From positions 1-64,000 of IMG/VR virus record IMGVR_UViG_3300010397_000003: a stretch of 64,000 nucleotides of DNA. One strand, written 5' to 3'. A program made the translations under genes and the position numbers. This stretch comes from a virus. Shown piece after piece: positions 1-64,000 of this stretch. The number at the start of each line of letters is the position of its first letter. Position 1 is the first letter of the stretch. The notes under the pieces are model-generated. The model ran no database searches, had not been told where the DNA came from, and worked only from the letters and a program-made list of their open reading frames with translations.

Positions 1-136
1 AACACTAAAGAAGATTAACGCCTGGGCTTGCGTCTGCGATCGCTGTGGGTATTCATGGACTTCCCTCATCAAAGATCCAAAACGGTGCGGATCGCGTACC
101 TGTAAATCTCAATACTGGAACACCCCACGGACCCGT

Positions 137-358
137 TTACCCGCCGATAGGAAAGCCAAAGAGCCTCAGGCCAATTAGAACAAACAGCACGAAGATGAGC
201 AGGCTTCCACCAATCGGACGCCATGCGCGGCCATCTGGCGTTACTGCCGGCCATCCTGACCACAAACCGAAGATTAGCCAGAGGATTACCAAGAGCCAGT
301 AGAGAAGCCCGATCGGCACTGCGCCGCCGCTGCCCGCCAGTGTTAGTAGAATTGTCAT
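137..358 (-). CDS. small two-TM membrane protein (holin-like candidate)
   Basis: 73 aa, two hydrophobic segments, GGAGG RBS upstream. Confidence 0.6.
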   Translation of the reverse strand: MTILLTLAGSGGAVPIGLLYWLLVILWLIFGLWSGWPAVTPDGRAWRPIGGSLLIFVLFVLIGLRLFGFPIGG

Positions 359-413
359 TTACAACCTCCCGAATTCGCTTAATACTTATCTTCCAGTTCG
401 CGGAACTCAGCAA

Positions 414-671
414 TCACGGCTTCGGCTCTTTGTACTCGAAGTTCAGCGAATGCGGCCACGGCCCCTCGAATCCCTGACTCTCAAGCCAAACACGTTGCGC
501 TTTGAATACAGCGTCCTCGGCGGTGTTTAGTAGTTCTACCATCTTGTAGCCCGCGTCCTCGGACAGCTCCACCGTTCCCGGCGCAACAACGCGCTCACAA
601 AGGTATTCGAGAGTGCTGGCAATGCAGCCGCCGTTGAGGATGATTTTTTCCTTACAGGGAAGTCCACCCAT
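414..671 (-). CDS. hypothetical protein
   Basis: 85 aa ORF abutting upstream gene in operon. Confidence 0.55.
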   Translation of the reverse strand: MGGLPCKEKIILNGGCIASTLEYLCERVVAPGTVELSEDAGYKMVELLNTAEDAVFKAQRVWLESQGFEGPWPHSLNFEYKEPKP

Positions 672-672
672 C

Positions 673-1074
673 TTAGTTTCTCCCTCTCGCTGCTTGTTTT
701 TCGCGCATGTCCGAGACCTTCAAATCCGTCAATTCTCGCCGCTCGGTTTCCTTTGCTATCTCACGTTTCAAGTCCTCAACCTGTCTCGCGTGATCCGCAT
801 CACGAAGCAATAGCGTGGTACTCAGATTGGAAACTTGAACCTGAATCGTTACCAGCCCGGTAACCAACACGATTGCCAGCGTGACGATGATCGCCAACAA
901 AGGCCACGGAATAAAAACGCCTTTCGCCGCTTGTTGCGCTACCACTTGGGTCTCCTGATGAGGTAAAAACCACCGCTCCCAAAACGAGTCTTGATGCGAT
1001 TTTGGCATATTAGCCGCGTTGCTGTTTGTGGGAATGGCGCGTATCTGAGTGGCGATTGCTGCATTTGATTTCAT
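673..1074 (-). CDS. single-TM protein with C-terminal coiled coil
   Basis: TM segment WPLLAIIVTLAIVLVTGLV followed by charged heptads. Confidence 0.65.
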   Translation of the reverse strand: MKSNAAIATQIRAIPTNSNAANMPKSHQDSFWERWFLPHQETQVVAQQAAKGVFIPWPLLAIIVTLAIVLVTGLVTIQVQVSNLSTTLLLRDADHARQVEDLKREIAKETERRELTDLKVSDMREKQAARGRN

Positions 1075-1254
1075 GCGCTCATTTCACAAGATCGGAGTGT
1101 CAACCGGGTTGCGCTCGGGTTGTTTTTCTTTCCGCTTTTCTTGTTCCCCATCCGGGCTTTTGTTATCGTTCGCGCGCTGCGTCGCTTGAGCCTGAAAAGT
1201 TAGGCGACGTACGCGGTCGGCGGCGAGACTTTCGGGCCTCGTCGCCACCTCCGT

Positions 1255-1473
1255 TTACGCCTCAAAAACGTGCGTGCGATATTTTCTAACCAGCCGCGCA
1301 CCTTCGTAATAACGAAGCCTGCTGGCGAGCTTGTAGAGCCACAAGCGCATTCCTCGAATTCGCATCGCTTCAGGAAGAAGATTCGTTGCGCGTTCTTCGT
1401 TTACGTCTCCAGCAAGCGCCTTACATATCGCACTGAACACCTTTTGTCGTCTTGAAATCTTGGCTTTCCTCAT
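1255..1473 (-). CDS. hypothetical protein
   Basis: 72 aa ORF with AAGGAG RBS. Confidence 0.5.
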   Translation of the reverse strand: MRKAKISRRQKVFSAICKALAGDVNEERATNLLPEAMRIRGMRLWLYKLASRLRYYEGARLVRKYRTHVFEA

Positions 1474-1510
1474 GATGAAATTCTCCTTAACTTATCGATC
1501 CTATCAATCT

Positions 1511-1660
1511 TCACTCTTCTCGCCGTCTAGTAATCAACTGAAGGACTAAAAGTATCAAAGCAATCACGATCAGAACGTGAATAAGAACGCCGCCAAAATG
1601 AATAGCCCATCCGCATAGCCAGAGGACGATTAAGAGTGTTATCAGATACCAGAGGATCAT
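1511..1660 (-). CDS. lmo0937-family-like small membrane protein
   Basis: MILWYLITLLIVLWLCGWAIHFGGVLIHVLIVIALILLVLQLITRRR resembles the family pattern LWLxG..h.GGxLIHxLxVxA; start moved to ATG 1660. Confidence 0.7.
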   Translation of the reverse strand: MILWYLITLLIVLWLCGWAIHFGGVLIHVLIVIALILLVLQLITRRREE

Positions 1661-1664
1661 TGCT

Positions 1665-2072
1665 TTACCCCCTTCGCAGCGCCATGAAGATCGCAATCAA
1701 GCCCCCTAGTGACGCGATGATAGCGAAAATCATTAGAAGTCCATTCGTGCGGCCCTCATTCTTGTCTATACGAGACGCGAGAAATGTTATCTTCTCAGTA
1801 TTGCTTCTACTGGCCTGCTCTGCCTCCGTGCGAGGCATCAGCGTCCGCTCCCGGTCGTTCATAGCCCCACGCCACTCGTTTGCGCTTGCGCGCCATTTCT
1901 CCGCGTTCGTCTCAGCTACCGCAACCGCCTTTTCTGACGCTGCCAGCGCCGCCGCCACCGCTTCCTTCTGCGCCGTCAGAGCATCCTTGACCGCCTGCTC
2001 CTGGGCGATGAACCGCTGATCGTAATGGGCTTTGAGCGTCTCGACTGTCCATTGTGAATCTTCGCGGCCCAT
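1665..2072 (-). CDS. coiled-coil protein with C-terminal TM
   Basis: Ala/Glu-rich helix plus hydrophobic C-terminus. Confidence 0.65.
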   Translation of the reverse strand: MGREDSQWTVETLKAHYDQRFIAQEQAVKDALTAQKEAVAAALAASEKAVAVAETNAEKWRASANEWRGAMNDRERTLMPRTEAEQASRSNTEKITFLASRIDKNEGRTNGLLMIFAIIASLGGLIAIFMALRRG

Positions 2073-2084
2073 TCATATCTAGCC

Positions 2085-2567
2085 TCACTGAACCTTCATC
2101 GCGGCTTTCAATTCCGCAAGTCGATCACTCAACTCTTTCGCCGGATTTGCTGCCGGCCCGCCTACAGTTCGCGACGATCTGGGTGCAACACCGTAATAGA
2201 CCTTCGCGGCCTCGATTATGCCGCGCAAGATGTTTTCCACGTTCTGAAGTTTGGGACTCAGCTTGAAATGCCCGCGTCTTTCGATGTCGAAAAAGCGCAC
2301 CTCAAAGCGGGAGATCGCTTCCACCTTGCAAGGCTTCGACGTATCACAGGCTTTCAAATCAGTGGAAAGCGTTGCGGCCCCTTGCGCGAGATCGGAGAAG
2401 TCCTGAATTACTGCCTGCTTCTTGTCGCCCAGATTGAGCGAGTTTATGAGCGGCGTGCTTGCGGCGAGAATCAGTCGAAGCTGGCTTGCGAAGTCACTGG
2501 CACCGCAGTTGGCGAGTACCAGGATCGTGATTAGTGCGAATGCGTGAATGGATCGACGGTTAAGCAT
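2085..2567 (-). CDS. putative lipoprotein
   Basis: MLNRRSIHAFALITILVLANC: signal peptide with lipobox-like LANC. Confidence 0.6.
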   Translation of the reverse strand: MLNRRSIHAFALITILVLANCGASDFASQLRLILAASTPLINSLNLGDKKQAVIQDFSDLAQGAATLSTDLKACDTSKPCKVEAISRFEVRFFDIERRGHFKLSPKLQNVENILRGIIEAAKVYYGVAPRSSRTVGGPAANPAKELSDRLAELKAAMKVQ

Positions 2568-2844
2568 ACGCGCCTCTTTCGATGTAAATGGTTTGGCGTA
2601 GATTAAATACGCGCCCCGCGCCAACTTTGAACGGGTTATCGGGAGAATTCTTGAGGATTGACGCTATGCTGCCGTCCGGCCAGTAAACAATCTTGCCATC
2701 AAACCACGCTTGCAGCGCCTGGGTGTCATCATGAACCCCGTCGCCGTAGAGAACGTAACGCTTCCCACCAAAAAGAGTCGCTGGCGCAAGAGCTACAGCC
2801 GCCGCAACCAACGCGCTCGTGCAAATAAACGATCTGCGATTCAC
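2560..2844 (-). CDS. small twin-arginine-signal protein with GDGxxDDT motif
   Basis: GTG start after AAGGAG; NRRSFI Tat-like signal; GDGVHDDTQALQ is the pectate-lyase-3 N-terminal motif. Confidence 0.55.
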   Translation of the reverse strand: MNRRSFICTSALVAAAVALAPATLFGGKRYVLYGDGVHDDTQALQAWFDGKIVYWPDGSIASILKNSPDNPFKVGAGRVFNLRQTIYIERGAYA

Positions 2845-2934
2845 AGAAATCTCCTTTACAGGGATATTAAGACGATTGATCACCGTCTTAGAGGATAGCT
2901 TTTGTGGTTTATTTACGTTCGCTGGAAGGTTAGA

Positions 2935-2971
2935 AAACACAAACAGCCTCGATCCTTTTAGACCGAAGCTG
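2935..2971 (-). terminator. intrinsic terminator
   Basis: minus strand CAGCTTCGGTC...GATCGAGGCTG hairpin followed by TTTGTGTTTT. Confidence 0.6.
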
Positions 2972-3228
2972 CCTGCGTGAATTGGCGACAGCCCTGACCA
3001 CGCTTACTCGGTTGGGCGATATGGCCGACCATTTCTGGCCGTGGCTTTTCCATGTACTCTAGCTCGCGGATCGCCTTGGAGACTGATTGCTCAGTAGTAC
3101 ACGCTCGCTGATTTAAGGACTGCCGGGCCTTTCGGCCAGCGCTTGAAAAGAACTAACGACTGAGGCTTGATGAATTACGCGCGGCTAGCACCAAGCACGA
3201 GACGTTTGCGACTCTCTCAGACGCAAAG
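2972..3228 (-). ncRNA. candidate structured ncRNA
   Basis: no credible ORF; three GNRA-capped hairpins on minus strand; extended -10 TGGTAAAAT upstream; terminator downstream. Confidence 0.5.
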
Positions 3229-3419
3229 ACATTTTACCACGACTCTCTACCTCACCACGCTCCGCCGCCAAAGCAACAGCTTCCACCATCGCGTACCGCG
3301 CACAGTTCCGAAACGACGAACGATCCAACCGGCATCCCAAAGGTCTTTGCGCCAAGTGTGAATGTCGGTAATTGCGATTGGGCCGATGCGAAGATTGATC
3401 GTCATTTTGGTCTACCTCA

Positions 3420-3761
3420 TTACTCGCCGTCGCAAAACTTACTTTGTCGGCATGGGCCGCACCGCATTCTATCAGGGAACCGCTCGCCGTACATATCAAC
3501 CGGCGGCGATACCAAGTGTCCGCATTCTAGTTTCCAGCGGGGCGCTCGCACCATCATGCCGTCATCATCCAACCCGAGATTAGTGAACTCCTCGGTGCTT
3601 ACCACGGCCCGCAACGGAGCATTCCGAAGTCCGATACGCTTCGCTTCGCCGGCCTCCATTCGGGCATCACGTTCCGGGTTAGGCTTTAACAGGCCAAGGT
3701 CTGTCGCCTTCTGAACCATTCGCCTATGTTCTTTTATTCCGCTCATGTTTCGTTCCTCCAA
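3420..3761 (-). CDS. hypothetical Zn-binding protein
   Basis: LECGH...CGPC motif. Confidence 0.55.
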   Translation of the reverse strand: MEERNMSGIKEHRRMVQKATDLGLLKPNPERDARMEAGEAKRIGLRNAPLRAVVSTEEFTNLGLDDDGMMVRAPRWKLECGHLVSPPVDMYGERFPDRMRCGPCRQSKFCDGE

Positions 3762-3775
3762 CCTGATGGAGTCAC

Positions 3776-4069
3776 CTACCGGACACTTTCGTTTTCTCTG
3801 AACTTACTTTGCGGGTTTCTTCTTCTTTGGGCGTCCGCCCGGAACCGCTCCGCGCTTTCGATTCCAGTGCGGATCGTAATTCCATGAACAGCAAGCATAT
3901 CGCTCTCCCTCGCTAATTCCTGTCGAAGCCACGCCTTGATTGCCTCATGCCGTTTCCAGAACCGCTCCTTGTTGCCGTAATACCATCCGGTCTGTTCGCA
4001 GTCGTCCGCGTAACTCGCAATCTGAGCAAGCATCGTCGCGCTAAGTTTCAGCCGCTTTTTTGATTTCAT
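3776..4069 (-). CDS. hypothetical protein, paralog of 29637..29879
   Basis: shared LKLSxTMLAQIAxYAxDCExxGWYYGNxxxFWKRHxAIKAWLxQE; start reassigned to ATG 4069. Confidence 0.75.
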   Translation of the reverse strand: MKSKKRLKLSATMLAQIASYADDCEQTGWYYGNKERFWKRHEAIKAWLRQELARESDMLAVHGITIRTGIESAERFRADAQRRRNPQSKFRENESVR

Positions 4070-4095
4070 GATAGCCACTCTGTTCTTCTCCTTTT

Positions 4096-4150
4096 GCGAG
4101 CAATAGCGAGCGGTCGTCTGTGAATGCTGGTCGTCTCGCCAGGTCTGGGT
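4096..4150 (+). repeat. cassette arm type A (partial)
   Basis: GCGAGCAATAGCGAGCGGTCGTC...GGTCGTC, same subtype as arms at 12425 and 33377. Confidence 0.5.
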
Positions 4151-4337
4151 TCTTATTTTTATGATCCTATAAATCGAAAGAGAAAGCCGATCCACCTCCA
4201 AAGTAGATCGGCCCTTGCTAAAACTAACCACAGATTGTGTTGGGAAACGCATTAAATCTACTGAGTACCTGATCGACATGTGATACGCATATTGACTCCT
4301 TTGTTTGATTTGATTTCAGCATAACTAGTTTGTGGAC

Positions 4338-5321
4338 TTACGCCGCTACGGGTTTGGCTCTGTAATCCTCAGTCGGAGGTTTGATCGTGATCTTCGGCAT
4401 TGGCTTGTCTGTGCGCACCCATTCGGACACTCGGCCGCCGCGGGCCTGATCTGGTTTCCACTGTTGAGGCTGCTTGATGAAATAGCCGTCAGTTTGAAGA
4501 TTAAGCATTACGCGGCGAACCTCTGAAACCGGAAGGAAAGTAAACTCTGACATGAGGCTGTCCGTGTTGTAGCCCTTCTCCCAGGCGTAGAGCAACGCTT
4601 CCTCTGCGGCCTCGATAAACAATCCGTCGTGGCGTTCGAGCAGTTGCACGATTATCTCCAGAATATCATCCGCACAACGGGTATCGGGACACCTCAACCG
4701 GAGGGCATCAAGCGTAGGGTGCGCGTCAAAGTGAAGCCAGTTAGCCATCGCTTTGCGCTTCTCGCCGCCTATGGACTCAACAAAAGCCTTTCGCGCCGCG
4801 CTTCGGGTTTCCTTAATTTCCTCAACCGCTTTGCGGGCATCCGCGACCGAGAAAAAAGGGTTGTCTGCTTTCTTCTGCGCAAACACCTCCAACGCTTCTT
4901 CAGCGTCGGGCGCTCGCAGGGCTTGCTCGTAAAATCCCTTCTCCGTCAGGTCTGCGAATTTCTGATCGATCAGAAATTTCCCAAGCGTGTCGATAATTTG
5001 GGCGTTACGGTAAATCGTTGAACGGCTCTGGCCCTTTAAGTACGCTTCCTTGTCAACCGCCGCGACCACGCCCACGTCATCGCCTTTGGACTCAAGGCGC
5101 TTGAACATCTCAGAATCACAAGCGCACTCGACCACCCAAGCCCATGTTCCAACCTCTCGCGCCTTGTCGCGTATCTCTTTAATCTCTTCCGGTTCAAGTT
5201 CAGGAAGGAGCAGCAGCAACGAGTCACGGGTCTGTTCGAGACTGTTTGCGCCGTGAATGATTTCGGCCAAGGCTTCAGTTACGCGGGTCTTACGTGGTTT
5301 TGGTTTTAAGGCTGCTGACAC
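4338..5321 (-). CDS. hypothetical helical protein, possible C-terminal winged helix
   Basis: 327 aa ORF, AGGAG RBS with GTG start. Confidence 0.7.
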   Translation of the reverse strand: MSAALKPKPRKTRVTEALAEIIHGANSLEQTRDSLLLLLPELEPEEIKEIRDKAREVGTWAWVVECACDSEMFKRLESKGDDVGVVAAVDKEAYLKGQSRSTIYRNAQIIDTLGKFLIDQKFADLTEKGFYEQALRAPDAEEALEVFAQKKADNPFFSVADARKAVEEIKETRSAARKAFVESIGGEKRKAMANWLHFDAHPTLDALRLRCPDTRCADDILEIIVQLLERHDGLFIEAAEEALLYAWEKGYNTDSLMSEFTFLPVSEVRRVMLNLQTDGYFIKQPQQWKPDQARGGRVSEWVRTDKPMPKITIKPPTEDYRAKPVAA

Positions 5322-5349
5322 AGGGGTTGCTCCTATTCAAACTGTTTCT

Positions 5350-5500
5350 ATTTCCATTAATCAACTCCCATGAACTTTCGCGGCTTACTTAATTGCGAAT
5401 TTCAGGCTGCCCTTGCGGACAATTCGAGGCTCATTCCAAGCCCGACCTTGAGCGTGTTGATAGCGGCGTTAACGTCTCTATCGTGCTCGGCTCCACAATG
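5350..5500 (-). ncRNA. putative TnpB omegaRNA (scaffold ending TTCAT plus guide)
   Basis: TnpB omegaRNAs overlap the gene 3' end; TTCGC..GCGAA stem then GTTCAT right-end-like motif; 5' boundary is a guess. Confidence 0.45.
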
Positions 5501-6454
5501 AGCACACGTCCAAAGTCTTACCTTCAAGCCTGCCCATCCGCTCGGCCCGGAAAGAGCGCCGCACGTCGAACAAGTCTTGGTGGAATTTCGTGACGGCACT
5601 TCGATGTACTCACGACCGCCTGCACGGCACTTGTACGCGAGCATAGATCGAAGCTGTCCGTGGCTACTTGATGCGACGGACTTGCCGAACTTCTTTGCGA
5701 TGTTTTTATGATTGTCTGCGCTGAAGGCGATTAACTGATTCTCGGAAACCAATCGTCGCGACAACTTGTGATTGCGATCCTTGCGCTGATTCGCAATTCG
5801 CTCGTGTAGTCTCGCAACCTGTTTGCGGTTAACGCCTCGCTGGGCCTGCGCCAATCGCAACGCGGAGGCTTCTAATTCTCGTGGGTGCGACATCTTCTCG
5901 CCTGACGATAGTGCGAGCAAATCCTTAAAGCCAGGGTCGATACCTATCTCTGAATCAGAGACGTGCGGAATCGCGTTTGGTTCCGCATCTATGAATAGAC
6001 ACAGATACCAGCCGCTTGCGCGCTTAACGATTCGGCCGCATTTGACTTTACCTTCAGGGACTTCCTGTTTGTGGTGGCGGATGCGCCCCAGAGTCGGGAT
6101 GCTTATGCGGCGATCGGGCCATCGCTTTACCGGATCGATTAGCGGAATACTGTTGAGTCGATTGCGGAATCCTTTGAGTCGCGGCCTGCGAGCAATACCC
6201 TTGAAGCATCGAGACCACGCGAGGTACGCATCGGCCAAGATCCCTTGAAGCACGTGACTTGGAATCTCCACCTTCTGGGAATGGTTCGCCAGAAGATTCT
6301 GAAAGGCTTTCGGCGTATAGAACACCCGGTCACGAGCGTCGTTCTCGATCTTTTTTACGCCCCAGTTCCACACGGCGGTTAGATGGCAAAGCCAGCGGTT
6401 AAGCTGGCGCTCTTGCCGCGGAGTGAGTTTCAGTTTTAACTGAACCTGAACCAT
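5402..6454 (-). CDS. tnpB: TnpB-family RNA-guided endonuclease (solo, no TnpA)
   Basis: N-terminal HTH, RuvC-I IGIDPG, Zn finger CSTCG..CAHCG, RuvC-III DRDVNAA; RuvC-II reads LIAFSADN, lacking the usual Glu. Confidence 0.9.
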   Translation of the reverse strand: MVQVQLKLKLTPRQERQLNRWLCHLTAVWNWGVKKIENDARDRVFYTPKAFQNLLANHSQKVEIPSHVLQGILADAYLAWSRCFKGIARRPRLKGFRNRLNSIPLIDPVKRWPDRRISIPTLGRIRHHKQEVPEGKVKCGRIVKRASGWYLCLFIDAEPNAIPHVSDSEIGIDPGFKDLLALSSGEKMSHPRELEASALRLAQAQRGVNRKQVARLHERIANQRKDRNHKLSRRLVSENQLIAFSADNHKNIAKKFGKSVASSSHGQLRSMLAYKCRAGGREYIEVPSRNSTKTCSTCGALSGPSGWAGLKVRLWTCAHCGAEHDRDVNAAINTLKVGLGMSLELSARAA

Positions 6455-6515
6455 GTGAAACTATCTTATTTTACAACACTTTAGCGAGAGATTGGAGAAC
6501 TTTGTTCAACTCCCT

Positions 6516-6764
6516 TCAACACGTCTCGCAATAGGCTATGCGGCCTCTGTGCGTCAGAATCCAGCCGTGAATCGTCATCGGGAATTGTCCGCCCAATGTG
6601 AATTCGACGGCATCCACCAATCCCTTTTCTTGCATTGCGTCGAGAATCTTGGCCTTCGATTGGAAACAGCGCGGCAGACTCTTGTGATAGAACGCTTGCG
6701 CAATCTCAGAAGCGAACATCTTTTCGAGCATCTTCATTTCTGCTTTCGTGATCGTGTCTGCCAT
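6516..6764 (-). CDS. hypothetical protein (winged-helix-like)
   Basis: 82 aa, ends in WILTHRG motif. Confidence 0.6.
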   Translation of the reverse strand: MADTITKAEMKMLEKMFASEIAQAFYHKSLPRCFQSKAKILDAMQEKGLVDAVEFTLGGQFPMTIHGWILTHRGRIAYCETC

Positions 6765-6777
6765 TACCTAAACTCCC

Positions 6778-7071
6778 TCAACCCGCAACCTCAATTCCAA
6801 GCGCTGCGAATGCGTCAGCTAAAGTCTCAACTTTGAAGATCGGATAGCCCGCCCATTTCTCCGCAAACTCCTTCTGGCCGGGACGCAGTTTTCGTGCGCT
6901 TGGCTTCTTCGCGCCGTCCTTCAATTCAAAAAGCACCAAACGTTGACGGTGACCCACAAGAAGATCGGGGATTCCTTTGCCGCCTAACTTCTGAACCTTG
7001 ACGCCGATCTTCTCTAAGGCGCTCACGATTGCCTTCTCGTTGGCATCTTTTCTGTGAACCGCGTAACGCAT
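6778..7071 (-). CDS. VRR-NUC / PD-(D/E)XK nuclease
   Basis: DANEKAI, GIPDLLVG, FELK, LRPGQ motifs. Confidence 0.8.
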   Translation of the reverse strand: MRYAVHRKDANEKAIVSALEKIGVKVQKLGGKGIPDLLVGHRQRLVLFELKDGAKKPSARKLRPGQKEFAEKWAGYPIFKVETLADAFAALGIEVAG

Positions 7072-7401
7072 CTATTTCGTTTCGATTGCTGCTAGAGCAG
7101 CTAGACAGATTGCTTTGGGGAAGGTTTCGGCTTCAATCCATTCATTGTGCAAACCGTCTGTTAGTCCGTCTTTTAGAAATTGCGCAAACCACCGCCTTTG
7201 TCCGTTACGCTGGATTAAATAGTCCGACATGAAGTGGAGTCCTGGCGCGGCGATCTTCTCGACTACTTCCATTGCTGCGGAGATGTCCGTGGAGTAGCGT
7301 GGGAGTATTGACGCGCCCACCTTATCCGCGCCAGTCATCCAGTCCCAACCCATTACCTTCACGCCAATCTGCTTATCTAATTCTCGATCTTCCATCTCCA
7401 C
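7072..7401 (-). CDS. phage ABA-sandwich-domain-like protein
   Basis: RELDxxIxxKVMGW...PRYSTDISAAMEVVEK...AICLAAL. Confidence 0.7.
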   Translation of the reverse strand: MEMEDRELDKQIGVKVMGWDWMTGADKVGASILPRYSTDISAAMEVVEKIAAPGLHFMSDYLIQRNGQRRWFAQFLKDGLTDGLHNEWIEAETFPKAICLAALAAIETK

Positions 7402-7407
7402 CTCTTT

Positions 7408-7530
7408 GCGAGCGAGCCACGAAACTACATCGAAACGGGCGTCGCTGAATTACCGTTGCTTTCAGAAAATAAATTCATTTCTGTTAATGAGAACCAGAAC
7501 CCTTCTAACTTTGTCGTCACGGTCTCCGTT
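7408..7530. repeat. back-to-back cassette arms (A on +, B on -) sharing AATTC core
   Basis: GAGCC-N38-TGCTTTCA, core 7472..7476, then CTGTTAATGAGAACCAGAACCCTTC. Confidence 0.65.
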
Positions 7531-7556
7531 TTCTCGCTCTGGTACGGCGTCCGATG

Positions 7557-7733
7557 CTAATCCTGATCATCAATCCAAAGCTGCGCGTTATCCCGCGCTT
7601 CGTCTTTATCTTCGCCGCGCGCATCGTGAACGCTGTTCTGTAGTTCGTCGTGAACGAAGCCCCACCATTCGCCCGCACGCTCTTGAAGGTCGATGTAGTA
7701 ACCGCGATAGTATTCCCACTGTTCGCCGTTCAT
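7557..7733 (-). CDS. small acidic protein (58 aa, below ORF-track cutoff)
   Basis: hand translation MNGEQWEYYRGYYIDLQERAGEWWGFVHDE...; ATGA coupling to upstream gene. Confidence 0.55.
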   Translation of the reverse strand: MNGEQWEYYRGYYIDLQERAGEWWGFVHDELQNSVHDARGEDKDEARDNAQLWIDDQD

Positions 7734-7936
7734 GGTCTTGCTTCCTTGGCTACGCGCCGACCCTTAGCCGTCAATCGCGCGATTTCGATTATTCCCGGCA
7801 CGCCAAGCCGCTCAATAAATCCTTGCGACATGCAATAGCGATAGCCTTTGGTTTTTGATGGCGGCAGAACAAGTCCTTTGCCCGGCTCACATTTCGCCAA
7901 CTCAATAAGTAGTTGCTTCCAGTTCTCGATTGCCAT
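7730..7936 (-). CDS. hypothetical protein
   Basis: MAIENWKQLL..., GAGG RBS. Confidence 0.5.
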   Translation of the reverse strand: MAIENWKQLLIELAKCEPGKGLVLPPSKTKGYRYCMSQGFIERLGVPGIIEIARLTAKGRRVAKEARP

Positions 7937-7946
7937 CTCTTTCCTC

Positions 7947-8168
7947 TCAGATACCCCGAAGCGCAGCGTCTTTGAAATGAACGTGGCCGCATTCACAAAC
8001 ACATTTCACCGTCTTAGCGGCGTGCGGTGTGAATTGTTCACACTTATCACACCATTGCACCTCTGCCGCACATTCGGCAGTCACCGCGCCCTTTGATGGC
8101 GTCCCGCACGTCACGCAGTTCAAGAAATGCGAATAGCGCGGCTGGCGTTTGGTTCTAGCCATTCTCAC
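7947..8168 (-). CDS. small Cys-rich Zn-finger protein
   Basis: CxxC x2 and CxCxCGH. Confidence 0.55.
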   Translation of the reverse strand: MRMARTKRQPRYSHFLNCVTCGTPSKGAVTAECAAEVQWCDKCEQFTPHAAKTVKCVCECGHVHFKDAALRGI

Positions 8169-8210
8169 TTCACCTCAAAAAGAAAAGGCCCGAATAAATT
8201 CAAATCAAAA

Positions 8211-8262
8211 TCATTCAGTTTCATGCTACCCAGAACCCTTCCTGCTTATGTTCTAAATCCCC
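8211..8262 (-). repeat. cassette arm type B
   Basis: CCAGAACCCTTCCTGCTTA resembles 11930..11965; the MTase ORF ends inside it. Confidence 0.5.
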
Positions 8263-8742
8263 GCTAACCGCGCTGGTGGGTTGTGTGTTGCGTAACACGA
8301 ACGCAGCGATGTGCCGCCCTGTCCCTTTTCCCGGTTTGTGATCTTCGATTGAAAGCCAGCGCACGTCGCCCAGGTTCCGCACCGTGGATCCAATCGTTTC
8401 CAGAATCATCAGCACCCACTTATCAACCGGATAGACCAAGACCACCGTTTTGCCCTTCTTGTGTTCCTCGATTGCTTTGCGAACCCACGCAGTCGGGCCT
8501 TTCTTCTTACCGTTATGAATGATCGAACCGAACGGCGGGTTGACGTAGTTTGATTCGCCCCATTCGCATGTAAGCCCGTCAAAGTTCTCCGGCAACGGAT
8601 ACGGACACGGATCAAACGTGAATCGAAACTCCGCGTTCAAAGCCTCATACAACTCCGGCGGTGTGAGCCAATAATGCTTTCCGTCGTCACTGTTGCCGAC
8701 GTGAAACTTGTTTGCCTCCGGCTGTAGTTGACTTTGGTGCAT
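8221..8742 (-). CDS. phage DNA N6-adenine methyltransferase (Dam-type)
   Basis: WLTPP, FTFDPC, YVNPPF motifs. Confidence 0.85.
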   Translation of the reverse strand: MHQSQLQPEANKFHVGNSDDGKHYWLTPPELYEALNAEFRFTFDPCPYPLPENFDGLTCEWGESNYVNPPFGSIIHNGKKKGPTAWVRKAIEEHKKGKTVVLVYPVDKWVLMILETIGSTVRNLGDVRWLSIEDHKPGKGTGRHIAAFVLRNTQPTSAVSGDLEHKQEGFWVA

Positions 8743-9354
8743 TTCAAAAAGAAACCCGATCAGGCGTCCCCAATCGGGCTACCGAAGCCCCTGCTAACCA
8801 CTCGCGAAAGAGGAAGGACAGGGGCAACGATGCGTTAAAAAATAAAAGTTCGTTACGGCTTACGATTTCCGCGATGTTTAGAACCACTCGCGAAGGGTCG
8901 CGCAATTCGTTGCGCAGCGTTCCTCTAACAGCATGTGAGTATCGCGGAAAATCACGAGCTATAACTGTGCCGACAGTGGCGGATGGATCAAGTGTCCCAC
9001 TAGGAATGGGCGCGGATCGGCAAATCGCTTTCCCTGTAAACAGGTTTTCTCCGGGCAACGGGACGGTAATCGATCCGTCAATGCCAGCTACGTCCCGGTC
9101 GTATGTCAGAGTCATCAACATGACAAATAAAGCGAGCTAAAGCCGATCTCCTTGAGCCTGAAATAACAGACCATACCCTTCGCCAATAGCCACATCAGCC
9201 TTCTCAGGAATACTGACGAGGGAAGCTGGCGGTCTGTCTGATCCTGCTTTTGGTCTACAAAATAATTCATCACAAGCCCTACTTCTTTGGCTGTATGGAG
9301 TGAAACAGAATGGACAAGAATCTTTGTCGTTCATTCTGTCTGGGCCTTTTGGTC

Positions 9355-9918
9355 TCATTCGCAACCACGTCCAACTTCGCCTGGGTTATTCGGCGCGGTA
9401 AATTGCTGCCACGGCACAAAGCCTTTCGGACACCAGAAACCCCATTCGCGAATACGCGGCCCCGTGATAACCAGCGTCCAGCAGGGGATCGGTTGCCGCG
9501 CTACGCCGCCCCGCTTCAACAGAACTACGCGATGCCGATGCGTTGCGCGACGAATACCCACGGACAGCCAACGCCGAAACACCCACTTGCCGCCGGTCAC
9601 GATCTCCCAATAGCAACCCTTTAGCATGAACGAGACGAACCACCACGGGTGATCGTGTAGCGCTCGATCTTCGTCGTCACGCATGAACTTGTGAATGTAA
9701 ATACTCAGCCACGGATTACGCGGAATGACGTACCAACGCAGAAGATAAGGATCGTCTTTCCGGCCGACGATGAAATGCGGGCCACCGCACAGCCATCCGC
9801 GAAGCCATTTCTCAATCGCGGCGCGGGCGCTCCAGTTAGGTTCCAGACTTGTGCGATTCAATATTTTCACGCTGCTTTCAGATGTAATGGAAGTCCGTTT
9901 TCTGTCCACGCGGAACAT
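9355..9918 (-). CDS. phage cupin-like protein (true start probably downstream)
   Basis: YLLRW, LHDHPWWF, HRV, CWTLVITGP..REWGF. Confidence 0.65.
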   Translation of the reverse strand: MFRVDRKRTSITSESSVKILNRTSLEPNWSARAAIEKWLRGWLCGGPHFIVGRKDDPYLLRWYVIPRNPWLSIYIHKFMRDDEDRALHDHPWWFVSFMLKGCYWEIVTGGKWVFRRWLSVGIRRATHRHRVVLLKRGGVARQPIPCWTLVITGPRIREWGFWCPKGFVPWQQFTAPNNPGEVGRGCE

Positions 9919-10094
9919 TAACTATCCATTTCATCCACTCGGTATAAGTGAATAGATCGGCGAGTTGTCGAAAGATTGAGATTTCCGAAAGGATGGCGAG
10001 AACTAGAAAAGTCCTACCTGCGGAGCCAATCTTGAGATTAATCGCCAATGTTTTCCTATTCACCACCTGATTCTAAGTCCAAAAAGTGTCCACG
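9891..10094. other. candidate attP region
   Basis: gap just 3' of integrase bracketed by direct repeats AAGTCCnnnnnnTGTCCACG (9891..9910, 10075..10094) resembling arm-type sites. Confidence 0.4.
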
Positions 10095-11186
10095 TCATGC
10101 TATTTTCCGCTCTAAAACCGCTTCCATAACCTTCGCGGCGCGACTTCTCGTTTCACCGCTCGGATGCGAGTAGTAGAGGATCATCGTTCGATCCGAATGT
10201 CCGGTGATCGATTGAATCGTTGACAGGTCTGTCCCTGCCCTAAGCAAGTCCGTGGTCAACGTGTGGCGGCAATCGTGAATGATGATGCCGTCCTGATCGT
10301 TACCGTAAGGTATTCCCGCGTCGCGACAGCCGGCCGCGAGAACGCGATAGAACTTCGGGCTTGTTTGACCGCTTCGGGTGAACACGAATCGAGATTTCGT
10401 TTCTGAGGCACGACGTTCGAGAATTCGGCGCATCGCAGACGTGATCGGAACATATCGGTTCTTCGGGTTCTTCGTCTCGCGTACTTGGATATCCGTTTCG
10501 CCAATGTGCGCCCACTCAAGTTTATCTATCTCCCCGTGGCGCATTCCGGTCGCTAGAGCGAATTGAAAGAGAAGTCCCACTGTCTGCCTTGCCCTTGCGT
10601 CGGCATCAGTCTCCAGCGGTCGCCTATCACTCATAAGGCAGTCAATAATCGCCCACCGCTCCTCTTGCGTGATGTATCGCTCGCGTCTCCGGCTCTTACC
10701 TTTGGGTCTGGGTATCTTCGGCACGATCCATTGTCCCAACTGTGGATAAAGAATTCTCGCAGCGTAGAGCGCGGAACCTATCGTGTTCAATTCGCGCTTG
10801 ACTGACTCAGGACTAATCCCCACCGCGTACCGAGCGTCAACATAACGCTGAAGATCGGGCGTCGTAACCTGATCCACCGCAACGCCGCGAGGCATTAAGT
10901 CAGCCAGCCGAGTGAGCAGGGTGCGCGCTCGCGTCTTTTCCTTCTTGCTGCGGATCGTCGCGCAGCGTCTTTCGATTAATTCGAGAAACGCGGGCGCATC
11001 AACGGTCGTACGGATGCCAAACTTCTTCAGTTGTTTATCTCGCCGGATTTTATACGCCGCAGTTTCAGCGTCGGCCTGAGTCGCAAAGGTCGCTCTGATT
11101 CGCTTCCGATTCACGCGGATATCAAGCTGCCACTCGCGCTTACCGGACTTCTTATTCTTGATAGGTTTGATCACGCGGCGAATCAT
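10095..11186 (-). CDS. int: tyrosine recombinase / phage integrase
   Basis: catalytic set TGMR, K, HDCR, TGH, Y (YYSH); N-terminal arm-binding-like domain. Confidence 0.92.
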   Translation of the reverse strand: MIRRVIKPIKNKKSGKREWQLDIRVNRKRIRATFATQADAETAAYKIRRDKQLKKFGIRTTVDAPAFLELIERRCATIRSKKEKTRARTLLTRLADLMPRGVAVDQVTTPDLQRYVDARYAVGISPESVKRELNTIGSALYAARILYPQLGQWIVPKIPRPKGKSRRRERYITQEERWAIIDCLMSDRRPLETDADARARQTVGLLFQFALATGMRHGEIDKLEWAHIGETDIQVRETKNPKNRYVPITSAMRRILERRASETKSRFVFTRSGQTSPKFYRVLAAGCRDAGIPYGNDQDGIIIHDCRHTLTTDLLRAGTDLSTIQSITGHSDRTMILYYSHPSGETRSRAAKVMEAVLERKIA

Positions 11187-11190
11187 AGGT

Positions 11191-11439
11191 TTAACTAGCC
11201 AGTCTCAGCAATGTTTTACGCTGCTCGTTTTCTGCCCTTGCCGATTTGATTAACTTGAAAGCTAATGCTTCAACTTCACTCCGAACCAGGAACACGCGGC
11301 GCCCTAACCGAACGTGGGTCAACTCTTCCGTGCCAGCTTTGCGCTGCCGAAAGGTCGTGTGATGCAGCGGTAAAATCTCCGAGGCTTGCTCGAAACTAAT
11401 CAGCGGAGACTCTGCTATTTGTGAAACCTTTGTACTCAT
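11191..11439 (-). CDS. excisionase-like HTH protein
   Basis: LISFEQASEIL...VRLGRRVFLVRSEVE, directly upstream of integrase; start ATG 11439. Confidence 0.7.
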   Translation of the reverse strand: MSTKVSQIAESPLISFEQASEILPLHHTTFRQRKAGTEELTHVRLGRRVFLVRSEVEALAFKLIKSARAENEQRKTLLRLAS

Positions 11440-11888
11440 GCTGCGAACATCTCGGTGCTTATGTGTTCTGAACACGTATTGACCCTGCCGAACGAGGTGG
11501 CAAGTTGTCCGCAATGACATCGGGCGCGCAAGTCGTTGCCGCTTACTACTCCGTCGCCAATTTCTTTCCAGAACTGCGCGTGCGTGCCGAACCCCAAAAC
11601 CAAGATGTACTGCATGATTGAAACTTGATCGTAGAGTCCTGTGCGTTCGCATTGATTCACTACGTCTTGAGTGAGAATGTCTGCGCCTGTTCCGTTAGAG
11701 CAATAAACAAAGTGCGCGTTGTGCATTTCATCGAGAATGCCGAACACTTTGTCGTAAGTGTGCGAACGATCTAGTTGTGGTGAGTATCCGGCAGGCTCAC
11801 CTAGCTTCTGATTGCAGTCTAAGCACTTCCAGCCTTCCTCGTTCGACTCAGGCCAATAGCCCACGGATTTATGTTTACACTCACCCAT
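11436..11888 (-). CDS. hypothetical Cys/His-rich protein
   Basis: GGAGG RBS before ATG 11888. Confidence 0.6.
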   Translation of the reverse strand: MGECKHKSVGYWPESNEEGWKCLDCNQKLGEPAGYSPQLDRSHTYDKVFGILDEMHNAHFVYCSNGTGADILTQDVVNQCERTGLYDQVSIMQYILVLGFGTHAQFWKEIGDGVVSGNDLRARCHCGQLATSFGRVNTCSEHISTEMFAA

Positions 11889-11917
11889 TAGGATCGTTCC
11901 CCTCCTATGTACATCAA

Positions 11918-12501
11918 GCATTAGGATAATGAAGCACAATACCCTTCCTGCTTACGGTCTGAGTTCCTGAGTCCCACGCAGGTACGTAGCGTCATGCGGC
12001 GTGCGCGCGAAGCGTCGCTTGACTGTCCATCCAAACTTCCCCGATTTGATTACGCTCGAACCACCCCTCAAGTAGTTCAATCTGAAAACAGCCGTCCTTC
12101 GTGCGCGTGTTTCTAACATTAAACACCCGACGCCAGTCCAGCTCTCGCTTGTTGTTTTTATTCGGGTAGCAAAACACTGGCCCAATCTTCAGCGCGTCGG
12201 AAACCTGACGCGGCGATTGCAGTAAGTGACGCCCCTTCGAGGCGTGGGTTTCTTTCCCAAAACGCTACGCAGCCGGGACACTCGCCTTTGGGGATTACGA
12301 GAGCTTCAACGGGTCGCTTTTCTCTGCGGTGTCTGGCCGGATGACCGAGACACGCGACGCCGGGACCGCAAACTAAACAGGTCTGCGCTGGTTGTTCTGT
12401 TTGCATAATCTTCATTCTTTCTTTGCGAACGAAAAAGTGAGCGGTCGTCCTTGCTGCAAGGTCGTCAGGGAATGCCCTGCTGGCTTCAAAACTTCTGATT
12501 C
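11918..12501 (-). mobile_element. putative gene cassette (B arm 11918..11970, A arm 12425..12488) with two small ORFs
   Basis: outward-pointing arms enclose 11992..12177 and 12158..12415. Confidence 0.55.
12158..12415 (-). CDS. small Cys-rich hypothetical protein
   Basis: ATG 10 nt inside arm head. Confidence 0.5.
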   Translation of the reverse strand: MKIMQTEQPAQTCLVCGPGVACLGHPARHRREKRPVEALVIPKGECPGCVAFWERNPRLEGASLTAIAASGFRRAEDWASVLLPE

Positions 12502-12600
12502 ATCTGTGCGCGACCATAGGTAGTACTCCGGGGTCCGTTTCTATCTTGTTATCTGGGCTCGCTTTCCGCTCGCGCGATTCGCTCGCACTTTCCAAAATGT

Positions 12601-12834
12601 TCACTTGAGTACGTCCAGCGCTTTCTCAAGAAGGCTTGCCGCCTGCCGAGCTTCTTCTTGCGTCTTGAAGTCCTCAACATGAAGCAGGCCGCTGCCGGTT
12701 ACGTGCCAGTAAACCGACCAGCACGCTATCGCAGGGTCGCCCGCTTCGCATTGCTCCATGAGTTCTTTACCTTCATCGTCCGCCCCAACAATCGCGCAGG
12801 GGTGAAACTCTACTGCGTCAGGAAATCGCTCCAT
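12601..12834 (-). CDS. hypothetical protein
   Basis: 77 aa, WSVYWH motif. Confidence 0.6.
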   Translation of the reverse strand: MERFPDAVEFHPCAIVGADDEGKELMEQCEAGDPAIACWSVYWHVTGSGLLHVEDFKTQEEARQAASLLEKALDVLK

Positions 12835-13423
12835 CGTCGTCTCCTATCAACATGAATTGTGCCGACTCGCGCTTTCGTTCCACGGTAACAATAGTGTCAT
12901 TGTGAACGCCGCCATGACTCACGAGCAAGATTTCCTCGGTAACAAACCCGTGCTTAACTCCCATGCCAACCGTGTTCCAGCCACACGAGATGACAATTCC
13001 TTCCGGCTCGCATATTCGAGCGATAGCGGACTTCCAATCTGCCCAAGACTTGCCCTGCGTGTCCTGCATAGTCGTTACGCGCCCAACTTGCGCGTAACAC
13101 TCCGCCACCTGTCGTGCCGAGTATGGCGGATCGAATATGACCAAATCGGCGGAGACCTTGCGCGCCTCAAGCATTGCTAGGAACTCAAGTGCGTCCACGT
13201 GAGACTCTGCGGCTGTTTCAGGATTCAAGTCGTTGGTGTACGTCGCCCATCGCTTGTTTCGCGCAAACGGATCAACGCTCACTTTCGACTGGTAGAGATA
13301 CGATTTCACTAAGGCGCGGATCGGTGGAATGTCAAAGGTGTTCGGAGAAGGCATCGCCCACACGCGACGCATCGGAATCGCCCGCTCAATCGAAACCAAT
13401 TCTTCTTGAATTACTGCGCTCAT
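12818..13423 (-). CDS. putative adenine-specific DNA methyltransferase
   Basis: VDPFA motif I-like and LVIFDPPY motif IV. Confidence 0.8.
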   Translation of the reverse strand: MSAVIQEELVSIERAIPMRRVWAMPSPNTFDIPPIRALVKSYLYQSKVSVDPFARNKRWATYTNDLNPETAAESHVDALEFLAMLEARKVSADLVIFDPPYSARQVAECYAQVGRVTTMQDTQGKSWADWKSAIARICEPEGIVISCGWNTVGMGVKHGFVTEEILLVSHGGVHNDTIVTVERKRESAQFMLIGDDDGAIS

Positions 13424-13488
13424 TTACCCTCGCGCGGAACGCGCTCACGATCTCCCAAAGCACCGAGCCTCTTAAATCACCCGTGGTT

Positions 13489-14067
13489 TCAATCTCTAAA
13501 TTCAACCTTCACGACGCCGAAGCTCTTGTACTCGCGAGCGAAGGCAGCGACGTTCTTTCCAAAGTAAGTGACGACGCTTCCCTTCGACACGCCTTTCTTG
13601 ATCGTTCCATCCGGTAAGCGATAGTTGGTTCGCGGAACCAGAGAACACTGAGGAAGCCTTGCGAGCGGCTGAAACCAAGCCTCGGATGTTGCCGCGTAAG
13701 TGATATTGCAGGCTTCGACCGTGCGGCCTTCGTAATACTCGCGTACAAGTTTTGCGATCCACTTTGTATTGCCGTGGTAAGGGTAGGCGTGGTGGATATG
13801 CTCTTTAATGCACGATGCCCCACACGCTTCCTCCGCGCGACCGAATGGATGATTGAGCCAGATGCGCCCATGCCAAAGCCGGGCAAGTCCGTCATCTTGC
13901 GCGGTGAAGATCCGCGTTGCCTTGACGATTCGATTCGCGTTCTCGCTACTCGCCGGATCAAGATCGATTCCGCCCATAACACGGCGCGCGGCCTCAACGA
14001 TCTCGACGGGTGTGTAATATTCGACTTCGCCAGAGGTTTGATTAATAAGCTGATGTGCTGCTACTAC
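13489..14067 (-). CDS. phage Dam-type N6-adenine methyltransferase
   Basis: EYYTP, IDLDPAS, IWLNHPF (NPPF variant); start reassigned to ATG 14067. Confidence 0.8.
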   Translation of the reverse strand, partial: VVAAHQLINQTSGEVEYYTPVEIVEAARRVMGGIDLDPASSENANRIVKATRIFTAQDDGLARLWHGRIWLNHPFGRAEEACGASCIKEHIHHAYPYHGNTKWIAKLVREYYEGRTVEACNITYAATSEAWFQPLARLPQCSLVPRTNYRLPDGTIKKGVSKGSVVTYFGKNVAAFAREYKSFGVVKVEFRD

Positions 14068-14116
14068 CATTTCTGCTCTTTCCCATACTGCACAGTCTCC
14101 ATTAAGTCTTGAAGGG

Positions 14117-14467
14117 TTACTCACTGCTCGGCCACCAACGCAAATCTTCATTCCCGATCTGCGAGCTATACACACGATGAATCTTCCGCAAGTCTGCTAA
14201 TCGTTTCGCCAGCACGTACCGATCAAGAGTGCCGAGTCCCGCAAGTTCCTTACTCGTTTTCCCTGGATACTGTGTGACTAATTCCAACGTCATTTTCGTT
14301 TGTCCTCGCAGCGCTCCGCTTCGTCTGAGTTCTTGCTCGGCCCGGTGTGAACTTTTCGGGTCCGTGTTCCGGCTGAGTTGCGGTATGTACTCATCGTCTT
14401 TCAGTGGAGGCGCGGTTGCCGTTCCTCCAAAGAAGCGATCAAAGTCTAAAGATGATTGAGCGTTCAT
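14117..14467 (-). CDS. winged-helix DNA-binding protein
   Basis: RNTDPxSSH, PGKTSKELA..KRLADL. Confidence 0.65.
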   Translation of the reverse strand: MNAQSSLDFDRFFGGTATAPPLKDDEYIPQLSRNTDPKSSHRAEQELRRSGALRGQTKMTLELVTQYPGKTSKELAGLGTLDRYVLAKRLADLRKIHRVYSSQIGNEDLRWWPSSE

Positions 14468-14854
14468 GCTGCGACTGTCTTAACCCGCGTTATCACCCCT
14501 GAAGGCGCAGACCTTCTTGTGATCCGCTCTGTTCCGGTTGTCTTAAACCGTCCTTTAGAATCCAAATCATCCGAGGCGGAACGAGGCGCTAGTAATTTGT
14601 CTACACATCCATCGCATAGGCCGTCTATGCAATCCTGAGGATCGAATACTGGATGTGAACACTGAACACAGATCATGCTGCGCGTCTCGTGTAAATCATT
14701 TTCTTAGTGCAATCGCGGCAATACGCTGACGCCTTATTAGGCCGTGCGTTGCAGGCGTAAAACTGGCTAAGTGACAACCTGTTCCCGCATCCCTTTGGCG
14801 CAGGACATACCCTGCTTCGCTCTAGCCAGTGTGAATTTGAAGCGTTGAATTTCA

Positions 14855-15328
14855 TCAGAACATCGACACATCGTCAGGGTCTTCAACCGGAACGTGATCG
14901 CATCTTTGCGCCGGCAGTTTGTATCCTTGCGCGTCTTTTCCTTCCGGCACGTAGAGACCTGAGCCGAAACATTTCTTGCAGACATCACCGGACAGGAGAT
15001 TCGTGGTTTGCGCTAGCGCGTTTCGCTCGGAGGCGCAGAGCGAACGGAACCCCTGTATCAACTGCGGCGCGGTCAGGGTGTACGTGTTGTCGCTGTCCTG
15101 CATCGCTCTCACGTAGGCGTCAGCCAAACGATTCTCTGGTACGGCCCCTAATAGAATCTCTGACCACGTTGCGACGTGGATCATCAACTCTTCGTTTTCG
15201 AGCGGCGGCATTCCCGACGCCACGCGACTCTTAACGATTAGCTGCGCGACCGCCTGATCGTATGAACTCAAGGTTAGACCTGAGTTGATCAACTCGCTTT
15301 GCTGATGCTGAAGGTTTGCTGTTTCCAT
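14855..15328 (-). CDS. replication-associated protein (helicase loader/inhibitor-like)
   Basis: follows initiator; WxxxL helix motif and CxxCxGSG finger. Confidence 0.5.
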   Translation of the reverse strand: METANLQHQQSELINSGLTLSSYDQAVAQLIVKSRVASGMPPLENEELMIHVATWSEILLGAVPENRLADAYVRAMQDSDNTYTLTAPQLIQGFRSLCASERNALAQTTNLLSGDVCKKCFGSGLYVPEGKDAQGYKLPAQRCDHVPVEDPDDVSMF

Positions 15329-16088
15329 TTCCGTTTGTTCCGTTTTCCAAGATCGCCATGAACTTCTCGACGCGCTCTCCGTCCCTGCAAATCAACTCCA
15401 AATCGTCATACTTCATCCCGGTATCGTTTTGGCCCTGGTGAAACGGTGACGCTCGGCATCCCCTTATCGCGGCTCGGATTTGCTCAGGCGAATAACCCTG
15501 CTGTAAGCGAGCAATAACGCGCCGCCTGCGCTTGTCCGTGAACACCGCCTGGCCGTGGCCGGTTTGTTCTCGCCAGTAATCGAAGATGGAAACCGCAAGC
15601 GCAGCGCGCGGCACGTTCTCGGTATCGTCCTCGTTAGTGTTCTCGGTATCGTTAGTGTTCTCGGGTGACACGTCGAAACCGGATAAATCTGGATTCACCT
15701 GGATGCACCCGGATTCACTAAGGCTCGGAAATCGCTTAATACGCTTACCGTTTCGCCCTGCCGGTTGCGAATCCTCAAAGCCGACAATGTGTAGATATGG
15801 CTCGCCTTTGGCTTCGTAGAATTCAATCAGGCCCGCCTCTTTCATCTCCCGAAGCCACCCAGAAACTTGTTTGGCACTGATTTTCGATAATCGTCGCCCT
15901 GCGGTTTTGGCGTGACAGAGGTCGGGATCGGCGTGGCCGTTGCCAAAATCGTCCACGGTGACAAGAATTCGCCAGAACCACGCCTCGGCTTGGAGTGAGA
16001 GGCGATTGATTCGTTGGCCGGTTGTGAAGCCGGAGTACAGACGGCGGTAGACGCCTCGGGTTAGGTCGGTTACGGCTTCGTCTTTCAT
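15231..16088 (-). CDS. phage replication initiator (replisome organiser)
   Basis: N-terminal wHTH (VDDFG..L..AGLIEFY), low-complexity linker with DNA repeats, C-terminal helical domain. Confidence 0.75.
   Translation of the reverse strand: MKDEAVTDLTRGVYRRLYSGFTTGQRINRLSLQAEAWFWRILVTVDDFGNGHADPDLCHAKTAGRRLSKISAKQVSGWLREMKEAGLIEFYEAKGEPYLHIVGFEDSQPAGRNGKRIKRFPSLSESGCIQVNPDLSGFDVSPENTNDTENTNEDDTENVPRAALAVSIFDYWREQTGHGQAVFTDKRRRRVIARLQQGYSPEQIRAAIRGCRASPFHQGQNDTGMKYDDLELICRDGERVEKFMAILENGTNGNGNSKPSASAKRVDQLRSNLEFIRSGGRAANR
15615..15720. repeat. iteron-like repeats, probable origin
   Basis: GTTCTCGG x3 with CGTTAGT linkers and GGATnnA x4 inside initiator gene. Confidence 0.55.
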
Positions 16089-16810
16089 GCCGCTCTCCGT
16101 CCTGTCGCAAACCGCTGGCGGTCAAAATCCTTATTCTCTCGTCGCCGCACTCGGGCCATTTTCCGAGGCGGTTTGGTTCTGCGGCGAAGCTCTCGTTCTG
16201 CTATGTCCGTCGCTCGGGCGAGGTTGCGCTCCCATCGTTCCACTAGCGATTCGGCATAGAGTCTCGGCTGTGCAGTCTCCCAATAGTGAAATGTTTCAGG
16301 CGTCTCGCGGCTGATTTCCCCTGCGAGGATGGCGCGCGCCCGTTCCAGCTTGCGCTCACATTCGGCGATCCGCGGCCCTGAGTATCGACACAGAACGGTT
16401 TTGTTAAATTGCTCTTGTTGTTCGCGCTGATACTGAAGATGTTTCGAGTCGGGCCGTGTAGACACCTTGCGAATAGAAGCTATCGCCTCCCGCAGATCGC
16501 CCTCAGATGCGACCTCGTAAAACCGGATACCTCGCCGCTCGCAGACTGCTCGCTTCTGCTTGTCGGCCTCGATCTGGCGCTCAAAACCCTTGGCGTTTTT
16601 GTGGAAATGCGACGAGAATTGATAATGCTGAGGCCCCTGCACTTCGATTGCCGTACGAATGCTTGGAATGTAGATGTCGAGTTCCAAGCGTTGGCCCTCT
16701 GAATTCCTAAGCCAATCGGGGCGCACGTTTTCTTGAACCGCGTGACAGCCAAAGATTCGATCAACCTCTTTTACAGTTTGGGCCTGAAGGCGTGATGTAC
16801 CCATAAACAA
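16085..16810 (-). CDS. PD-(D/E)XK endonuclease-like protein
   Basis: LELDIYIP...AIEVQGPQH...DKQK. Confidence 0.75.
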   Translation of the reverse strand: MFMGTSRLQAQTVKEVDRIFGCHAVQENVRPDWLRNSEGQRLELDIYIPSIRTAIEVQGPQHYQFSSHFHKNAKGFERQIEADKQKRAVCERRGIRFYEVASEGDLREAIASIRKVSTRPDSKHLQYQREQQEQFNKTVLCRYSGPRIAECERKLERARAILAGEISRETPETFHYWETAQPRLYAESLVERWERNLARATDIAERELRRRTKPPRKMARVRRRENKDFDRQRFATGRRAA

Positions 16811-16935
16811 AAACCCCTTAGCGAGATGCCTGGCGCTTTGGGAAGCAATTCAAATCCGAAGACAAGAATCAGTAACCAGAGCACCCCGCTAAAGGGTCTT
16901 CAGTCACGGTTGCTTCCCAATTCAACCGGCCAAAT
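16805..16935 (-). promoter_or_regulatory. C4/CI-antisense-like attenuator structure
   Basis: stem CCCTTTAGCGGGGTGC/GCATCTCGCTAAGGG plus T-run; complementary boxes TTGGGAAGCAA / TTGCTTCCCAA. Confidence 0.45.
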
Positions 16936-16972
16936 TGTCAACTTCATTTCTTATTCTCCATAGATTTTCAAC

Positions 16973-17155
16973 TTACGTTTTCCGGTTACCATGCCCAACG
17001 TGATACGGCCTTGCTCGGCATCGAAACTCTGCGCAGATGTAGACATGTAACTTCAAGGGATTCTTTCGATCTGGAATCATTTCTTGCCGGCGCAGTAGTG
17101 ACCTGATATGCGCCTCTGCCTTTCCCCTGGATTCGTGTCCTACTTTTCTGCACAT
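16973..17155 (-). CDS. small Zn-binding protein
   Basis: CxKVxH...YxC..C...HVGH. Confidence 0.55.
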   Translation of the reverse strand: MCRKVGHESRGKAEAHIRSLLRRQEMIPDRKNPLKLHVYICAEFRCRARPYHVGHGNRKT

Positions 17156-17156
17156 C

Positions 17157-17582
17157 TCACCTGATTCCTTTTTGTGCGACCATAGGGCATTCCACGGCGT
17201 TCGTTACGTTATGGGTGCGTGGCTCGCTTTCCGCTCGCTCAGTCAGCGTTACGTAACCAAGTTTCTCTTCTTCTTTTTCGAGCCAGTCTGCAATATCGGC
17301 GCGCGACCAGCGGTGGCTATCGTTTAAGTGAATGATTACGTCAGTCATGTCCACGGCATCTTCGTCTTGGCATTGACTAACCGGACAAGTTGAAGGCTCT
17401 TTGAGGTAGGGGTATTCTAATTCAGGAACCGCAGCGCTAACGCCTTCCAGACCGCCTGTCATTGCTTCATAGCCCGCGCCTATCGCGCACGTGCTTCCAT
17501 CGCGGTACATCTGGCGAAAGGACTGCGGCCGGAGCTTCGCCCCTTCTCGAATAGCCTCACTGAACGATGCGAATAGTTTCAT
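17157..17582 (-). CDS. hypothetical protein (LND...IADWLE motif)
   Basis: 141 aa; last ~25 aa are translated arm sequence. Confidence 0.7.
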   Translation of the reverse strand: MKLFASFSEAIREGAKLRPQSFRQMYRDGSTCAIGAGYEAMTGGLEGVSAAVPELEYPYLKEPSTCPVSQCQDEDAVDMTDVIIHLNDSHRWSRADIADWLEKEEEKLGYVTLTERAESEPRTHNVTNAVECPMVAQKGIR

Positions 17583-17665
17583 TGCGCTTTACCTCTGGCC
17601 GGTTTACCGGCCCACGAATCGTTGACGTAACGAACGTCTTTAGTTGCCCTATGGCTTCACACTTC
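17163..17665 (-). mobile_element. putative single-gene cassette (A arms 17175..17240 and 17597..17659)
   Basis: both arms fit consensus with 38-nt internal spacing; ORF starts just inside one arm and reads through the other. Confidence 0.75.
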
Positions 17666-17679
17666 AAAAGTTCTGAGAA

Positions 17680-17915
17680 CTCAAGAGCGAGTGTCGCCGC
17701 CTACACGACACGCTGGAGTTTCCCCGCAGTCGCCAGCGGCATGTAGCCACCGACTTCGACCGCTCTCTCGATACATTGGCCGCATCATGCCTTGGATCGA
17801 CACGACAAACCGCTTAGATAGGCTTATCCACCACCTACCTGTCACCAATGAATCTCTTTCAAATATCCGTTGCGCGACGCGCCCTCAGTTGCCTTCTCAC
17901 GCCCCCCGCGCAAGC
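17680..17915 (-). ncRNA. candidate structured ncRNA
   Basis: gap in minus-strand operon with several nested stems. Confidence 0.4.
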
Positions 17916-17916
17916 C

Positions 17917-18156
17917 TTAAACGACTTCTTCGCTTAACGATCCATCGTCTCGAAGCCAGGTAATGCCCCTGACCTCGATTGCTCCAGTCATTGACGGCCA
18001 CGTCCTCCGGTCGTAAAACTGCGCCATCGCGTCGGGCCCGTCTTTGGCTGCGTCAATTTCACGCTCTCGCCAGTCTGGCCATTTCGCATTCGCTTTTAGT
18101 TCTTTGGTGCGATAGGTGATTAGGGCGCGTTGCGGTTTCTTGTCTTTGTCGTCCAT
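17917..18156 (-). CDS. hypothetical protein
   Basis: AGGAG RBS before MDDKDKK. Confidence 0.55.
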   Translation of the reverse strand: MDDKDKKPQRALITYRTKELKANAKWPDWREREIDAAKDGPDAMAQFYDRRTWPSMTGAIEVRGITWLRDDGSLSEEVV

Positions 18157-18163
18157 GTTTCTC

Positions 18164-19027
18164 CTAGAAGGGCACGTCGTCATCCGATTGATCGTCGCCG
18201 ACAGATTTATTCAGCCGGAAGTTGTCTAGCTTCTCGCTTAACGCTTGAATCAAATCTTCTGTCTGCTCGAAGGAGAGACCGGCAGCGCCCTTGGTCGTTT
18301 CAAACTTCTCGTTCACGTACTGGTCAAGTCTGGCTGGGCTGAATGGCGGCTCGTAGCCTTCATCGTTTAGCAGCTTGCACGCGCTCCGCACGCCCTTCAT
18401 CAGCGCTTCCTTGCGCTCGGCCATTAGATTGCCCTGCGGCGGCTCAGAGGCCGGAGAATCGCCCAGGATGACGTTGTGACGCTGCGCGTCAATGCAGACC
18501 GTAGCGAAGCAGGCTTGCTTGGCCTGATCGTCCACAAGGTTCAAAGCAGTAATGAGTTCAATGGCAACATCGGCACAGCCCAGAAGGTGCGTCTTAAAAC
18601 TTTCGGCGTCGTATCTCTGTGGCGCCGAATACTCTACGCGGGTGTCAGGCTTGTGACCGTTCCCGTTCGATTTGGCCGGCGCAGTTGTTCCGTTTCCGTT
18701 CTGCCATTCCCACTTGGCCGAGCCCGTAACAACGATCTGATCGAAGGTCTTATCTCTGTATTGCTCATGCTGAACGCTAAGACCTGTCAGTCCGTGCTGC
18801 TTTGAATGGTTCGCTTTGAGTATGACCGTTTGCCCGGCCTTATCGTTTCCGACAGCATCGACATTCTTTAGTTTTAATCGCCCGCCACCGGCCAGTTGTA
18901 GTGTTTGAAACGACCACGGGCCATGTTCACCTTCGCCCGATTTTCGCTCGTAAACTTTGTCGATCTTTACTGTCACCTCTGGCGGCGTGAACCCGTCTGG
19001 CTGCTGTAAAATTTCTTGTAAATCCAT
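18164..19027 (-). CDS. OB-fold ssDNA-binding/recombination protein
   Basis: beta-rich N-terminus; acidic SSB-type tail DDDVPF; adjacent to exonuclease. Confidence 0.65.
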   Translation of the reverse strand: MDLQEILQQPDGFTPPEVTVKIDKVYERKSGEGEHGPWSFQTLQLAGGGRLKLKNVDAVGNDKAGQTVILKANHSKQHGLTGLSVQHEQYRDKTFDQIVVTGSAKWEWQNGNGTTAPAKSNGNGHKPDTRVEYSAPQRYDAESFKTHLLGCADVAIELITALNLVDDQAKQACFATVCIDAQRHNVILGDSPASEPPQGNLMAERKEALMKGVRSACKLLNDEGYEPPFSPARLDQYVNEKFETTKGAAGLSFEQTEDLIQALSEKLDNFRLNKSVGDDQSDDDVPF

Positions 19028-19035
19028 AAGACTCC

Positions 19036-19713
19036 TTATGCGGCTCGCTTCTTGAGCCTTTTGTCGATGTCGTACGCTTCTCGAAAGAGAATAAACTGAC
19101 GCCAGCCATCATCAAGATTCTCGAAATAGTGATGACTAAAATCTGCTTCGTCGCGGCTGAATCGGCATAGATGGAATCCGCCCTCGATTGGCTGATCAGG
19201 GAAGTTTTCTTCCCAAAGAGCTTTGTACGCCGCTACCTGTACCAAGGCATCCCGATAGATAGCCGATGAAGTTTTCCAGTCTGCGAGGCTTCGTACGCCG
19301 TCAATTTCCACAACTGCGATTCCGTCAAACGTGCCGCCGAATTTATACTTCTCAGACACTAGGGCCATTTCCGTTTTGACCACCGAGAGTTTCGTGGTTC
19401 GTTCCCAATTCAAATAGTTTTCATAGGCGCGGTTCGCTCTTTCCAGAATCTCCGGCGAAACCTTTTCCGCTTCAATCATCGCCGTGATTTCCGCGTCAGA
19501 CTTTCCGGTGATGTGATACTCGACTAGCGCGTGGGCGATGGTTCCAGCTTGCGCGGCGTCGTCCTTCGTCTCGCGGAAGTCGAACCCGTTGCGACCCTGA
19601 TCCCAAGCCCAATAGATGATGCCGCCAGAGTCCTTAAAGCGTCCGATGATGGTCGTGACGCCAGGGACTTTTGTGCCGTCCGCGAGGTGATATCCGCCTT
19701 TAGGCCGCGACAT
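19036..19713 (-). CDS. PD-(D/E)XK exonuclease (phage recombination)
   Basis: PGVTTI, GTxxH, GTFD, DWKTS, QVAAY. Confidence 0.85.
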   Translation of the reverse strand: MSRPKGGYHLADGTKVPGVTTIIGRFKDSGGIIYWAWDQGRNGFDFRETKDDAAQAGTIAHALVEYHITGKSDAEITAMIEAEKVSPEILERANRAYENYLNWERTTKLSVVKTEMALVSEKYKFGGTFDGIAVVEIDGVRSLADWKTSSAIYRDALVQVAAYKALWEENFPDQPIEGGFHLCRFSRDEADFSHHYFENLDDGWRQFILFREAYDIDKRLKKRAA

Positions 19714-19827
19714 TTAACGCCTCCACTTGCTCCCGACGCTCCACTGAATCCGCCCAGACGCACATCTCGCATCTGCACGTCGCTGAATCGTGAATACCTG
19801 TCATGTTCGGCGCTTCATTCATCTCTC

Positions 19828-20217
19828 TCACACTCCACCAGGGACTATGCGACTCACAATTCCATACCTAAATGCTTCAATTCTCTCCGTCCGGTTCAGC
19901 CGCCAGCAGATCAACTTTTCGTTCATCCCCGGCCGATTCTGATTTCGCCGATCTATCGTGACGACTCCATTGATCGCTTCGTAGTGCGCCACGCGATCCG
20001 CTTCTTCTCTTTCTTCGTCCGTTAAGGGCTTAACTGGTATCCGAGGATCGGGCATTGCCGGAAGAATCTTGGCGATCTCTTTCTTGGCCCGCTCGGCACC
20101 TAATCTCGTTTGGGCATAAGCGATTATTTTTTTGCCGTAGTACAAGTCCCATCGGTGACGCGGAAACGGGCCAGCAGGATTCGCGGGCAGGATGTGAATC
20201 GACATGCTTCCGATCAT
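19828..20217 (-). CDS. hypothetical protein
   Basis: 129 aa ORF in operon. Confidence 0.55.
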   Translation of the reverse strand: MIGSMSIHILPANPAGPFPRHRWDLYYGKKIIAYAQTRLGAERAKKEIAKILPAMPDPRIPVKPLTDEEREEADRVAHYEAINGVVTIDRRNQNRPGMNEKLICWRLNRTERIEAFRYGIVSRIVPGGV

Positions 20218-20231
20218 TGCTTTACCTTCCC

Positions 20232-20543
20232 TTAGAACGCCGTCGCAGCTTTGGGATTTGTGATATGCCCGATCCCGCTTTCCGGCTTGACTTCATCTGC
20301 GAATAGCGGCCTGAACCATGCTTGCGGGCACTCCGCGTCGATGTACTCAAGGCCGTGGCGTTTGACCGTCAACCAGAGAACGCCAAGCATTTGCGGCGGG
20401 TAGCCGTTCGCGTTATCGCTCCACTGCTGCGCCATTGATTCGTTCTCCGGCGCGGCCTTGACTCGCTCGACAACCGCATCAACTTGAGCCGGAAACATGC
20501 CGCAGTTCGTTAGCCGTTCGCGCATTACCTGTTCAAAGGTCAT
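20232..20543 (-). CDS. hypothetical protein
   Basis: 103 aa; starts just inside arm 20557..20616. Confidence 0.65.
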   Translation of the reverse strand: MTFEQVMRERLTNCGMFPAQVDAVVERVKAAPENESMAQQWSDNANGYPPQMLGVLWLTVKRHGLEYIDAECPQAWFRPLFADEVKPESGIGHITNPKAATAF

Positions 20544-20556
20544 CTGCTTTACTCTC

Positions 20557-20616
20557 GCGGTTTACCGCTTCGATTCGTTGACGTGTCGGACGCCTTGAGA
20601 ACTACCTTGGGCCTCA
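20557..20616 (+). repeat. cassette arm type A
   Basis: closely similar to 17597..17659; back-to-back with arm at 20636. Confidence 0.7.
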
Positions 20617-20622
20617 ATCCCT

Positions 20623-21535
20623 GAATCCTATTTGTCAAAGCCTCGGGCATTCATGGACGCCCGTTTCTATCTGGGTGCGTGGCTCACTTTTTCGCTCGCT
20701 CAAGCCGCTTTCTTTTGCCTTGGAGCGAGGTCTAACCACTTACTTCCCGGCGTTTTGAATTTGATGCAGGCTTGGACGCAGATTTCAGCGGCGATATTCA
20801 GGATTTCATCGCGGGCTTTAGCTCGCGCATAAGCAGCAGCAGCATCAGCAGCATAAGCAGCAGCATCAGCAGCATAAGCAGCAGCATCAGCAGCATCAGC
20901 AGCAGCAGCATCAGCAGCATAAGCAGCAGCATCAGCAGCATAAGCAGCAGCAGCAGCATAAGCAGCATAAGCAGCACGGCACGCCTTACGGGCGTTTTCG
21001 GCGGCCTCTCGCGTGCCCTCGTTCTCGCAGCGGAGCGCGGCTTCGACAATGGCTCCAGCGTGAATTTTATCTTTGAATCTCAGCGCGGTAGCGCGAAGCG
21101 TGACGGGAAGAATCTGGCGAATCACTTGCTCCGCGAGGTGCATCACGAACTCTTTACGGAGTTGGCGATTCTCAGGCAGGTCAAGGAACTCGCTTCCAAG
21201 TTGAGCGATCGCCGCGCGTCTCATCCCTGCGGTTCGGGCCGCATTACTTGACCACGCTGCATCGTTGATTCGGATTTTGTATCGCCGGATGCAATTCGCT
21301 ACGCACTCCGGCTGATCGCCGTGCGGTAATTCGAGCGCATAGCAGATGGCCGCTTCAACGCACATCTTTCCCGGCTTCGCGACGCCTAAGCCGGACACAA
21401 GACCAGCATCCACGACCCCTAAAACCTTCCGCGCATGGTTTTTGGTTAGCTTCACCGTCTTTCTCCTTCGCCGCAAGGCGGCCCCACACTCTTTACTAAA
21501 ACGGGCGTCTTGATTCACCCTTTGGCTTCAGCCCT
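20623..21535 (-). mobile_element. putative single-gene cassette (A arms 20636..20699 and 21470..21530)
   Basis: TGA stop abuts one arm head; RBS and GTG start follow the other. Confidence 0.75.
20700..21455 (-). CDS. hypothetical protein with A(A/Y/D)A low-complexity repeat
   Basis: GTG 21455 after AAGGAG; tandem GCT/TAT/GAT repeats 20828..20975. Confidence 0.75.
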   Translation of the reverse strand: MKLTKNHARKVLGVVDAGLVSGLGVAKPGKMCVEAAICYALELPHGDQPECVANCIRRYKIRINDAAWSSNAARTAGMRRAAIAQLGSEFLDLPENRQLRKEFVMHLAEQVIRQILPVTLRATALRFKDKIHAGAIVEAALRCENEGTREAAENARKACRAAYAAYAAAAAYAADAAAYAADAAAADAADAAAYAADAAAYAADAAAAYARAKARDEILNIAAEICVQACIKFKTPGSKWLDLAPRQKKAA

Positions 21536-21929
21536 GCGGTTCGTGCGGTGTTTTAGGTATTCGCTAGCCCTGAACAGTCCCGCGATTCCTGACGCGATCT
21601 GCTTCCGGTAATTCTTGAAAGAGAACGCCGGAGCCTGACCGGGTTTACGCTGTTTGTTGTCGCCGTACCTGTTACACCGAGTCCCGACAAACATTTCAGA
21701 CTGGTTCCGCTTGATGTTTCTGATTGATGTTCCGTTCATGATTTTTCCCTCTATGTCCGTATCCGTACTGTCAATCTCACCTGACTTCCGCCGACATTTC
21801 ACGTAACTTTGAATCTTGACGATTTTCTTGCTTTAGGCTTAACCTCAGTCCACTAAGGAAAACCCCTATTCCCCCATGCCCGCGTTTTCGGCTGCGACTT
21901 TCAGGCAGCCTTAATTTGGAGCAAACGAG

Positions 21930-22112
21930 CTACGCAGCTGACACTTGCTTAATCGCGCCCTGAACATCTGGCGATTCATCGATCAGCTTCTTGATAACTT
22001 TTGAAACGGATCGGTCGTCAGCTTTGGCTACGAGCTTGAGGGCTTCCGCCGTGACGGGCGTAACCATCGCTCCCACGAGCACTAAATCTGTTTTTTTCTT
22101 TTTCTTAGCCAT
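21930..22112 (-). CDS. ribbon-helix-helix regulator (Cro-position)
   Basis: LVGAMV strand, AEALKLVA, DDRSVSKVIKKLI. Confidence 0.75.
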   Translation of the reverse strand: MAKKKKKTDLVLVGAMVTPVTAEALKLVAKADDRSVSKVIKKLIDESPDVQGAIKQVSAA

Positions 22113-22118
22113 CGGCCT

Positions 22119-22150
22119 AAGAATAACCTTAAAGGTTTTTGAAAGTCAAT
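22119..22150 (-). promoter_or_regulatory. leftward sigma70 promoter with palindromic operator
   Basis: TTGACT-N18-TATTCT; AACCTTaAAGGTT at 22125..22137 in the spacer. Confidence 0.6.
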
Positions 22151-22194
22151 AGAAATTATTTAGGAAGATAAATCTAGCAGAGGAGTCTTAAGAG

Positions 22195-22422
22195 ATGGTA
22201 AAAAAGCGCGTGCCTAAGGAGAACCGCGATGCCAAAATGATCGGGTTTCTCGCTACGCCTACCCTTCGTGCGGAATTAGAGCGGATAGCCGAGTATGAAG
22301 AACGCTCCCTCAGCTATGTTTGCTTTGCATTGGTTCAAAAAGGACTGGACACATACCAGCAGGATCATGATCTGCGCAGCCCTCGCAACCTTCCCGCGCG
22401 TAAAAGTAAGAACAGTCCATAA
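22195..22422 (+). CDS. ribbon-helix-helix regulator (repressor position)
   Basis: MIGFLA strand, RAELERIA, EERSLSYV; divergent from 21930..22112. Confidence 0.75.
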   Translation: MVKKRVPKENRDAKMIGFLATPTLRAELERIAEYEERSLSYVCFALVQKGLDTYQQDHDLRSPRNLPARKSKNSP

Positions 22423-22683
22423 TTGTCCCCGTTTGACCGCCCCGGCATCCATCTAATTTTGGGAGGTTCCGCCAAAATGGAACGCATTGATCTTATTGAC
22501 CGCCTTCTCCCCGCACCCTCGCACACCCTTGTCGTGGAAACCCCAAAAGGGGAACTGATCCTGGTATCCACAGAGCGAAAACCTAAGCGCGGAGATACGG
22601 TCTTCGTGGATGAGGCTTTTAAGAAGTATCGCAGAGGAGCGGCCATCACTGGCGTTGCCTACTGCGTGATCTCCTTCCTCTAA
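22423..22683 (+). CDS. degenerate LexA/S24-like C-terminal domain protein
   Basis: GELILV..KPKRGDTVFV..ITGVAYCVI resembles S24 fold; no GxSM Ser motif. Confidence 0.4.
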   Translation: MSPFDRPGIHLILGGSAKMERIDLIDRLLPAPSHTLVVETPKGELILVSTERKPKRGDTVFVDEAFKKYRRGAAITGVAYCVISFL

Positions 22684-22727
22684 AAACCGCCTAGTTTTAG
22701 CCCCATTAAATTTAAGTGCGAAAAGTC

Positions 22728-22757
22728 TTGACTTTTGTCTTAAAGGTTCTTTAGAAT
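22728..22757 (+). promoter_or_regulatory. rightward sigma70 promoter with operator-like site
   Basis: TTGACT-N18-TAGAAT containing CTTAAAGGTT. Confidence 0.65.
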
Positions 22758-22769
22758 GCTTCAAAGCCC

Positions 22770-23270
22770 ATGAAGCACCTATACATCGGAATGCAAGAAC
22801 AGCGGCGGGTGAGGGACTTTTTGTTTCGCCACCTGCACCTGCTCGGACGCGACGAGCAAAACATTCTTGTTCTGAGGTATGGCGTGATCAAGGTGGGGCG
22901 TGTTGGCTGGGGCGAGGTGGCGGCGCTTTTGGGCATTCAGCCTGTTGAACGTGTCCATCAACACCACGCCGCCGCGCTTAAGAAAATCGTAAGACTTTCC
23001 CGCGAAGATATTCCGCCGTCGCTGCGTTGGGACTCAGAAAACGAATATGCGCAGCAAAAGCGTCGCGCCCGTAGACTGCTCATCGCTGCCATTAATACAG
23101 GACGAGTAGAGCGAAAACCGTGTGAAAAGTGCGGCAATCCCAAGTCTGAGGGCCACCACCCTGACTATTCCAAAGCCTTAGAAGTTGTCTGGCTATGCCA
23201 TGCCGATCACGCGGTCGAACACGCAAGGTTGCGGAATAAGTTAAAGCAGTCACAACTCAAAGCAGCCTAG
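22770..23270 (+). CDS. sigma70 region-4-like HTH fused to HNH-like Zn finger
   Basis: EQNILVLRYG..EVAALLG..ERVHQ..ALKKI; CEKCG..HHPDYSK.LEVVWLCHADH. Confidence 0.65.
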   Translation: MKHLYIGMQEQRRVRDFLFRHLHLLGRDEQNILVLRYGVIKVGRVGWGEVAALLGIQPVERVHQHHAAALKKIVRLSREDIPPSLRWDSENEYAQQKRRARRLLIAAINTGRVERKPCEKCGNPKSEGHHPDYSKALEVVWLCHADHAVEHARLRNKLKQSQLKAA

Positions 23271-23281
23271 AGGGAACATTC

Positions 23282-23824
23282 ATGCCAAACACCGAAGCAG
23301 CCACCATAAGAGATCAAGACCAGCCAAAGCCGCTGACTGATATTGCTATAGGAGATCGGGTCTGGGTGAGCGATCGCTATTCACGCGGGCGCGGTGATCT
23401 TCATACGGTTATTCATCTGACTCCGACTCAAGTTCACCTTGACGGCTACAAAAACAAGTTCAAGCGCGGCACTCCGTCGCGCTGGTCAAAAGAGCCTGAC
23501 TGGTCGGGTATTAGCTTTACTCGTGGGCGCATTCTTTCTATCGCGACAGCCGATGAAGCCGCTGCGTGGGACGCAGAAGTCGAGCGCAAGAAGGCCGACA
23601 TTGAGGCGCGCAAACAAGAGGCCGCGAACGTGCAATCGAAGCGCGAAGAATTGTCGGAACTGTTCGGCGCGAAGGAAGGCAACTTTGGAATTTACGTGAC
23701 TGGCGCGTCGTTCGGCGATTCCGAGTTTCGCAAAAACAGATACGACGTGACGTTTCATAGCCTTACAGAGAGCGAAGTGCGCGACATGGCGAAACGGTTT
23801 GCGGCGCAAGAGACACAGAAATGA
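23282..23824 (+). CDS. hypothetical protein (SH3-like N-terminus)
   Basis: IAIGDRVWV...LTPTQV. Confidence 0.65.
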   Translation: MPNTEAATIRDQDQPKPLTDIAIGDRVWVSDRYSRGRGDLHTVIHLTPTQVHLDGYKNKFKRGTPSRWSKEPDWSGISFTRGRILSIATADEAAAWDAEVERKKADIEARKQEAANVQSKREELSELFGAKEGNFGIYVTGASFGDSEFRKNRYDVTFHSLTESEVRDMAKRFAAQETQK

Positions 23825-23907
23825 ACGCCACCCAAACACAACCCGAACCAATCAAGACCTTTATCTGTGGATGTAGAGAAGATGAACCGTGCTTCGATCA
23901 TAAACTG

Positions 23908-24758
23908 AAAGATTCTGAGTGTGAGACCACAGGGAGTCTTGTGGGGTTCGTTTTAATGAAGATTAGAAGCACGTAAACGTGCGAGGGGGAAGCGATGATC
24001 GAAATCAAAAACAGGTACACGGGCGCAGTCATTGTCCGCGATGGTGAGGCTGAGACGCTACGAGATGCGGTGATTCGATTCGTCGCAAACGAGCGAGCAG
24101 CGGAGCGCTCTGCCGACTTGAGCTCTGCCGACTTGCGCTCTGCCGACTTGCGCTCTGCCAACTTGCGCTCTGCCAACTTGCGCTCTGCCAACTTGCGCTC
24201 TGCCAACTTGAGCTCTGCCAACTTGCGCTATGCCGACTTGCGCTCTGCCAACTTGCGCTCTGCCAACTTGCGCTATGCCGACTTGCGCTCTGCCAACTTG
24301 CGCTCTGCCAACTTGAGCTCTGCCGACTTGAGCTCTGCCGACTTGAGCTCTGCCGACTTGCGCTCTGCCAACTTGCCATCCCCAACCGCCGTTCTGCTGG
24401 CGACGTGGGGTGATTTATCGCCGCAACTTGTCGCTGATCTAATGGTGTTCGACGCGGCTAACCATCCCAACCCTGAAGCGTTCGACGCTTGGGCCAAAGG
24501 CGGTTCGTGTCCCTATAGCGGCGTTCGCGTTCAGAGGGCCGCAAATTTCACAGAAGACGCAAGGGAGTGGGGCAAAGGCGTATCGTGTCGCCCCTATGAT
24601 TTGATGGTGCGGGTACTGGCTGAGAAGTGTCCCGAATGGTCAGAAGAGAGGATCGCGGAATTCACCAAGAGGTTTGAAGCGAGCGATAGCTCGCCACGCA
24701 ACTAAGCCAAACACGGACGCCTTGAGTCGCCCTATGGCTGCACATAAAGAAAAAGATT
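23908..24758 (+). mobile_element. putative single-gene cassette (A arms 23922..23982 and 24679..24742)
   Basis: inverted arms; AAAGATT duplicated at 23908..23914 and 24752..24758. Confidence 0.78.
23995..24705 (+). CDS. pentapeptide-repeat protein
   Basis: A(D/N)L(R/S)(S/Y) repeats encoded by 15-bp tandem repeat ~24105..24376. Confidence 0.9.
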   Translation: MIEIKNRYTGAVIVRDGEAETLRDAVIRFVANERAAERSADLSSADLRSADLRSANLRSANLRSANLRSANLSSANLRYADLRSANLRSANLRYADLRSANLRSANLSSADLSSADLSSADLRSANLPSPTAVLLATWGDLSPQLVADLMVFDAANHPNPEAFDAWAKGGSCPYSGVRVQRAANFTEDAREWGKGVSCRPYDLMVRVLAEKCPEWSEERIAEFTKRFEASDSSPRN

Positions 24759-24770
24759 TAGGAGCAGAAA

Positions 24771-25139
24771 ATGAATCAGGTAAATGAAGCCAAGAACCTT
24801 TCTAGCGTAACGTCTGAATCCCCAAGTCCTGCGCTGTTACCGTGTCCTTTTTGCGGCGGTCAGGCGATCGACTCAAGCGAGGCCGATGAGGTGAGCGGAA
24901 CGTGTTATTGGGTCGAATGCAACTCTGGCGTTTGCGGGGGCCGAACCGATCCCTTTTTCGCAATCGAGTCAGCAATCGAAGCGTGGAACACTCGCCCCCC
25001 TGCCTCCCCTTTAATTGCTGCTGCTCCCGCGTTACTCGAAGCTGCGAAGTTCGCGCTCATTAGATTATTACAAGATTCAGGGGATGCGGACTCAATCAAC
25101 AAATTGACCGCTGCTATTACCTCAGCAGAAGGAAAGTAA
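24771..25139 (+). CDS. Lar-family restriction-alleviation-like protein
   Basis: LLPCPFCGG..WVEC..C..AIEAWNTR; N-terminus overlaps B arm 24773..24822. Confidence 0.75.
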   Translation: MNQVNEAKNLSSVTSESPSPALLPCPFCGGQAIDSSEADEVSGTCYWVECNSGVCGGRTDPFFAIESAIEAWNTRPPASPLIAAAPALLEAAKFALIRLLQDSGDADSINKLTAAITSAEGK

Positions 25140-25141
25140 CC

Positions 25142-25411
25142 ATGAGACGAGAAATCATCGGCGTATCGCAAGCTGTTAGAGCGGGAGCGCGAGTAGTAAA
25201 CATCGACTTCGGGATGGACGACGAAGATCGCTGCGAACTCCGCGAAGGCGAAGATCGATGTCCGAATCGGGCAACGCGGATCGTGAAAGAACCTTATACG
25301 CCCGCAGGGTTTCAGCAATTCGTCTGCGATGAATGCGCGAAGTCTCAGATTGATTTTGGATACATCGACGGAGGATTGATTTGTGATTCGTTGAAAGGTG
25401 GCTGCAAATGA
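25142..25411 (+). CDS. hypothetical Cys-rich protein
   Basis: operon-coupled ORF. Confidence 0.55.
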   Translation: MRREIIGVSQAVRAGARVVNIDFGMDDEDRCELREGEDRCPNRATRIVKEPYTPAGFQQFVCDECAKSQIDFGYIDGGLICDSLKGGCK

Positions 25412-25601
25412 CAATTACGATCAAGTTTACGGACTCTGAGGCGCGGGTGGCCCATGCATACCTAAAGGCTCGCTACAAGTCCAAAGCGTCATTTGAGAAG
25501 CTGGCGAAGCTGGCTATCCGTACCGAAGTTGCGGCACAAGCGCGAATTGAACTCGAAAAGATTGGGACGCGCCTCAACGCCCAAAAAGAGGAAGGTCAAT
25601 C

Positions 25602-25820
25602 GTGATAGCCGAGATAGCAGTCAGCGAAGTGAATCTAGATGTTGACTGGATTCCCTGTGAGAAGTGTCACCGCACTGGATGGCTTGACTATGAGGTTGAC
25701 TACTTTGGTCGTAAGACAGAACCAGGAAGATGTAATGCGCTAGGGTGCGAGGCGGGAATGGTGGCTCAAAGCCAAGGGCATTCAGCGACGACCGTTAATC
25801 ACAGAATGTTGGGCGCGTGA
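25602..25820 (+). CDS. Zn-finger protein whose C-terminus runs into a cassette arm
   Basis: CEKCHRTG..CNALGCEAG then arm sequence. Confidence 0.6.
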   Translation: MIAEIAVSEVNLDVDWIPCEKCHRTGWLDYEVDYFGRKTEPGRCNALGCEAGMVAQSQGHSATTVNHRMLGA

Positions 25821-26241
25821 ACGCGCTAGGCAAAGAAAAGGGAAAGCATGAGCCGATACGTGTCTCCTAACAATCTCAAGCCGTCACCATTGTCTTGTGC
25901 GGCGACTTAGAAGCGATTTGGGATTGGCGTTATCAGAAAGCGACGAGAACTATGCGCTCTATGGTTGCGCAGCGGGTCGTAATCAGAAATCGGCGGGAGC
26001 GTGGGCTTGGGAGTTGTATGTGCGACAGCGCGGCGAGTGGCGACCAATGGGGATCGGTTCGTGCGACCCTGCGAGTTCGATGCGCAAGCAAAGCACTCTA
26101 ACGAGTTTTACCAATCACGGGGATTGCGAGGTTTGTATCGAACAACCGCGAACAGGGAAGAAGGCAACACGAACCTAGACCGCGTAAGCGGCAACAACCG
26201 TGACCTGTGGGGTTGAGTTTTGTTGCAGCATTAACAGAAAG
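25756..26241 (+). mobile_element. putative gene cassette (A arm 25767..25826, B arm 26164..26236)
   Basis: outward arms; GAAtG/GAAaG at junctions; removal restores an open frame. Confidence 0.7.
25897..26178 (+). CDS. hypothetical protein (start uncertain)
   Basis: ends ATRT* inside B arm, as does 33470..34084. Confidence 0.5.
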   Translation: MRRLRSDLGLALSESDENYALYGCAAGRNQKSAGAWAWELYVRQRGEWRPMGIGSCDPASSMRKQSTLTSFTNHGDCEVCIEQPRTGKKATRT

Positions 26242-26302
26242 ATTTTCGTGTTTGTAGACAGAAAGATTTTGTTTGAGGGTTGAAGTAAGAGAGGCGGCTT
26301 AG

Positions 26303-26635
26303 ATGAAAAAGCGAATCAAGAAACTTTGGGTTGATGCGTTGCGGAGCGGTGAGTTTCAACAGTGCGAAAGGACGCTGCGTAAAGGCGGCGGTAAAAATGT
26401 TGAGTATTGCTGTCTCGGCGTGCTTGAACAGATTCGTGTTCAAGAAACAGGCGACCGCTTTACTCGCGGTAAGGGCTCCTATGCCGGATTGCTTTCTGAG
26501 AAAACTCAAGCGTGGGCCGGATTATCGACATCCGATCCGGTGTTAATGCCGTTGCGGAAAAAGACCGCCTCGGATCTTAACGATGACGGCAAGACCTTCG
26601 CAGAAATCGCAGATCGAATCGAGAAGTATCTGTAA
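26303..26635 (+). CDS. conserved phage hypothetical protein
   Basis: WVDALRSGEFQQ..YCCLGVL..LND.GKTFAEIAD. Confidence 0.75.
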   Translation: MKKRIKKLWVDALRSGEFQQCERTLRKGGGKNVEYCCLGVLEQIRVQETGDRFTRGKGSYAGLLSEKTQAWAGLSTSDPVLMPLRKKTASDLNDDGKTFAEIADRIEKYL

Positions 26636-26831
26636 GAAACGGAGAACCAATCATGCCGCTAACACTTGATGAAGTAATCGACGCCTTAACGCTCGCTCGC
26701 GATGCGGTCAATGGCGTTGACGGACTTACGCCCGTCGATGTTTGGATGGGCGATGATGTCGCAACGATTCGAGAGATTGCTTCCGACATGAATGGCGTCT
26801 CGATTTATCTGGATGCCGATTAGGAGAACCT

Positions 26832-27077
26832 ATGAGTACGCCAGTCAAAACACTTCCATTCCCGCAACGCCAGATCGTCCCTATCGCCCCGGGGGAATTT
26901 TCAATTCAACAACTGACCATGATCCGTGAAGCAATCCTCTGTGTCGTTGACGAAGGAAACCGAGACGGCTTGGTCTGGATGCTGGATACCGAGGACGAAG
27001 ATCGAGCGAACCAGGATCGTCTCGACTTTTGTGACGCGGTGCAATCGTATTTAGTGGATCGAACGGTGAAGTTGTGA
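26832..27077 (+). CDS. hypothetical protein
   Basis: AGGAG RBS. Confidence 0.55.
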   Translation: MSTPVKTLPFPQRQIVPIAPGEFSIQQLTMIREAILCVVDEGNRDGLVWMLDTEDEDRANQDRLDFCDAVQSYLVDRTVKL

Positions 27078-27219
27078 TCGTGGAGTGGAAGTAGACAGAT
27101 GTACGAATGCGCAACCATTGGATGCACTAATCGCGTGTCGCACCCCGACCAGTTATGCGTGACGTGTTCTGATGACGATCAGCCTTGGGACGATGACTAC
27201 GATCCTGATGATGAAGGTT

Positions 27220-27805
27220 GGTAGATGAAGCCCAACGGAGGATCGCGGCGTTCGTTAATTCAATGATCGTGAGCCGCCTTGCGGCAAAAGGAAAAGCAAA
27301 ATGAGCGAGAAATGTGAAATCGGCGCGCACTACGTTGTTGGATTCATGTTCAGCGCAGACCTTCGGTTTGTTCTATTAGTGCTAAAGAATCGTCCTGACT
27401 GGCAGCGCGGAAAGCTTAACGGCGTTGGCGGTAAGGTTGAAGAAAACGAGTCACCGGATCAAGCGATGAGCCGTGAGTTCTTAGAAGAGGCCGCGATTGA
27501 CACCGAGGACTGGCTGCGCTTCGCAACGCTTGGTGATGATCGTGGATGGATCATTCATTTCTATTACGCGAAGGGCGACATCAACAAGGCAAAAACCGTG
27601 ACCGACGAATCACTGATGATGTTTCCGCTCTGGAAGGTGTCGAGTGATACGACGCTAATTCCCAACCTTACGTGGCTGATTCCAATGGCTCTAAGTATGC
27701 AGAAAGAGCGCTGCGATTACTTTCAAATTACCGAGCAGCAAATATTTGAGCCACGAACGCAGGATTAACTGACGCCGCCGAATGCCCTTTGGTTGCAGAA
27801 AAAGA
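27220..27805 (+). mobile_element. putative single-gene cassette (A arms 27226..27285 and 27732..27797)
   Basis: both arms show 37-nt spacing; enclose only the Nudix gene. Confidence 0.75.
27301..27768 (+). CDS. Nudix hydrolase
   Basis: Nudix box GGKVEENESPDQAMSREFLEEA. Confidence 0.9.
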   Translation: MSEKCEIGAHYVVGFMFSADLRFVLLVLKNRPDWQRGKLNGVGGKVEENESPDQAMSREFLEEAAIDTEDWLRFATLGDDRGWIIHFYYAKGDINKAKTVTDESLMMFPLWKVSSDTTLIPNLTWLIPMALSMQKERCDYFQITEQQIFEPRTQD

Positions 27806-27807
27806 AA

Positions 27808-28158
27808 ATGCCGAAACGAATTCAACGGAGCCGCAAGAAGGGATCGCGATTGCCCTACGGGACAGTTTGCCTAACGCGGCCCGGCCCCTATGGAAATCCT
27901 TTCAGAGTTGGGATGTGGTTTCGCAAGATCACCTCGGACTGGAAAGTGTGGACAAGGGGTAACAGTCCTGCGTTTGGCAATCAGCAAGTTCGCGATTTAG
28001 AGCATTCGCTGGAATTGTTTGACGAGTACGCAGAATGTCGTATCAAGTGGCAGCCTGATTGGCTCAACCCGATTCTCGACAAAGACTTCTGGGCGTGCTG
28101 GTGCCCGCTCACTTCCAAGTGCCACGTTGACACTTACCTCAGACTGGCGAACCAATGA
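27808..28158 (+). CDS. DUF4326-like protein
   Basis: PKRIQRSRKKG..RPGPYGNPF..ACWCP...CH. Confidence 0.75.
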   Translation: MPKRIQRSRKKGSRLPYGTVCLTRPGPYGNPFRVGMWFRKITSDWKVWTRGNSPAFGNQQVRDLEHSLELFDEYAECRIKWQPDWLNPILDKDFWACWCPLTSKCHVDTYLRLANQ

Positions 28159-28718
28159 AACGATCACCCATAGGCCCAAAGACGTTTGCAGAAGCCCTAG
28201 AGAAGCGTCTAGCGCAGCCTCAGAAGCCGCGTAAGCGTGGTTATGAATGGAAACGTCCGCGCAAAGCTCTGGACTTCAAGGGAAGAAAGCGTCTCACGTC
28301 ACGCCGGCCGAACAAGGGCAAGACTGTAGATGGCGATTCGCCTAGGGCGATCAAGGACGAATGCGATCAACTTGTGCGGGACATTATCGCGTTGCGTGAT
28401 TGTTCCTGTGTCACATGCAACCGAGGGGATCGAGTACTTCATGTGGGCCACTTGTTCAGGCGCGGCCTTGAATCTGTCCGCTGGAATCTCTTGAACTGTA
28501 ACGCGCAGTGCGACCCATGCAACGTGATTCATGAAACAGAACCGCTTCACTATCAAATGTGGTTCAGATTCGTTTACGGCAACGTAGCTTATGACGTGTT
28601 GGAAATCGCAAGCCGAAGCAAGCACAAATTCAAGTACATCGAACTAGGCGAGATCCGCGACGGGTTGCGAGCGGAACTGAAGCGATACGAAGCAGCGCAG
28701 AAAGCGAGAGCAGCATAG
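28155..28718 (+). CDS. NinG/Rap-like HNH nuclease
   Basis: RD..CVTC..GHLF.R....RW...NCNAQCDPCN. Confidence 0.8.
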   Translation: MKRSPIGPKTFAEALEKRLAQPQKPRKRGYEWKRPRKALDFKGRKRLTSRRPNKGKTVDGDSPRAIKDECDQLVRDIIALRDCSCVTCNRGDRVLHVGHLFRRGLESVRWNLLNCNAQCDPCNVIHETEPLHYQMWFRFVYGNVAYDVLEIASRSKHKFKYIELGEIRDGLRAELKRYEAAQKARAA

Positions 28719-29078
28719 ATGGATAGAGATATCGTCAACACACACGATCAGTTGCGCGCGGCCGGTGGCGGGGTTGCTATCGTCCCGACATATACAGGCA
28801 CTCGAACTCAATATCCCTACGGTTGGGGTATCTATCGAATGGGTGCCGACGGAAAACAGATCGTCACTGATTCAAAAGCGCATTGGGCTGATTACGGCAA
28901 GAAGATATTCTCGCACAACAGGCACAAAGGGACGCCCGCCGAATGTAAGCGGCTATCGCTTGAAGAAGCAAAGCGGTGGGTTGCCGAGCAGGGATGGTAT
29001 GACGGCGAATGGAAACGCAACCGAATGCGCGACTATGTTCCGGCTGAAATTAACAAGAGGTTTCCACTTTCCAAATGA
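28719..29078 (+). CDS. hypothetical protein
   Basis: 119 aa coupled ORF. Confidence 0.6.
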   Translation: MDRDIVNTHDQLRAAGGGVAIVPTYTGTRTQYPYGWGIYRMGADGKQIVTDSKAHWADYGKKIFSHNRHKGTPAECKRLSLEEAKRWVAEQGWYDGEWKRNRMRDYVPAEINKRFPLSK

Positions 29079-29144
29079 CGGCAGTTTGCAGCGCGTGTTA
29101 CCGGCGGAACTCGCTGTTTCGAGTCCCAACCGAAAAGAAACGAA

Positions 29145-29206
29145 GCGAACGGAAGTGAGCCGGACAAGTGAGATCGACTGACGCCCGTGAATGCCCTTGG
29201 GTTTCA
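29145..29206 (+). repeat. cassette arm type A (partner not found)
   Basis: GTGAGCC-N37-GGGTTTCA with GACGCC and GAATGCCC. Confidence 0.7.
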
Positions 29207-29353
29207 AAACAGAAAATGATTTGCGCAGATTTGAATGTTGAAGCCACGGAAGACTTAGGGGATGAAATGAAAAACTTAGACTTTGCGATTTTCTTTGTTG
29301 GTTCGATTTGGGCGATCGCTTGGGCTATTGTCCGCGTCGTTCAGACTCGAAGC

Positions 29354-29878
29354 AAGATGTAGGGGATCGAAACCAAAGGGAGTCTAACGACGCCCGTATC
29401 TTGAAAGTTTGTGGGCCGCTCTGCGGCGAGGGGAGAAGATGGCGCTAGATTGCAAAACTGTTTATTACGACGGCGGCAGCATGGTCGTTGGCTGTGGTTC
29501 GCAGCCTTGCAAATGCGGACATCTAGCCGCGTTGTTTGAAGAGGATCATGAGGCGATCTTCGCCGAACTGGAAGCGGAACTAGCGAAGCCGTTACCCGCT
29601 GATTACGTGCCAAGTGGCCAAGAGTGGTGGGACTGAATGGCGACCAAAACACCCAAACATCTCAAGCTATCGAAAACAATGCTGGCGCAGATTGCCGCCT
29701 ATGCTCAGGACTGCGAAGAGGCCGGATGGTACTACGGAAATAGGGCCGAGTTCTGGAAACGCCACAAGGCGATTAAGGCGTGGCTCAAGCAGGAAATCTC
29801 CGCGCGAGCGAAAAGCTCGCCACGAATCCACGCTAAAACGGACGCCGTGATCGGCCCTATGGCTTCGATCAAAGAATG
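29354..29878 (+). mobile_element. putative two-gene cassette (A arms 29368..29427 and 29804..29867)
   Basis: both arms start GATCGAA(A/G)CCA from outside; AAGA(A)TG at both junctions. Confidence 0.75.
29439..29636 (+). CDS. small hypothetical protein
   Basis: GGGGAG RBS at arm head. Confidence 0.55.
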   Translation: MALDCKTVYYDGGSMVVGCGSQPCKCGHLAALFEEDHEAIFAELEAELAKPLPADYVPSGQEWWD

Positions 29879-29879
29879 A
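29637..29879 (+). CDS. hypothetical protein, paralog of 3776..4069
   Basis: see paralog; C-terminus is translated arm. Confidence 0.75.
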   Translation: MATKTPKHLKLSKTMLAQIAAYAQDCEEAGWYYGNRAEFWKRHKAIKAWLKQEISARAKSSPRIHAKTDAVIGPMASIKE

Positions 29880-29912
29880 TTTGAGGAATGATTTGAGAGG
29901 AGAGCTAAGAGA

Positions 29913-31502
29913 ATGGCTGAGATTCAACTTACAGTGACGGAACATGATGCCATTCGGCAACTTCAAGCCCTAGCGCAAGCGTGGCCGTCATCACTGTGGC
30001 TATTCTCCGCAAGCGGCTCGCTTCATGTTATGCGCAAAGTGAACGGCAAGCGAATGATGAACAAGCATGATGGCGGGATCGACGCCGATTACGTGGTTGA
30101 GACAATCAAAGGCATCGACAACGACGGAGGTGACTGGTAGCAATGCCTGACAAATCCACCACAGATAAAGACCGCAAACGAGCCGAGACGCAAATACGTG
30201 TAGCAGCCGCAGAAATGTACGACTTGTTGCCGCTTGGTGTCTACGAACGTGTAATCAAGCGCATGGCTGAGGCCGCCACTACCTTTGCATCTGAAGTACG
30301 AGCAGAACAAAAGATTCCGTCGTGCGCAATCTGCGGCGGCGGTCGCGTGTCGATTCGTGGTCGATTCCCACGCGATCCACAACGCGAGGTCTGCCCGACC
30401 TGCGTCACTGAGAGGCTTGAGCAGATTCACGAAATCGCAAGCATGGAATATGGTGCTGCCGCTGCGATTCGTAACGAGGTAGAACCATGACAGTAAAACA
30501 AGTTCCAGCGAAGTACCAAGCATCGGACGGCGTAGAGTTCGACAACGAAGAGGAAGCCAAACTTCATGACGAACTGATTACGGCGCGGAAAGAATACGAT
30601 GAGGCCCGAGGCAAGTTCAGCCGCGCCGTGGCTGCAACTCAAAAGACGGCGGACGGGGAGCTGTTCGATTTTAGAGGTGGCGAGTTTTGGTACGTCACCG
30701 ACTATTACAATCAAGAGCCGCGGTTGAAGCGCGTTTACTTTCTCGGTTGGAATTTTGAGGTAACCGAGTACGGCGACCGCGTTGAAATTAGCCAGGACGA
30801 AACGGACGGTAACAACCGTCAACAGCGTCACTCCTACCCGATAAACAAACTCTACACAACTAAACGACGAGCATCTGAGGCGCTTGTTGGCGCTCTTGAA
30901 TCGTGGGCAAACGAAGTGCGTCGGACTGTTACCGAAACACAGGACGAATTGAGACGATCATGACTGACAGCAAAGCTAAATCAAAATCAGAAGTAGCACG
31001 TAACATTGCCCGTACTTATTCTGAGGCCGCGCTGATCCCATTGTGTGCCAGTCAAATTGAACTAGCGATTGCTAATGCAGAGTCTCAACTGGCTGAAGAG
31101 GTGCTGAGAGAGATTGCCAGTTTAGAGGAACGAACTGCTTATGCTGTTTATGTTGGCAAACGGCTGCGCGAGTTATTCGCCAAGTTGAATGTGAAGGTGG
31201 AGGGGTAGAAGATGATCGTTGAAACAACGCAGAAGGTTGATCCAGAAGTCGCCAGCGACATGCTAAATGGGCTGGCGCGGCTTGATGGGTTTATTTGCGG
31301 CTACGTCCGAATAGATGCCAAGCAGTTCACGTTGGTCACTCTCATTCAATGCAAAGACGGCGACGTGGGGCGCGGGCAGCGTGAAGTGCGATACGTCGAA
31401 GGCCGCGAAGGCGCAAACGACTACCGCAACGCCAAACGGTTTCAGGATGAAGTCAACGAACCGCCCGCACCGTGGCAAGGCAACTTTATCGAGGTTTTGT
31501 GA
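29913..31502 (+). other. run of five small coupled hypothetical genes (29913..30140, 30143..30490, 30487..30963, 30960..31208, 31212..31502)
   Basis: tight start/stop coupling on + strand. Confidence 0.6.
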
Positions 31503-31523
31503 GCGCAACATATTTACTTCTGT

Positions 31524-31916
31524 ATGACCATTATGAGCCAGAACCTTCTAAAAAACTCTAAGCAAGGGAGTCAAGTATATAATTCCCTTATTTTAAGTAA
31601 TCCACGCCAAGAGATACGCCTTTTCAGGAAGCCGGATTGGGCATTCAAAGGCGATATATCGACCTTCAAGACTAACCGTTGGGCAGAAATGATCACAGGT
31701 AGCAAACACTACCGCCGCCATTGGGACGATGATGATTTTGATGCACTGATAGCTCTGTCATTCACAGATAACGGGCGGTTCTTGTGTGAGTGCGGCAGAT
31801 TCTTTGACGAGCCGTTTGGCGCTTCAAATCACGGTATTTGGCAAATGCACTGCCCGCACTGCGGAGGTAGAAGTTATAAAGAACCCGAGGGAGTTAAAGA
31901 TGCGCGAACAGACTAG
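31524..31916 (+). CDS. hypothetical Zn-ribbon protein
   Basis: CECG..CPHCGG; B-arm-like sequence at 5' end. Confidence 0.5.
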   Translation: MTIMSQNLLKNSKQGSQVYNSLILSNPRQEIRLFRKPDWAFKGDISTFKTNRWAEMITGSKHYRRHWDDDDFDALIALSFTDNGRFLCECGRFFDEPFGASNHGIWQMHCPHCGGRSYKEPEGVKDARTD

Positions 31917-32733
31917 TGAGCCAGCCAAGAGATCGTGCCGAGAGTGTGGGGAGCGAAGCTGGCATTTAGTCGAATGCCCACTGAATACGGAAGGCGCGAG
32001 TCGTCTCTATGTCTCAGACTCTGAGCGCGTCCCTGAACCAGTACCCAACCGGCACGCTTTCCAAGAGCCGGGAGGCGGCCTTGTTGGTTGTTTCAAAGCT
32101 CACCGTGGTCAACCAAAGGATGCAACGGTTCACGCTGCACCACAGAAAGACGAAGCCGAGAGTTTAGGAGTTGAGGCGCAGAAGGTTTACACACAACCTT
32201 TTTTGCGGGCTGCTACACGAATTGTGAAAATATTTCTTTCGCCTCCCGCAGACGAGCGGGCGATTAAGAGCGTCGCGGCCATAATGGAGCAGGAATGGAA
32301 CCGAGCAGCGCCCACCTCAGCCCAGAAGTTAGGTTGTGCCGCTCACGGATTCAAGTTTCGAGAAGGCTGCGATGCTTGTGAATCAACTGCCTCAGCCCCA
32401 GCAGGGCCGGAACTCAAGCAAGTGGTTCAGAAGTTTTTAGATGATGAATGGTGCGGTGTATTGAATGAATATCAGCGCCGCCACATCGCTAAGGAAATCG
32501 AATTCCAATGGGAGTTAGCTAAACTTCGTGCCACCCATGCACCAACAGAGCCAAGTGTAGAGCCAACGATTCGAGTCAGAGCGCAGTGGTTCATTGACCA
32601 CGAGAAGGATCAACACCTTGACCATGCCTGCTTTGAGTGTACAGGCGACGAAGCTACGAAGCGTCACGGATTCACTTGCTACTTTCATCAGGCGGTGGCT
32701 GCTGTCCGTGAGCATTTCCAAAAAGGAGAATAA
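31900..32733 (+). CDS. mosaic Cys-rich hypothetical protein
   Basis: GGAG RBS before MREQ; several CxxC/H motifs. Confidence 0.55.
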   Translation: MREQTSEPAKRSCRECGERSWHLVECPLNTEGASRLYVSDSERVPEPVPNRHAFQEPGGGLVGCFKAHRGQPKDATVHAAPQKDEAESLGVEAQKVYTQPFLRAATRIVKIFLSPPADERAIKSVAAIMEQEWNRAAPTSAQKLGCAAHGFKFREGCDACESTASAPAGPELKQVVQKFLDDEWCGVLNEYQRRHIAKEIEFQWELAKLRATHAPTEPSVEPTIRVRAQWFIDHEKDQHLDHACFECTGDEATKRHGFTCYFHQAVAAVREHFQKGE

Positions 32734-33034
32734 GTAAATGTCAGGACTGTGGAGAAACGATTCAGAGACGCCAGAAGGCAAGTATCCGATTGTGCCGCGG
32801 CGGGACGGGAGGAGTCACAACTATGAATGAGTCACCCACACCGCCAGAGCGAATCACGTCGCCCGTACCTGATGAACTGTGCCCGCACGTGGAATTAGGA
32901 GAAGAGATGGCTGGCGGTTTTGTCTTTGATGCCGAGAGTCCAAAAGTAAGCGTTGGCATGTGCGAGGTTTGTTTGGCGATCTGCCGCGCTGAATTCATTA
33001 CCGCTGAACCGTTCAGCCTGTACAGGAGAGAGCA

Positions 33035-33409
33035 ATGAGCGAGGACTTTGACAAACTAAAAGCGCGTAAAGACATGCTAGTTCAACGCGAACGAGAAACC
33101 GTCCGCTCCGTCTCTCCTGATGCTGACACGTTAGCCTATTGTGGCTGTGGTGATGGGTTTACGACTACAAATCCAGGTACGTGTGTTAACTGTCTCGCAT
33201 CGCTTACCGCTCCTGATGCTGGAGAGGTAGCGCGGAGAGCGGCAGAGAAGATTTGGGAGAAGTTTCGAGTTTACGATCCCGGTGCAGCAATTAACGAGAT
33301 GCAGATCGACATCTTTGCGGGCATCATTCAATCCGAACTCGCCAACGTCGGTACTCCCGATGCAGATGAGCCGCAGGATTCAGGAACCGCAACCAAAGGT
33401 CATTCGTAG
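33035..33409 (+). CDS. hypothetical protein ending in cassette arm
   Basis: coupled ORF. Confidence 0.5.
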   Translation: MSEDFDKLKARKDMLVQRERETVRSVSPDADTLAYCGCGDGFTTTNPGTCVNCLASLTAPDAGEVARRAAEKIWEKFRVYDPGAAINEMQIDIFAGIIQSELANVGTPDADEPQDSGTATKGHS

Positions 33410-34152
33410 ACGACCGTTCAATTACCACGACCGCTCACTAGCGTTCGCAAAGAAAAGAGGGGAGTAGCAATGGAAAGCGCAATCAGGCAGGCCGGGTTGG
33501 TGGAGTTTCCGCCGTTCATGGGTGAAAGAATTTACATGCGAGAGTTTACGAAGCGCGACGGATTGCCGTCCGATCTCTTGCGCTGGCAGTTTACGATTGA
33601 TGCGATGCTTGCCGAGATCGAAACGGATGGGCCAATCTATCTGATGGTTGATCAGGGATTCGTTAACGCTGGGAATGTACATCGAAGAGGAGGCCCGCAT
33701 GTGGACGGTGCTTGGCATCCCGGCATCTCCGCGCACGGTAATCCTCGCCCGCATCACAACCCCATGCCTGAACCTCGACCCTACCCAAGACACAGCCTAA
33801 AACTCGGCGGACACGGGCATCGCTTTGACGGCTCGTCGGAGTTGATAGTTTTCGCGTCTGACGTGCTGGGGTGTCAAGCTTACGTCGGAAGCTACGACGG
33901 CACGCCAGCAGAAGACGGAGATTGTTCGCGCCTCGACCTTAGCCGCATGACCGTTATCAACATGGAGCCGGGGCGTGTGTGGACGGGAGACGCCTTCACG
34001 ACGATCCACGAATCCGTCCCAGTACAGCACGATTGCCTGCGGACAATGGTGCGCCTAAATGCGCCGAACGCAACACGAACCTAGACCGTGCAAGCGTCGC
34101 TAACTCAGACCGTGGAATTGAGTTTTGCGACCACGTATTAACAGACCAATTC
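33377..34152 (+). mobile_element. putative single-gene cassette (A arm 33388..33448, B arm 34070..34146)
   Basis: ATTC at both outer junctions; encloses one gene. Confidence 0.72.
33470..34084 (+). CDS. putative 2OG-Fe(II)/cupin-fold oxygenase-like protein
   Basis: HRRGGPHVDG and IHES..R..VRL (HxD...H...R pattern). Confidence 0.55.
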   Translation: MESAIRQAGLVEFPPFMGERIYMREFTKRDGLPSDLLRWQFTIDAMLAEIETDGPIYLMVDQGFVNAGNVHRRGGPHVDGAWHPGISAHGNPRPHHNPMPEPRPYPRHSLKLGGHGHRFDGSSELIVFASDVLGCQAYVGSYDGTPAEDGDCSRLDLSRMTVINMEPGRVWTGDAFTTIHESVPVQHDCLRTMVRLNAPNATRT

Positions 34153-34181
34153 CCCGTTAATGCAGATGATAAGGAGAAACG

Positions 34182-34769
34182 ATGAAAATAGAAATGACCT
34201 TTGACGGCGTTCGTGTTGACGGAACTTTGGACGGCAAAACCTTTGCTGTTGTGCGACGCGGCGCAGAAACAAGCCTCGAAGGAATCACGGGTGATGACAC
34301 GTTCGGCGGGATGGTCGGTTCTGCGATTCTTGACTTCGCCGGACATGTGCTTGACGGAGCCGTGATTATCATGGAAGCAACTGACGATTTGAAAGTCTGG
34401 GACAAATTGGACGACGATCTTGCGAACGAAGTTTACGACGCGATGATCTGAGGAGCAACCATGACTATGACTAAACCTAATGCAGATGATGAAGCGCGGG
34501 AGATTGTTGGTGCTTTTACTTTGGAGTTAGGCCCAACACGCCGACCGCCAAAAGCAACCGAGGAAATGTTAATGCAAGTTATTGCCGCCGCTCTCACTCG
34601 CTCCCGTCAGCGAGTAGTTGAAGTCGTAAAGGCGAAGCGGGATGAATGGCAACGGCAAGCCGATATCTATGAAGCAGCCGAACATGATTCAGTGTTCGCG
34701 TTTATTAAGTTTGTCGCCGCAGCAAATGAAATTCTCGCTGAGCTAGAGAGGGGGATGGGTAATGGCTGA
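34182..34769 (+). other. two small hypothetical genes (34182..34451, 34461..34769)
   Basis: AGGAG RBSs. Confidence 0.55.
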
Positions 34770-35376
34770 AGAAGACGGAGAGTGGGGCGATATGTATGCC
34801 GACGATGGGCCACGGGATAATCAACCACAAGAACTGCTACCGTGTCCGTTTTGCGGAGAGCGGCCAGTATTGGACGACGCTGGTGACGTGCTGTGCAAAA
34901 AGACTAAATGTCTGGTTCATCCTTTTGTAATTCAAAGCGTGCGAGACGGGAAGCCGCTCAACGATCCAGTGATGGCTTGGAACGCCCGCGCTGCCTGTCC
35001 TGATGAAGTAGAAGCGCCCGACGATGAGATAGTTAAGATTCGTCATGCTTATGGCGGAACAAAGCCAGCATGGTTCAGCGAGCCTCACGCATTTGCTCAG
35101 GTCGCAACCGACATGGATCGTGTCACGTCTACGGTTGCGGCGTTGCGAGAGAGGATCGTCGCACTACAAGAAGAACGCGAGAAAGAAATGTTGGAGGACG
35201 ACGCCTCTAATCAGCCCACCGCCGCCGAAGTTGCAGCGTTACGTGCTGAGAATGAGCGGCAAGATTCGGATCATCTGATGACGGTTGAGCAATATGAAGA
35301 TGAAATTACGTCGCTACGTGCTGAGAACGAAGAACTGAAACAGCGGGGCTGCGGTGAGGGAATGAGGAATGGTTAA
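34762..35376 (+). CDS. Lar-like Zn finger plus coiled coil
   Basis: ELLPCPFCG..AWNARA; LRAENE repeats. Confidence 0.6.
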   Translation: MAEEDGEWGDMYADDGPRDNQPQELLPCPFCGERPVLDDAGDVLCKKTKCLVHPFVIQSVRDGKPLNDPVMAWNARAACPDEVEAPDDEIVKIRHAYGGTKPAWFSEPHAFAQVATDMDRVTSTVAALRERIVALQEEREKEMLEDDASNQPTAAEVAALRAENERQDSDHLMTVEQYEDEITSLRAENEELKQRGCGEGMRNG

Positions 35377-35581
35377 GCTAACAGACCTGTCATTGGTTCA
35401 AATCAAGCCCTTCGTTGACACGGACGGTAATCCGCGCCGTGTTTTAGAATTGGTTTTTGAGTGCGGGCAGAGAGTTAAAGTCTCACCCGAATCGTTAATT
35501 GCCTTCGCGGAACGCGCGATTCGGCAAGCCGAAGCTGCTAAAGATAACGAGCCGTCCCGTGAACACGCCGCCGAGCGATAG
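35369..35581 (+). CDS. hypothetical protein
   Basis: TAG stop lies in arm head. Confidence 0.55.
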   Translation: MVKLTDLSLVQIKPFVDTDGNPRRVLELVFECGQRVKVSPESLIAFAERAIRQAEAAKDNEPSREHAAER

Positions 35582-35659
35582 CGAGTGGTCGCCTTGAGGC
35601 TTACCGAGTTACTGTGAATGCCCTGGGCTTTGAAACCGATAATTCTTTTTCTGAAACCG
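35572..35659 (+). repeat. cassette arm type A plus AATTC core
   Basis: GAGTG-N37-GGGCTTTG with GAATGCCC; inverted TGAAACCG 19 nt later. Confidence 0.6.
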
Positions 35660-35665
35660 ATCTAT

Positions 35666-36137
35666 TCAAGCAAGAGGATCGCGTAGCCCTCGATCCCTCA
35701 ACGGCTTGGTTGATAAGAGATCCGCTTCGGTGTTTTGTTCGCGCGGAATCCACTGGTAAACGACGTTCGGTAATTGGTTCGCCAAGGCCCGCGCCTCATC
35801 GTATTTCGGCAAGTAAATCGGGTCGCGCTTGCGCTTCACTTTCATCCGGCCCGAAATCTGGCTGATGATCATATCCGCATCACCAAAGACTTTCGCCTCG
35901 GTAATGCCATGCTCGATCAGGTATCGGAGAACCAGGCAGAGCCCGCCGTACTCGGCCAGATTGTTTGACGTGCGGCCGTCTCCTAAATACTCCGACAGTT
36001 CCGCGATCGTCGCACCGTTGCGTTTGATTACCGCTCCACAGGCAGGAAGGACCGCCAGGGTTCGGCCACGTCGCGCCATCAAACCAACATTCGACTTCAT
36101 ATTGCTTGTTTGGATCGATCTGTTCTTGAAATAACAT
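35666..36137 (-). pseudogene. rnhA: ribonuclease HI, split by a one-base frameshift
   Basis: frame 1 WFDGATWPNPGGP; frame 2 ACGAVI..SNNLAEY..GDA..WIPREQNTEAD; switch at ~36044..36050. Confidence 0.8.
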
Positions 36138-36320
36138 TCTGATCTCCTTCAGGTAAAAACAGACTGAGGGATTCCCTTCGGCATGCATGCTGTCTTATGC
36201 TCTGGGTATTGCCTTACTCGTTAGCGAAGAGAATTAACCATTAATTTCAGCGCAATTATATACTTGACATACCCAGACTGGTTTGGTAGCATGGTTTCGT
36301 TAAGGAAAGGCGCGAAACCG

Positions 36321-37346
36321 ATGAACCTAGCAGACCTAATGGAGCGATTCGCAACGGTAGAAGCTGCGAGAGAATATCTTGAGAAAGAGCGTTGGCCAGA
36401 AGGCCCGGAATGCCCGCACTGTGGGCTTGTGGGTGAAGCCTACAAGATAACTCCAAAGCCGCGCCACATACCGGACGAATACCAGACGAAGCGCGAAGTA
36501 GCTGCGCAAGCCAAACGAGTACGCAAACCGCGTCAAGGTCTCTGGAAGTGTAAAGACTGCCGTAAGCCGTTCACTGTTACCGTTGGCACTATCTTTGAAG
36601 ATTCACATATCCCGCTTAACAAGTGGGTGATCGCTGTTCATCTCATGTGCGCCAGCAAAAAAGGAATGAGTGCGCATCAGATTCACCGGATGCTCGGAGT
36701 GACTTACAAAACGGCGTGGTTTATGTGTCACCGCATCCGCTACGGAATGTCTCAAGAACCTCTGGCCTCGCAGCTTACGGGCGTTGTAGAGGCCGATGAA
36801 ACCTACGTTGGCGGTCGTCTGCGACATAAACAATCTACTCAGGTCAAACAAGGCGTGCGTGCACAGGATCGCGTTTCACCGTTTGACAATAAAGCCGCCG
36901 TCTTTTCAATCCTGCAACGTGACGGCCGCGTGCGCTCTACGCATATGGATCGCGTCACTGGCGAGAACCTGAAAGCCGCAATCAAGCAAGTCTGCGCGCC
37001 GGACGCGCATATCATCACGGACAATTATCCGGGCTACAAACGTCTCAAGAGTGAATTCAAACACTCTAGCGTCAATCACTCTGCCGGAGAATACGCACGC
37101 TGGGAAGATGGCGTCTGCATCACGACGAATTCAATCGAGGGTTTCTTTTCAATTCTCAAGCGCGGCATTAATGGAACGTATCATCACGTTTCCAAACAAC
37201 ATCTTCACCGCTATCTCTCAGAGTTTGATTTCAGATACAACGCCCGCAAGATGACTGATAGTGATCGCCGTGAAGCCGCGCTCAAGGGTTTCTCAGGCAA
37301 GCGGCTCATGCTTCACGATCCTATTGGCAAGACTGGCGAAAACTAA
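36321..37346 (+). CDS. IS1595-family (ISXO2-like) DDE transposase
   Basis: Zn ribbon CPHC..CKDC, VEADETYVGG, IITD, TNSIEGFF, RYLSEFDFRYN. Confidence 0.93.
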   Translation: MNLADLMERFATVEAAREYLEKERWPEGPECPHCGLVGEAYKITPKPRHIPDEYQTKREVAAQAKRVRKPRQGLWKCKDCRKPFTVTVGTIFEDSHIPLNKWVIAVHLMCASKKGMSAHQIHRMLGVTYKTAWFMCHRIRYGMSQEPLASQLTGVVEADETYVGGRLRHKQSTQVKQGVRAQDRVSPFDNKAAVFSILQRDGRVRSTHMDRVTGENLKAAIKQVCAPDAHIITDNYPGYKRLKSEFKHSSVNHSAGEYARWEDGVCITTNSIEGFFSILKRGINGTYHHVSKQHLHRYLSEFDFRYNARKMTDSDRREAALKGFSGKRLMLHDPIGKTGEN

Positions 37347-37366
37347 ACCAATCGACTAGGCTATAG

Positions 37367-37453
37367 TGGTGGGGACGACGGGATTTGAACCCGCATGGTC
37401 GTGAGACCGAAAGTTTCCTAGGCTTGCGCGTTTACCAATTTCGCCACGTCCCC
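37367..37453 (-). tRNA. class II (Leu-type body) tRNA with apparent AGG anticodon
   Basis: GGGGACG TG GCG AAATTGGTAAA CGC G CAAGC CTAGGAA ACTTT CGGTCTCACGACCAT GCGGG TTCAAAT CCCGT CGTCCCC A CCA. Confidence 0.85.
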
Positions 37454-38103
37454 ACTATCTCAAAAGAACTGCTACCGGCCCGGTCTTGAGTCTTTGCGGG
37501 AATTAGACCGGGCCTTAGTGTTTGTTACGGCCCTTCGCGTTTGAGCAGCAAAGCAATTTGAACGCGAGAGGCTATGTATCTAACTTCATAACACCACCTC
37601 GCACCTCGCACCTCGCATTATGTTTAGGCGAGTCTGCCAATTCCGTCAAAATGGAAAGAAAAGTTTTTTAATCTTCCAGTGGAAACTATTGGAGAATAAA
37701 TTACAGTGGAAAGAATTAGGTGGATACTTTACAGGGGGGGGGGCGTAACTTATTCGATCTTTTCCTTCCATCCCGGTTTTCCGATTCGATCCCACGTGAA
37801 ATCATAACCAAAGGTTTTCATAAGCCTTACTGCGCGATTTATCTGTTGTCTAAATTGTTCTCTACACTTCTCTGTGTGACGTTTTTTCTGACCTAGACCG
37901 CACGGGCAGAAAACGTCCGTAGCTTGCCTGAGAGTGACGGCGGGATACGCATATTTTCCGTCAAGCGCAGCAAGTGCTAAATGTCGTTTTGAAGGTGGTT
38001 GCCCGCCCTGAAGCGTTCAGGAAATCGCAACTTGTCCCCTATCTGGCCGGACAGGGTTAAGGCGCGGCGAAAGTTGTTAGCGAGAGTTTACATCAATGGT
38101 AGA

Positions 38104-38271
38104 ATGCGGGAAATGAAAGCAGAACGAAACACGAATCCTGCCGGACGTGAGGGAAGACCTATTAGCCTTCATCCGCTGAAACCACGCGATGCGATCCGTG
38201 GTCTTCTAGCTGTGAAGCCACCACCGAAAGACACTCACAAAGCAGAGAAGAAAACTAAGCGCAAAAAGTAG
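38104..38271 (+). CDS. small basic protein (IS passenger)
   Basis: PISLHPLKPRDAIRGLLAVKP; Lys-rich tail. Confidence 0.5.
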   Translation: MREMKAERNTNPAGREGRPISLHPLKPRDAIRGLLAVKPPPKDTHKAEKKTKRKK

Positions 38272-38276
38272 AACCT

Positions 38277-38503
38277 ATGACAGGTACAATACTTAGAGGC
38301 GACGCCCTAGTGATCGAAAATATTGACTAAAGAGTTGGTCGGGCGATTTTACAGCGCCACAAGCAACTCTCTTCGAGCCGGGGGAGTATTGCGATTTACA
38401 GTTGGTAGATGGTCGCGGGGGAGGCTTTTTCATTTCCAACATCCGCTTCCGAAGCGGCAGACCTATTTCGGTTGAATTTGTCGGTTCTGGTGACTTGAAG
38501 TAA
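38277..38503 (+). pseudogene. broken small ORF
   Basis: MTGTILRGDALVIENID* continues in another frame as KSWSGDF...VEFVGSGDLK*. Confidence 0.35.
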
Positions 38504-38541
38504 GTGGATTCGGGTGGCGTATAGGTGATATAAGCCGCCTT

Positions 38542-38835
38542 ATGGCGAATTACTTTATTTCTTTCGACCTGTCACCCACCGTCAACGAGAAAGAGCGACC
38601 GCCAATGGCAAAGGTCATCGCGGAAACGTTCCCGCTCAGAAGCTTCCAGTTCCTCAGCAATGGCTGGTTTATTCAAACGGATTGGCCTGCCGAAGATATT
38701 CGGCTATGGCTCTTAGGTGAGATCAGTCCTAGCTGGCGTGGCGTTGTTATTCGCATAACCGATCCGATGTTTGGGCAACCCCGCGATCCGGCTGACCTGC
38801 CCGAGTGGCTCTTGATCGAAAACAAGGATTCCTGA
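38542..38835 (+). CDS. small ferredoxin-fold-like protein (Cas2/VapD-like N-terminus)
   Basis: MANYFISFDL start motif, 97 aa. Confidence 0.45.
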   Translation: MANYFISFDLSPTVNEKERPPMAKVIAETFPLRSFQFLSNGWFIQTDWPAEDIRLWLLGEISPSWRGVVIRITDPMFGQPRDPADLPEWLLIENKDS

Positions 38836-39064
38836 TCCGCCTTGAGGCTTGGTGAGCCTTTCGTATTCCTCAAAACCCACACGCGCCATATAAGCGTTAA
38901 CCACTCGCGTGTCATCTAATAGACGACAAGGCTCACCGTTGAAAGAAACCACCGTCCCTTTCGGGATAATAGCTATCTTATCGACATCGTTTCCATCCAC
39001 TTGCCACCTTTACTTTCATTCAGGATTTATCGACCTGTCACGCCCTCTGATTGTAGTGGGTATG

Positions 39065-39382
39065 TCATGTATATAATCCCGCCGCTGACTGTTGAGCTTG
39101 CCGTCTGCGAGCTTGAGCGCCGCCTAAGCGTAGACAGGAAACCCGCCAAGAAATAAGCGTTGCGTGAAGTGGGCTTTCCCGCGGAGCGTCTAACGTACCG
39201 CCTGCCCAGCCAATCCAATACATTACCACTACCACAAGAATCGTGATCAGCGCTGGAATAATGACGTACCTGAGAGACTCGGCTATTCCTTTCCGTCTCA
39301 GTAATCTATTCAAACACCAGAGAAGAGTTCCGCCAATCACCAGAAATAGAAGAGCCGAAAGGGCGAGTGCTGGAAATGACAT
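39065..39382 (-). CDS. two-TM membrane protein running into the IS end
   Basis: two hydrophobic helices; stop codon lies within TIR. Confidence 0.45.
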   Translation of the reverse strand: MSFPALALSALLFLVIGGTLLWCLNRLLRRKGIAESLRYVIIPALITILVVVVMYWIGWAGGTLDAPRESPLHATLISWRVSCLRLGGAQARRRQAQQSAAGLYT

Positions 39383-39432
39383 GTCCGCATTATCTCAGAC
39401 ATCCAACACGAGCGCACGCCGATTTCGTGATT

Positions 39433-41040
39433 TTATTTCTTCTCAGGGTTTGCCTTCGCCGCCACTCTATAACGCGCATGTCTGCGTAGCCTGTCAATTC
39501 TCTTTTGCTGAACCTCTATTTGAGATTGCATCTTCCTAATCTGCTCTTGCTGTTCCTGCACAGCCTTCACCAACACGGCAGTTAGCTGTTGATACCGAAC
39601 GGCGTGTGGCGAGCCGTCTGACTCCGTGCTGACTAGACGACTATCAACTTTCGCAACGTCCTCAGCCATCAACCCAAGCTGTTCTCCTAAGCCGGTAGGG
39701 TTGTATTTAGGCTTCAGAAAATAGGAGACAGGCTGCAACTTCAATATCGTACTCAGACCAGAAGAGAGCGGACGTTCCTGTTGTTTGAACTTCCGAGACG
39801 AAAGAAGGCAAGTGGTCGTGGTGTCTACGTTGATGATTCCAGTTCCCGTAGTCCAGCATACCGTTCCAGTGGTGGGTGCCGATGAGGTTCCCAAGCCTGG
39901 GAGTGAAACACTGGCCCCGCTAATTACAGGCTGGTTGATCGTGGGAAAGGTATCGTAGACCAGCTTTCCACCGCCGGTTGCGCCTGTACTTGTATTGCCC
40001 TCGAAAGTAGTGTGGCCAGTCGCGCTTAACGTAGTGAACGATCCCGCTAACGGCGTAGTCGTTCCAATGATGATGTTATTGAGTTGATTGCCGCCGCCTG
40101 AGATTGTGCCGCCGAGAGTAAAGGCCGGAAGCGTACCTGCCGATGAAGGTGAACCTAACGCACCGCCATTAGCTACAAACGCTCCTGCCGTGCCTACGTT
40201 GACCGCTAAAGCAGTTGCCACGCCAGTACCTAGCCCTGTAATGCCTCCTACGGGCACAGCAGCGGCGGTAATCGAGGTGTTACAACCAAACCCCGTGTTC
40301 GTTGTCCAGATCAACGCGCTGCCTGCCGTGCTGCACGTGCCTACTGTCAACGCCGTAGGAACGGCCGTACCTGACGTGGCGTTGCCTAGGACGGTGTTTG
40401 TAGCTTGCGTCGCCATCTTCGCAAGGGTGACGGCGTTGTTAGCGATTGCGAGAGCAAGTGACCCCGCGCTGTTAGTCACATCTCCCGTGTGAGCAGGTTC
40501 TTGTGCGGCTTGGAGGGTGCCGGTCAATCCCGTCGTCGGCAATCCAGAGCCGTTGGTGAGAGTAATCGAGGATGGGGTGCCACCTGCCCCGTTGAATAGA
40601 ACTGGAGCGCCGGCAGATCCGATGTTGACACCCAACGCCGTGAGAATGCCCGTTCCGGTCGTTGTGGTAGAACTGGCTTGAGAGCCACCACCGATCATCA
40701 AATTGTTAGAGGTGAGGCTTGCCGCGCTGGTAACACACGTCGCGCAGGCAATCGTGCCCGTGGACGTAATCGTTCCGCCTGTGATTGGCGATGTAGTGGC
40801 GATGGACGTGACCGTGCCGGGGCCTATCCCAAAATCACTCCAAGTGTTAGCCGTGAGACACTGGCGATCTTTATGAGTTGTTAAGTTGTGATAGACATCG
40901 CCGGGAGCGCAGCTTGTTGGTTCAGAAGTAAGACGGCGAAAGCGAGACGCGGTTTGACTAACCGGGCCTGGCCCCGGCTGCGCCGATACGCTCACAGCTA
41001 AAGCCAACAAAAAAAGAGTAATGAGAATTAGACGTTTCAT
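39433..41040 (-). CDS. tail-fibre-like protein with C-terminal S74 intramolecular chaperone and N-terminal signal peptide
   Basis: Gly/Thr-rich body; SSRKFK..LQPVSY..GLMAEDV..LVKAVQE coiled coil. Confidence 0.8.
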   Translation of the reverse strand: MKRLILITLFLLALAVSVSAQPGPGPVSQTASRFRRLTSEPTSCAPGDVYHNLTTHKDRQCLTANTWSDFGIGPGTVTSIATTSPITGGTITSTGTIACATCVTSAASLTSNNLMIGGGSQASSTTTTGTGILTALGVNIGSAGAPVLFNGAGGTPSSITLTNGSGLPTTGLTGTLQAAQEPAHTGDVTNSAGSLALAIANNAVTLAKMATQATNTVLGNATSGTAVPTALTVGTCSTAGSALIWTTNTGFGCNTSITAAAVPVGGITGLGTGVATALAVNVGTAGAFVANGGALGSPSSAGTLPAFTLGGTISGGGNQLNNIIIGTTTPLAGSFTTLSATGHTTFEGNTSTGATGGGKLVYDTFPTINQPVISGASVSLPGLGTSSAPTTGTVCWTTGTGIINVDTTTTCLLSSRKFKQQERPLSSGLSTILKLQPVSYFLKPKYNPTGLGEQLGLMAEDVAKVDSRLVSTESDGSPHAVRYQQLTAVLVKAVQEQQEQIRKMQSQIEVQQKRIDRLRRHARYRVAAKANPEKK

Positions 41041-41053
41041 TTATGGTTCACCT

Positions 41054-43612
41054 CTATTGTGCCGCGGGCTGGATCATCTGAAAGTTCGTGCCATCGTAAA
41101 CAGCCACCACTACACTACCCGCTTTAATGAAGTTATCAGGAGGATCAGTCGCAACGCCGCGCTTCAAAGCCTTTGCGCCAAGTCCGTTGATATTGACTGA
41201 GCAAGCTCCAGTGTTTGCTGTATTGGCCGTGAAAACAATAGTCATGCCCGTTACGTACGCAGTTACCGAGGAAAGCGTGATTGCGTAGGCGTCAGTTGAA
41301 CCTGCATCTGCCCCGAAGTTTACCGCGCCGCTGTAGGTGACGTTTCCTCCTGTCGCAATCCGCATCCGCTCGATGTTGGCTGTCTGGAAGGTCAATGGCG
41401 CGGCGGCCACTTGGTTGATGACCAAAGCTACATTGTTCTGAGCTTGCCACTGAACTACCTGCCCCGCCGCGATTGATTGCGTTATGAAATCACTAGTGGC
41501 CGCGTCAGACACTAACTGTAGTCGAGTTTCGGCGCTCGCTCCCGCGTTGGGATTCTGAACGCGTAGTTGTCCCGACCCGTCAGTGTTTTTGTAAACATGT
41601 AGAGCGGTAGACGGGGACGTGTTACCCGGTATGCCAATGCCATAAGGAATTGATTTTGCGCTATAAGTTGCGCTGCTTGGCCCGGCGTAATTTGCGGTAT
41701 CAAACTCGCCAGCGACCATAATGTACTGGCTCATGTCAAAAGTAGAACCATGCTGCCAGAAGCAATTAGTCATCGTAACGATGTCTGCTTGTGCCCCACC
41801 TACAGGTGTCATGCGTATGCAAACATCACTTCCTGCCGTGGCGGATTGAGCAGCAACTATTGATGTGTAATTGACTTGGTAAACACCCCGAACATCATAG
41901 CCGTTGCTGTCCGAGCCAACTTCGCAATTCTTAAAGCTAACATCAATACCGCCTGTTTGGATGATTGAGAACCCGAACCCTGTACTTGGTTGCGTAAGCC
42001 CCGCATCCGCGTTCGCGCTTTGCTCATAGCGGACGTTTTCAAATGACAATCCCTGGGAGGGTACGTTGGGCGATACTCGCGTATCGTTCATTCGGAAACC
42101 GCCCACGCCCGCTGCCCAAGATTGGTAGCCTGTAAAAGAAACATTATCCAGTCCGATACCGTCGTCTACGTGGACGCAGTAATTCTTCCATCCAATTAGA
42201 TATAGATCGTTGAAGTTCACCTGATCGAGGTCTTCGTTATCAGTTCGCGCAGTATTAGGATTGGCTGAAACAACAACGGGGCGATCCGCCCAAGACCGAA
42301 TGTTGTCGAAAGCGGTCAGGTCGCGACCGCGAGTGTGAATTCCGATACTCGTACCGTTTACGTCGTGCCACATTGGAGCAGTAGCGCCGCCCCCCGTCAC
42401 CGTAATGTTAGGGCCGGTGATTACTACGTCGTCAAAGATGCACCCGTTAGTTAGGTCGGAATAATCTATTGCCGTTTTTGTAAAAGTCGAGTCATTAGAG
42501 GTGAGCGTAATCCCCTTCAAAGTAAACTGAGGAACTTGAGAAGCGCCTGCGGATATGCGTAGGCACGTAGAGTTACCTGTGGGCGCAAACCGAATAGACG
42601 TTTTACCGGAACCCGCGCCTAGAAGCGCGATATATCCACGACTAACCAACACTTCACTTATGGTCTTGTACGTGCCAACGCCAAATAAAACCCTACCACC
42701 AGTCAAGGGAACGGTAGCTACAGCCTGCTTAATTGGATTTGTACTATCGGCTGCCCCTGTACGATCAGCACCAAACCATCCTGCCGGAATATCGCCATTC
42801 TGAGTTAGTGCGACAGTTCCCGTACCCGCAGCATCAAATAATTGCTGGTAAGGATCGGCCTCGATCAGCCCATTGAAGGTGAGCGTATTAGTCCCTCGCG
42901 TGATCACTCCATTAAGAAACATCACCCGTGCTGCGTTTAGCGTAGTGTTGCCTGAAAGCGTGAAGTTCTTATCAATTACCAGCGTCCCGCTCACCGCCGC
43001 CGCGTCAGCTAAAGCCAATGACGAATACTGAGACGCATAGAAGAGTCCAGTAGTCGAGGCTGGTACGCGAGGATCGTTGTCTCCTAACGCAATCGGATCG
43101 ACTACGTTGGCCGCCGGCACACTGAGTCTTACCCATCCTGCAATTACTGAAGTTGCAAACCTTAGAACCCCGATGACCGTGTTGATGTATTGCTGTATCC
43201 ACTGGTCGAGTCTGGTAATTGCATCGCTTTCAAAAAGCGTCTGTCCGGCATTGAGAAGTTTTAATGCCCCAAAGGTGATCGTTGGATTTGCAGACGGAAT
43301 GAACCCTTCAAAGATCACATTACGCGGACTCCCAGACTGATCCCAGAGTTGCCACGTCTCTCTGACGTTTGAACCTGTTTGGGGATTGTCAGTTGGAGTT
43401 GCGGGGAAGCTAGGGACGGTGACCGTGTTTCCTGATAGCGTGCAGGCTATTTCATCAAAGAAACTCGTTGAACTATTTTGGCTTCCTTCTGCATGAAACA
43501 CACCATCTACGTCAGTCCAATCCTGATCGTAGTATCGGCGGAGCTTGCAAGTGGTTCCAAGGAAATTACAATCCGGCAATTGGAACTCGGAGATTGTAAT
43601 GGTCGTCGGCAT
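41054..43612 (-). CDS. tailspike with pectin-lyase-like beta helix
   Basis: WFGADRTGAADST..GGRVLFGVGTY followed by beta-helix-like repeats. Confidence 0.8.
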   Translation of the reverse strand: MPTTITISEFQLPDCNFLGTTCKLRRYYDQDWTDVDGVFHAEGSQNSSTSFFDEIACTLSGNTVTVPSFPATPTDNPQTGSNVRETWQLWDQSGSPRNVIFEGFIPSANPTITFGALKLLNAGQTLFESDAITRLDQWIQQYINTVIGVLRFATSVIAGWVRLSVPAANVVDPIALGDNDPRVPASTTGLFYASQYSSLALADAAAVSGTLVIDKNFTLSGNTTLNAARVMFLNGVITRGTNTLTFNGLIEADPYQQLFDAAGTGTVALTQNGDIPAGWFGADRTGAADSTNPIKQAVATVPLTGGRVLFGVGTYKTISEVLVSRGYIALLGAGSGKTSIRFAPTGNSTCLRISAGASQVPQFTLKGITLTSNDSTFTKTAIDYSDLTNGCIFDDVVITGPNITVTGGGATAPMWHDVNGTSIGIHTRGRDLTAFDNIRSWADRPVVVSANPNTARTDNEDLDQVNFNDLYLIGWKNYCVHVDDGIGLDNVSFTGYQSWAAGVGGFRMNDTRVSPNVPSQGLSFENVRYEQSANADAGLTQPSTGFGFSIIQTGGIDVSFKNCEVGSDSNGYDVRGVYQVNYTSIVAAQSATAGSDVCIRMTPVGGAQADIVTMTNCFWQHGSTFDMSQYIMVAGEFDTANYAGPSSATYSAKSIPYGIGIPGNTSPSTALHVYKNTDGSGQLRVQNPNAGASAETRLQLVSDAATSDFITQSIAAGQVVQWQAQNNVALVINQVAAAPLTFQTANIERMRIATGGNVTYSGAVNFGADAGSTDAYAITLSSVTAYVTGMTIVFTANTANTGACSVNINGLGAKALKRGVATDPPDNFIKAGSVVVAVYDGTNFQMIQPAAQ

Positions 43613-44002
43613 TTAGATTCCAAGGGTGATGATTTCAATGTCCTGACCCGCAGCGCTATAGATGTACACCGTGTTGTCGTCTACGGGGCCACGGAAGTAG
43701 TCAGCGAGACTATATGGCTGCTCCGCGACAGCTTTAGAGCCGCGATACAGCACTGGAGGTCCGGCAGCCGATGCGCTGCTCACAAACGCGTCGTGACCTA
43801 CATAAACATCATCGGTTTGAGGGATCAAGCTTCCGCTAGACGACATGAATGAGTCGGCAGACTGTTGCGTGGTCGCCACGTTATTGCTGTCCATAACGAA
43901 GCCCCAGCCGAGTAGCCGCTTGAGCGCAGCAAGGGTCACGGCCCCGCCGGGATGTGCAACAGTAGCCGAAAAGAAATTACGTTTTTGGATCGTAGCTCCC
44001 AT
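43613..44002 (-). CDS. virion-associated hypothetical protein
   Basis: GGAGG RBS, in structural operon. Confidence 0.6.
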   Translation of the reverse strand: MGATIQKRNFFSATVAHPGGAVTLAALKRLLGWGFVMDSNNVATTQQSADSFMSSSGSLIPQTDDVYVGHDAFVSSASAAGPPVLYRGSKAVAEQPYSLADYFRGPVDDNTVYIYSAAGQDIEIITLGI

Positions 44003-44063
44003 AACCCACCTCCAGAAAAGAAGGGGCAGCGCCCTATGGCTGAGACGCCACCCCGCAGGAAAC

Positions 44064-44579
44064 TTAAACTGGCAAAAGATGTGACTCCATCAACTCGCTA
44101 CGCATTGGCTCGGCATAAACGTCAAAATTCATCGCTGACCGTAATCGCGCCGGTTCACCTCTGACAACTGCGCCATCAGGAACATCTTTTGTAACAACCG
44201 ATCCGGCTCCAATCATTGCAGCCTTTCCAATAGTTACGCCTGGCAGAATGACGCTTCCCGCGCCAATGGAACATCCGTCCATCAATCGAGGTGGCTGCGC
44301 AAGGTACTCACTATTGCCCGCCCAAGGCCGCTTATCGTCGCAAAACATCACATGGGGAGCGATGAATACGCGCCTTCCGACTTGCGAGTTTGGAGGCAAA
44401 AACACAAATGCCCCTATTCGCGATCCATCGCCAATCACTGTTCCTTGCCCGACTTCAGCGTGAGAGCCTATCGAGCAGTTTTTGCCGACCTTGACGTTTT
44501 GGAGGACAACCGCGAAGTGCCAGACTTGCGCGCCTTCGCCGATTTCCGCGGTCTCGTCAATAAAGTTGGTTGGTTGCAT
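44064..44579 (-). CDS. hexapeptide-repeat (LbH) sugar acetyltransferase
   Basis: hexapeptide repeats, IGAGSVILPGVTIG..GAGSVVTKDVP..GEPAR. Confidence 0.88.
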   Translation of the reverse strand: MQPTNFIDETAEIGEGAQVWHFAVVLQNVKVGKNCSIGSHAEVGQGTVIGDGSRIGAFVFLPPNSQVGRRVFIAPHVMFCDDKRPWAGNSEYLAQPPRLMDGCSIGAGSVILPGVTIGKAAMIGAGSVVTKDVPDGAVVRGEPARLRSAMNFDVYAEPMRSELMESHLLPV

Positions 44580-45547
44580 ATTCCCTCGTAGATATTGCGC
44601 ATCGCCAGCGCGGTTTCCGAAATATCAGGAACCTCTTGCTTGTCCTTTCGCGGCCCCACCTGTCCTTTCAAAACCGCAATCAGATCGGCGGCGGTCTGCC
44701 GTTGATCCCCTTCCGTTACCCAGAAGTCCGCATAGGGATTACCTGGATAGGAAATAACCCTGCATCCAGATGCGGAGGCTTCTAAGCACAGTCGATTAAA
44801 ATCCCCGTAACGCACGTGAGAAAACTGGTAGTCAACTGACTTAAAGACGTTTCGGAGTTCAACGTGTGGAAACGTGAAGGATGAAATGTGAGCACCAAAA
44901 CTCGCCCCGTTTCGGTTCACTAATGGAAAGAACCACCGATGCTTATCGTTGGGAAGATAGTTCACGTGGAGACTGGCGCTGGGGATTTCCTTATAGACCC
45001 ACGGCCACATGAGAAGTAAATCCAAGGGCCATTTGATCTGATGGCAATTCTCGGCGGAAAGCACCGAAGGATTCCCGGCCCACTTTCCGGCACTCTGACC
45101 CTCCGCCCAGAACTTGCGATTGATCCCAAGGGGAACCAAGTGGACTTTCGTGCCTTTGTCTACCATTGTTTCCATGATTGCTTGATGCCGTGGCCAGAAC
45201 GTAACCCTGGCGTCAGCATTTTGCATCCAGTATTGAAAAAGCATCCACCCATCGCCATGCCCGTATCCGGTCTTTATCGACTCGACTGCCGAGTAGAAAA
45301 TGTGCTCTGGCGTTCCGTGACACGGGAAAACGAGCTTTAGCGGCCGCGTTAATCGCGCCCTCATCTCGTTCGGGAAATGCGTGTGGGCCACATGCACGTC
45401 CGCGTCTGCCCACTCGTCCCACTCAACTGACCCTTGGATGTCAACTAAATGCGAGTCGAGTCCGATGGCCTGCTCCGCCGCCGAAATAGACCCCGCTACG
45501 TTGTACATCCCCGAATTGGGGTACGCGACCCAATGACAGATTTTCAT
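44468..45547 (-). CDS. GT-B-fold glycosyltransferase-like protein
   Basis: MKICH..SGM, DVHVAH, HGTPEH, VPLGIN, LEASASGCRVI. Confidence 0.7.
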   Translation of the reverse strand: MKICHWVAYPNSGMYNVAGSISAAEQAIGLDSHLVDIQGSVEWDEWADADVHVAHTHFPNEMRARLTRPLKLVFPCHGTPEHIFYSAVESIKTGYGHGDGWMLFQYWMQNADARVTFWPRHQAIMETMVDKGTKVHLVPLGINRKFWAEGQSAGKWAGNPSVLSAENCHQIKWPLDLLLMWPWVYKEIPSASLHVNYLPNDKHRWFFPLVNRNGASFGAHISSFTFPHVELRNVFKSVDYQFSHVRYGDFNRLCLEASASGCRVISYPGNPYADFWVTEGDQRQTAADLIAVLKGQVGPRKDKQEVPDISETALAMRNIYEGICNQPTLLTRPRKSAKARKSGTSRLSSKTSRSAKTAR

Positions 45548-46011
45548 TAGGCCGAAATTGCGGCGCTTGTCGCGAACGACAGCAACGTACTCTGCGATGT
45601 GTTCTGGCTGTCCGCTGTGGACTTGTTTTTTGAAGCCACGGTAACAGCCGACTCGCCCTTGCTGTCAGCAACAGACGTAGCCGTGGTGCCAGTGCCGCTA
45701 TCGACAACTGCCGACACGATCGTCCATTTGTTATTGAACGCTCGCGCTTCAGCCATCTGTCCCGGCAGCATCACGGTTAGTCCTTCGATGCTGTCAGCGG
45801 AGTTGGCCGCGTAAGTGGCGTTTCCCGCCGAGCTGCTACTGTTGCCGATGATCTTGCGTCGATGATCAGCATCCAGAGTGGAAATGGCCGGAAAAGTTAT
45901 AGTCTTCCCTGTCGCAATCAGCGGAATGATCAGGTCGTCATTCTTGTCAATCGTGTAAGTGTTTGTCGGCCGTGCTTCCTGTTGGTAGTCGGTCCCAATG
46001 CGCGTTCCCAT
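45547..46011 (-). CDS. virion-associated protein
   Basis: AAGGAG RBS; YTIDKNDD..TITFPA motif typical of fibre-like domains. Confidence 0.6.
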   Translation of the reverse strand: MGTRIGTDYQQEARPTNTYTIDKNDDLIIPLIATGKTITFPAISTLDADHRRKIIGNSSSSAGNATYAANSADSIEGLTVMLPGQMAEARAFNNKWTIVSAVVDSGTGTTATSVADSKGESAVTVASKNKSTADSQNTSQSTLLSFATSAAISA

Positions 46012-46031
46012 AGTTTGTTTTCTCCTTCGCG

Positions 46032-46505
46032 TTATGCGCTCATCGGCGCAGCCCCAGCGGCAGCAGATAAGACCTGTGGCCCCCAAGGCTGAGTTTGTGT
46101 AATTGTTCCTGAACTTGTCCCGGTAGTCGTTCCGCCTGTTTGGGTCAACTGTGGCTGAGACATTCCGGCCACTGTTACATCGCGGGAATAGCCAAGCCTG
46201 TTGGCGTCATACTGTCCGCCTCGATAGGCTTCAGCTTCCTGTTGTCCTAATCGTTCCTCACCTGAGCGAATAATTGCGTCTCTTACTTCGGGGCTGTAAT
46301 TTGCTCCCAGAGGGTTGTTGAACCCGGATTTGAGTTGACTGCGAAGTTGTCCATATTGAGCGTGAAGCCCCGGATCGACCTCAAACTTAGCGCCCGACAG
46401 CTTTGCTAATGCAGGAGTAGTCGGCGGCGTCTGATAGCCATAAGTCGCCGTGGTCGCTCCCGATTGGGTTGACTCTTGTTTCTGTTTCGAGCTGGAAATT
46501 CCCGT
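46032..46505 (-). CDS. putative ejection/pilot protein with non-canonical ACG start (absent from ORF track)
   Basis: 157 stop-free codons (M)GISSSKQKQESTQSG...AAGAAPMSA filling the gap; AGGTG RBS upstream. Confidence 0.7.
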   Translation of the reverse strand, partial: TGISSSKQKQESTQSGATTATYGYQTPPTTPALAKLSGAKFEVDPGLHAQYGQLRSQLKSGFNNPLGANYSPEVRDAIIRSGEERLGQQEAEAYRGGQYDANRLGYSRDVTVAGMSQPQLTQTGGTTTGTSSGTITQTQPWGPQVLSAAAGAAPMSA

Positions 46506-46574
46506 GGCTGTTCACCTGCAAGACAGAATGACTACCTCGCAGAGCAGGGTACTGGATATGCAGGGTTTAAGTTT

Positions 46575-47018
46575 TCAGGCCACGTAGCGAAGCCACGTAT
46601 GGGGGGAGTTATTGAAGGTAAGTTCTTTGTCGAGGGTATAGCCACAGTCTTCAAGAAACGCCTTTAGCGCTCTGTTTCGCGCCACGATGATAGCTGAGAC
46701 CTCAACGGCCCCATTCTGAATTAACCAAGTCGTCAGTTGGACTCCTCCCGCAACAAGATATTCTCGCGGAGCCTCACGTTTAGCCGTGAAGTGCATGTCG
46801 TAATAGTGAGGGGCATATTCTTTAACCATGTACGCTGCTAAAAACTCTCCATTGAATAATCCCATGACAACCCGATCTGGATTCGGCTCAACAAATTCTT
46901 CAAAGGGCATCTGCCCTCCACTAGCACGTTTAGAACGCATCGTGCGCCAGTTGTGGGCTTCGCGGAATAGATCAAAGTCTTGATCGGGACTGAGATGTCG
47001 GAGTTCGAGCTTGCTCAT
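46575..47018 (-). CDS. GNAT-like virion assembly protein
   Basis: YDMHF..RNRALKAFLEDCGY; precedes ejection gene as in P22/T7-type phages. Confidence 0.6.
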   Translation of the reverse strand: MSKLELRHLSPDQDFDLFREAHNWRTMRSKRASGGQMPFEEFVEPNPDRVVMGLFNGEFLAAYMVKEYAPHYYDMHFTAKREAPREYLVAGGVQLTTWLIQNGAVEVSAIIVARNRALKAFLEDCGYTLDKELTFNNSPHTWLRYVA

Positions 47019-47431
47019 CCGATCTGTAACCAAACCGCAGCGCCAACAGCCACAGATACGGCCATCCAGTACGATGGAGTGACAGTGTTAAGCCAAACTG
47101 ATCCTGTCGCGTATCCCTGAGAACTATCATCACCTACCGCCGGATCGACTACCGCCGTGAGGTTGCTTTTCTTAGTGGATATCGGGTCAATCCCAGAAAG
47201 GTTGAATGAGATCGTTCCCGCTCCCTGGGTAAATGTCACCGTGACGCCGGCGGGCACAGTGCCCGATTGCAACGTAACCGGCCCTCCAAGTCCGTTCAGC
47301 GAGGCAACAAAGGCAGTAGACGGTAATTCCCCTGATCCCGGACTGGTGGATGGCCCAACCTGCCTTGCTTGGATGATCGCAATGTCAGGGTTTATTTCTG
47401 GCGGCCCATCGCCGCCCAGCTCGTTGTTCAT
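47015..47431 (-). CDS. virion protein
   Basis: VASLNGLGGPVTL; DPAVGDDSSQGYATGSVW motif. Confidence 0.6.
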   Translation of the reverse strand: MNNELGGDGPPEINPDIAIIQARQVGPSTSPGSGELPSTAFVASLNGLGGPVTLQSGTVPAGVTVTFTQGAGTISFNLSGIDPISTKKSNLTAVVDPAVGDDSSQGYATGSVWLNTVTPSYWMAVSVAVGAAVWLQIG

Positions 47432-50040
47432 TTACGGTTTCCCATTGGTTGAAATTCAAGATACAACTCATCTAACCTGTCTGGCTCTCCACTGCCCGCG
47501 TATGTGCCACTAATTCGCGGCGCAAATATTCCTAACTCGGGCCAGTTCCCCTCTTGCAGATACAATTGCTGCACATCGGTCTGAGTACCAAGAGAGAGAT
47601 TACCTGTTACGGAATTCGCGCCGTTCTCAACATCGGTCATATTTATGTTTGTCGCAGAATCAAATCCGTGCAACTGCAAAACTCCAGCAGTAAACTTTCC
47701 GGTTGGTCGCATGATCTTGACGGACTTGTTTTGTGTTTCCGATCCGCCATCGCTGAATTGGGGAACCGCGTAATAATCAACGGCGACTCCTGCCACGGTG
47801 TTCCAACGATACGTGTCAACTTGGAAACCCGCATCTTTACGTCCACCAGCGAGAAACTCAAGATGCTCGCCAACTTTCGCCACGGAACACACGATGAAAT
47901 CTCGCGTTGTACTTGAGAGTAGGACATCCCCAATCCACGCTGATTGTCGAAGTCCCCATAGCAGGACTCGCGTGGTCCAAAATCCCTGGGTGTTCAGCGA
48001 ATGAGCTGGATGGAAGAAACATACCGCATCAACATTGGGATCAGGATCGTGTTCAACCAAGACGTGAGCACTTACAAAAGTCCGCCAAATCTCAGCAACA
48101 TAATCTCCGAAGTATTGCTCCTTAACACTCTCCGCGTCGCTTACCGATCCGGTCGGACCACTATGCGGTGCTCCGATTAACTGGTTGGCGACGCAGATAA
48201 GTTGCTGGTGATTGGCAAATCCGACATTCCAATACGATCGTTGTGTTATTGGCGGAATTAACGGATTTCCAGTGTCTCCAAACACACCTGTCTGGAGAGT
48301 GGCTGCGGTCGGAAAATATAATCGTGCTTGTGAGCTAACCACTCCAAGGAGATCATTGCCATCTGATGAACTCACACGCCACCCCGCCGGCGACGCTTCA
48401 ATGTTTTGGGGTTTGAAGGGCGCGATTGATGGTCCCGGGCTACCCCCGTATTTCCCGTCACAGCTAACTCCGACCACGGCACTGGAAATCACACCAATGT
48501 ACCCGCTCGCGGGAGGTGGATCGTTGTCGAAGTCAACTTCGCCTTGACGGTTTATTTCCGTGCCCAAATAATCGATCGGAAACACGTTACCTTCCGCCTC
48601 CGATACGGTGCGAACGAAATCCCACGGCCCTTGATTTGAATCGGAGCGTGGCTGAGTGGGAGGTTGTGTTGCGTAAATATCTCTCCCGTCTTGTCCGCTC
48701 GCGGCGTCTATTGTCGAAAGCGTTGCGTCTACTTGGGCATAGTCGCCATCATTGACCAGGTTGAAATTTGCTCGCGGGCCAGGATTGCTATACCCATTGG
48801 TCGCGCTGCGCGAACGAACCTCGCGCAAAGAATAGTCACCCGCGATCATGCCGTGCGTTCCGCCCGCAACTCCTGTCACTGTTGGGGCAACTGTTGGTGC
48901 CGATAATCCCAGCGGATAGATTGCGTATTTGTTGATTGTCGGCTTGTAGATCGCAATTTTAGGAGAGCCACTGAGTACCATTGAACTTCCCGCTGTCGTC
49001 ACGTAATAGACCGTCAGGAACATATAATCAACTTCTAAGGTTGCGCTCTCGCCGCCTGGGTCATTTGTGACAGCCGAAATCACGGCTCCAACGTCAGCGT
49101 CAGCAAAGTCCGCCGGAACCCACGTCTCGCCCCACAGGTCGTTTTGACCACCGTAAATTGAGTAAGCAAAGTTCGTATTCGGCCACAGCGCCGGGCTGGA
49201 TCTATCTGTCGTTCCGATGGCCCCGCTGGGTTTGACGATTCGCACTCTGCTATCTCTGACCGTTTCCAGCGTTGCGCCCGTGACTCGCTTACTGATCGTC
49301 ACGGCGATCCCGGTAATGGTTGCTCCGGCGGGGATGGCTGCAAAACCGCAATTAGTTCCCTTGAGGTAGTGGGTCGTGCTTGCCGCTCCCACAGGAGCGC
49401 AATGGGCGACGGCTCCGCCACTCCCCGTGATACCGCCCGGAGTTGTCCACGCTACCGTGCCGACCGCCGCGTCGTCTGCGCCTGTCCCGACGCCTTTGGC
49501 TTCGTTGACCGGCACAACAGACGGTAGTTCGGCTCCGTTGCGTCGTAGCGTGCCAAAGCCCGTTGCTATGATTGTCCCTTTGGGAAACTCTGCCGCGTTC
49601 CCTCTCTGGGTCAGCGTTCCGCGCTTGCGTTTAAGATCGAACAGCGTGGGAAGGAATTTAGCGGTAGAACCTGTCAAGGCGGTTACGGTCGGTCCGCGGT
49701 AGACCGTTAGGTGGGTGTCGTCAATAATCTCATCCACCATGAAATGATCGGCAACAGAAAAGAACCGCTGCCCTGATTGCAATTCAGATGTGAATAGTGT
49801 TCCTGATCCAACTATGGTCTTTACGCCCAACCCTGCCGTAAGAGTGCCGGTCAAGGAATCAAGCGGGATTGTTTCACTTAGATCAAGACTGCCTTTGTAG
49901 CAGAGGTAGTACAACAGCGGCGCGAGTCCGGTGAGGATGAAGTTCTTCAGCCTGAGCCAAGTGCCGGTGATGTCTCCGCTTCTCGGCGAGGTAGGCTGAT
50001 ATTCCGCCGCTCTGTAGGTTATATCCTTGAAGGTTTCCAT
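47428..50040 (-). CDS. tail tubular/nozzle-like protein
   Basis: 870 aa beta-rich, position after adaptor genes. Confidence 0.55.
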   Translation of the reverse strand: METFKDITYRAAEYQPTSPRSGDITGTWLRLKNFILTGLAPLLYYLCYKGSLDLSETIPLDSLTGTLTAGLGVKTIVGSGTLFTSELQSGQRFFSVADHFMVDEIIDDTHLTVYRGPTVTALTGSTAKFLPTLFDLKRKRGTLTQRGNAAEFPKGTIIATGFGTLRRNGAELPSVVPVNEAKGVGTGADDAAVGTVAWTTPGGITGSGGAVAHCAPVGAASTTHYLKGTNCGFAAIPAGATITGIAVTISKRVTGATLETVRDSRVRIVKPSGAIGTTDRSSPALWPNTNFAYSIYGGQNDLWGETWVPADFADADVGAVISAVTNDPGGESATLEVDYMFLTVYYVTTAGSSMVLSGSPKIAIYKPTINKYAIYPLGLSAPTVAPTVTGVAGGTHGMIAGDYSLREVRSRSATNGYSNPGPRANFNLVNDGDYAQVDATLSTIDAASGQDGRDIYATQPPTQPRSDSNQGPWDFVRTVSEAEGNVFPIDYLGTEINRQGEVDFDNDPPPASGYIGVISSAVVGVSCDGKYGGSPGPSIAPFKPQNIEASPAGWRVSSSDGNDLLGVVSSQARLYFPTAATLQTGVFGDTGNPLIPPITQRSYWNVGFANHQQLICVANQLIGAPHSGPTGSVSDAESVKEQYFGDYVAEIWRTFVSAHVLVEHDPDPNVDAVCFFHPAHSLNTQGFWTTRVLLWGLRQSAWIGDVLLSSTTRDFIVCSVAKVGEHLEFLAGGRKDAGFQVDTYRWNTVAGVAVDYYAVPQFSDGGSETQNKSVKIMRPTGKFTAGVLQLHGFDSATNINMTDVENGANSVTGNLSLGTQTDVQQLYLQEGNWPELGIFAPRISGTYAGSGEPDRLDELYLEFQPMGNRK

Positions 50041-50043
50041 GCA

Positions 50044-50583
50044 CTATTTCTCTTCCGGCTGTCCCAGAAGGTACTCAATGAAGACAGATGCGAACATCGT
50101 TAAAAACTCTTCAGGAGCAACGAATGGATCGGTCGCGAGGGTGGGTATGTCCGGCGATTTAATACAAGTCAAAGTCGCGGCCCCGGCATAAGCACCGCCA
50201 CCATTCATCGCTGAACTCTTTGCGCTGATTAACAGGTTAGAGTAAGACCACCAGGCTAATCTGCCGTCTCGTGTTCTGAGGTAGTCGGCATAAGGCTCTA
50301 CCAGCGAAGCGACTTCGCCCGTAGACAGTACCAACGTGGCGTCTTTCAGATAATCTTTGAGAACGCCTGCGGGAATACCAATCGAGCCGCCAACGAAAGT
50401 TAGGGATTCGTCTTTACGAATCAATGCGCGCTGATCTTCATTCGCCGCAAACCTATTTGAGACTTCATCGTTAATACGCGGGAACGCCGCATCAATCTGC
50501 ATGAGCAGACGAGCGCGCGAAGCGTCAGGCTTGGCCCGCAGGACACCTTGGATTATTCGCTCAGTTATTTCAGCGTACGTCAC
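50044..50583 (-). CDS. head-tail adaptor-like protein
   Basis: MTYAEI..; size and position. Confidence 0.5.
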   Translation of the reverse strand: MTYAEITERIIQGVLRAKPDASRARLLMQIDAAFPRINDEVSNRFAANEDQRALIRKDESLTFVGGSIGIPAGVLKDYLKDATLVLSTGEVASLVEPYADYLRTRDGRLAWWSYSNLLISAKSSAMNGGGAYAGAATLTCIKSPDIPTLATDPFVAPEEFLTMFASVFIEYLLGQPEEK

Positions 50584-51290
50584 GCTTGCCCCTCACTCAG
50601 CTTTGTCTGCCCTGAGCCTATCGCCGCAATCCACGCTTGATAGCGCGGCGCATACATTTTGGAAAGTTCGGTTAGTAAGGCGTCCGTGTTCATCAACAGC
50701 GACATTAGCCCTGAGAAGTAACAGTCCTGGGCTTCTGTAAATAACAATTCCCCGTCCGCAAATATTGCCGCCTTACGAACGTCGTAATCGTAAACAGAAA
50801 CGTCGATGATCGCGTTCGTTCGCGTGTGGTATAGCCGTTCTCGCTCTCGCGCGAACGAGTAAATATCCGACTTAAACATTGCGGCTGGGTTCAAAGATAA
50901 CTCTCGAATGTCAGCTACGGTCAGGTCGTTTGTAAGTGGCCGGAAAGGCGAAGCCGCATCGCGCACCTCATGGTACTTGCCGATAATCTTTGCGGTCGCA
51001 GTGCTGATTCCCACGCTTGGTATTCGCGCTCCGCTGGTGATCGAAGCTGTCACGTCATGGATTATGTTTTGCCAAGGGTGCTCATCTTGGCCGCCAACAA
51101 CTCCAGCGATCTCCTGCTCTATGCCAACCAATCCATCAAGCAACACGCTCTTTGTAAAGGATGCAGACTTGGCGTTCGTTGATGGGTCAGTCAGAAGATA
51201 CGATGCTTCAATCGCCGCCGCTTGCCCTTGGTAGGCGCCGATACGGATGAAACACTGCCGAAGTATGATCGAGGGAAGTAGACCCGCCAT
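50580..51290 (-). CDS. virion structural protein (adaptor-like)
   Basis: coupled ORF in structural operon. Confidence 0.5.
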   Translation of the reverse strand: MAGLLPSIILRQCFIRIGAYQGQAAAIEASYLLTDPSTNAKSASFTKSVLLDGLVGIEQEIAGVVGGQDEHPWQNIIHDVTASITSGARIPSVGISTATAKIIGKYHEVRDAASPFRPLTNDLTVADIRELSLNPAAMFKSDIYSFARERERLYHTRTNAIIDVSVYDYDVRKAAIFADGELLFTEAQDCYFSGLMSLLMNTDALLTELSKMYAPRYQAWIAAIGSGQTKLSEGQA

Positions 51291-52027
51291 TAATAGTCAT
51301 CCTCCGGCGACCACAACTGGCCCATCGTTGAACCTGTGTGAATTAGGGCGTCATCAGTGAATTGCTTATCAAACAACTTTTCTTCCCAATCAAGCGTAGT
51401 CCCTAATTCTTTCCGGCGTTCGGTGTTTAGCGCCCTGTCGTCAAAATAATCAGCGAACGGCAACATGCTGATTGCGGCTCTAATCTCAGATAGCGTATCG
51501 CCAATCTCCCCCATTGCCAGCGGATCGCTTAGAGCCATTACGTCAACGCTGTCACCTACAACAAACAGGCAAAGGTAATCCGCAGCGGCTTGAGGCATTG
51601 GTTGGAATTCCAAGTAGGGAGTTCCTGACGATCGGTAATAAGCTACCCGTTCCGCACTGTGCGCGCTGCCATCCCAACTCCCCATTGACGTGCCAATGTC
51701 GTTAGGAAGTCCCCAATTCCAAGCAAGGTTTTGGGGTGCATACCACGGAATGACTCGTTGGAAGTGTTGAGGATTGGAATCGTCTACGGTGACAACGGCA
51801 AGCGGAGTTCCGAACCTGGCATCGCCTATTTGATACTTAGCCTTGCCGGACTGAACCTTAATCCGCTTGGTTGAGTAGTCCCACGGATTGCCTGTGTTCT
51901 TTCGCTTCGCGCGTAAGAGCTTTATGTGGTCGCAGAGTGAGCGGAGTACGTCACCATCGCTAGGCCGATTAGCTCTGGGATGTTTCAGCCTATCCCGGAC
52001 ATTGCCGATCCTGTCGTAAAGGTTCAC
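51290..52027 (-). CDS. head-tail adaptor-like protein
   Basis: SGKAKYQI..YLEFQPMP pattern, position. Confidence 0.5.
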   Translation of the reverse strand: MNLYDRIGNVRDRLKHPRANRPSDGDVLRSLCDHIKLLRAKRKNTGNPWDYSTKRIKVQSGKAKYQIGDARFGTPLAVVTVDDSNPQHFQRVIPWYAPQNLAWNWGLPNDIGTSMGSWDGSAHSAERVAYYRSSGTPYLEFQPMPQAAADYLCLFVVGDSVDVMALSDPLAMGEIGDTLSEIRAAISMLPFADYFDDRALNTERRKELGTTLDWEEKLFDKQFTDDALIHTGSTMGQLWSPEDDY

Positions 52028-52029
52028 GG

Positions 52030-53307
52030 TTACTCACTGGCTTGTTCTGGGACTGATTGCGCGTCGCGTTGCATCTTCTCCCACGTCTTGTGATGGACGT
52101 GCGCGGGGCACGGCCCGGACAAGTCGAAATGGAGCGCGTTCAGTACGTCGCCAGTCTTGGGGTCTTTGATTATCGGAGGAACAAAGCCTTCGCCATACTC
52201 GCCCGCCTTCATGCGTTCAAGCGTGCCCTCCGCCCCGACGTGAAGGATGTCGCGTTCGTATCGCGCAGATAGCGCGGCTTGAATTTCTTCGGGCGTAAGT
52301 ATAGAAGCGGGCGCAGTAATCGGCGCTGCGGCCATCGTGTTCTGATCGGGCTGTACTCGCGCCACTGCTTGCTCGGCTCTCCACTCGGCGATGATCTCGT
52401 TCTTCATCGAAACGTACTCTTCGTGAGTGAGCGCTCTGGGCTGTTGCTGCGCGTTGGCTGTCGCTGACTGCTGCGCCGTGCGCTTGTAATGTTCATCCTG
52501 CCGCTCTATGCCTAACTGCGGTAAGAGCACCAAATCAACCTCATCATAAGGGAAGAGATAGCCTTGCGAGGCGGCTTGCCCCATGCGCTGATGAACCTCT
52601 TCGACGTGCCGAACGAGCCACGATTCACCCTGTTGACAAATCGCCAGCCAGTCTTGTGCAACATCGCGAATGTCTCCCGTATTGGAGTCGAAGGCGATTT
52701 GAATTTGTCGCCTGAAGTCACTCAACAACACGGGTACTTGGGGATAGTTCGGAAACAACGCCAACTGAATTTTCCACAAGTCAGGATCGCTCAGGAATCC
52801 ACCCATATCTTTGAGCGTGTACTTGTGTCCTTTGAGCGTGGAAATCTCCCCAGCGAGGCGCTGAGTTCCGCCGATCACTGAACCCTCAAGAATGTGATTG
52901 ATCTGCTGGCCAGGGTAAGCCGGATAGCCAACATAACCACCTTCCGTAGTTAATGGGCCATCACCTCGGAAGGTCATGTCGCCGCCGGCAGGGATTTCAA
53001 AGTAAGCCGAATTCTCCGTGTTGACTTCTTCCACGGGTACAGGCGTGTGAGTATTCGTCAGCAACGGGACAATGCGGCCTTTCTTTACGAAGTGCCCCGT
53101 ATGCCGCAAGCAGTGATTGAAGATGTTCAGTCCTCCGTCCTTCATGTGCGGATTGTCCCGCACTAAAGCCGGAGTGATCATATTGATCGCAGTGCCCAGA
53201 TAGCGATCCCGCTTAACATCTTCGTTGACCTTTGGGAGTTCAAACAACCCGCCAACATCTTCACCGCCAAGCGGTAGGCCGCCATTCACCTTCACCTCAT
53301 CCAACAT
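52030..53307 (-). CDS. hypothetical protein
   Basis: 425 aa ORF, AGGAG RBS. Confidence 0.7.
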   Translation of the reverse strand: MLDEVKVNGGLPLGGEDVGGLFELPKVNEDVKRDRYLGTAINMITPALVRDNPHMKDGGLNIFNHCLRHTGHFVKKGRIVPLLTNTHTPVPVEEVNTENSAYFEIPAGGDMTFRGDGPLTTEGGYVGYPAYPGQQINHILEGSVIGGTQRLAGEISTLKGHKYTLKDMGGFLSDPDLWKIQLALFPNYPQVPVLLSDFRRQIQIAFDSNTGDIRDVAQDWLAICQQGESWLVRHVEEVHQRMGQAASQGYLFPYDEVDLVLLPQLGIERQDEHYKRTAQQSATANAQQQPRALTHEEYVSMKNEIIAEWRAEQAVARVQPDQNTMAAAPITAPASILTPEEIQAALSARYERDILHVGAEGTLERMKAGEYGEGFVPPIIKDPKTGDVLNALHFDLSGPCPAHVHHKTWEKMQRDAQSVPEQASE

Positions 53308-53309
53308 TC

Positions 53310-54089
53310 TTATTCTCCTACGGCGTATAAGCCGGAACCAGGTCTGCGAACAAATCCCTTAAAAATGCGCGGAACTACAGGAAGCGGATTATGTACCATC
53401 TCTCTTTCCAGTTTTGCTTTCACAATCCGATCTAGTGTTGGGTTGCTCAAATGGGCCACGGGCCTTGTAGGGTCGATGTACTTATCTTCCCGCGCCTTCA
53501 TTGCCCTCATGCCGATGTACTCTAAGAGTTCAGCATTAGGTTCGATGTAATAGCCCCAACAGTCATCTTCGTTTCCCGCGCGTAAACAACATGAATCACT
53601 GTGTCGAATATGCCGATGCCAGCGCGTGTACATTCCGCCCTCTGGCGGTGGCCCCTTAGCATCGTGCCATCTTCCTTCGACTCTGACGTATCGAGTATCT
53701 TCCCATCCCGGTAAGTACTGCTCTGGCTCCATCCGCTCCATCAAACCCCACCGCGGCGGAGCAATGATGTTTCCATCTCGATCCTTTATTCCTGGAGTCC
53801 ATGATGGGAATGTGTAACCAGGAGGATTAGAACCAACCGGGTGCGGAGTCCACTCAAACACCTCTGGCATCCAGGCCAATTTGATAATCGGCTGATCACG
53901 GAATGTTCCCGTGATTCGATTGATCGCTGTCTGAAAACGATCAATCTCTACTTGCCCGAAACCGAGGGGACGCCGCATGTTGGGACGCCAGCACTTCGGA
54001 TCGTTGAGCGGATCGCCTAAGTAGTCTTCAGCGAAGAAGATGTTACTTGGCGTAACCGATGATTCTTGCTGCAATAACATTCGCGTCAT
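53310..54089 (-). CDS. hypothetical protein
   Basis: 259 aa ORF. Confidence 0.65.
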   Translation of the reverse strand: MTRMLLQQESSVTPSNIFFAEDYLGDPLNDPKCWRPNMRRPLGFGQVEIDRFQTAINRITGTFRDQPIIKLAWMPEVFEWTPHPVGSNPPGYTFPSWTPGIKDRDGNIIAPPRWGLMERMEPEQYLPGWEDTRYVRVEGRWHDAKGPPPEGGMYTRWHRHIRHSDSCCLRAGNEDDCWGYYIEPNAELLEYIGMRAMKAREDKYIDPTRPVAHLSNPTLDRIVKAKLEREMVHNPLPVVPRIFKGFVRRPGSGLYAVGE

Positions 54090-54318
54090 CTATCGCTGCC
54101 GTAGCCTTGAACGTGACTACCTGGCCAGAGATCGAATACTCTAAATTGCCGCCTACAATCACGCGATCAGGTTTTACGAACTGCGCGGTGTAGGTTCCGG
54201 TGTCGGCATCGACAGTCGAAGACGGCGCAATCGTAATTTCTTCCGCGACCATTCCGTTGGTATCAGGAACGGGGCCAGTAAAACCCGACGCCAAAGTGCA
54301 AGTAAGGGTAACTGCCAT
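54043..54318 (-). CDS. small beta-rich virion (decoration-like) protein
   Basis: AGGAG RBS before MAVTLT. Confidence 0.6.
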   Translation of the reverse strand: MAVTLTCTLASGFTGPVPDTNGMVAEEITIAPSSTVDADTGTYTAQFVKPDRVIVGGNLEYSISGQVVTFKATAAIDDANVIAARIIGYAK

Positions 54319-54407
54319 TTTGATTCTCCTGTTATAATGAAGGGGTAAGGATCGGCGGGTTGCACCACCGATCCCCACGCTCAAAATCTATCAAGGAGAT
54401 TCTGAAC

Positions 54408-55169
54408 ATGCCCGAATTTGATCCTAGTGTTCACTGTTATCTTCGTCAACCAACTTTCCCTAGGCCGAAGACGATCATTGGTCGCAAATTTAACCGCCTA
54501 ACGCCGCTCGGGTTTCTCGGAATGGTTAATAACCGTTCTCATTGGCTGCTCCGCTGCAAGTGCGGTGCCTTTTGGGTTGCGGACATAGGAGCACTTCAAA
54601 GGGGCTATACGCAATCATGTGGTTGCTTGAATCGCGAGTTAGTCCTGACTCGCAGCACAACACACGGTCAAGCTAGTCGCGGCCCAATCCGCAGCCAAAC
54701 CTACGTTACATGGTGCGCAATCATTAGCCGATGCCATAACCCTAAGAACGGAGCCTACCGTTACTATGGCGGACGAGGAATCGTCGTCTGTGATAGATGG
54801 CGCCATTCGTTTGAAAATTTCTTTGCGGATATGGGACATCCACCCACCGCCAAGCACTCCATCGAACGGCAAGACAACTCTCTCGGTTATTCGCCAGAGA
54901 ACTGCATCTGGGCCACACAAGACGCGCAAGCGCAAAACAAGCGAAGCAATAGACGTATCACCGCGAACGGTGAAACACGCATTCTCATGGAATGGTCGCG
55001 GCTGCGAAACATCCCACGAGAGCGCATCGCAAATAGATTGCTGCGCGGGTGGAGCCCAGAAGAAGCTCTTGAGTTAGTTCAAAGAACAGATAGGCGATTA
55101 CGCGCCTATCGCGAAAGCGTCAGACCCCGGTTACCGTCTGCACGACAGCGGGCTGGGTACAGCGCTTGA
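54408..55169 (+). CDS. HNH homing endonuclease
   Basis: GRKFNRLT, CKCG, SCGC, YYGGRGIVVCDRW, SIERQDN..GYSPENCIWAT..Q.N; antisense to operon. Confidence 0.88.
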   Translation: MPEFDPSVHCYLRQPTFPRPKTIIGRKFNRLTPLGFLGMVNNRSHWLLRCKCGAFWVADIGALQRGYTQSCGCLNRELVLTRSTTHGQASRGPIRSQTYVTWCAIISRCHNPKNGAYRYYGGRGIVVCDRWRHSFENFFADMGHPPTAKHSIERQDNSLGYSPENCIWATQDAQAQNKRSNRRITANGETRILMEWSRLRNIPRERIANRLLRGWSPEEALELVQRTDRRLRAYRESVRPRLPSARQRAGYSA

Positions 55170-56394
55170 TCAAGATACCAGCGCGAGTACTCTTAATCGC
55201 CAACGTCCAAGCGCAACCCCAACTCCGCGCGCTAAGAAGGCTGCCAGTCTCGTTCGCCCCCGGTAACATCCGCCACGGCCCGCCTGAATCATCCAACGGC
55301 CCCCACTCGATCTCCGTCAGCTTCTTGAGTTGATCGCGCTTGAAGCCAAAGTGCAGGTCTTCATCGCTATTTGCCGCTTCGATGATCGTTGAACCGTCCG
55401 CGTCTTTGTAAGACTTCGGCGAATCCGTTGCAGCTTCGGCCATGTCTTTGCGACCAAAGCCGTATTGCTGTTGGCGAAGATCGCTCATCAAGCCCGGAGT
55501 CGTTACCCAAACCAGATTCTCTCTGGAACCGGAGTCCACGTTGTAGGTCACGAGGATCGTTTTTGCAGTGTCACGATCGGGAATGGTCAGCCGAGTATTC
55601 GCTTTATCCAGGGTCGGACAGTTCATTACGTCATCGACTGAAGTGTCTCGGCCCTGAAGGATGCGAGGGTTGTTATTCAAGCACTGCGGAAGTCCGCGGG
55701 GTGCTTTGTTGAAGCCTCCGACGTGGCAAATCGGGTCGCCAGAGCTAACGGAACCGGAAATCACCGTCACCACACAAGAGGTTTTACCCTGCGTTGTGAC
55801 CTTGATCGTTCCGCGCGCATTGCCAGTCGTCTCATTGAAGGCTTGGTAGAACTGATTTTTGCGCAGTCTCACCGCACCTTTGGTGTGGCCCGGATCGGCG
55901 GCGGCGGCAGTGCTGCAATTCATCGTCTGCCCAGCGCCCACCGCGAGAGTTGAGCTTGAGAATGCCAAAGCCCCACGTCCGTCACCAAGAGCAAAGAATT
56001 CCTGTTGCTGTGCGCCAACTTCGGTAATGCCCTTGAGGTAGCGTTCCATCTTCATGCGCTGGCCCGGCTTGTTGCGCATGATGTCCTGCATGAAGCGATA
56101 TTCAATCGCGGTCGGCAGCACATACATCATTGCTCGCGCGTACATGCTGTCGGACTGGCCTTGTTTGGCCCGATTGAAGTCAGGTGAACTCTTGGTCGGC
56201 AGGGTGTGGCCACCAGCCTCTTCCTTGTCGAAGTAAAACCGCTTACCGATTAAGCTCACTTCGTCGCCCTCGGTGAAACTATCGAGAGCGGTCAGAAATG
56301 GTGTTTTGAGATTAAACCAGGCAGGTGCTTCTTCTACGACCTGCGTAGACCAATCAACGTAATTGCTCAGTTGAGCAGCATCTAACGGGTCCAT
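55120..56394 (-). CDS. major capsid protein (probable)
   Basis: 424 aa, strong AAGGAG RBS, directly after scaffold-like gene. Confidence 0.65.
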   Translation of the reverse strand: MDPLDAAQLSNYVDWSTQVVEEAPAWFNLKTPFLTALDSFTEGDEVSLIGKRFYFDKEEAGGHTLPTKSSPDFNRAKQGQSDSMYARAMMYVLPTAIEYRFMQDIMRNKPGQRMKMERYLKGITEVGAQQQEFFALGDGRGALAFSSSTLAVGAGQTMNCSTAAAADPGHTKGAVRLRKNQFYQAFNETTGNARGTIKVTTQGKTSCVVTVISGSVSSGDPICHVGGFNKAPRGLPQCLNNNPRILQGRDTSVDDVMNCPTLDKANTRLTIPDRDTAKTILVTYNVDSGSRENLVWVTTPGLMSDLRQQQYGFGRKDMAEAATDSPKSYKDADGSTIIEAANSDEDLHFGFKRDQLKKLTEIEWGPLDDSGGPWRMLPGANETGSLLSARSWGCAWTLAIKSTRAGILIKRCTQPAVVQTVTGV

Positions 56395-56430
56395 AATTGC
56401 TCTCCTTAAAAAGTGAAGGCGAGAGAAGGA

Positions 56431-57861
56431 TTAGCCATCCAAATCGGCCCAACGATGTCGGCCGTTTGGACTCCCCGCACCGGCCGCAACTCCGGCCCCT
56501 ACAGGGATTCTTGCTCTCTCCGTCTGATCCAATTTATCGTTATGAGACTGAGCGCGTGTCTTGAAATACTCGTTGCGGCCGGCGATGAGCAACGTGCCGA
56601 GGTCTTTCGCCTTGGCAAGTAGCTTTTGCTGAACCCGTGACGGATCTCCGTTTGTGCGCTGCTTTTTGTGGGACAAATAACCAAACTCTCTTCCTGATTG
56701 TGCGTAAGCCTCACGAGCGGCATTGAATTCATCCAAGGCTTTCTGGTCGATGCCCATTTCCTTGAATGCAGATTCAGCCGCAAAGCGAGTGTCGGGATGC
56801 GACAGTGCCGCAACAGCCACGGCTACCAGTGCTCCTTCACGCTTATTTACTTCAGGATTGTCAGTTGGTTTCCACGTCTCATAAATATGATTCGCGAAAT
56901 TTGTGAACGTACTCTTGAATCCCTGCTCGACGTACTGCTCCCCAGCGTCGTTAGCTTCTTGCTCCACGCGCTGCGCTGCTTCCACTTCAGCCCGTTGTTC
57001 CGCTGCTACTCGCCGCTCTTCATTGGCTTGCAGTAGTTCGTTTTGCTGAAGTGTTCGCAGGGTGTTTTTGACAAATTCAGGAGTTCGATCCAAAAGCTCC
57101 AGACGATCTTCGTAAGGAAGTTTTCGGTATCTGTCCTGTAAAGCCCGCTCTTCAGCGGTCACTTTGTCGGGATCATTTACGAGTCGATCCAGTTCATCTT
57201 GAGATGGCGTCCACGTAGGCGCAGGAACCGCGGATGGCTCAACCCCTCCAAGCATTTGCAAGGCGCGCGACCGTAATTGCGGGTCGTTCGCCATCACTTG
57301 AAGAACGAGTTCTGCTCGCGTTACAGGCTGTCCAGTGGCCGGATGCTTTGTCTGGCCCCAAACCAAGGCAGACGTTAAATAATCTGCTCGTTCAGGGTCG
57401 TCAGTGCTTATCTGCTGCGCAAACCCTGTAGGGTCAGGCCGCAACGCACCCGTGTCATCAGGACTGTACTTGTTCAGCGATTCATTCAGCGTGACGAGCT
57501 TCTGCGCCTCATCGGGCGTCTGAAACCGCTCTAAAACGGGTTCAAATGATTCGACTCGCGCTTTGAGTTCTTTGTGTTCCGCTGAAAGTGGTTCAAGCGT
57601 CGAACGCATCTGAAGGAGCCCCGCCGCGAGGTCGATCCCTTTCTCTTTCATCGCCGTCAGTTCTTCAACAGACGGGATGCCAGCAAAGACATCTTGCTCT
57701 GGCGGTTTTTCAGCTTGCGTTGATTGATCAGACGGTTGTTTTACGTCGGTTGACGAGACTCCTTCTGGAGCAACCGTACCCGTTGCGACTGACGAAGCCG
57801 CCGCATCTGGCGATGCGCTCAAATCTGGGCTTGATTGAGATACGTCTAGTTCATCTGCCAT
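56431..57861 (-). CDS. scaffolding-like protein
   Basis: acidic disordered N-terminus, coiled coils, upstream of capsid. Confidence 0.6.
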   Translation of the reverse strand: MADELDVSQSSPDLSASPDAAASSVATGTVAPEGVSSTDVKQPSDQSTQAEKPPEQDVFAGIPSVEELTAMKEKGIDLAAGLLQMRSTLEPLSAEHKELKARVESFEPVLERFQTPDEAQKLVTLNESLNKYSPDDTGALRPDPTGFAQQISTDDPERADYLTSALVWGQTKHPATGQPVTRAELVLQVMANDPQLRSRALQMLGGVEPSAVPAPTWTPSQDELDRLVNDPDKVTAEERALQDRYRKLPYEDRLELLDRTPEFVKNTLRTLQQNELLQANEERRVAAEQRAEVEAAQRVEQEANDAGEQYVEQGFKSTFTNFANHIYETWKPTDNPEVNKREGALVAVAVAALSHPDTRFAAESAFKEMGIDQKALDEFNAAREAYAQSGREFGYLSHKKQRTNGDPSRVQQKLLAKAKDLGTLLIAGRNEYFKTRAQSHNDKLDQTERARIPVGAGVAAGAGSPNGRHRWADLDG

Positions 57862-57904
57862 ACAAGGCAGATAAGACCATAAAGTTTGCTTTTACGTTTT
57901 GGGG

Positions 57905-58195
57905 TTAATATCCGTGCCCGAACGGGCCGACGCCACCACCCGCGCCCGCGTGGCCTATTGAGCCGCCAAGATGAGGGGTTTCTGCCGTGTCTGGACGCTT
58001 GAATCGCTTGAGCAGGGAAGCCATTCCCGCGCCAGCAGCTTGCGCGTCTTGTGTCTGTCCGTCGCCCATTGGCATCCACTGTGCTTGTTCAGGCCCGGAG
58101 TAGAGAGGTAGGTTAGCCACAGGAGCAGGCTGCTGAAATTGCGGAGCGTCTGGCTGTAAGCGGCGGCGCATCTCTTCTTCGTATGGATTTAACAT
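57905..58195 (-). CDS. small Gly/Pro-rich virion protein
   Basis: AGGAG RBS before MLNPYEE. Confidence 0.5.
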   Translation of the reverse strand: MLNPYEEEMRRRLQPDAPQFQQPAPVANLPLYSGPEQAQWMPMGDGQTQDAQAAGAGMASLLKRFKRPDTAETPHLGGSIGHAGAGGGVGPFGHGY

Positions 58196-58202
58196 GTCTC
58201 TC

Positions 58203-61200
58203 CTATGTTCGGAACGCTTCACTTCCAGCCTTGAACGGATTGCGCGGCGGTAGCCAGGGTTTCAATAACGATTGTGACGCACCGGACGGAACTGGAAATG
58301 TTTGTTTCTGCTTCTTAAACTTTTGCGGACGAGGGGTTGCATCGTAAGCCGCCTGCCCTTCTTTTTCCGCCGCAGTCTTTACCTGTTTCAGTCTTTCAAT
58401 CTTATTTTCATCCGAGTCTTTCTGGTATTCAGGGTTTGCTACTTCTTTTTCAAGTGCGCGGCGGATATAGCCATTAACGAGCGGTTGGCGCTCGGCAAAT
58501 TCTTTCCGTGTTTCATCGGGATGCCTTTGCGCGCCCCGAAGCGGCATGCCAAGTCGTTCAATTTCCTTGCGAGAGCCGGGTCTGTCCGAGCCGTAGATAT
58601 CCGACGCCGGGCCTGACGGGAAATCCTCACGCACGCGAATGCCTGTTGCTGCGACCGCGCCAATGGGAACTGACTTCGCGAGCGCCCCGGCGTTGCTGGC
58701 ACCCTTCTCGCGCTCCGCATAATACGTTCGAGCGGCCTCCGCTAAAGGAATGGGCGTTTGGGTGCTCCAAACATATTCCGGCCAAGTGTATCGAGGAGAC
58801 TTGATCGTGCCTTCCTCTTTAGAAAACGGTAGTGGGCGTCCGCCATAGTCCGACTGCAACCAAATGTCCGCACCAGTCCCAAACAGAGGTGATAATTTAG
58901 AGCGGCCGTACTTAAATGTAGTCGTTGCCGCATCACCGATCTTCTCGCGCGGCTTTTTACTTTCCAATCCGATGTTCACTAAGTTGCCTACAAACCTCAC
59001 GGCGGTAAGCAGTCCACCCGCCGGGCTGATGACGTGTCCAGCAACCTTGAAAGCCAAGAAGTCCGACTTGGTAGGATCGGTTACATTGATCTTATCGTCA
59101 CTGCCCGATGCTGTCAGCAGTCCTTGATTCGCAGCCAAGAGCGCACCGTAAGTCGCGACTAATTGCGCGTTGCGGCTCGCTACTCGCTTTGCCATGTAAC
59201 GCTCTTCAGGTTTGGCGTTCTTCCAATTAGAAAATGCCTTGATCGCGCGATAATTGTCCCGCACAAGAAAATCCCACCGTGAGGCTTCCAATGGCGCGGC
59301 GAACATCGCCTTTCCGACAAATCGACTTGGCCAATCTTGACCGCTAAGAGCTTTCGACGATCCCGTGGAAGCATTGATTTCTTGCGCCAGAGCTCTTGCG
59401 GTTTCAGGGCTCTTCAGATCGCTGGTCATCTTATTCCATGCGCTATCGAACATATCCTGTCGCATGGTCTTGAGTGAATCGAAAGCGCGATTACCAGAAA
59501 CGCCTATCTTACCAAGCACCTTAGCCATCCACGGACTTTGATATTCGTCATATCCTCGTTTCGGATCGTTCGCCAGTCCGGCGCGTTGGGCCGTGATGTA
59601 GTTCGAGGAAGTTTCAAGATCAGACATTGCTCGTTCATGTCCACCCTTGCTGACCATGAACTGATAGGTACGTCCAAAGTTACGCCAAAAGTCCGCCCAC
59701 CTCGCGGGAATGAAAGCATTCGCCGGAGCGTGAGTAAATGGAGCAACCGCACCGTGACCCATCGTGGCTTTGATGAACCATAAACGACGAGCGTCCTCAA
59801 ACGCCTTAACCGCCAAAGGCGCATCGGCCTGTTTTATCCAACTCTCGGCATTAGAGCGAAGACGACGACGATCACTCATCTTCGCCCAGATTTCGTTGCT
59901 GAGTTGCTTCGCGGCTTTCGTGTTGGCCAAGGATCGCGTAACCACGTCAGGCGCAATCCCGAGGTCGCTTGCTACTTTTGCCCTGATCTCTGCGAAGTTA
60001 TTATTTCCCTTATCAACGTAATTCTCCCTTGCGTACCTCCATACCGCGCTGGCGTCTTCAGAAGAAATTGGCCCACGTTGTAGCCGCTTGCCTAGTTCTC
60101 GCTGCGCGGCTTCCGCATCCACGGCTTTTAATGTTGCCGCAACGCCCTTTTTCGTTTTTGCCCACTCGCTCTCAACTTTCTGCCCTTTGGGTGCGCCTTG
60201 ACCAAGAATCGCCTCAGCAACTTCTCGCTTGGTAACATCCGCGAAATCCTTAATTGCTCCGTGCACGTCATCAATGAGTTGGGCCGCGTCCGTTATGCCC
60301 GCCTTCGCGCGGTTCTTAGCGAGAGCGATGACCTGTTTAGTGATCTCACCTTCAGGGTCGATGCGCGCAAGTCCTGACGGCTGAATACCCGATCGGTCGC
60401 GCACCTTTTGAAAAGCCGCCGCAAGGTTCTGCTTGATAACTACGGCCTCATCATCAAGGCTCTTTCGCGTCTGCTGCCTTCCCGCGCGTCTGGACTCGCG
60501 GGCTTGATCGATGAAGCGAGATAGCGACTTCTGGACTTCATCAGGCAGGTCTTTAATTCCCGCTGCGCGATCCAGCTCCGCCGCTAATTGACTGCTGAGA
60601 TTCTTAACCTGTGAATCAACCGAAGCGTTACGATCCGCAAAGCGGTTCATTACTACCACTTCTCGCGGCGATGGTTCACGTCCTTTAGAGTCTTTGAACG
60701 CTCGATACATTCCATAGAATGTTCCTGTGTCAATGTCCGTCTCGCCCTGCTGCGCACGGCCAGTGTTGCTCCAAGCGGTCTGCATTGGCTTAACGGCATT
60801 GTCATAAAAGTCTTGCCGGACTTTCTCTGCGGCGCGGAATTCAGGACTGTCAAGTTTCCGCCTGCCGACATCAAATGCACGATTGGCCGCTTGAGCAAGT
60901 TCTTCGTGACGAGCGCGCACTAAAGCCATCGCATCGGCAGAAATCGCCCCTGATTTATCAAAGGCATCTATTGTGTCCTTTAGGTTGCCTTCGCGAAGTA
61001 GTTGACGGCCTCGCTCAACAGATTCTTGCGCACCGATAGCCTGACCACGCGACGGCTCTTCGCCTCTTGCGGCGGTTTCTACGCGATGCGCGATACCTGT
61101 CGTCTCGGCCGGAGATTGTTCCATGCCGGGGATATCAGTTTGGCGTTTAGCTGTTTGCTCACCGCCGGATATTTGCGCCCAAACCTTTCCTAAATGCTCA

Positions 61201-64000
61201 TCTGCCTTCGGCCCAAACTCTTCTCTGAGTTTCCGCGACCATTCTTCAAATGTAGGCTTAATCTTTTGATCGTAGAGTTCCCATCCACGAACAATTAGTG
61301 AGTCAATAAACTCGTAAGGGTCGGCTCCGGCATGTCGGTATTCAATGCCTTGCTGTTTTTCCGCGAGCCGATTGGCGGCACGCTCTCTGGCCGCACGAAC
61401 GACGGATGGTTCCGCTTGTGCTGTCTCAGTAGTTGGCGGATTTTCTGCACGTGAACCGGATTCGGATTGAACCCCTTCACCCGAAAATAAGTCAGGTTGT
61501 TTCTTGGCATCGTCTAACGTCTCCCTTAATGCTGCATCGAAAAATGATTCTTTAGTCGGATTCTCTCTGCCGAAGAAGGCTTGTTGCTTTGGACTGCCGG
61601 CGGCTTCAACAGCCTTCGCGTAATTGTCGAGCACGGAACTGATCGCTCTACCGCTTCGCTTGAAGCCCTCAAAGGTCTTAAGAATCTGTTTCTGAAGCGG
61701 CGTGAGATCGTCGCCAAACAGTCCGCGTTGGTTCAGATAGTCAGCGACCGCCTGCCCTTGTTCACGCAATGACGACATTTTCGCAAGCGACTTTGTTAGG
61801 TCGCTGGTGATGTCTACAGGATAGCGCTCACCTTTTTCGATTCCGTCTTTGAGAGAAGCAAACTGTCCCGCACGCTGCAACAGTGCCGTTGAAATCGCAC
61901 GGACGTTATTGTCAGGTGACTCAGCAATCTTCTCCAAGGCACGCAACCCTTCAGGTGAGTCACCGTAGGCGCGAGCAAAGATCGCGTTCCGAATTCGGGT
62001 CAGTCCATCTTGCGATATTTCACCGTCTGATGAAACGTATCGACCAAGATCGTTTGGGCCGACCACGTCTCTCATGAACGCACGAACAAACGGAGTGTTT
62101 GCTGTTGTGTTGATCTCGCCAGACTCCGAAGGCTTAAAAATAGCCAGATGCTCACTCGTTAATTGTCTGGCATCGCTCTTAGCTTGCTCTGGCGCAGACA
62201 TCGCAGCCAACGAAGACTCATTGGCTTCGCGAGCAAACTGTTCTCGATTCACATCCGAGGTTCGTAATCGAACCAAGACAGGCTCTTTGGCCGCTTCAAT
62301 GGATTTCGGATCGATCCCAAAGTTTTCCGCGTTGTCCAAAAGGTATTGTCGATAGTTGTCCGCATTGTCTTTTGCGTAAGCTCGGCGTAGTCCAATAGTG
62401 CGAGCGTTGCCCGACTCGACAATCCCATCCGGCCCGACGATTGGCGCACCATCGCTTGCTTTGGGTGATTGGGACAGGAGTTCGCCGCGAGGGTTCTTTT
62501 CAATCTTTTGAATTTGAACTTCGCCGGCTTGTCGGCTGCGATCCCTCGGCTGTAGTTCTTCTGGAAAGACAGGGTTGCGATTCAAAAGATCGTCGTGAGA
62601 AGTAATCAAGTCCTTCGCATCAACAATCGCGAGCTTCGTATCCACTTCCGTGCCACGCTCGGTGATTGCTTTAGATGTCGCGCCTTCTGATAGCGTGCGA
62701 ATTGGTGTCAAGGGTTCACGAACTAGCGCGGGACGCGCAGACGAACCTTTGGGTTCAGGGCTACTTGGAACACCCGCGGCTTCAGCAATAGGAGTTGTAG
62801 ATGCTTTAGTCTCTGGTTGAGGGGAGCGAGACTGTCTTACGATATTGGCTCTAATTTGATCTGTTAAGTCCGCCTGCTCAGTCTCAACCTGTCGCTGAAT
62901 AGCTGGATCGAAATGGCGTAGACCCTCATCTGTGATTTCTACATCACCAATGCGCCCGTAGCCCAAAGCTTTAAGTTTAGAGGCAGACTGCGAGATAACT
63001 TGATCACTCAACCCCATATCAGCCAGCAGATCAACTACGTCCTGTCCCGTGGGATTTTCGGGGAGTTCGCCGTAGATGTCTGGGCCAACTGTTTGATTGA
63101 AGGTGCGATTGATGGCGCGTAAGGCGTCAGTTGGAATTGGTCTATCTAAATCAATCGACTTACCTTGCACGGCGAGCGCTTGAGACGGCTTCCCTTCACC
63201 TACAGATACTCCACCCTCAACTTTGGGGGTCTCTGGCTGAGGGGAGACTTGAATCGTCAACGCAGGGTTCTGGGGATCGCGCCACGTGGTCGGATGCCGC
63301 GTGAACTCGGAATCATCAATAAAGATTCGCCCGTCACGCCCTCGTCCTGTTTTTGGTTTCCATGAATAAGCCAATCCCGACGCGGCCTGATAAATTTCTG
63401 CTTCACCCCTTGGTGTAACAATCGTATCGCCAGCTTTGAATCCGTTCTTTTTGAGGTGTGACTTCAGCGACTCATCTGAAATGGATTGCGCTTTGAAAGT
63501 GCGCACGTCAGATGGATCGCGCTGCGTGTAGCCTAAGTCCGTTGCCTCTTGACGAGAAACGGGCTGTTTCCCTTCAGGTACAGGTACTCCACCCTCAGAA
63601 GGTGCGGCGGGAGTCGATTGTTCTGCGGGTACTGGCGGGTTTACTTGCGCGAGTCTTTCTTCTCTCTGAGCGCGAGTTTCAGATTTGAATTGACCTTTGC
63701 CGTCTCCGCGCTGACGACGTGGTTGAAGATCTACATGGCGCGGAATATCGGCTCGAACGTTGCCGAGTTGTGCTTCTGGCTGTAGCGCACCAACTTGAAC
63801 CCGAGAAACGTCAGCCGTGGCCTCGGGAACGGATCGCGGCTCCGCGCTCTCAGGTTGCGCTGTGATATTCGGCTGCGTTTCAGTTTGTGTCGCATCTCTT
63901 GCTCCTAATTCGGTTAGACCTTCCGACTTTGCGCCACCGCCAAGAATTGCTCCTAATCCGCCTTGAACGGCAGCATCCAATAAGGCGTCAAGCATTGCCT
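58203..64000 (-). CDS. giant polyvalent/ejection protein with ddrB-like ParB domain (5' truncated)
   Basis: >1930 aa; ITSHD..NP.FP.ELQPRDR..DGAPIV..VESGNART motif. Confidence 0.8.
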   Translation of the reverse strand, partial: AMLDALLDAAVQGGLGAILGGGAKSEGLTELGARDATQTETQPNITAQPESAEPRSVPEATADVSRVQVGALQPEAQLGNVRADIPRHVDLQPRRQRGDGKGQFKSETRAQREERLAQVNPPVPAEQSTPAAPSEGGVPVPEGKQPVSRQEATDLGYTQRDPSDVRTFKAQSISDESLKSHLKKNGFKAGDTIVTPRGEAEIYQAASGLAYSWKPKTGRGRDGRIFIDDSEFTRHPTTWRDPQNPALTIQVSPQPETPKVEGGVSVGEGKPSQALAVQGKSIDLDRPIPTDALRAINRTFNQTVGPDIYGELPENPTGQDVVDLLADMGLSDQVISQSASKLKALGYGRIGDVEITDEGLRHFDPAIQRQVETEQADLTDQIRANIVRQSRSPQPETKASTTPIAEAAGVPSSPEPKGSSARPALVREPLTPIRTLSEGATSKAITERGTEVDTKLAIVDAKDLITSHDDLLNRNPVFPEELQPRDRSRQAGEVQIQKIEKNPRGELLSQSPKASDGAPIVGPDGIVESGNARTIGLRRAYAKDNADNYRQYLLDNAENFGIDPKSIEAAKEPVLVRLRTSDVNREQFAREANESSLAAMSAPEQAKSDARQLTSEHLAIFKPSESGEINTTANTPFVRAFMRDVVGPNDLGRYVSSDGEISQDGLTRIRNAIFARAYGDSPEGLRALEKIAESPDNNVRAISTALLQRAGQFASLKDGIEKGERYPVDITSDLTKSLAKMSSLREQGQAVADYLNQRGLFGDDLTPLQKQILKTFEGFKRSGRAISSVLDNYAKAVEAAGSPKQQAFFGRENPTKESFFDAALRETLDDAKKQPDLFSGEGVQSESGSRAENPPTTETAQAEPSVVRAARERAANRLAEKQQGIEYRHAGADPYEFIDSLIVRGWELYDQKIKPTFEEWSRKLREEFGPKADEHLGKVWAQISGGEQTAKRQTDIPGMEQSPAETTGIAHRVETAARGEEPSRGQAIGAQESVERGRQLLREGNLKDTIDAFDKSGAISADAMALVRARHEELAQAANRAFDVGRRKLDSPEFRAAEKVRQDFYDNAVKPMQTAWSNTGRAQQGETDIDTGTFYGMYRAFKDSKGREPSPREVVVMNRFADRNASVDSQVKNLSSQLAAELDRAAGIKDLPDEVQKSLSRFIDQARESRRAGRQQTRKSLDDEAVVIKQNLAAAFQKVRDRSGIQPSGLARIDPEGEITKQVIALAKNRAKAGITDAAQLIDDVHGAIKDFADVTKREVAEAILGQGAPKGQKVESEWAKTKKGVAATLKAVDAEAAQRELGKRLQRGPISSEDASAVWRYARENYVDKGNNNFAEIRAKVASDLGIAPDVVTRSLANTKAAKQLSNEIWAKMSDRRRLRSNAESWIKQADAPLAVKAFEDARRLWFIKATMGHGAVAPFTHAPANAFIPARWADFWRNFGRTYQFMVSKGGHERAMSDLETSSNYITAQRAGLANDPKRGYDEYQSPWMAKVLGKIGVSGNRAFDSLKTMRQDMFDSAWNKMTSDLKSPETARALAQEINASTGSSKALSGQDWPSRFVGKAMFAAPLEASRWDFLVRDNYRAIKAFSNWKNAKPEERYMAKRVASRNAQLVATYGALLAANQGLLTASGSDDKINVTDPTKSDFLAFKVAGHVISPAGGLLTAVRFVGNLVNIGLESKKPREKIGDAATTTFKYGRSKLSPLFGTGADIWLQSDYGGRPLPFSKEEGTIKSPRYTWPEYVWSTQTPIPLAEAARTYYAEREKGASNAGALAKSVPIGAVAATGIRVREDFPSGPASDIYGSDRPGSRKEIERLGMPLRGAQRHPDETRKEFAERQPLVNGYIRRALEKEVANPEYQKDSDENKIERLKQVKTAAEKEGQAAYDATPRPQKFKKQKQTFPVPSGASQSLLKPWLPPRNPFKAGSEAFRT

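Follow-up and report, generated by a model that had tools for sequence, protein, structure and literature searches.

Inverted repeat arms at the borders of accessory genes in a temperate soil phage, most likely protein-binding control and boundary signals

A conserved element of 65–85 bp occurs in about 20 copies at the edges of accessory genes of G000, a complete 77.3-kb temperate soil phage, positions 1–64000 of which constitute the window analyzed here. These elements, hereafter arms, are most likely protein-binding control and boundary signals situated where gene modules are swapped, rather than integron-like recombination sites. In the particular form that we favor, with a probability of roughly 0.45, the arms would be regulatory boundary modules resembling the promoter-early stem-loop (PeSL) motifs of T4-like phages or the morons of lambdoid phages, bound by a host factor or an 82-aa winged-helix protein and doubling as recombination linkers.

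About 20 type-A arms had been picked out in a sequence-only reading of the window, and all 20 positions indeed hold related sequence. A sequence-only covariance model (cmsearch) yielded 19 matches in the window (E 3e-14 to 1.4e-5), and nhmmer returned the same set of arms; the copy at 4096 is partial and that at 13431 weaker. An independent model built solely from 7 arm copies of another phage, G001, recovered 13 of the listed G000 sites at E<0.01 and gave 0 matches in 20 shuffled genomes, which confirms the significance of the profile against shuffled sequence. The arms are confined to the early/accessory region; as the sequence-only reading had noted, the virion module holds no convincing copy in a profile search, its one partial match (73036–73082, E 7e-5) lying inside a gene beyond the window. 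No Rfam family matched the arms. The copies are 50–75% alike with conserved positions fixed, which fits selection on the motif rather than recent copying. A second repeat family, type B, forms 3' elements.

The arms fall into two positional classes. The 12 A arms are antisense to transcription and lie directly upstream of a gene, and in 12/12 the inner end is followed by 7–21 nt containing an SD and then by a start codon. The 8 S arms are in sense orientation and lie, in 8/8 cases, at the 3' end of a co-directional gene, the ORF often entering them. The same rule holds in G001, and the earlier statement that orientation does not follow transcription is therefore wrong. The features of the window are as follows (coordinates, strand, description):

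4096..4160, +: degenerate or partial A arm upstream of paralog X1 (ATG at ~4070, minus strand), nhmmer E 2.5; by eye, the inner GCGAGC..GCGAGCGG part, then SD and ATG
6516..6764, −: 82-aa protein with predicted winged-helix fold, candidate arm-binding factor
7411..7467, +: A arm upstream of 7072..7401(−), E 7e-11, SD and ATG after the inner end
10095–11186: tyrosine integrase (PF00589, phage-integrase type, phrog_1), ordinary genes on both sides
12425..12491, +: A arm upstream of 12158..12415(−), E 1e-6, tail-to-tail with S arm 12506–12573
12506..12573, −: S arm just past the stop of 12601..12834(−), E 6e-8, 3' border of the MTase two-gene cargo
13430..13494, +: A arm, hairpin type, upstream of MTase 12818..13423(−), E 7e-6
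17172..17238, −: S arm read through by ORF 17157..17582(−), E 3e-14
17600..17662, +: A arm, hairpin type, upstream of 17157..17582(−), E 2e-12
20558..20619, +: A arm, hairpin type, upstream of 20232..20543(−), E 1.4e-5, tail-to-tail with S arm 20632–20699
20632..20699, −: S arm abutting the stop codon of the gene at 20700..(−), E 3e-12
21470..21532, +: A arm, hairpin type, upstream of repeat-rich gene 20700..~21455(−), E 8e-10
21930..22764: switch region, two divergent RHH-type regulator genes and two sigma-70-like promoters, 22149(−) and 22728(+)
23919..23983, −: A arm, hairpin type, upstream of pentapeptide-repeat gene 23995..24705(+), PF00805, E 9e-9
24679..24744, +: S arm within which the pentapeptide ORF ends, at 24705, E 1e-10
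25764..25829, −: A arm, hairpin type, upstream of the gene from ~25848(+), entered by ORF 25602.., E 3e-9
26160..26245, +: type-B 3' element, partner of A arm 25764–25829, 78% identity to 34066–34111
27226..27285, −: A arm, hairpin type, upstream of Nudix gene 27301..27768(+), PF00293, E 8e-8
27738..27800, +: S arm within which the Nudix ORF ends, next ATG 12 nt past the tail, E 2e-9
29146..29209, +: S arm with no A partner nearby, E 5e-8
29365..29429, −: A arm, hairpin type, upstream of 29441..29639(+), E 1.3e-10
29804..29870, +: S arm coding the last 25 residues of X2 (29637..29879), E 1.3e-11
33388..33447, −: A arm upstream of 33470..34084(+), E 4e-6
34066..34150, +: type-B 3' element, partner of A arm 33388–33447
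35572..35636, +: S arm closing the rightward early operon, with the stop of ORF 35369..35581 inside it, E 9e-6

From the outside toward the gene, an A arm consists of a GAWTC motif, a tail, a core of ~45 bp, a GC hairpin with a covarying stem, the SD and the ATG. The core reads CCACG, ~12 nt, AACGGnCGyC, 3 nt, GAATGCCCT, 1 nt, TGGyTkCA and ends in the near-palindromic tail, beyond which conservation fades into the GAWTC motif 7–12 nt further out. S-GAWTC-A doublets, palindromic and 130–160 bp long, hold GAWTC at their center, at 7 nt from either tail, a spacing that single arms retain. A and S arms each cluster by class, with different outer flanks (ATCCCTGAATCC versus CAAAAAGAAA). The hairpin stems of the A arms vary in sequence with pairing kept; some S arms carry GCGAGC-GAAA(A)-GCTCGC hairpins with GNRA-like loops, and most carry a direct repeat, GCGAGCG..GCGAGCC, that is unable to pair. 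RNAalifold found no consensus fold of the core in either class, nor any consensus pairs for all arms together or for S arms alone, and doublets folded no better than shuffles (z −0.04 and −1.4), indicating that it is the primary sequence that is conserved.

Nine outward-facing pairs had been proposed. Six are A-gene(s)-S brackets with both arms confirmed by profile (12506–13494, 17172–17662, 20632–21532, 23919–24744, 27226–27800, and 29365–29870), two more (25764–26245 and 33388–34150) combine an A arm with a type-B 3' element, and the 11918 end of the remaining pair could not be confirmed. The brackets enclose accessory genes, and the integrase, initiator, and exonuclease genes lie outside them, as described before. 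Comparison of translations showed that the S-arm-encoded C-terminus of X2 replaces that of its paralog X1.

Arms were found in only two other uncultivated phages, namely G001, which is unrelated and carries 7–8 copies around genes different from those in G000, and G006, with at least 1 copy; none occur in 8 relatives with shared Dam or MTase cargo. Among the 116 core-pattern metagenome matches listed, real arms occur only in G001-type contigs, which makes a high-copy host-genome repeat unlikely. In relatives, the borders of modules coincide with arms or lie close to them. A single locus exists in three states across G001, L100, and G006: empty, with one cargo, and with another. In G006, the upstream gene lies ~50 nt from Dam, and in G001 an A-genes-S-A unit lies between those two; the cargo of L100 lacks an A arm. 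On the left side, the breakpoint separating G001 from L100 is within the outer GAWTC (GAATT) motif; further breakpoints occur within an S core or its tail, 10 nt inside the ORF that follows an A arm, and at the hairpin/SD border. The MTase two-gene cargo recurs in arm-less G007, where DNA homology runs from 13434 (hairpin/SD border) to 12668, ~70 nt short of the stop codon, and the protein match extends to the last residue of the 77-aa gene 12601..12834(−). The comparison with relatives advised earlier thus revealed presence/absence and replacement borders at or near arms, with no one fixed breakpoint.

The upstream copies are laid out like a promoter/operator followed by a 5'-UTR hairpin. A sigma-70 scan found no site in any arm, the only good sigma-70-like sites of the early region being the two in the switch region; the arms have neither sigma-54 GG/GC spacing nor, beyond chance, an intrinsic terminator (hairpin plus T run), their composition is not rut-like, and G000 encodes no sigma region 2. 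An ECF-like reading of the arms (TGAAgC-N17-CGyC) is a resemblance only. In G006, a distinct sigma-70-like promoter follows the single arm, and the core may therefore not be the promoter. As a lead only, drawn from two genomes, the 82-aa protein is a candidate arm-binding factor: it is 79% identical in arm-bearing G001 and 40% in arm-less G007, it is absent from 7 other arm-less relatives, and its Atlas model resembles ArsR/PadR/MarR-type wHTH proteins (TM 0.62–0.68). No protein of G001 matches the G000 RHH regulators at E<1e-5. A arm 7411..7467 heads the operon that holds the gene for the 82-aa protein.

We propose that the arms act as double-stranded-DNA protein-binding elements by which accessory, moron-like genes would be delimited and controlled at their borders. 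A dimeric factor, either a host protein or the phage-shared 82-aa winged-helix protein, would bind the core. The A form, which points into the gene and ends in an apparently structure-selected GC hairpin abutting the SD, may serve as an activator-dependent or alternative-sigma promoter/operator and 5'-UTR stabilizer; the S form, in which that core stands inverted at the 3' border, would insulate or block. Being the sole sequences conserved among otherwise unrelated co-infecting phages, the arms would double as homology patches through which modules are gained, lost, and replaced by recombination, a role that we liken to that of PeSL motifs; in keeping with it, G000 encodes an exonuclease and NinG. 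Several observations sit less easily with this proposal: the arms fit no known promoter consensus, a promoter role leaves the inverted S arms without an obvious function, homology to the G007 cargo starts exactly at the inner arm border, and homology within arms does not by itself account for the first entry of cargo between them.

PeSL motifs of T4-like phages contain a consensus sigma-70 promoter and are all in direct orientation, permitting mini-circles (Arbiol et al. 2010, PMC2839356; Comeau et al. 2014, PMC4122927). Like them, the arms are repeated intergenic modules that reach from an upstream stop to a downstream SD/ATG and include a stem-loop, cluster in the accessory ("hyperplastic") genome region, and coincide with insertions, deletions, and replacements between relatives, here at the G001/L100/G006 locus and in the G000 versus G007 cargo. 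Hairpin-type A arms fit the description of a stem-loop module ending in SD and start codon, whereas S arms do not. The arms differ from PeSLs in having no sigma-70 early promoter inside any copy, in their ~45-bp conserved core, and in that, although the A arms share one orientation relative to transcription, there is a second, inverted class, the S arms, at 3' gene ends; moreover, the arm phage is temperate, comes from soil, and is not T4-like. As to mini-circles, the contigs, which were the material examined, contain no joints at arms.

Morons of lambdoid phages comprise a gene with its own promoter and terminator, placed between genes that are adjacent in relatives. Arm units similarly bracket one or two accessory genes with signals of their own, and the extra unit of G001 is missing at the same place in G006, where the flanking genes are adjacent; however, the moron promoter and terminator are unrelated sequences, whereas both borders here are one element, of putative function, in opposite orientations. 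Stoperators of cluster A mycobacteriophages (the gp71 sites of L5) are 13 bp long, keep one orientation relative to transcription, and occur genome-wide. The arms share with them tens of motif copies in short intergenic gaps of transcribed regions, but measure 65–85 bp, occur in two orientations (12 A, 8 S) with position-specific flanks, are limited to early/accessory genes, and have only a candidate binding protein.

We regard it as unlikely that the arms are selfish small repeats of the MITE/REPIN/BIME kind, in which case arms or S-A doublets would have spread within and between phage genomes to intergenic spots, with brackets as a by-product. The patchy distribution (~20 copies here, 7–8 in G001, at least 1 in G006, 0 in 8 relatives), the palindromic doublets, the ORFs truncated or extended by S arms (X2, 17157..17582), and the arm-less state of the same cargo in G007 are in keeping with such a spread, and the alternating inverted arm subtypes and linker motifs recall BIMEs, which consist of two alternating inverted subtypes joined by linker motifs. 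Yet flank words common to partner arms measure 4–7 nt against a non-partner mean of 5.2 nt, that is, no target duplication above background, and flank conservation reveals no sharp termini. The copies are old and divergent, but motif positions are conserved, every A arm stands at a fixed position relative to SD/ATG with a covarying hairpin, and real arms among the metagenome matches listed are restricted as noted above. A matching transposase is also lacking: the inverted repeats beside an IS1595-like gene are unrelated to the arms, and TnpB is not shared with G001. Mobile insertion cassettes such as MIC231 (a term found in PMC6199540 and PMC6542083) carry IS-derived inverted repeats around passenger genes. 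These cassettes and MITEs resemble the arms in having inverted terminal repeats around non-transposase genes and ORFs that end in the right-hand repeat, and differ in the target duplication, sharp ends, and cognate transposase that the arms, too divergent for recent transposition, do not have.

The sequence-only reading had itself favored attL/attR-like site-specific recombination, which we now consider improbable. On that view, a recombinase would bind A and S as the two arms of an att-like site and cross over at GAWTC; S-GAWTC-A doublets would mark the places where neighboring cassettes meet, or where the ends of an excised circle have been joined, and single arms would correspond to the attL/attR-like termini of backbone-inserted cassettes. 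Such a phage-borne gene-capture and shuffling system would enclose cargo that is arm-less in other phages between inverted recombinase-binding copies and move units by GAWTC crossover of doublets, using a host or unrecognized phage enzyme, with integron-like function and a different site architecture. The six confirmed inverted brackets agree with this, as do the position of GAWTC at the center of doublets and its retention in single arms, the G001/L100 breakpoint within that motif, the empty and two occupied states of the same locus, the location of arms just outside cargo that is arm-less elsewhere, and the accessory or anti-defence-like nature of the cargo (MTase, Nudix, pentapeptide). However, the other breakpoints vary in position, the flank repeats are no longer than those of non-partner arms, partner arms resemble each other no more than random A × S pairs do and show no co-variation (p about 0.2), the arms are very divergent, and the L100 cargo has no A arm. 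Each arm-bearing phage encodes one tyrosine integrase, 30% identical between them, and no serine recombinase or Y1 enzyme was found in these phages. Integron cassettes carry one attC at the 3' end in constant orientation, recognized as a folded strand, with IntI encoded beside the array. Arm units likewise form arrays in which small units of accessory genes have conserved elements at their borders, but they show two inverted arms per unit instead of a single-orientation folded attC, no conserved fold, and no IntI-like gene beside an attI site and cassette array, the one PF00589 gene per genome being the integrase. The difference from attC sites and IS ends already pointed out is borne out.

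That the arms function as RNA, providing processing, stability, or antitermination signals in polycistronic early transcripts (RNase III stems from A+S pairs, boxB-like hairpins), seems to us very doubtful: the covarying GC hairpins directly 5' of the SD and the GNRA-like loops of some S arms would suit it, but neither the RNAalifold analyses nor doublet folding revealed the expected structure, the direct repeat of most S arms is incapable of pairing, complementarity between partner arms does not exceed that of random pairs, and Rfam matches and rut-like composition are missing.

The host probably belongs to the Acidobacteriota, for which, to our knowledge, there is almost no phage genetics, and we know of no previous description of one element serving in two orientations as the 5' and 3' borders of a gene unit. 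If a recombinase acts on the arms, they would represent a new kind of cassette system, and under either reading ready test substrates exist in the locus with three states and in the cargo that also occurs arm-less. Should the arms be portable modules for control and delimitation, as we favor, they would extend the PeSL concept by an inverted variant of non-sigma-70 type and give a concrete, sequence-defined means of studying the addition, insulation, and exchange of anti-defence and other accessory genes by temperate soil phages.

The arms, conserved repeats of 65-85 bp that border accessory genes of this soil-metagenome phage (G000), form a genuine sequence family, with related sequence at every position listed in the sequence-only reading. 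An nhmmer profile identified 18 strong copies within 7.4-35.6 kb and weaker ones at 13431 and 4096, and a sequence-only covariance model gave 19 matches within the window. A profile built from only seven copies of another phage (G001) recovered 13 of the listed sites at E<0.01, with 0 matches in 20 shuffled genomes. The virion module, described earlier as free of arms, yielded nothing convincing.

Arm orientation had been said not to follow transcription, which is wrong: the arms fall into two classes tied to transcription direction. Class A copies (n = 12) lie antisense to local transcription, immediately upstream of a gene, and read on the mRNA strand as (G)GATTCAGGGAT, tail TGAAGCCA, core, CGTGG, a GC hairpin, SD and start codon. 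The hairpin stem varies in sequence between copies while pairing is kept, a sub-class has CGCTCGC instead, and 7-21 nt containing the SD separate the hairpin (or CGCTCGC) from the start codon. Class S copies (n = 8) stand in sense orientation at 3' gene ends, in the order TTTGCGAGCG-GAAA-GCGAGCC, core, tail TGGTTGCA and CAAAAAGAAA, followed by the ATG of the next gene or, tail-to-tail, by an A copy (a doublet); they are frequently entered by ORFs (17157..17582, 23995..24705, 27301..27768, 29637..29879 and 35369..35581). Copies are 50-75% alike, with primary sequence conserved at fixed positions and a near-palindromic tail accompanied by a further half-site-like GAWTC; A copies most resemble A copies and S copies S copies, and both flanks are class-specific. 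Among the outward-facing arm pairs proposed to enclose one or two genes, six were confirmed as brackets of the form A-gene(s)-S, and two more end in a separate 3' element, type B.

The complete virus record comprises 77,298 bp with direct terminal repeats, and the window covers positions 1-64000. Minus-strand genes extend from ~1 to 22.1 kb and plus-strand genes from 22.2 to 36 kb, and the switch region between these divergent blocks encodes two small RHH-type regulators. Only two good sigma-70-like promoters were found in the early region, 22149(-) and 22728(+), both in the switch region. Three DNA methyltransferases are encoded by G000, together with the following genes.

Features of the phage genome
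5402-6454, minus strand, TnpB (Cas12f-like TNB and OrfB_IS605 domains), without TnpA
10095-11186, tyrosine integrase
15231-16088, O-like replication initiator
19036-19713, exonuclease
28155-28718, NinG
36264-37346, IS1595-like DDE gene

Several further features of the genome were recorded. A 63%-identical copy of TnpB occurs in G007, an arm-less phage. Leading the rightward operon is a gene (22770-23270, plus strand) for a 166-aa protein whose N-terminus carries a weak sigma-70 region-4-like HTH and whose C-terminus carries a Cys/His (HNH-like) motif. In-frame tandem repeats occur in gene 20700..21455 (GCAGCA-type 9/12-nt units, 20806-21003) and in the pentapeptide-repeat gene (15-nt units, 24045-24434). 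The non-coding stretch 16805-16972 (minus) has a conserved 60-aa Zn-type gene (16973..17155) on one side and an HNH endonuclease gene on the other; it shares 79% identity with G001 55344-55693 and is present in part in G007. Its RNA forms a long hairpin with a U run after it (-57.5 kcal/mol, z -3.2) and could represent a small structured RNA or a strong terminator. An inverted repeat of 26 nt (88% complementary; 36250-36275 and 39057-39082) encloses a 2.8-kb block containing the IS1595-like DDE gene, small ORFs and a tRNA called as tRNA-Pro with anticodon AGG (ARAGORN; 87 nt, 37367-37453, minus strand; Rfam tRNA score 52.6 bits). Each repeat copy includes a TATATAAT-like stretch, so the pair could represent either IS ends or two outward-directed promoters.

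One other arm carrier emerged when viral contigs were scanned for the pattern: G001, a complete phage of 62,106 bp that has about ten genes in common with G000 and no more; its 7-8 arms follow the same A/S rules. Scanning metagenomes added, among the matches listed, L100 alone, a 94%-identical variant of G001, and a fragment related to G001 (G006) carries one arm. Arms are absent from eight complete or nearly complete phages having Dam or MTase genes in common with G000, and a search for relatives through the exonuclease and a 716-aa virion or terminase-like protein returned almost no kin and no arms. Contigs of two DNA runs represent the same phage as G000 and, at the level of contigs only, show no joints at arms. 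Neither the G000 DNA nor a large virion-region protein matched known phages, and the protein of the Zn-finger gene (ORF 25602..) has no homolog on record. A scan of genome contigs for Dam gave distant matches only. One Dam homolog is annotated in a Pyrinomonadaceae MAG, a weak hint that the host may be acidobacterial.

Comparison of relatives places module borders in or beside arms, but the breakpoints are scattered rather than confined to one crossover point. Three states of the locus upstream of Dam were observed. In G006, which is arm-less there and has a plain SD, ~50 nt separate the upstream gene from Dam; in L100 the interval is filled by an HD-domain gene followed by an S arm, a linker and an A arm; and in G001 it begins with an A arm and continues with other genes and an S arm, before the same linker and A arm as in L100. 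The left G001/L100 breakpoint falls within the outer GAATT motif, which includes the upstream stop codon. On the right, breaks occur within the S core or tail and also inside the ORF that follows the A arm, 10 nt from its start. Compared with its counterparts in G000 and G001, the G006 Dam homolog is split by ~930 bp (L166 9204-10133), which may reflect an intron or inserted endonuclease gene.

The two-gene unit of G000 encoding an MTase and a 77-aa protein is also present in arm-less G007 at 76% DNA identity. Homology begins at 13434, the border between A hairpin and SD; towards the S arm, DNA similarity stops at 12668 and protein similarity continues to the last residue, shortly before that arm. 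The arms therefore sit just outside a cargo, from SD to stop, that is found arm-less elsewhere. Two paralogous small genes of G000 are about 75% identical in DNA over 120 nt: X1 (4070..3776, minus) is preceded by an A arm and retains its own C-terminus, and X2 (29637..29879, plus) has had its own C-terminus replaced by an S arm and ends in arm-encoded residues.

Three observations, the geometry of doublets, the breakpoint in GAATT and the three states of the Dam locus, lend some support to a site-specific cassette system with arms as recombination sites. Missing from that reading are a recombinase, one fixed crossover and co-variation of partner sites: partner arms resemble each other no more than A x S pairs drawn at random (p about 0.2). 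G000 and G001 encode one tyrosine integrase each, with a mutual identity of only 30%, and neither encodes a serine recombinase or Y1 transposase. Because breakpoints are scattered in and beside arms, module exchange by homology or microhomology fits better.

Transposon hallmarks are lacking: conservation fades past the tail with no sharp end, and words common to a bracket's two outer flanks, sought as target duplications, measure 4-7 nt versus a mean of 5.2 nt for non-partners. The IS1595-like transposase, of which only an N-terminal piece is common to G000 and G001, was rejected as the arm enzyme, its inverted repeats being unrelated to the arms. Folding, as RNA or ssDNA, gave no consensus pairs for the full arm set or for S arms by themselves; doublets folded no better than shuffled sequence (z-scores near zero), and no Rfam family was found at arms. 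Sigma-70 promoter and intrinsic-terminator scans showed nothing at arms beyond chance, sigma-54 GG/GC elements are absent by eye, an ECF-like -35/-10 pattern is mere resemblance, Rho rut-like C-richness is absent, and the GANTC/GAWTC motif, considered as a special methylation site, is common genome-wide. Among proteins encoded by G000, sigma region 2 was not found and region 4 gave one weak match.

In PeSL motifs, an upstream stop is followed by a promoter and stem-loop and then by SD and ATG (PMC2839356); the arm layout is similar to this arrangement and also to moron borders. Judged from sequence, the arms point to a protein-bound DNA element tied to gene expression, because primary sequence is conserved at fixed positions, the tail is near-palindromic and accompanied by GAWTC, the distance from A arm to SD is strict and the hairpin is selected for structure. 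The role of the inverted S copies is the weakest part of the regulatory reading; as a speculation, we suggest that they would act as insulation or a roadblock. An 82-aa protein with a predicted winged-helix fold (6516..6764), absent from seven other arm-less relatives and 40% identical in arm-less G007, shows 79% identity between the two arm-bearing phages G000 and G001 and offers, from these two genomes, a lead to a candidate trans factor that may act on the arms.

Follow-up and report, generated by a model that had tools for sequence, protein, structure and literature searches.

A guide-anchored repeat at a solo tnpB cassette in a phage genome, possibly the scar of imprecise RNA-guided homing

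Virus record IMGVR_UViG_3300010397_000003 is a complete soil phage genome of 77,298 bp with direct terminal repeats, and its first 64,000 nucleotides (the window) carry a solo tnpB gene flanked by two copies of a 9-bp sequence, GGGAGTTGA, the downstream one of which starts at exactly the first guide base, directly after the right-end tip. We read this repeat as the scar of an imprecise RNA-guided homing event into a TGAA site, with the cassette spreading by cutting and repair, and assign this reading a probability of about 0.5. Within the window, GGGAGTTGA has only two exact sites, both on the minus strand (6506–6514 and 5361–5369), and these lie on either side of the tnpB gene, which encodes 350 aa. 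Read directly on that strand, the sequence is TTGAA-GGGAGTTGA-acaaag at 6519–6500 and TTCAT-GGGAGTTGA-ttaatgg at 5374–5354, in the wider contexts GTGTTGAA-GGGAGTTGA-ACAAAG (6522–6500) and AAGTTCAT-GGGAGTTGA-TTAATGG (5377–5354); letters and positions alike are as given in a preliminary description of this DNA. When extended, the repeat matches at 13/15 bases (GTTGAAGGGAGTTGA versus GTTCATGGGAGTTGA), and the 9-mer preceded by TGAA has a single occurrence in the full record of 77,298 bp.

The cassette sits within a run of co-oriented small genes, and tnpB is single-copy in the phage genome. On the upstream side, an 82-aa phage ORF on the minus strand (6516–6764; phrog_2239, a family of unknown function) ends in a TGA stop codon (6518–6516), which together with the A that follows makes up TGAA (6515–6518), the putative TAM of the family, directly 5' of the upstream copy (6506–6514; guide positions 1–9). 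The last three bases of this copy, again with an A, form a second TGAA (6505–6508) that adjoins the left-end start CAAAG. There follow, on the same strand, a degenerate left-end remnant of 50 nt without a hairpin arm (6455–6504), tnpB itself (5402–6454, recognised by Pfam domains and structure matches) and the 3' part of a predicted omegaRNA scaffold (5370–5481), which overlaps the tnpB 3' end and terminates in the tip TTCAT (5374–5370). The predicted 16-nt guide, which is also the right-flank target, is GGGAGTTGATTAATGG (5354–5369, minus strand) and holds the downstream copy. A 6-codon mini-ORF (5337–5357) lies between the guide and a 327-aa phage ORF without a family match (4338–5321, minus strand).

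A search of the complete 77-kb genome for the Y1 transposase (PF01797), to which control genomes responded, gave no match. The element is therefore non-autonomous and of the IS1341 type, in keeping with the original claim that tnpB stands alone. Nor does the window contain a left-end hairpin arm complementary to the right end: only CAAAG..CAATC.. is kept, the left end of canonical relatives being GCGCAAT-hairpin-GGGGTCAAGC. From its sequence features, we class the cassette as a non-autonomous member of the IS200/IS605 type, with an IS1341-type solo tnpB. A blastn search of the phage collection with positions 4300–7500 returned no match, and no relatives of the 327-aa downstream gene were found in viral contigs.

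The TnpB protein matches PF01385 (OrfB_IS605, E = 6.5e-11) and PF07282 (Cas12f1-like TNB, E = 3.6e-22), and is clearly similar to solved TnpB structures (E = 1.5e-22 against those of ISDra2 TnpB). Its zinc finger (CxxC..CxxC) is intact, with C295, C298, C317 and C320 invariant among 30 aligned proteins of the clade, and the RuvC-I and RuvC-III aspartates (D173 and D327) are present. Ser245, in the motif LIAFSADN, stands where ISDra2 has the RuvC-II glutamate E278, and both Ser245 and Asp247 (Ser-x-Asp) are invariant among the 30 aligned proteins. So is a glutamate, E285, on strand 282–286, which comes after the RuvC-II strand 241–245 in a predicted model (mean pLDDT 80). In TnpB clades with a rearranged RuvC-II motif, the relocated glutamate has been proposed to lie on the following strand, and some of these branches are reported to be specifically represented in viruses (PMC10691335). 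We propose that E285 may correspond to such a relocated glutamate, and take the nuclease as probably active. The cassette resembles these clades in having the RuvC-II glutamate replaced and a conserved glutamate on the next strand and, as in IS1341-type elements, in having tnpB as the sole gene of the cassette, whereas in the largest group of rearranged TnpBs the RuvC-II residue is Gly (PMC10691335), where the present clade has Ser-x-Asp. The clade comprises 2999 proteins at E ≤ 1e-20, many of them on phage-size contigs (the closest TnpB relatives, 76–70% identical, lie on contigs of 67–72 kb), and includes full IS605 elements with tnpA as well as multi-copy elements in bacterial genomes.

For the guide RNA, a covariance model (R1) was built from 33 relatives with the window left out. 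It contains 23 pairs, with 93.7% paired cells and compensatory changes at 15 pairs, and none of 500 shuffles showed covariation as good. The window matches the full model at 5481–5370 (85.9 bits, E = 1e-19), the last model position falling on 5370, so that the guide is predicted to run from 5369 onward as GGGAGTTGATTAATGG. As in ISDra2- and IS608-type elements of the IS200/IS605 family (PMC10055086, PMC10278001), the scaffold would lie over the tnpB 3' end, end at the right-end tip and take its guide from the right flank. In genome bins of Waddliaceae, Acidobacteriota and Acidoferrales, multi-copy elements of the clade agree in sequence up to ..GGTTCAA, directly after which their flanks diverge, and the nearest relatives (L002, L025, L058, L060, L086, L087 and L141) share a variant right end, GAAAT-short stem-..TCA(A/T), in which the sequence of the short stem differs between loci. 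A scaffold over the tnpB 3' end is also in line with the nucleotide identity to L002, which is visibly greater over the 3' third of the gene than over its 5' part. The case for the omegaRNA comes from the covariance model and not from single-sequence energy, a fold of 5354–5600 being no more stable than shuffles (z = −0.33). An Rfam scan of 4800–7000 gave chance matches only and no omegaRNA family. When 14–15-nt scaffold words were sought in viral contigs, 217 loci were found, with TnpB encoded by two already-known elements only. A second R1 match in the window, at 38105–38208, scored 15.9 bits and was treated as noise, no TnpB remnant lying next to it.

Where a hairpin foot could be recognised, the left-end flank reads N-TGA(A/G)-C(A/G)A in all 22 cases, the last hyphen marking the left junction, and the same TGA(A/G)-C(A/G)A is found at this junction in two of the three multi-copy sets, those of Waddliaceae and Acidoferrales. 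The fourth base of the motif follows the base ahead of the left-end hairpin: in 20 of the 22 flanks TGAA pairs with CAAT and TGAG with CAAC, a kind of cleavage-site pairing known for IS608-type transposases. Since the TnpA target and the TnpB TAM are coupled, as is well established, we infer from these transposon flanks that the TAM of the clade is TGAA. In the window, TGAA-CAAAG at 6508–6500 likewise places this motif directly 5' of the left end, as expected of IS200/IS605. With TGAA ahead of the upstream copy and GGGAGTTGATTAATGG as the predicted guide, the joined empty site, TGAA-GGGAGTTGATTAATGG, would make a full target for TnpB. At the right junction of the occupied form, TCAT stands in place of TGAA, so by standard IS605 logic the occupied allele would not be one. 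The arrangement is again that of ISDra2- and IS608-type elements, in which the TAM (TTGAT in ISDra2, TGAA here) lies 5' of the left end and the right-end tip (TCAA or TCAT) is unlike the TAM (PMC10055086, PMC10278001). Three parts of the preliminary description agree with these family data, which support the geometry needed for homing: the guide start at the downstream copy, with the predicted scaffold ending at 5370 and not elsewhere; TTGAA as TAM context, family left flanks reading TGAA or, in some elements, TGAG; and the empty allele as a full target, TAM and guide boundary being in accord.

Around the upstream copy, the minus strand of the window reads TGAA-GGGAGT-TGAA-CAAAG, in which ten extra bases, GGGAGTTGAA, separate the first TGAA from the left end. 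The second TGAA (6508–6505) adjoins CAAAGTTCTCCAATC and resembles the canonical starts TGAA-CAAAGG and TGAA-CAAGAG, which continue into ..GCGCAAT. Since this TGAA borders a left-end-like start, the sequence delimits the cassette proper as 6504–5370, with GGGAGTTGAA as an addition to it. The string with GGGAGTTGAA equals the empty allele, GTGTTGAA GGGAGTTGA T, joined at the pentamer GTTGA to the precise form GTGTTGA A-CAAAG. IS200/IS605 elements do not duplicate their target on insertion (PMC13565253); the window departs from this rule in having a 9-bp direct repeat around the cassette, with the first nine target bases between TAM and left end, and canonical multi-copy relatives have no such flanking repeats. 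We therefore read the repeat as a scar of recombination or repair. What had been called a 9-bp duplication is, in short, a genuine repeat, but one that would not have been made by insertion and is better described as a 10-bp retention of the target start at a degenerate left end. Target duplication by a staggered cut and fill-in was rejected, as the repeat starts at target position 1 and not in the distal cleavage zone.

At related loci, the 150 nt ahead of each tnpB start codon were searched for guide prefixes of at least 9 nt. Such anchored copies were present at 4 of 55 unique loci without a left-end foot or tnpA, with ~0.02 expected, and at none of 58 canonical loci; among the relatives, only those with neither the left-end hairpin nor the transposase carry guide-anchored repeats. 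The null for a prefix of this length was 0.0003 per locus with guides of other loci and 0.006 with shifted starts, and given the anchoring of the downstream copy at the first guide base, a chance origin of the guide-anchored repeat is unlikely: the GGGAGTTGA repeat is real and non-random.

The upstream copies of the guide start measure 11–12 nt in L058, 10 nt in L027, 9–11 nt in L087, 9/10 in L051 and 7 nt in L026, while L160 has 7 nt exact (11/16 overall), L002 has 23/26 and L060 has a 9-nt copy that spans the right-end tip. They occur at unrelated sites and in unrelated sequences that do not resemble ribosome-binding sites; the right boundary is exact, whereas the distance between the left boundary of the cassette and the ATG downstream of it varies between 0 and 51 nt. 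In the window and L160, and in L027 at an offset of one base, an exact TGAA stands before the upstream copy; L002 (TAAA) and L087 (AGAA) have a one-mismatch motif there, and L058, L051 and L026, which have no TGAA at this place, do not fit. At their unrelated sites, the copies of L058 and L087 both end in AACCA where the left-end homology begins, which has the look of microhomology-formed junctions. All upstream copies are at most 26 nt long and the perfect ones 7–12 nt; the mismatches of L002 fall at guide positions 1, 4 and 9, with TAAA for TGAA, and those of L160 beyond guide position 7. Other TnpBs require 12–16 bp of pairing for cutting and have a binding-only state at ~7 bp (PMC12803034), so that short perfect copies and mutated long ones would fit, in this small sample, selection against self-cleavage by an active nuclease.

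Under imprecise RNA-guided homing, following IS605 logic, the cassette could spread and persist as empty alleles are cut by the RNA guide and repaired from an occupied genome. TnpB–omegaRNA from the occupied genome would cut the empty allele distal to the TAM, and the right end would then recombine in the homologous right flank and copy the cassette. At the left end, which carries the TAM and target start, joining would take place at a microhomology, the non-homologous tail not being removed. In the window, the left junction would have been resolved at the 5-nt microhomology GTTGA, leaving GGGAGTTGAA. The product would read TAM, target start, (partial) left end, tnpB, scaffold and full target. 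The retained TAM with its 9-nt seed appears too short for cleavage by analogy with other TnpBs; weak binding may occur, and any regulatory effect would be secondary. Unequal recombination at a microhomology, with no cut by TnpB, would give the same product.

Exact searches of viral contigs gave no instance of the predicted empty allele and, for the precisely occupied junction, three unrelated chance matches only. In contigs of two soil runs the occupied allele alone was seen, with no joint across 5370–6505, although rare empty alleles would escape such contigs, which drop rare variants; one of the two runs comes from a second soil study and has the same occupied right junction. The empty alleles that the preliminary description had proposed to look for were thus not found in the phage collection, the viral contigs and the contigs of the two soil runs, and since no precisely occupied allele was found either, the donor and recipient of the homing event are hypothetical.

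Several other explanations of the repeat were weighed against imprecise homing. It is conceivable, though rather unlikely, that retention of the target start marks a transposase-independent lifestyle, in which tnpB homes like a free-standing homing endonuclease gene and the TAM-seed copy tunes expression of tnpB or the omegaRNA. Having the TAM and target start at its left side and the full target at its right, the cassette would be perfectly homologous to both ends of a cut empty allele, and no flap would have to be removed; the TAM-plus-seed copy would at the same time be a non-cleavable binding site, and selection by the active nuclease would keep perfect copies at ≤12 nt and longer ones mutated. 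The autorepression suggested in the preliminary description would make the upstream TAM and seed a selected operator at which TnpB–omegaRNA, bound without cutting, blocks read-through into tnpB. An exact TGAA with a perfect 9-nt seed 51 nt upstream of the tnpB start suits this idea, as do the binding-competent, cleavage-incompetent ~7-bp intermediate of other TnpBs (PMC12803034), the TGAA and intact 7-nt seed likewise kept by L160 and the reported autorepression by Cas systems through partial matches. Known cases, namely CreR or cr-like RNA autorepression (10.1101/2023.03.10.532045) and TldR (PMC10705468), also combine a motif and a short seed, permitting binding but not cleavage, beside the effector gene, but their sites overlap promoters and are conserved. 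In the window, by contrast, a scan of the tnpB strand ahead of the gene gave no sigma-70-type promoter, so that within the co-oriented gene run a roadblock would silence the downstream phage genes too. Among relatives, moreover, the position, length and left junction of the copy vary, and the long copies are mismatched (L002 and L160), in L002 within seed and motif. Selection cannot, in addition, create a new 9–12-nt match at each site, and a generating mechanism would be needed anyway. More than a selected operator, the pattern of copies resembles a by-product together with avoidance of self-cleavage, and autorepression, while physically possible, is unsupported by these data and improbable as the origin of the repeat. 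Least plausible on this side is a nuclease-dead, domesticated, TldR-like repressor with the repeat as its regulatory target. The change of the RuvC-II glutamate to Ser in LIAFSADN would point that way, but this Ser-x-Asp is invariant in the 30 aligned proteins of a clade with tnpA-linked, multi-copy and mobile members, the RuvC-I and RuvC-III aspartates are intact, as is the zinc finger, the C-terminus is not truncated, and the invariant E285 occupies the proposed position of a relocated glutamate in the predicted model (PMC10691335). TldRs are marked by an inactivated or truncated RuvC domain and a fixed tie to a regulated host gene; the present protein is full-length, and we regard this possibility as very remote.

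Two further explanations were considered. A Y1 transposase acting in trans might, by aberrant cleavage at TGAA/TGAT-like sites, have captured ~10 nt of flank in a circle that was re-inserted at the same TGAA. The upstream copy is indeed bracketed by two TGAA 10 nt apart and the downstream copy ends in TGAT; the second TGAA adjoins a canonical-looking left-end start, CAAAG, and TGAA comes straight after the right-flank copy in L087 and L027. Against this, L002, L027, L060 and L160 have no left end at all, with the copy 0–10 nt from the ATG, so TnpA could not have acted on their present forms, and the canonical elements with hairpins or tnpA are those in which such repeats were found at 0 of 58 loci. 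The left end in the window has no hairpin and the genome no tnpA. The transposase explanation fits the window alone and not the relatives without a left end, which makes it doubtful. The remaining alternative is coincidence, with GGGAGTTGA as a phage word for ribosome-binding site plus spacer that happens to occur on both sides of the insertion. The ribosome-binding-like GGGAGTT is enriched in this phage (12 copies versus ~6 expected) and precedes the ATG at 6764 as GGGAGTTTAGGTAATG, and unanchored 9-mers common to 200 nt upstream and 140 nt downstream are frequent, occurring in 11% of mismatched control pairs. The upstream copy, however, has no start codon behind it and is therefore not a working ribosome-binding site; it has an exact TGAA before it, the anchored null is far below these unanchored frequencies, and relatives show the same anchored geometry in sequences of another kind. 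We consider coincidence highly improbable.

Compared with ISDra2- and IS608-type elements, the window differs in lacking TnpA and the left-end hairpin and in being hosted by a phage genome. In bacteria, homing by TnpB–omegaRNA has been shown as transposon retention after excision (restorative homing; PMC10055086, PMC10278001), and "non-restorative homing" has been proposed for OMEGA systems (PMC13565253). Imprecise homing of the cassette would also resemble that of the free-standing homing endonuclease genes of T-even phages (Seg, Mob), which are intergenic and selfish: in intronless homing of this kind, too, the nuclease would cut the allele of a co-infecting phage and the cassette would be copied in by repair. 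It would differ from them in target recognition, here by an RNA guide and a TAM. We know of no description of a scar with a retained target start for Seg/Mob homing or for OMEGA non-restorative homing, and the spread of tnpB between phage genomes without a transposase has so far only been proposed. The logic of the occupied allele is standard IS605 logic applied to a phage. If the reading is correct, a recurrent guide- and TAM-anchored footprint in solo cassettes without a left end would be natural sequence evidence for RNA-guided homing and for the mode of break repair, and such footprints would mark places in its own locus that TnpB may bind but not cut.

Among the relatives, L002 has the longest upstream copy, and its three seed mismatches would hinder the cut that the homing model needs, unless they are of later origin.

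When 30 members of the TnpB clade were aligned, every protein carried a Ser-x-Asp pattern at the position of the RuvC-II Glu (alignment and structure model; window tnpB 5560–5760, codons about 232–298). A different Glu, E285 (YIEVPS), was invariant across the same 30 proteins and is placed on the next beta-strand by the structure model. Together, E285 and the Ser-x-Asp pattern fit a putative relocation of the catalytic Glu.

At the left ends of the related elements L009–L159, base 4 of the TGA[A/G] motif directly 5' of the element covaried with the base preceding the left-end hairpin in 20 of 22 flanks by our own count, GCGCAAT being paired with TGAA and GCGCAAC with TGAG. Such covariation would be expected if the transposase recognises its cleavage site via pairing with the left end.

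Comparison of the two copies of the guide start at the related locus L002 (2982–3003 and 4087–4108) revealed differences at three places, all within guide positions 1–9, which are conservative or synonymous in the upstream gene's reading frame (..KEMIARL* versus ..QQLIARL*). These could represent escape changes under coding-frame constraint. At L086, a candidate 10-nt match (ATTAACAGCT; about 2455–2466 and 3580–3592) is shared by the region upstream of tnpB and the predicted guide; this match is inverted, whereas the guide-start copies at other loci are direct.

A second match to the omegaRNA covariance model, at window 38105–38208 (+), is weak (15.9 bits, E 0.016), has no TnpB-like coding remnant nearby, and is probably noise. 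Upstream of the window tnpB, 699 nt (7459–8157) were absent from a contig of a second soil run, a joint of low support seen in one contig with 29 letters on its shorter side. Direct repeats of 40 nt, 73% alike, lie at 7466–7505 and 8202–8241 in this region (7458–8241). Together, the joint and the repeats suggest that a small gene cassette located ~1 kb upstream of tnpB is polymorphic for presence or absence.

Judged by its sequence, the omegaRNA end of L027 is a repeat-spacer-repeat arrangement. At the right end of this tnpB (about 4030–4110), the scaffold's final 13 nt (CATCGGAAGTTCA) are present in two copies with a 15-nt segment (GTGGAAGAACTGAAG) between them. The first 10 nt of GTGGAAGAACTGAAG are also copied upstream of the L027 tnpB.

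Follow-up and report, generated by a model that had tools for sequence, protein, structure and literature searches.

The only tRNA gene of the window, by which we mean the whole 64,000-nucleotide stretch analysed here (positions 1 to 64,000 of the virus record IMGVR_UViG_3300010397_000003), is cargo of an IS1595-family transposon inserted in a 77-kb temperate soil phage. Comparison with related elements indicated that its proline-type anticodon covaries with designated codons of the transposon across distant lineages, and it is very probable that the tRNA is a functional cargo coupled to those codons. The full reading that we favor, to which we assign a probability of roughly 55% on comparative grounds, is that leucine is loaded onto this tRNA, which then reads designated proline codons in the transposon's own genes.

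The tRNA gene was located as follows.

37367 to 37453, minus strand: tRNA, class II, with a leucine-type body and an AGG anticodon (ARAGORN; Rfam tRNA; family covariation; isotype test against host tRNAs)

ARAGORN called this gene as Pro(AGG), with the anticodon at tRNA position 35 (window positions 37417-37419, CCT on the plus strand), and called no other tRNA either in the 64-kb window or in the entire record of 77,298 bases. The Rfam tRNA family (RF00005) matched positions 37370-37453 of the minus strand with 52.6 bits against a gathering score of 29. Direct reading of the gene recovered each structural detail that the original prediction had listed, namely the 7-bp acceptor stem (GGGGACG/CGUCCCC) followed by A73 and an encoded CCA, a leucine-like D arm (3-bp stem GCG/CGC, loop AAAUUGGUAAA), a 4-bp variable stem (GGUC/GACC), and a normal T arm (GCGGG-UUCAAAU-CCCGU). 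The gene thus has the cloverleaf, the 7-bp acceptor stem and the long variable arm of a class II tRNA, in the 7/5 acceptor/T-stem geometry and with A73. The anticodon arm, CAAGC-CUAGGAA-ACUUU, likewise had the predicted C-U-AGG-A-A loop and the predicted mismatches at 27:43 (C27.U43) and 31:39 (C31.A39), leaving three Watson-Crick pairs. Thermodynamic folding of the single sequence did not recover the cloverleaf. In the reads of the probable source run, the word depth was 70 across the whole element with zero differences, so that a read error in the tRNA is unlikely.

The surroundings of the gene were those of an insertion sequence, whose main parts are given below.

36250 to 36275, plus strand: left terminal inverted repeat, core ATTATATACTTGACATACCCA (inverted match to 39057-39077; motif shared with relatives)
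36291 to 37346, plus strand: IS1595/ISXO2-type DDE transposase, 351 aa, intact (Pfam; invariant DDE columns; AF2 model)
39057 to 39082, minus strand: right terminal inverted repeat (3 mismatches in 26 bp against the left repeat)

The transposase matched the Pfam families DDE_Tnp_IS1595 (1.4e-38) and Zn_ribbon_IS1595 (2.3e-10) and has the invariant D169, D244 and E283 columns of the alignment. A 21-nt core, ATTATATAC(T/A)TGACATACCCA, lies at 36255-36275 and in inverted orientation at 39057-39077, and forms with its flanks a 26-bp inverted repeat. The element therefore combines the catalytic domain, the N-terminal zinc ribbon and the terminal inverted repeats by which the IS1595 family and its transporter insertion sequences are recognized. 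The same repeat motif delimits units of 2-4 kb around transposase homologues in ten loci from unrelated genomes (among them L009, L010, L012-L015, L047, L053 and L060), any tRNA of these units lies inside the repeats, and the tRNA-bearing units bounded by the motif come from relatives in at least five phyla. Since the tRNA of the window also lies within the inverted repeats, with its 3' end 20 nt from the stop codon of the convergent transposase gene, we regard it as cargo of the 2.8-kb transposon at 36250-39082 and not as an ordinary phage gene. An 8-bp target-site duplication was not found, as the flanks of the window element, TAATTTCA and CGCTGACT, differ.

The record that carries the transposon is a single-contig virus record, and its integrase, tail fibres, NinG-like nuclease and TnpB pointed to a temperate phage. 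Three of its genes are listed here.

5402 to 6454, minus strand: TnpB/IS605 OrfB-type gene of the phage
10095 to 11186, minus strand: tyrosine integrase of the phage
58203 to 63995, minus strand: 1930-aa phage protein, matching only PHROGs of unknown function

Open reading frames of up to 1930 aa are open in the phage under table 11, the standard code. A search of the phage collection by DNA and protein gave no close relative of this phage, its phrog_8970 protein had matches of less than 48% identity only, and neither an exact-pattern scan of viral contigs for the window tRNA with a free anticodon arm nor a peptide-pattern search for the neighbouring gene returned anything.

Relatives of the element were collected as 160 loci from a genome scan with the transposase and from a metagenome scan. 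The closest genomic relative, found in a Pyrinomonadaceae metagenome-assembled genome (MAG), has a transposase of 78% amino acid identity and a convergent class II AGG tRNA located 10 nt past the end of the transposase reading frame, and all relatives at 73-92% identity carry a convergent class II AGG tRNA as well. In total, 14 elements with an AGG tRNA were compiled (the window, L096-L105, L009, L117 and L047, the last on a separate branch with a transposase only 46% identical), and in 14/14 the tRNA was convergent with the transposase, usually within about 20 nt of its stop codon. Among the tRNA-bearing elements as a whole, the distance was larger (250-700 nt) in L010, L047, L103 and L167. 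ARAGORN called the AGG tRNA in L097-L100, L103, L105 and L117, and missed those seen on reading the DNA at L096:2915-2998, L101:4536-4619, L102:2344-2427 and L104:1199-1282, because of a weak anticodon stem in which 2/5 pairs form. The anticodon arm is identical in these four elements although their acceptor stems differ, which suggests that the arm is conserved rather than decaying. In L103, the acceptor stem of the window tRNA and its loop CUAGGAA occur on a perfect anticodon stem (caaga/tcttg). More distant elements have class II tRNAs with a UGG anticodon (L011, L115, L041, L149, L167, L010 and L112), while the UGG tRNA of L039 is a short type I tRNA of 78 nt, and some members of the tRNA family lack the encoded CCA. 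Thus, AGG was found to be kept in homologues, as 14/14 of the compiled elements carry it and more distant relatives carry UGG, and no tRNA homologue from the transposons has the UAG loop that would have marked the window copy as a one-off mutant or a read error.

The comparison also bore on how the loop should be read. Perfect 5-bp anticodon stems with 7-nt loops in L103, L009, L011 and others ruled out a shifted register or a 9-nt loop, either of which might have yielded UAG for leucine or a quadruplet reading of CCUA, and the UGG members contain no leucine anticodon.

Concerning the body of the tRNA, an alignment of 20 family members had 96.3% of its cells paired, with compensatory changes on both sides in 19/23 pairs, and no shuffled or slid structure came near this pairing. 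Judged by this covariation, the family is evidently under selection as a tRNA. G1-C72, U8, A14, A15, U48 and A73 were invariant in the 20 members. These are elements used by the LeuRS of Escherichia coli, which does not read the anticodon and whose identity set comprises A73, A14, the A15-U48 Levitt pair, the placement of G18G19, a 3-bp D stem and a long variable arm. The transposon tRNAs have this leucine body with its identity elements, and the first 21 nt at the 5' end of the window tRNA are identical to several tRNA-Leu(UAG) genes.

In an isotype test, a covariance model (R1) built from transposon tRNAs only was searched against the Pyrinomonadaceae MAG. The transposon's own tRNA in that genome scored 84.5 bits and the five host tRNA-Leu 77-82 bits, followed by the host tRNA-Tyr (56.5 bits), tRNA-Pro(GGG) (46.6 bits) and tRNA-Ser (46 bits). 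The model therefore scored the body as tRNA-Leu while the anticodon is of the proline type. By decoding, the family does not belong to tRNA-Leu, whose anticodons are NAG or YAA, as the window tRNA has AGG and its relatives AGG or UGG; nor is it of the tRNA-Pro class, for G35, G36 and A73 are present but on a class II body with G1-C72. The tRNA-Pro(GGG) and tRNA-Pro(UGG) of the MAG are both class I with C1-G72. These comparisons argue that the tRNA derives from tRNA-Leu and keeps the features used by bacterial LeuRS.

A codon-aware alignment of 147 transposases was then set against the anticodons, and two columns stood out.

36759 to 36761, plus strand: designated codon 1, CCT, Pro157 in QE-P-L (codon alignment; model)
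37320 to 37322, plus strand: designated codon 2, CCT, Pro344 in HD-P-IGK (codon alignment; model), 7 residues after the invariant K337

CCT was present at both columns in 14/14 AGG elements, including L047, L100 and L105. In the UGG elements (L011, L115, L041, L149, L167, L010, L112 and L039), both columns had CCA, with site 1 of L167 (CCC) as the sole exception. L010 and L112 provided a prediction from the codons alone: no class II tRNA had been called in either, their CCA/CCA pair led us to expect UGG tRNAs, and the covariance model then found one in each. Such constancy was rare elsewhere in the gene. Among ten AGG elements, 4/58 shared columns of four- or sixfold degenerate residues keep a single codon, and two of these four are the designated sites; among six UGG-type lineages, 2/44 such columns keep one codon, and they are exactly the two designated sites, with CCA. 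In tRNA-less relatives, site 1 is proline in many cases, with CCG or other codons in sister branches, and site 2 in tRNA-less sister branches is Ser (TCN), Thr or Ala, not leucine. The AGG evidence represents about two independent lineages and the UGG evidence about five, and all of these statistics are given without formal phylogenetic correction.

The use of other proline codons pointed in the same direction. The transposases of the ten-member AGG clade have no CCC among 141 proline codons, and of their 26 CCT codons 20 are at the two designated sites, whereas the other four-fold families of the same genes have 40-77% NNY. At three conserved proline columns, the AGG elements have CCG 27 times, CCA twice and CCY never, as against 44% CCY in tRNA-less relatives (Fisher p = 3e-7, uncorrected for phylogeny). 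This avoidance suggests that reading by the tRNA is harmful at ordinary proline positions, and thus fits a cargo other than proline. In the UGG elements, there was no CCA at conserved proline columns, where the numbers are very small, and no clear avoidance of CCA or CCG at other positions. The phage's own genes use CCT (21%) and CCC (18%) freely, from which we conclude that the phage is not adapted to the tRNA, and an efficient leucine-inserting tRNA would damage its proteins.

A sister lineage repeats the coupling of anticodon and codon at two fixed columns, there with leucine codons. Its tRNAs are class II with G73 and very long variable arms (L128:5573-5686, L121:2368-2450 and L124:2951-3036). 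In L128, L129 and L131, the anticodon is AAG and the transposase has only two CTT codons, located at columns 188 and 195, and in L121 and L124 the anticodon is UAG and CTA stands at columns 188 and 195.

The remaining cargo of the window element lies between the tRNA and the right end.

37474 to 37513, strand not assigned: GC-rich hairpin, 10 bp, GGCCCGGTCT...AGACCGGGCC (read from the sequence)
37999 to 38070, plus strand: structured non-coding block of about 72 nt, upstream of a small gene (nucleotide conservation; RNAalifold)
38113 to 38271, plus strand: small second gene, 52 aa, MKAERNTNPAGREGRPISLHPLKPRD... (tblastn, at least 15 related elements)

The small gene has CCT at its P9 (38137-38139) and P16 (38158-38160) codons. 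These N-P-AG and R-P-IS codons are CCT in 7/7 AGG elements, and CCA at both positions in L010 and at one of the two in L112. An extended -10-like sequence, TGGTAGAAT, precedes the gene, which also occurs in the tRNA-less relatives L106, L108, L110 and L118. The 52-aa protein gave no match to a Pfam family; its C-terminus is basic, and it possibly regulates transposition. The block upstream is 90-98% identical at the nucleotide level to those of L096, L117, L099 and L097, whereas the transposases of these elements differ by 13-23%; it contains in-frame stops in L096 and L117, and RNAalifold predicted an 11-bp closing helix with two compensated pairs, so that it may represent a structured RNA or a protein-binding palindrome. 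The hairpin lies about 20 nt upstream of the 5' end of the tRNA and is followed on the tRNA strand by a T-rich run; viewed on the plus strand, it comes after the transposase gene and the tRNA in antisense. L096, L104, L101 and L009 have equivalent hairpins. We infer that it is a terminator or a leader, and it could be a bidirectional terminator that makes the tRNA dependent on read-through.

Taken as a mechanism, the favored reading would run as follows. LeuRS, ignoring the anticodon, would charge the tRNA with leucine, and the AGG anticodon, cognate to CCU, would compete with the host tRNA-Pro(GGG) and tRNA-Pro(UGG) at the designated codons. CCU is kept at sites that are probably tolerant in structure, two in the transposase (the Pro157 linker and the Pro344 tail) and two in the 52-aa protein, and the element's own tRNA would determine how much of each protein is made as the proline and how much as the leucine isoform. 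Such programmed missense recoding would tune or gate, that is limit, transposition by a logic like that of the low-efficiency frameshifts of IS1 and IS3. Expression of the tRNA, its leucine charging, its decoding on the ribosome and the effect on transposition are all inferred.

The AF2 model of the window transposase (pLDDT 83.6) was in agreement with tolerant sites, as it placed residue 157 in a predicted coil that joins the final helix of the DNA-binding part (139-152) to the strand with which the catalytic core opens (165-173), and residue 344 at the predicted start of a disordered C-terminal tail. Relatives vary at the equivalent residues. Since the positions lie in a linker and a tail and vary in this way, either residue is likely to be tolerated, which fits ambiguous decoding; by the same token, the amino acid change may be functionally neutral. 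The proline found at site 1 and the Ser, Thr or Ala found at site 2 in tRNA-less relatives do not indicate that leucine is the required residue. The weak anticodon stem of the window copy and its closest relatives (2-3 pairs) may lower the efficiency of decoding, and G35, G36 and A73 are also identity elements of prolyl-tRNA synthetase (ProRS), so that charging with proline or with both amino acids is possible. Other modes of reading at the designated codons fared poorly: +1 frameshifting was rejected since the neighbouring nucleotides are not conserved, and extended pairing of the loop with the mRNA, for which 5 bp are possible at site 2 of the window, is not conserved in members with a UCAGGGG loop.

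The original prediction had offered a missense tRNA inserting leucine at CCU, a frameshift-prone tRNA, a decoy for an anticodon nuclease, and a decaying tRNA-Leu(UAG) as possible explanations. Of these, only the missense tRNA, with a leucine-type body reading CCU, fits the comparative evidence, and it has gained much ground from the conservation of AGG or UGG, from the leucine score of the body and from the avoidance of CCY at ordinary transposase prolines. The frameshift-prone tRNA found no support, with 7-nt loops and no conservation of a slippery context; the decoy found none either, as the tRNA belongs to a transposon residing mostly in bacterial genomes; and the compensatory changes in every arm of the family spoke against decay.

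The main rival to leucine insertion, which we consider unlikely, is that the tRNA, for all its unusual class II body, truly accepts proline, being charged by ProRS via G35, G36 and A73 and serving as a dedicated decoder of CCU. The protein would then be unchanged, and the level of the element's tRNA would set pausing or speed at a domain boundary and near the C-terminus, as with bldA. The invariance of G35, G36 and A73, the frequent G37 of the family and the proline found at site 1 in many tRNA-less relatives agree with such a decoder, as does the location of the sites, one directly behind the DNA-binding domain and the other shortly ahead of the C-terminus, where pausing could affect folding or cis binding. 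The leucine-type body does not, given that the tRNA-Pro of the host is class I with C1-G72; moreover, tRNA-Pro(GGG) and tRNA-Pro(UGG) of the host already read CCU, and proline charging gives no reason for the avoidance of CCY at conserved prolines. We judge it improbable that the product is a tRNA-like RNA working outside decoding, whether by pairing with mRNA triplets in the manner of a T-box specifier, by antisense action on or processing of the transposase transcript, or as a cofactor of transposition. The gene is convergent and usually about 20 nt from the stop codon, so that the 3' UTR of the transposase would be fully complementary to it, a conserved hairpin adjoins it, and some members have no encoded CCA, all of which would suit such an RNA. 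However, the matched triplets are always in-frame codons at fixed residues of two different genes, pairing outside the three anticodon bases is not conserved, and mRNA pairing alone would not need the full cloverleaf with LeuRS identity features that has been kept.

Two further explanations carry very little weight. Phages are known to carry accessory tRNAs that supplement poorly read codons or counter anticodon nucleases, and this is the sole tRNA of the phage genome; it is nevertheless very improbable that it supplements a codon or replaces or decoys a tRNA cut by such a nuclease, because the gene is enclosed in a transposon with relatives mainly in bacterial chromosomes, the likely host relative has normal tRNA-Pro(GGG) and tRNA-Pro(UGG), and a leucine-type body cannot stand in for tRNA-Pro. 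Hardly credible is the decay of a tRNA-Leu(UAG) into a pseudogene, or an error of assembly or reads, which the two anticodon-stem mismatches and the UAGG of the loop, where a shift of one base gives UAG, might have suggested. AGG is common to the homologues, of which L103 has this very loop on a perfect stem, the weak arm recurs unchanged in four other elements with different acceptor stems, compensatory changes are found in all arms, and the source run shows no differences at depth 70.

Full-text literature searches returned no description of IS1595-borne leucine-type tRNAs with proline anticodons. Several known systems nonetheless resemble parts of the proposed one. The suppressor tRNAs of crAss-like and Lak phages read recoded stop codons, many of them in late genes, and are essential for full-length proteins; there, as proposed here, a tRNA of a mobile element changes the reading of particular codons in its own genes. 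Unlike those systems, the transposon tRNA would act on a sense codon at only two places per gene, it belongs to an insertion sequence, and the host phage uses the standard code; with its AGG anticodon and with phage reading frames open under table 11, it is not a suppressor of a stop-recoded phage. The bldA tRNA-Leu(UAA) of Streptomyces is a correctly matched tRNA that reads TTA, which no other tRNA reads. The proposed system would similarly have one tRNA gating genes with a particular codon at few positions, but here the codon can be read by host tRNAs, and identity and anticodon of the tRNA disagree.

The mistranslation pair tRNAProX/ProRSx, which Schuntermann et al. are said to have described in 2023 from Streptomyces and relatives, reportedly consists of chromosomal tRNAs with proline identity and non-proline anticodons and a dedicated synthetase paralogue. 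It is likewise a natural bacterial case of mismatch between anticodon and identity, one that leads to deliberate mistranslation, whereas the present tRNA has a leucine-type body with a proline anticodon, is borne by a transposon without a synthetase, and is matched to codons within the genes of that transposon. For neither the phage suppressor tRNAs nor tRNAProX do we know of an anticodon linked to specific codons of a neighbouring transposase. Transporter insertion sequences (tIS) of the IS1595 family, reportedly treated by Siguier, Gagnevin and Chandler in 2009, are said to carry passenger genes. The window element shares with them the IS1595 DDE transposase, the zinc ribbon, the terminal inverted repeats and the passengers between transposase and right end; it departs from them in its tRNA passenger and in that no 8-bp target duplication is visible at the window copy. 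To our knowledge, described tIS passengers are protein genes, and a tRNA passenger coevolving with the transposase coding sequence has not been described.

A further near parallel is provided by the allo-tRNAs and irregular tRNA polycistrons known from Acidobacteria and from soil metagenomes, which are of serine identity with an acceptor/T-stem geometry of 8/4 or 9/3, occur near transposon-related and toxin-antitoxin genes, and have been proposed to be missense or nonsense suppressors (Mukai et al., 2017; PMC5389517). The transposon tRNAs resemble allo-tRNAs in being soil-bacterial, in probably taking their identity from a synthetase that ignores the anticodon, and in their non-matching anticodons; being canonical 7/5 and leucine-type, they are not allo-tRNAs. 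As in the irregular tRNA polycistrons, L010, L115 and L132 carry two irregular tRNAs in tandem, whereas the allo-tRNA paper (PMC5389517) reports no anticodon that is linked, as is seen here, to specific codons in a gene next to it.

Sense-codon reassignment is usually attributed to genomes in their entirety, and tRNAs that naturally mistranslate are regarded as rare oddities; the present case concerns a small mobile element. That the anticodon follows specific codons of the element's genes, even between distant lineages, is what a comparison should show where decoding is real, and if the tRNA inserts leucine, it would represent a new route of self-regulation for mobile DNA as well as a cause of Pro-to-Leu mistranslation throughout the proteome, transferable between bacteria and phages. 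A more far-reaching version, which we put forward tentatively and at somewhat less than even odds, is that this family of insertion sequences runs a private genetic code, in which a leucine-charged tRNA with a proline (or other) anticodon matches codons in the transposase and regulator genes and the leucine isoforms control transposition. If so, those isoforms would be made only by ribosomes supplied with the element's tRNA, and this would be programmed sense-codon recoding by a mobile element, spread over at least five bacterial phyla and into phages. With one tRNA, one transposase and one 52-aa protein, the system is small and directly testable, and the family offers natural tRNA scaffolds for code engineering. 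In annotation, such genes are labelled tRNA-Pro by their anticodon or missed, as ARAGORN missed those of four close relatives.

Some further features of the related elements may be recorded. Tandem pairs of irregular tRNAs within related transposons were located at L010:4104-4287, L115:1132-1287 and L132:2161-2346, and comprise, for example, a class II UGG tRNA with a class I UUG tRNA (loop CCUUGAC), or GAU with GCC, both on class II bodies. The transposase of L010 contains exactly two CAA codons. Other irregular tRNAs, in L012 (CGC), L132 (GAU and GCC), L041 (GCU) and L060 (GCU), gave no clear pattern of matched codons. L053 carries at 4376-4461 a leucine-type tRNA with the anticodon UUA, that of an ochre suppressor, and its transposase has a TAA exactly at designated site 2, read-through of which would add about 56 residues; as a case of codon coupling, this match was judged suggestive but weak, since the natural ends of the relatives are no more than one or two codons away. 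Finally, in the window itself, the cargo region between the tRNA and the small gene contains three tandem copies of ACCTCGC and a run of nine G (37594-37616 and 37733-37743).
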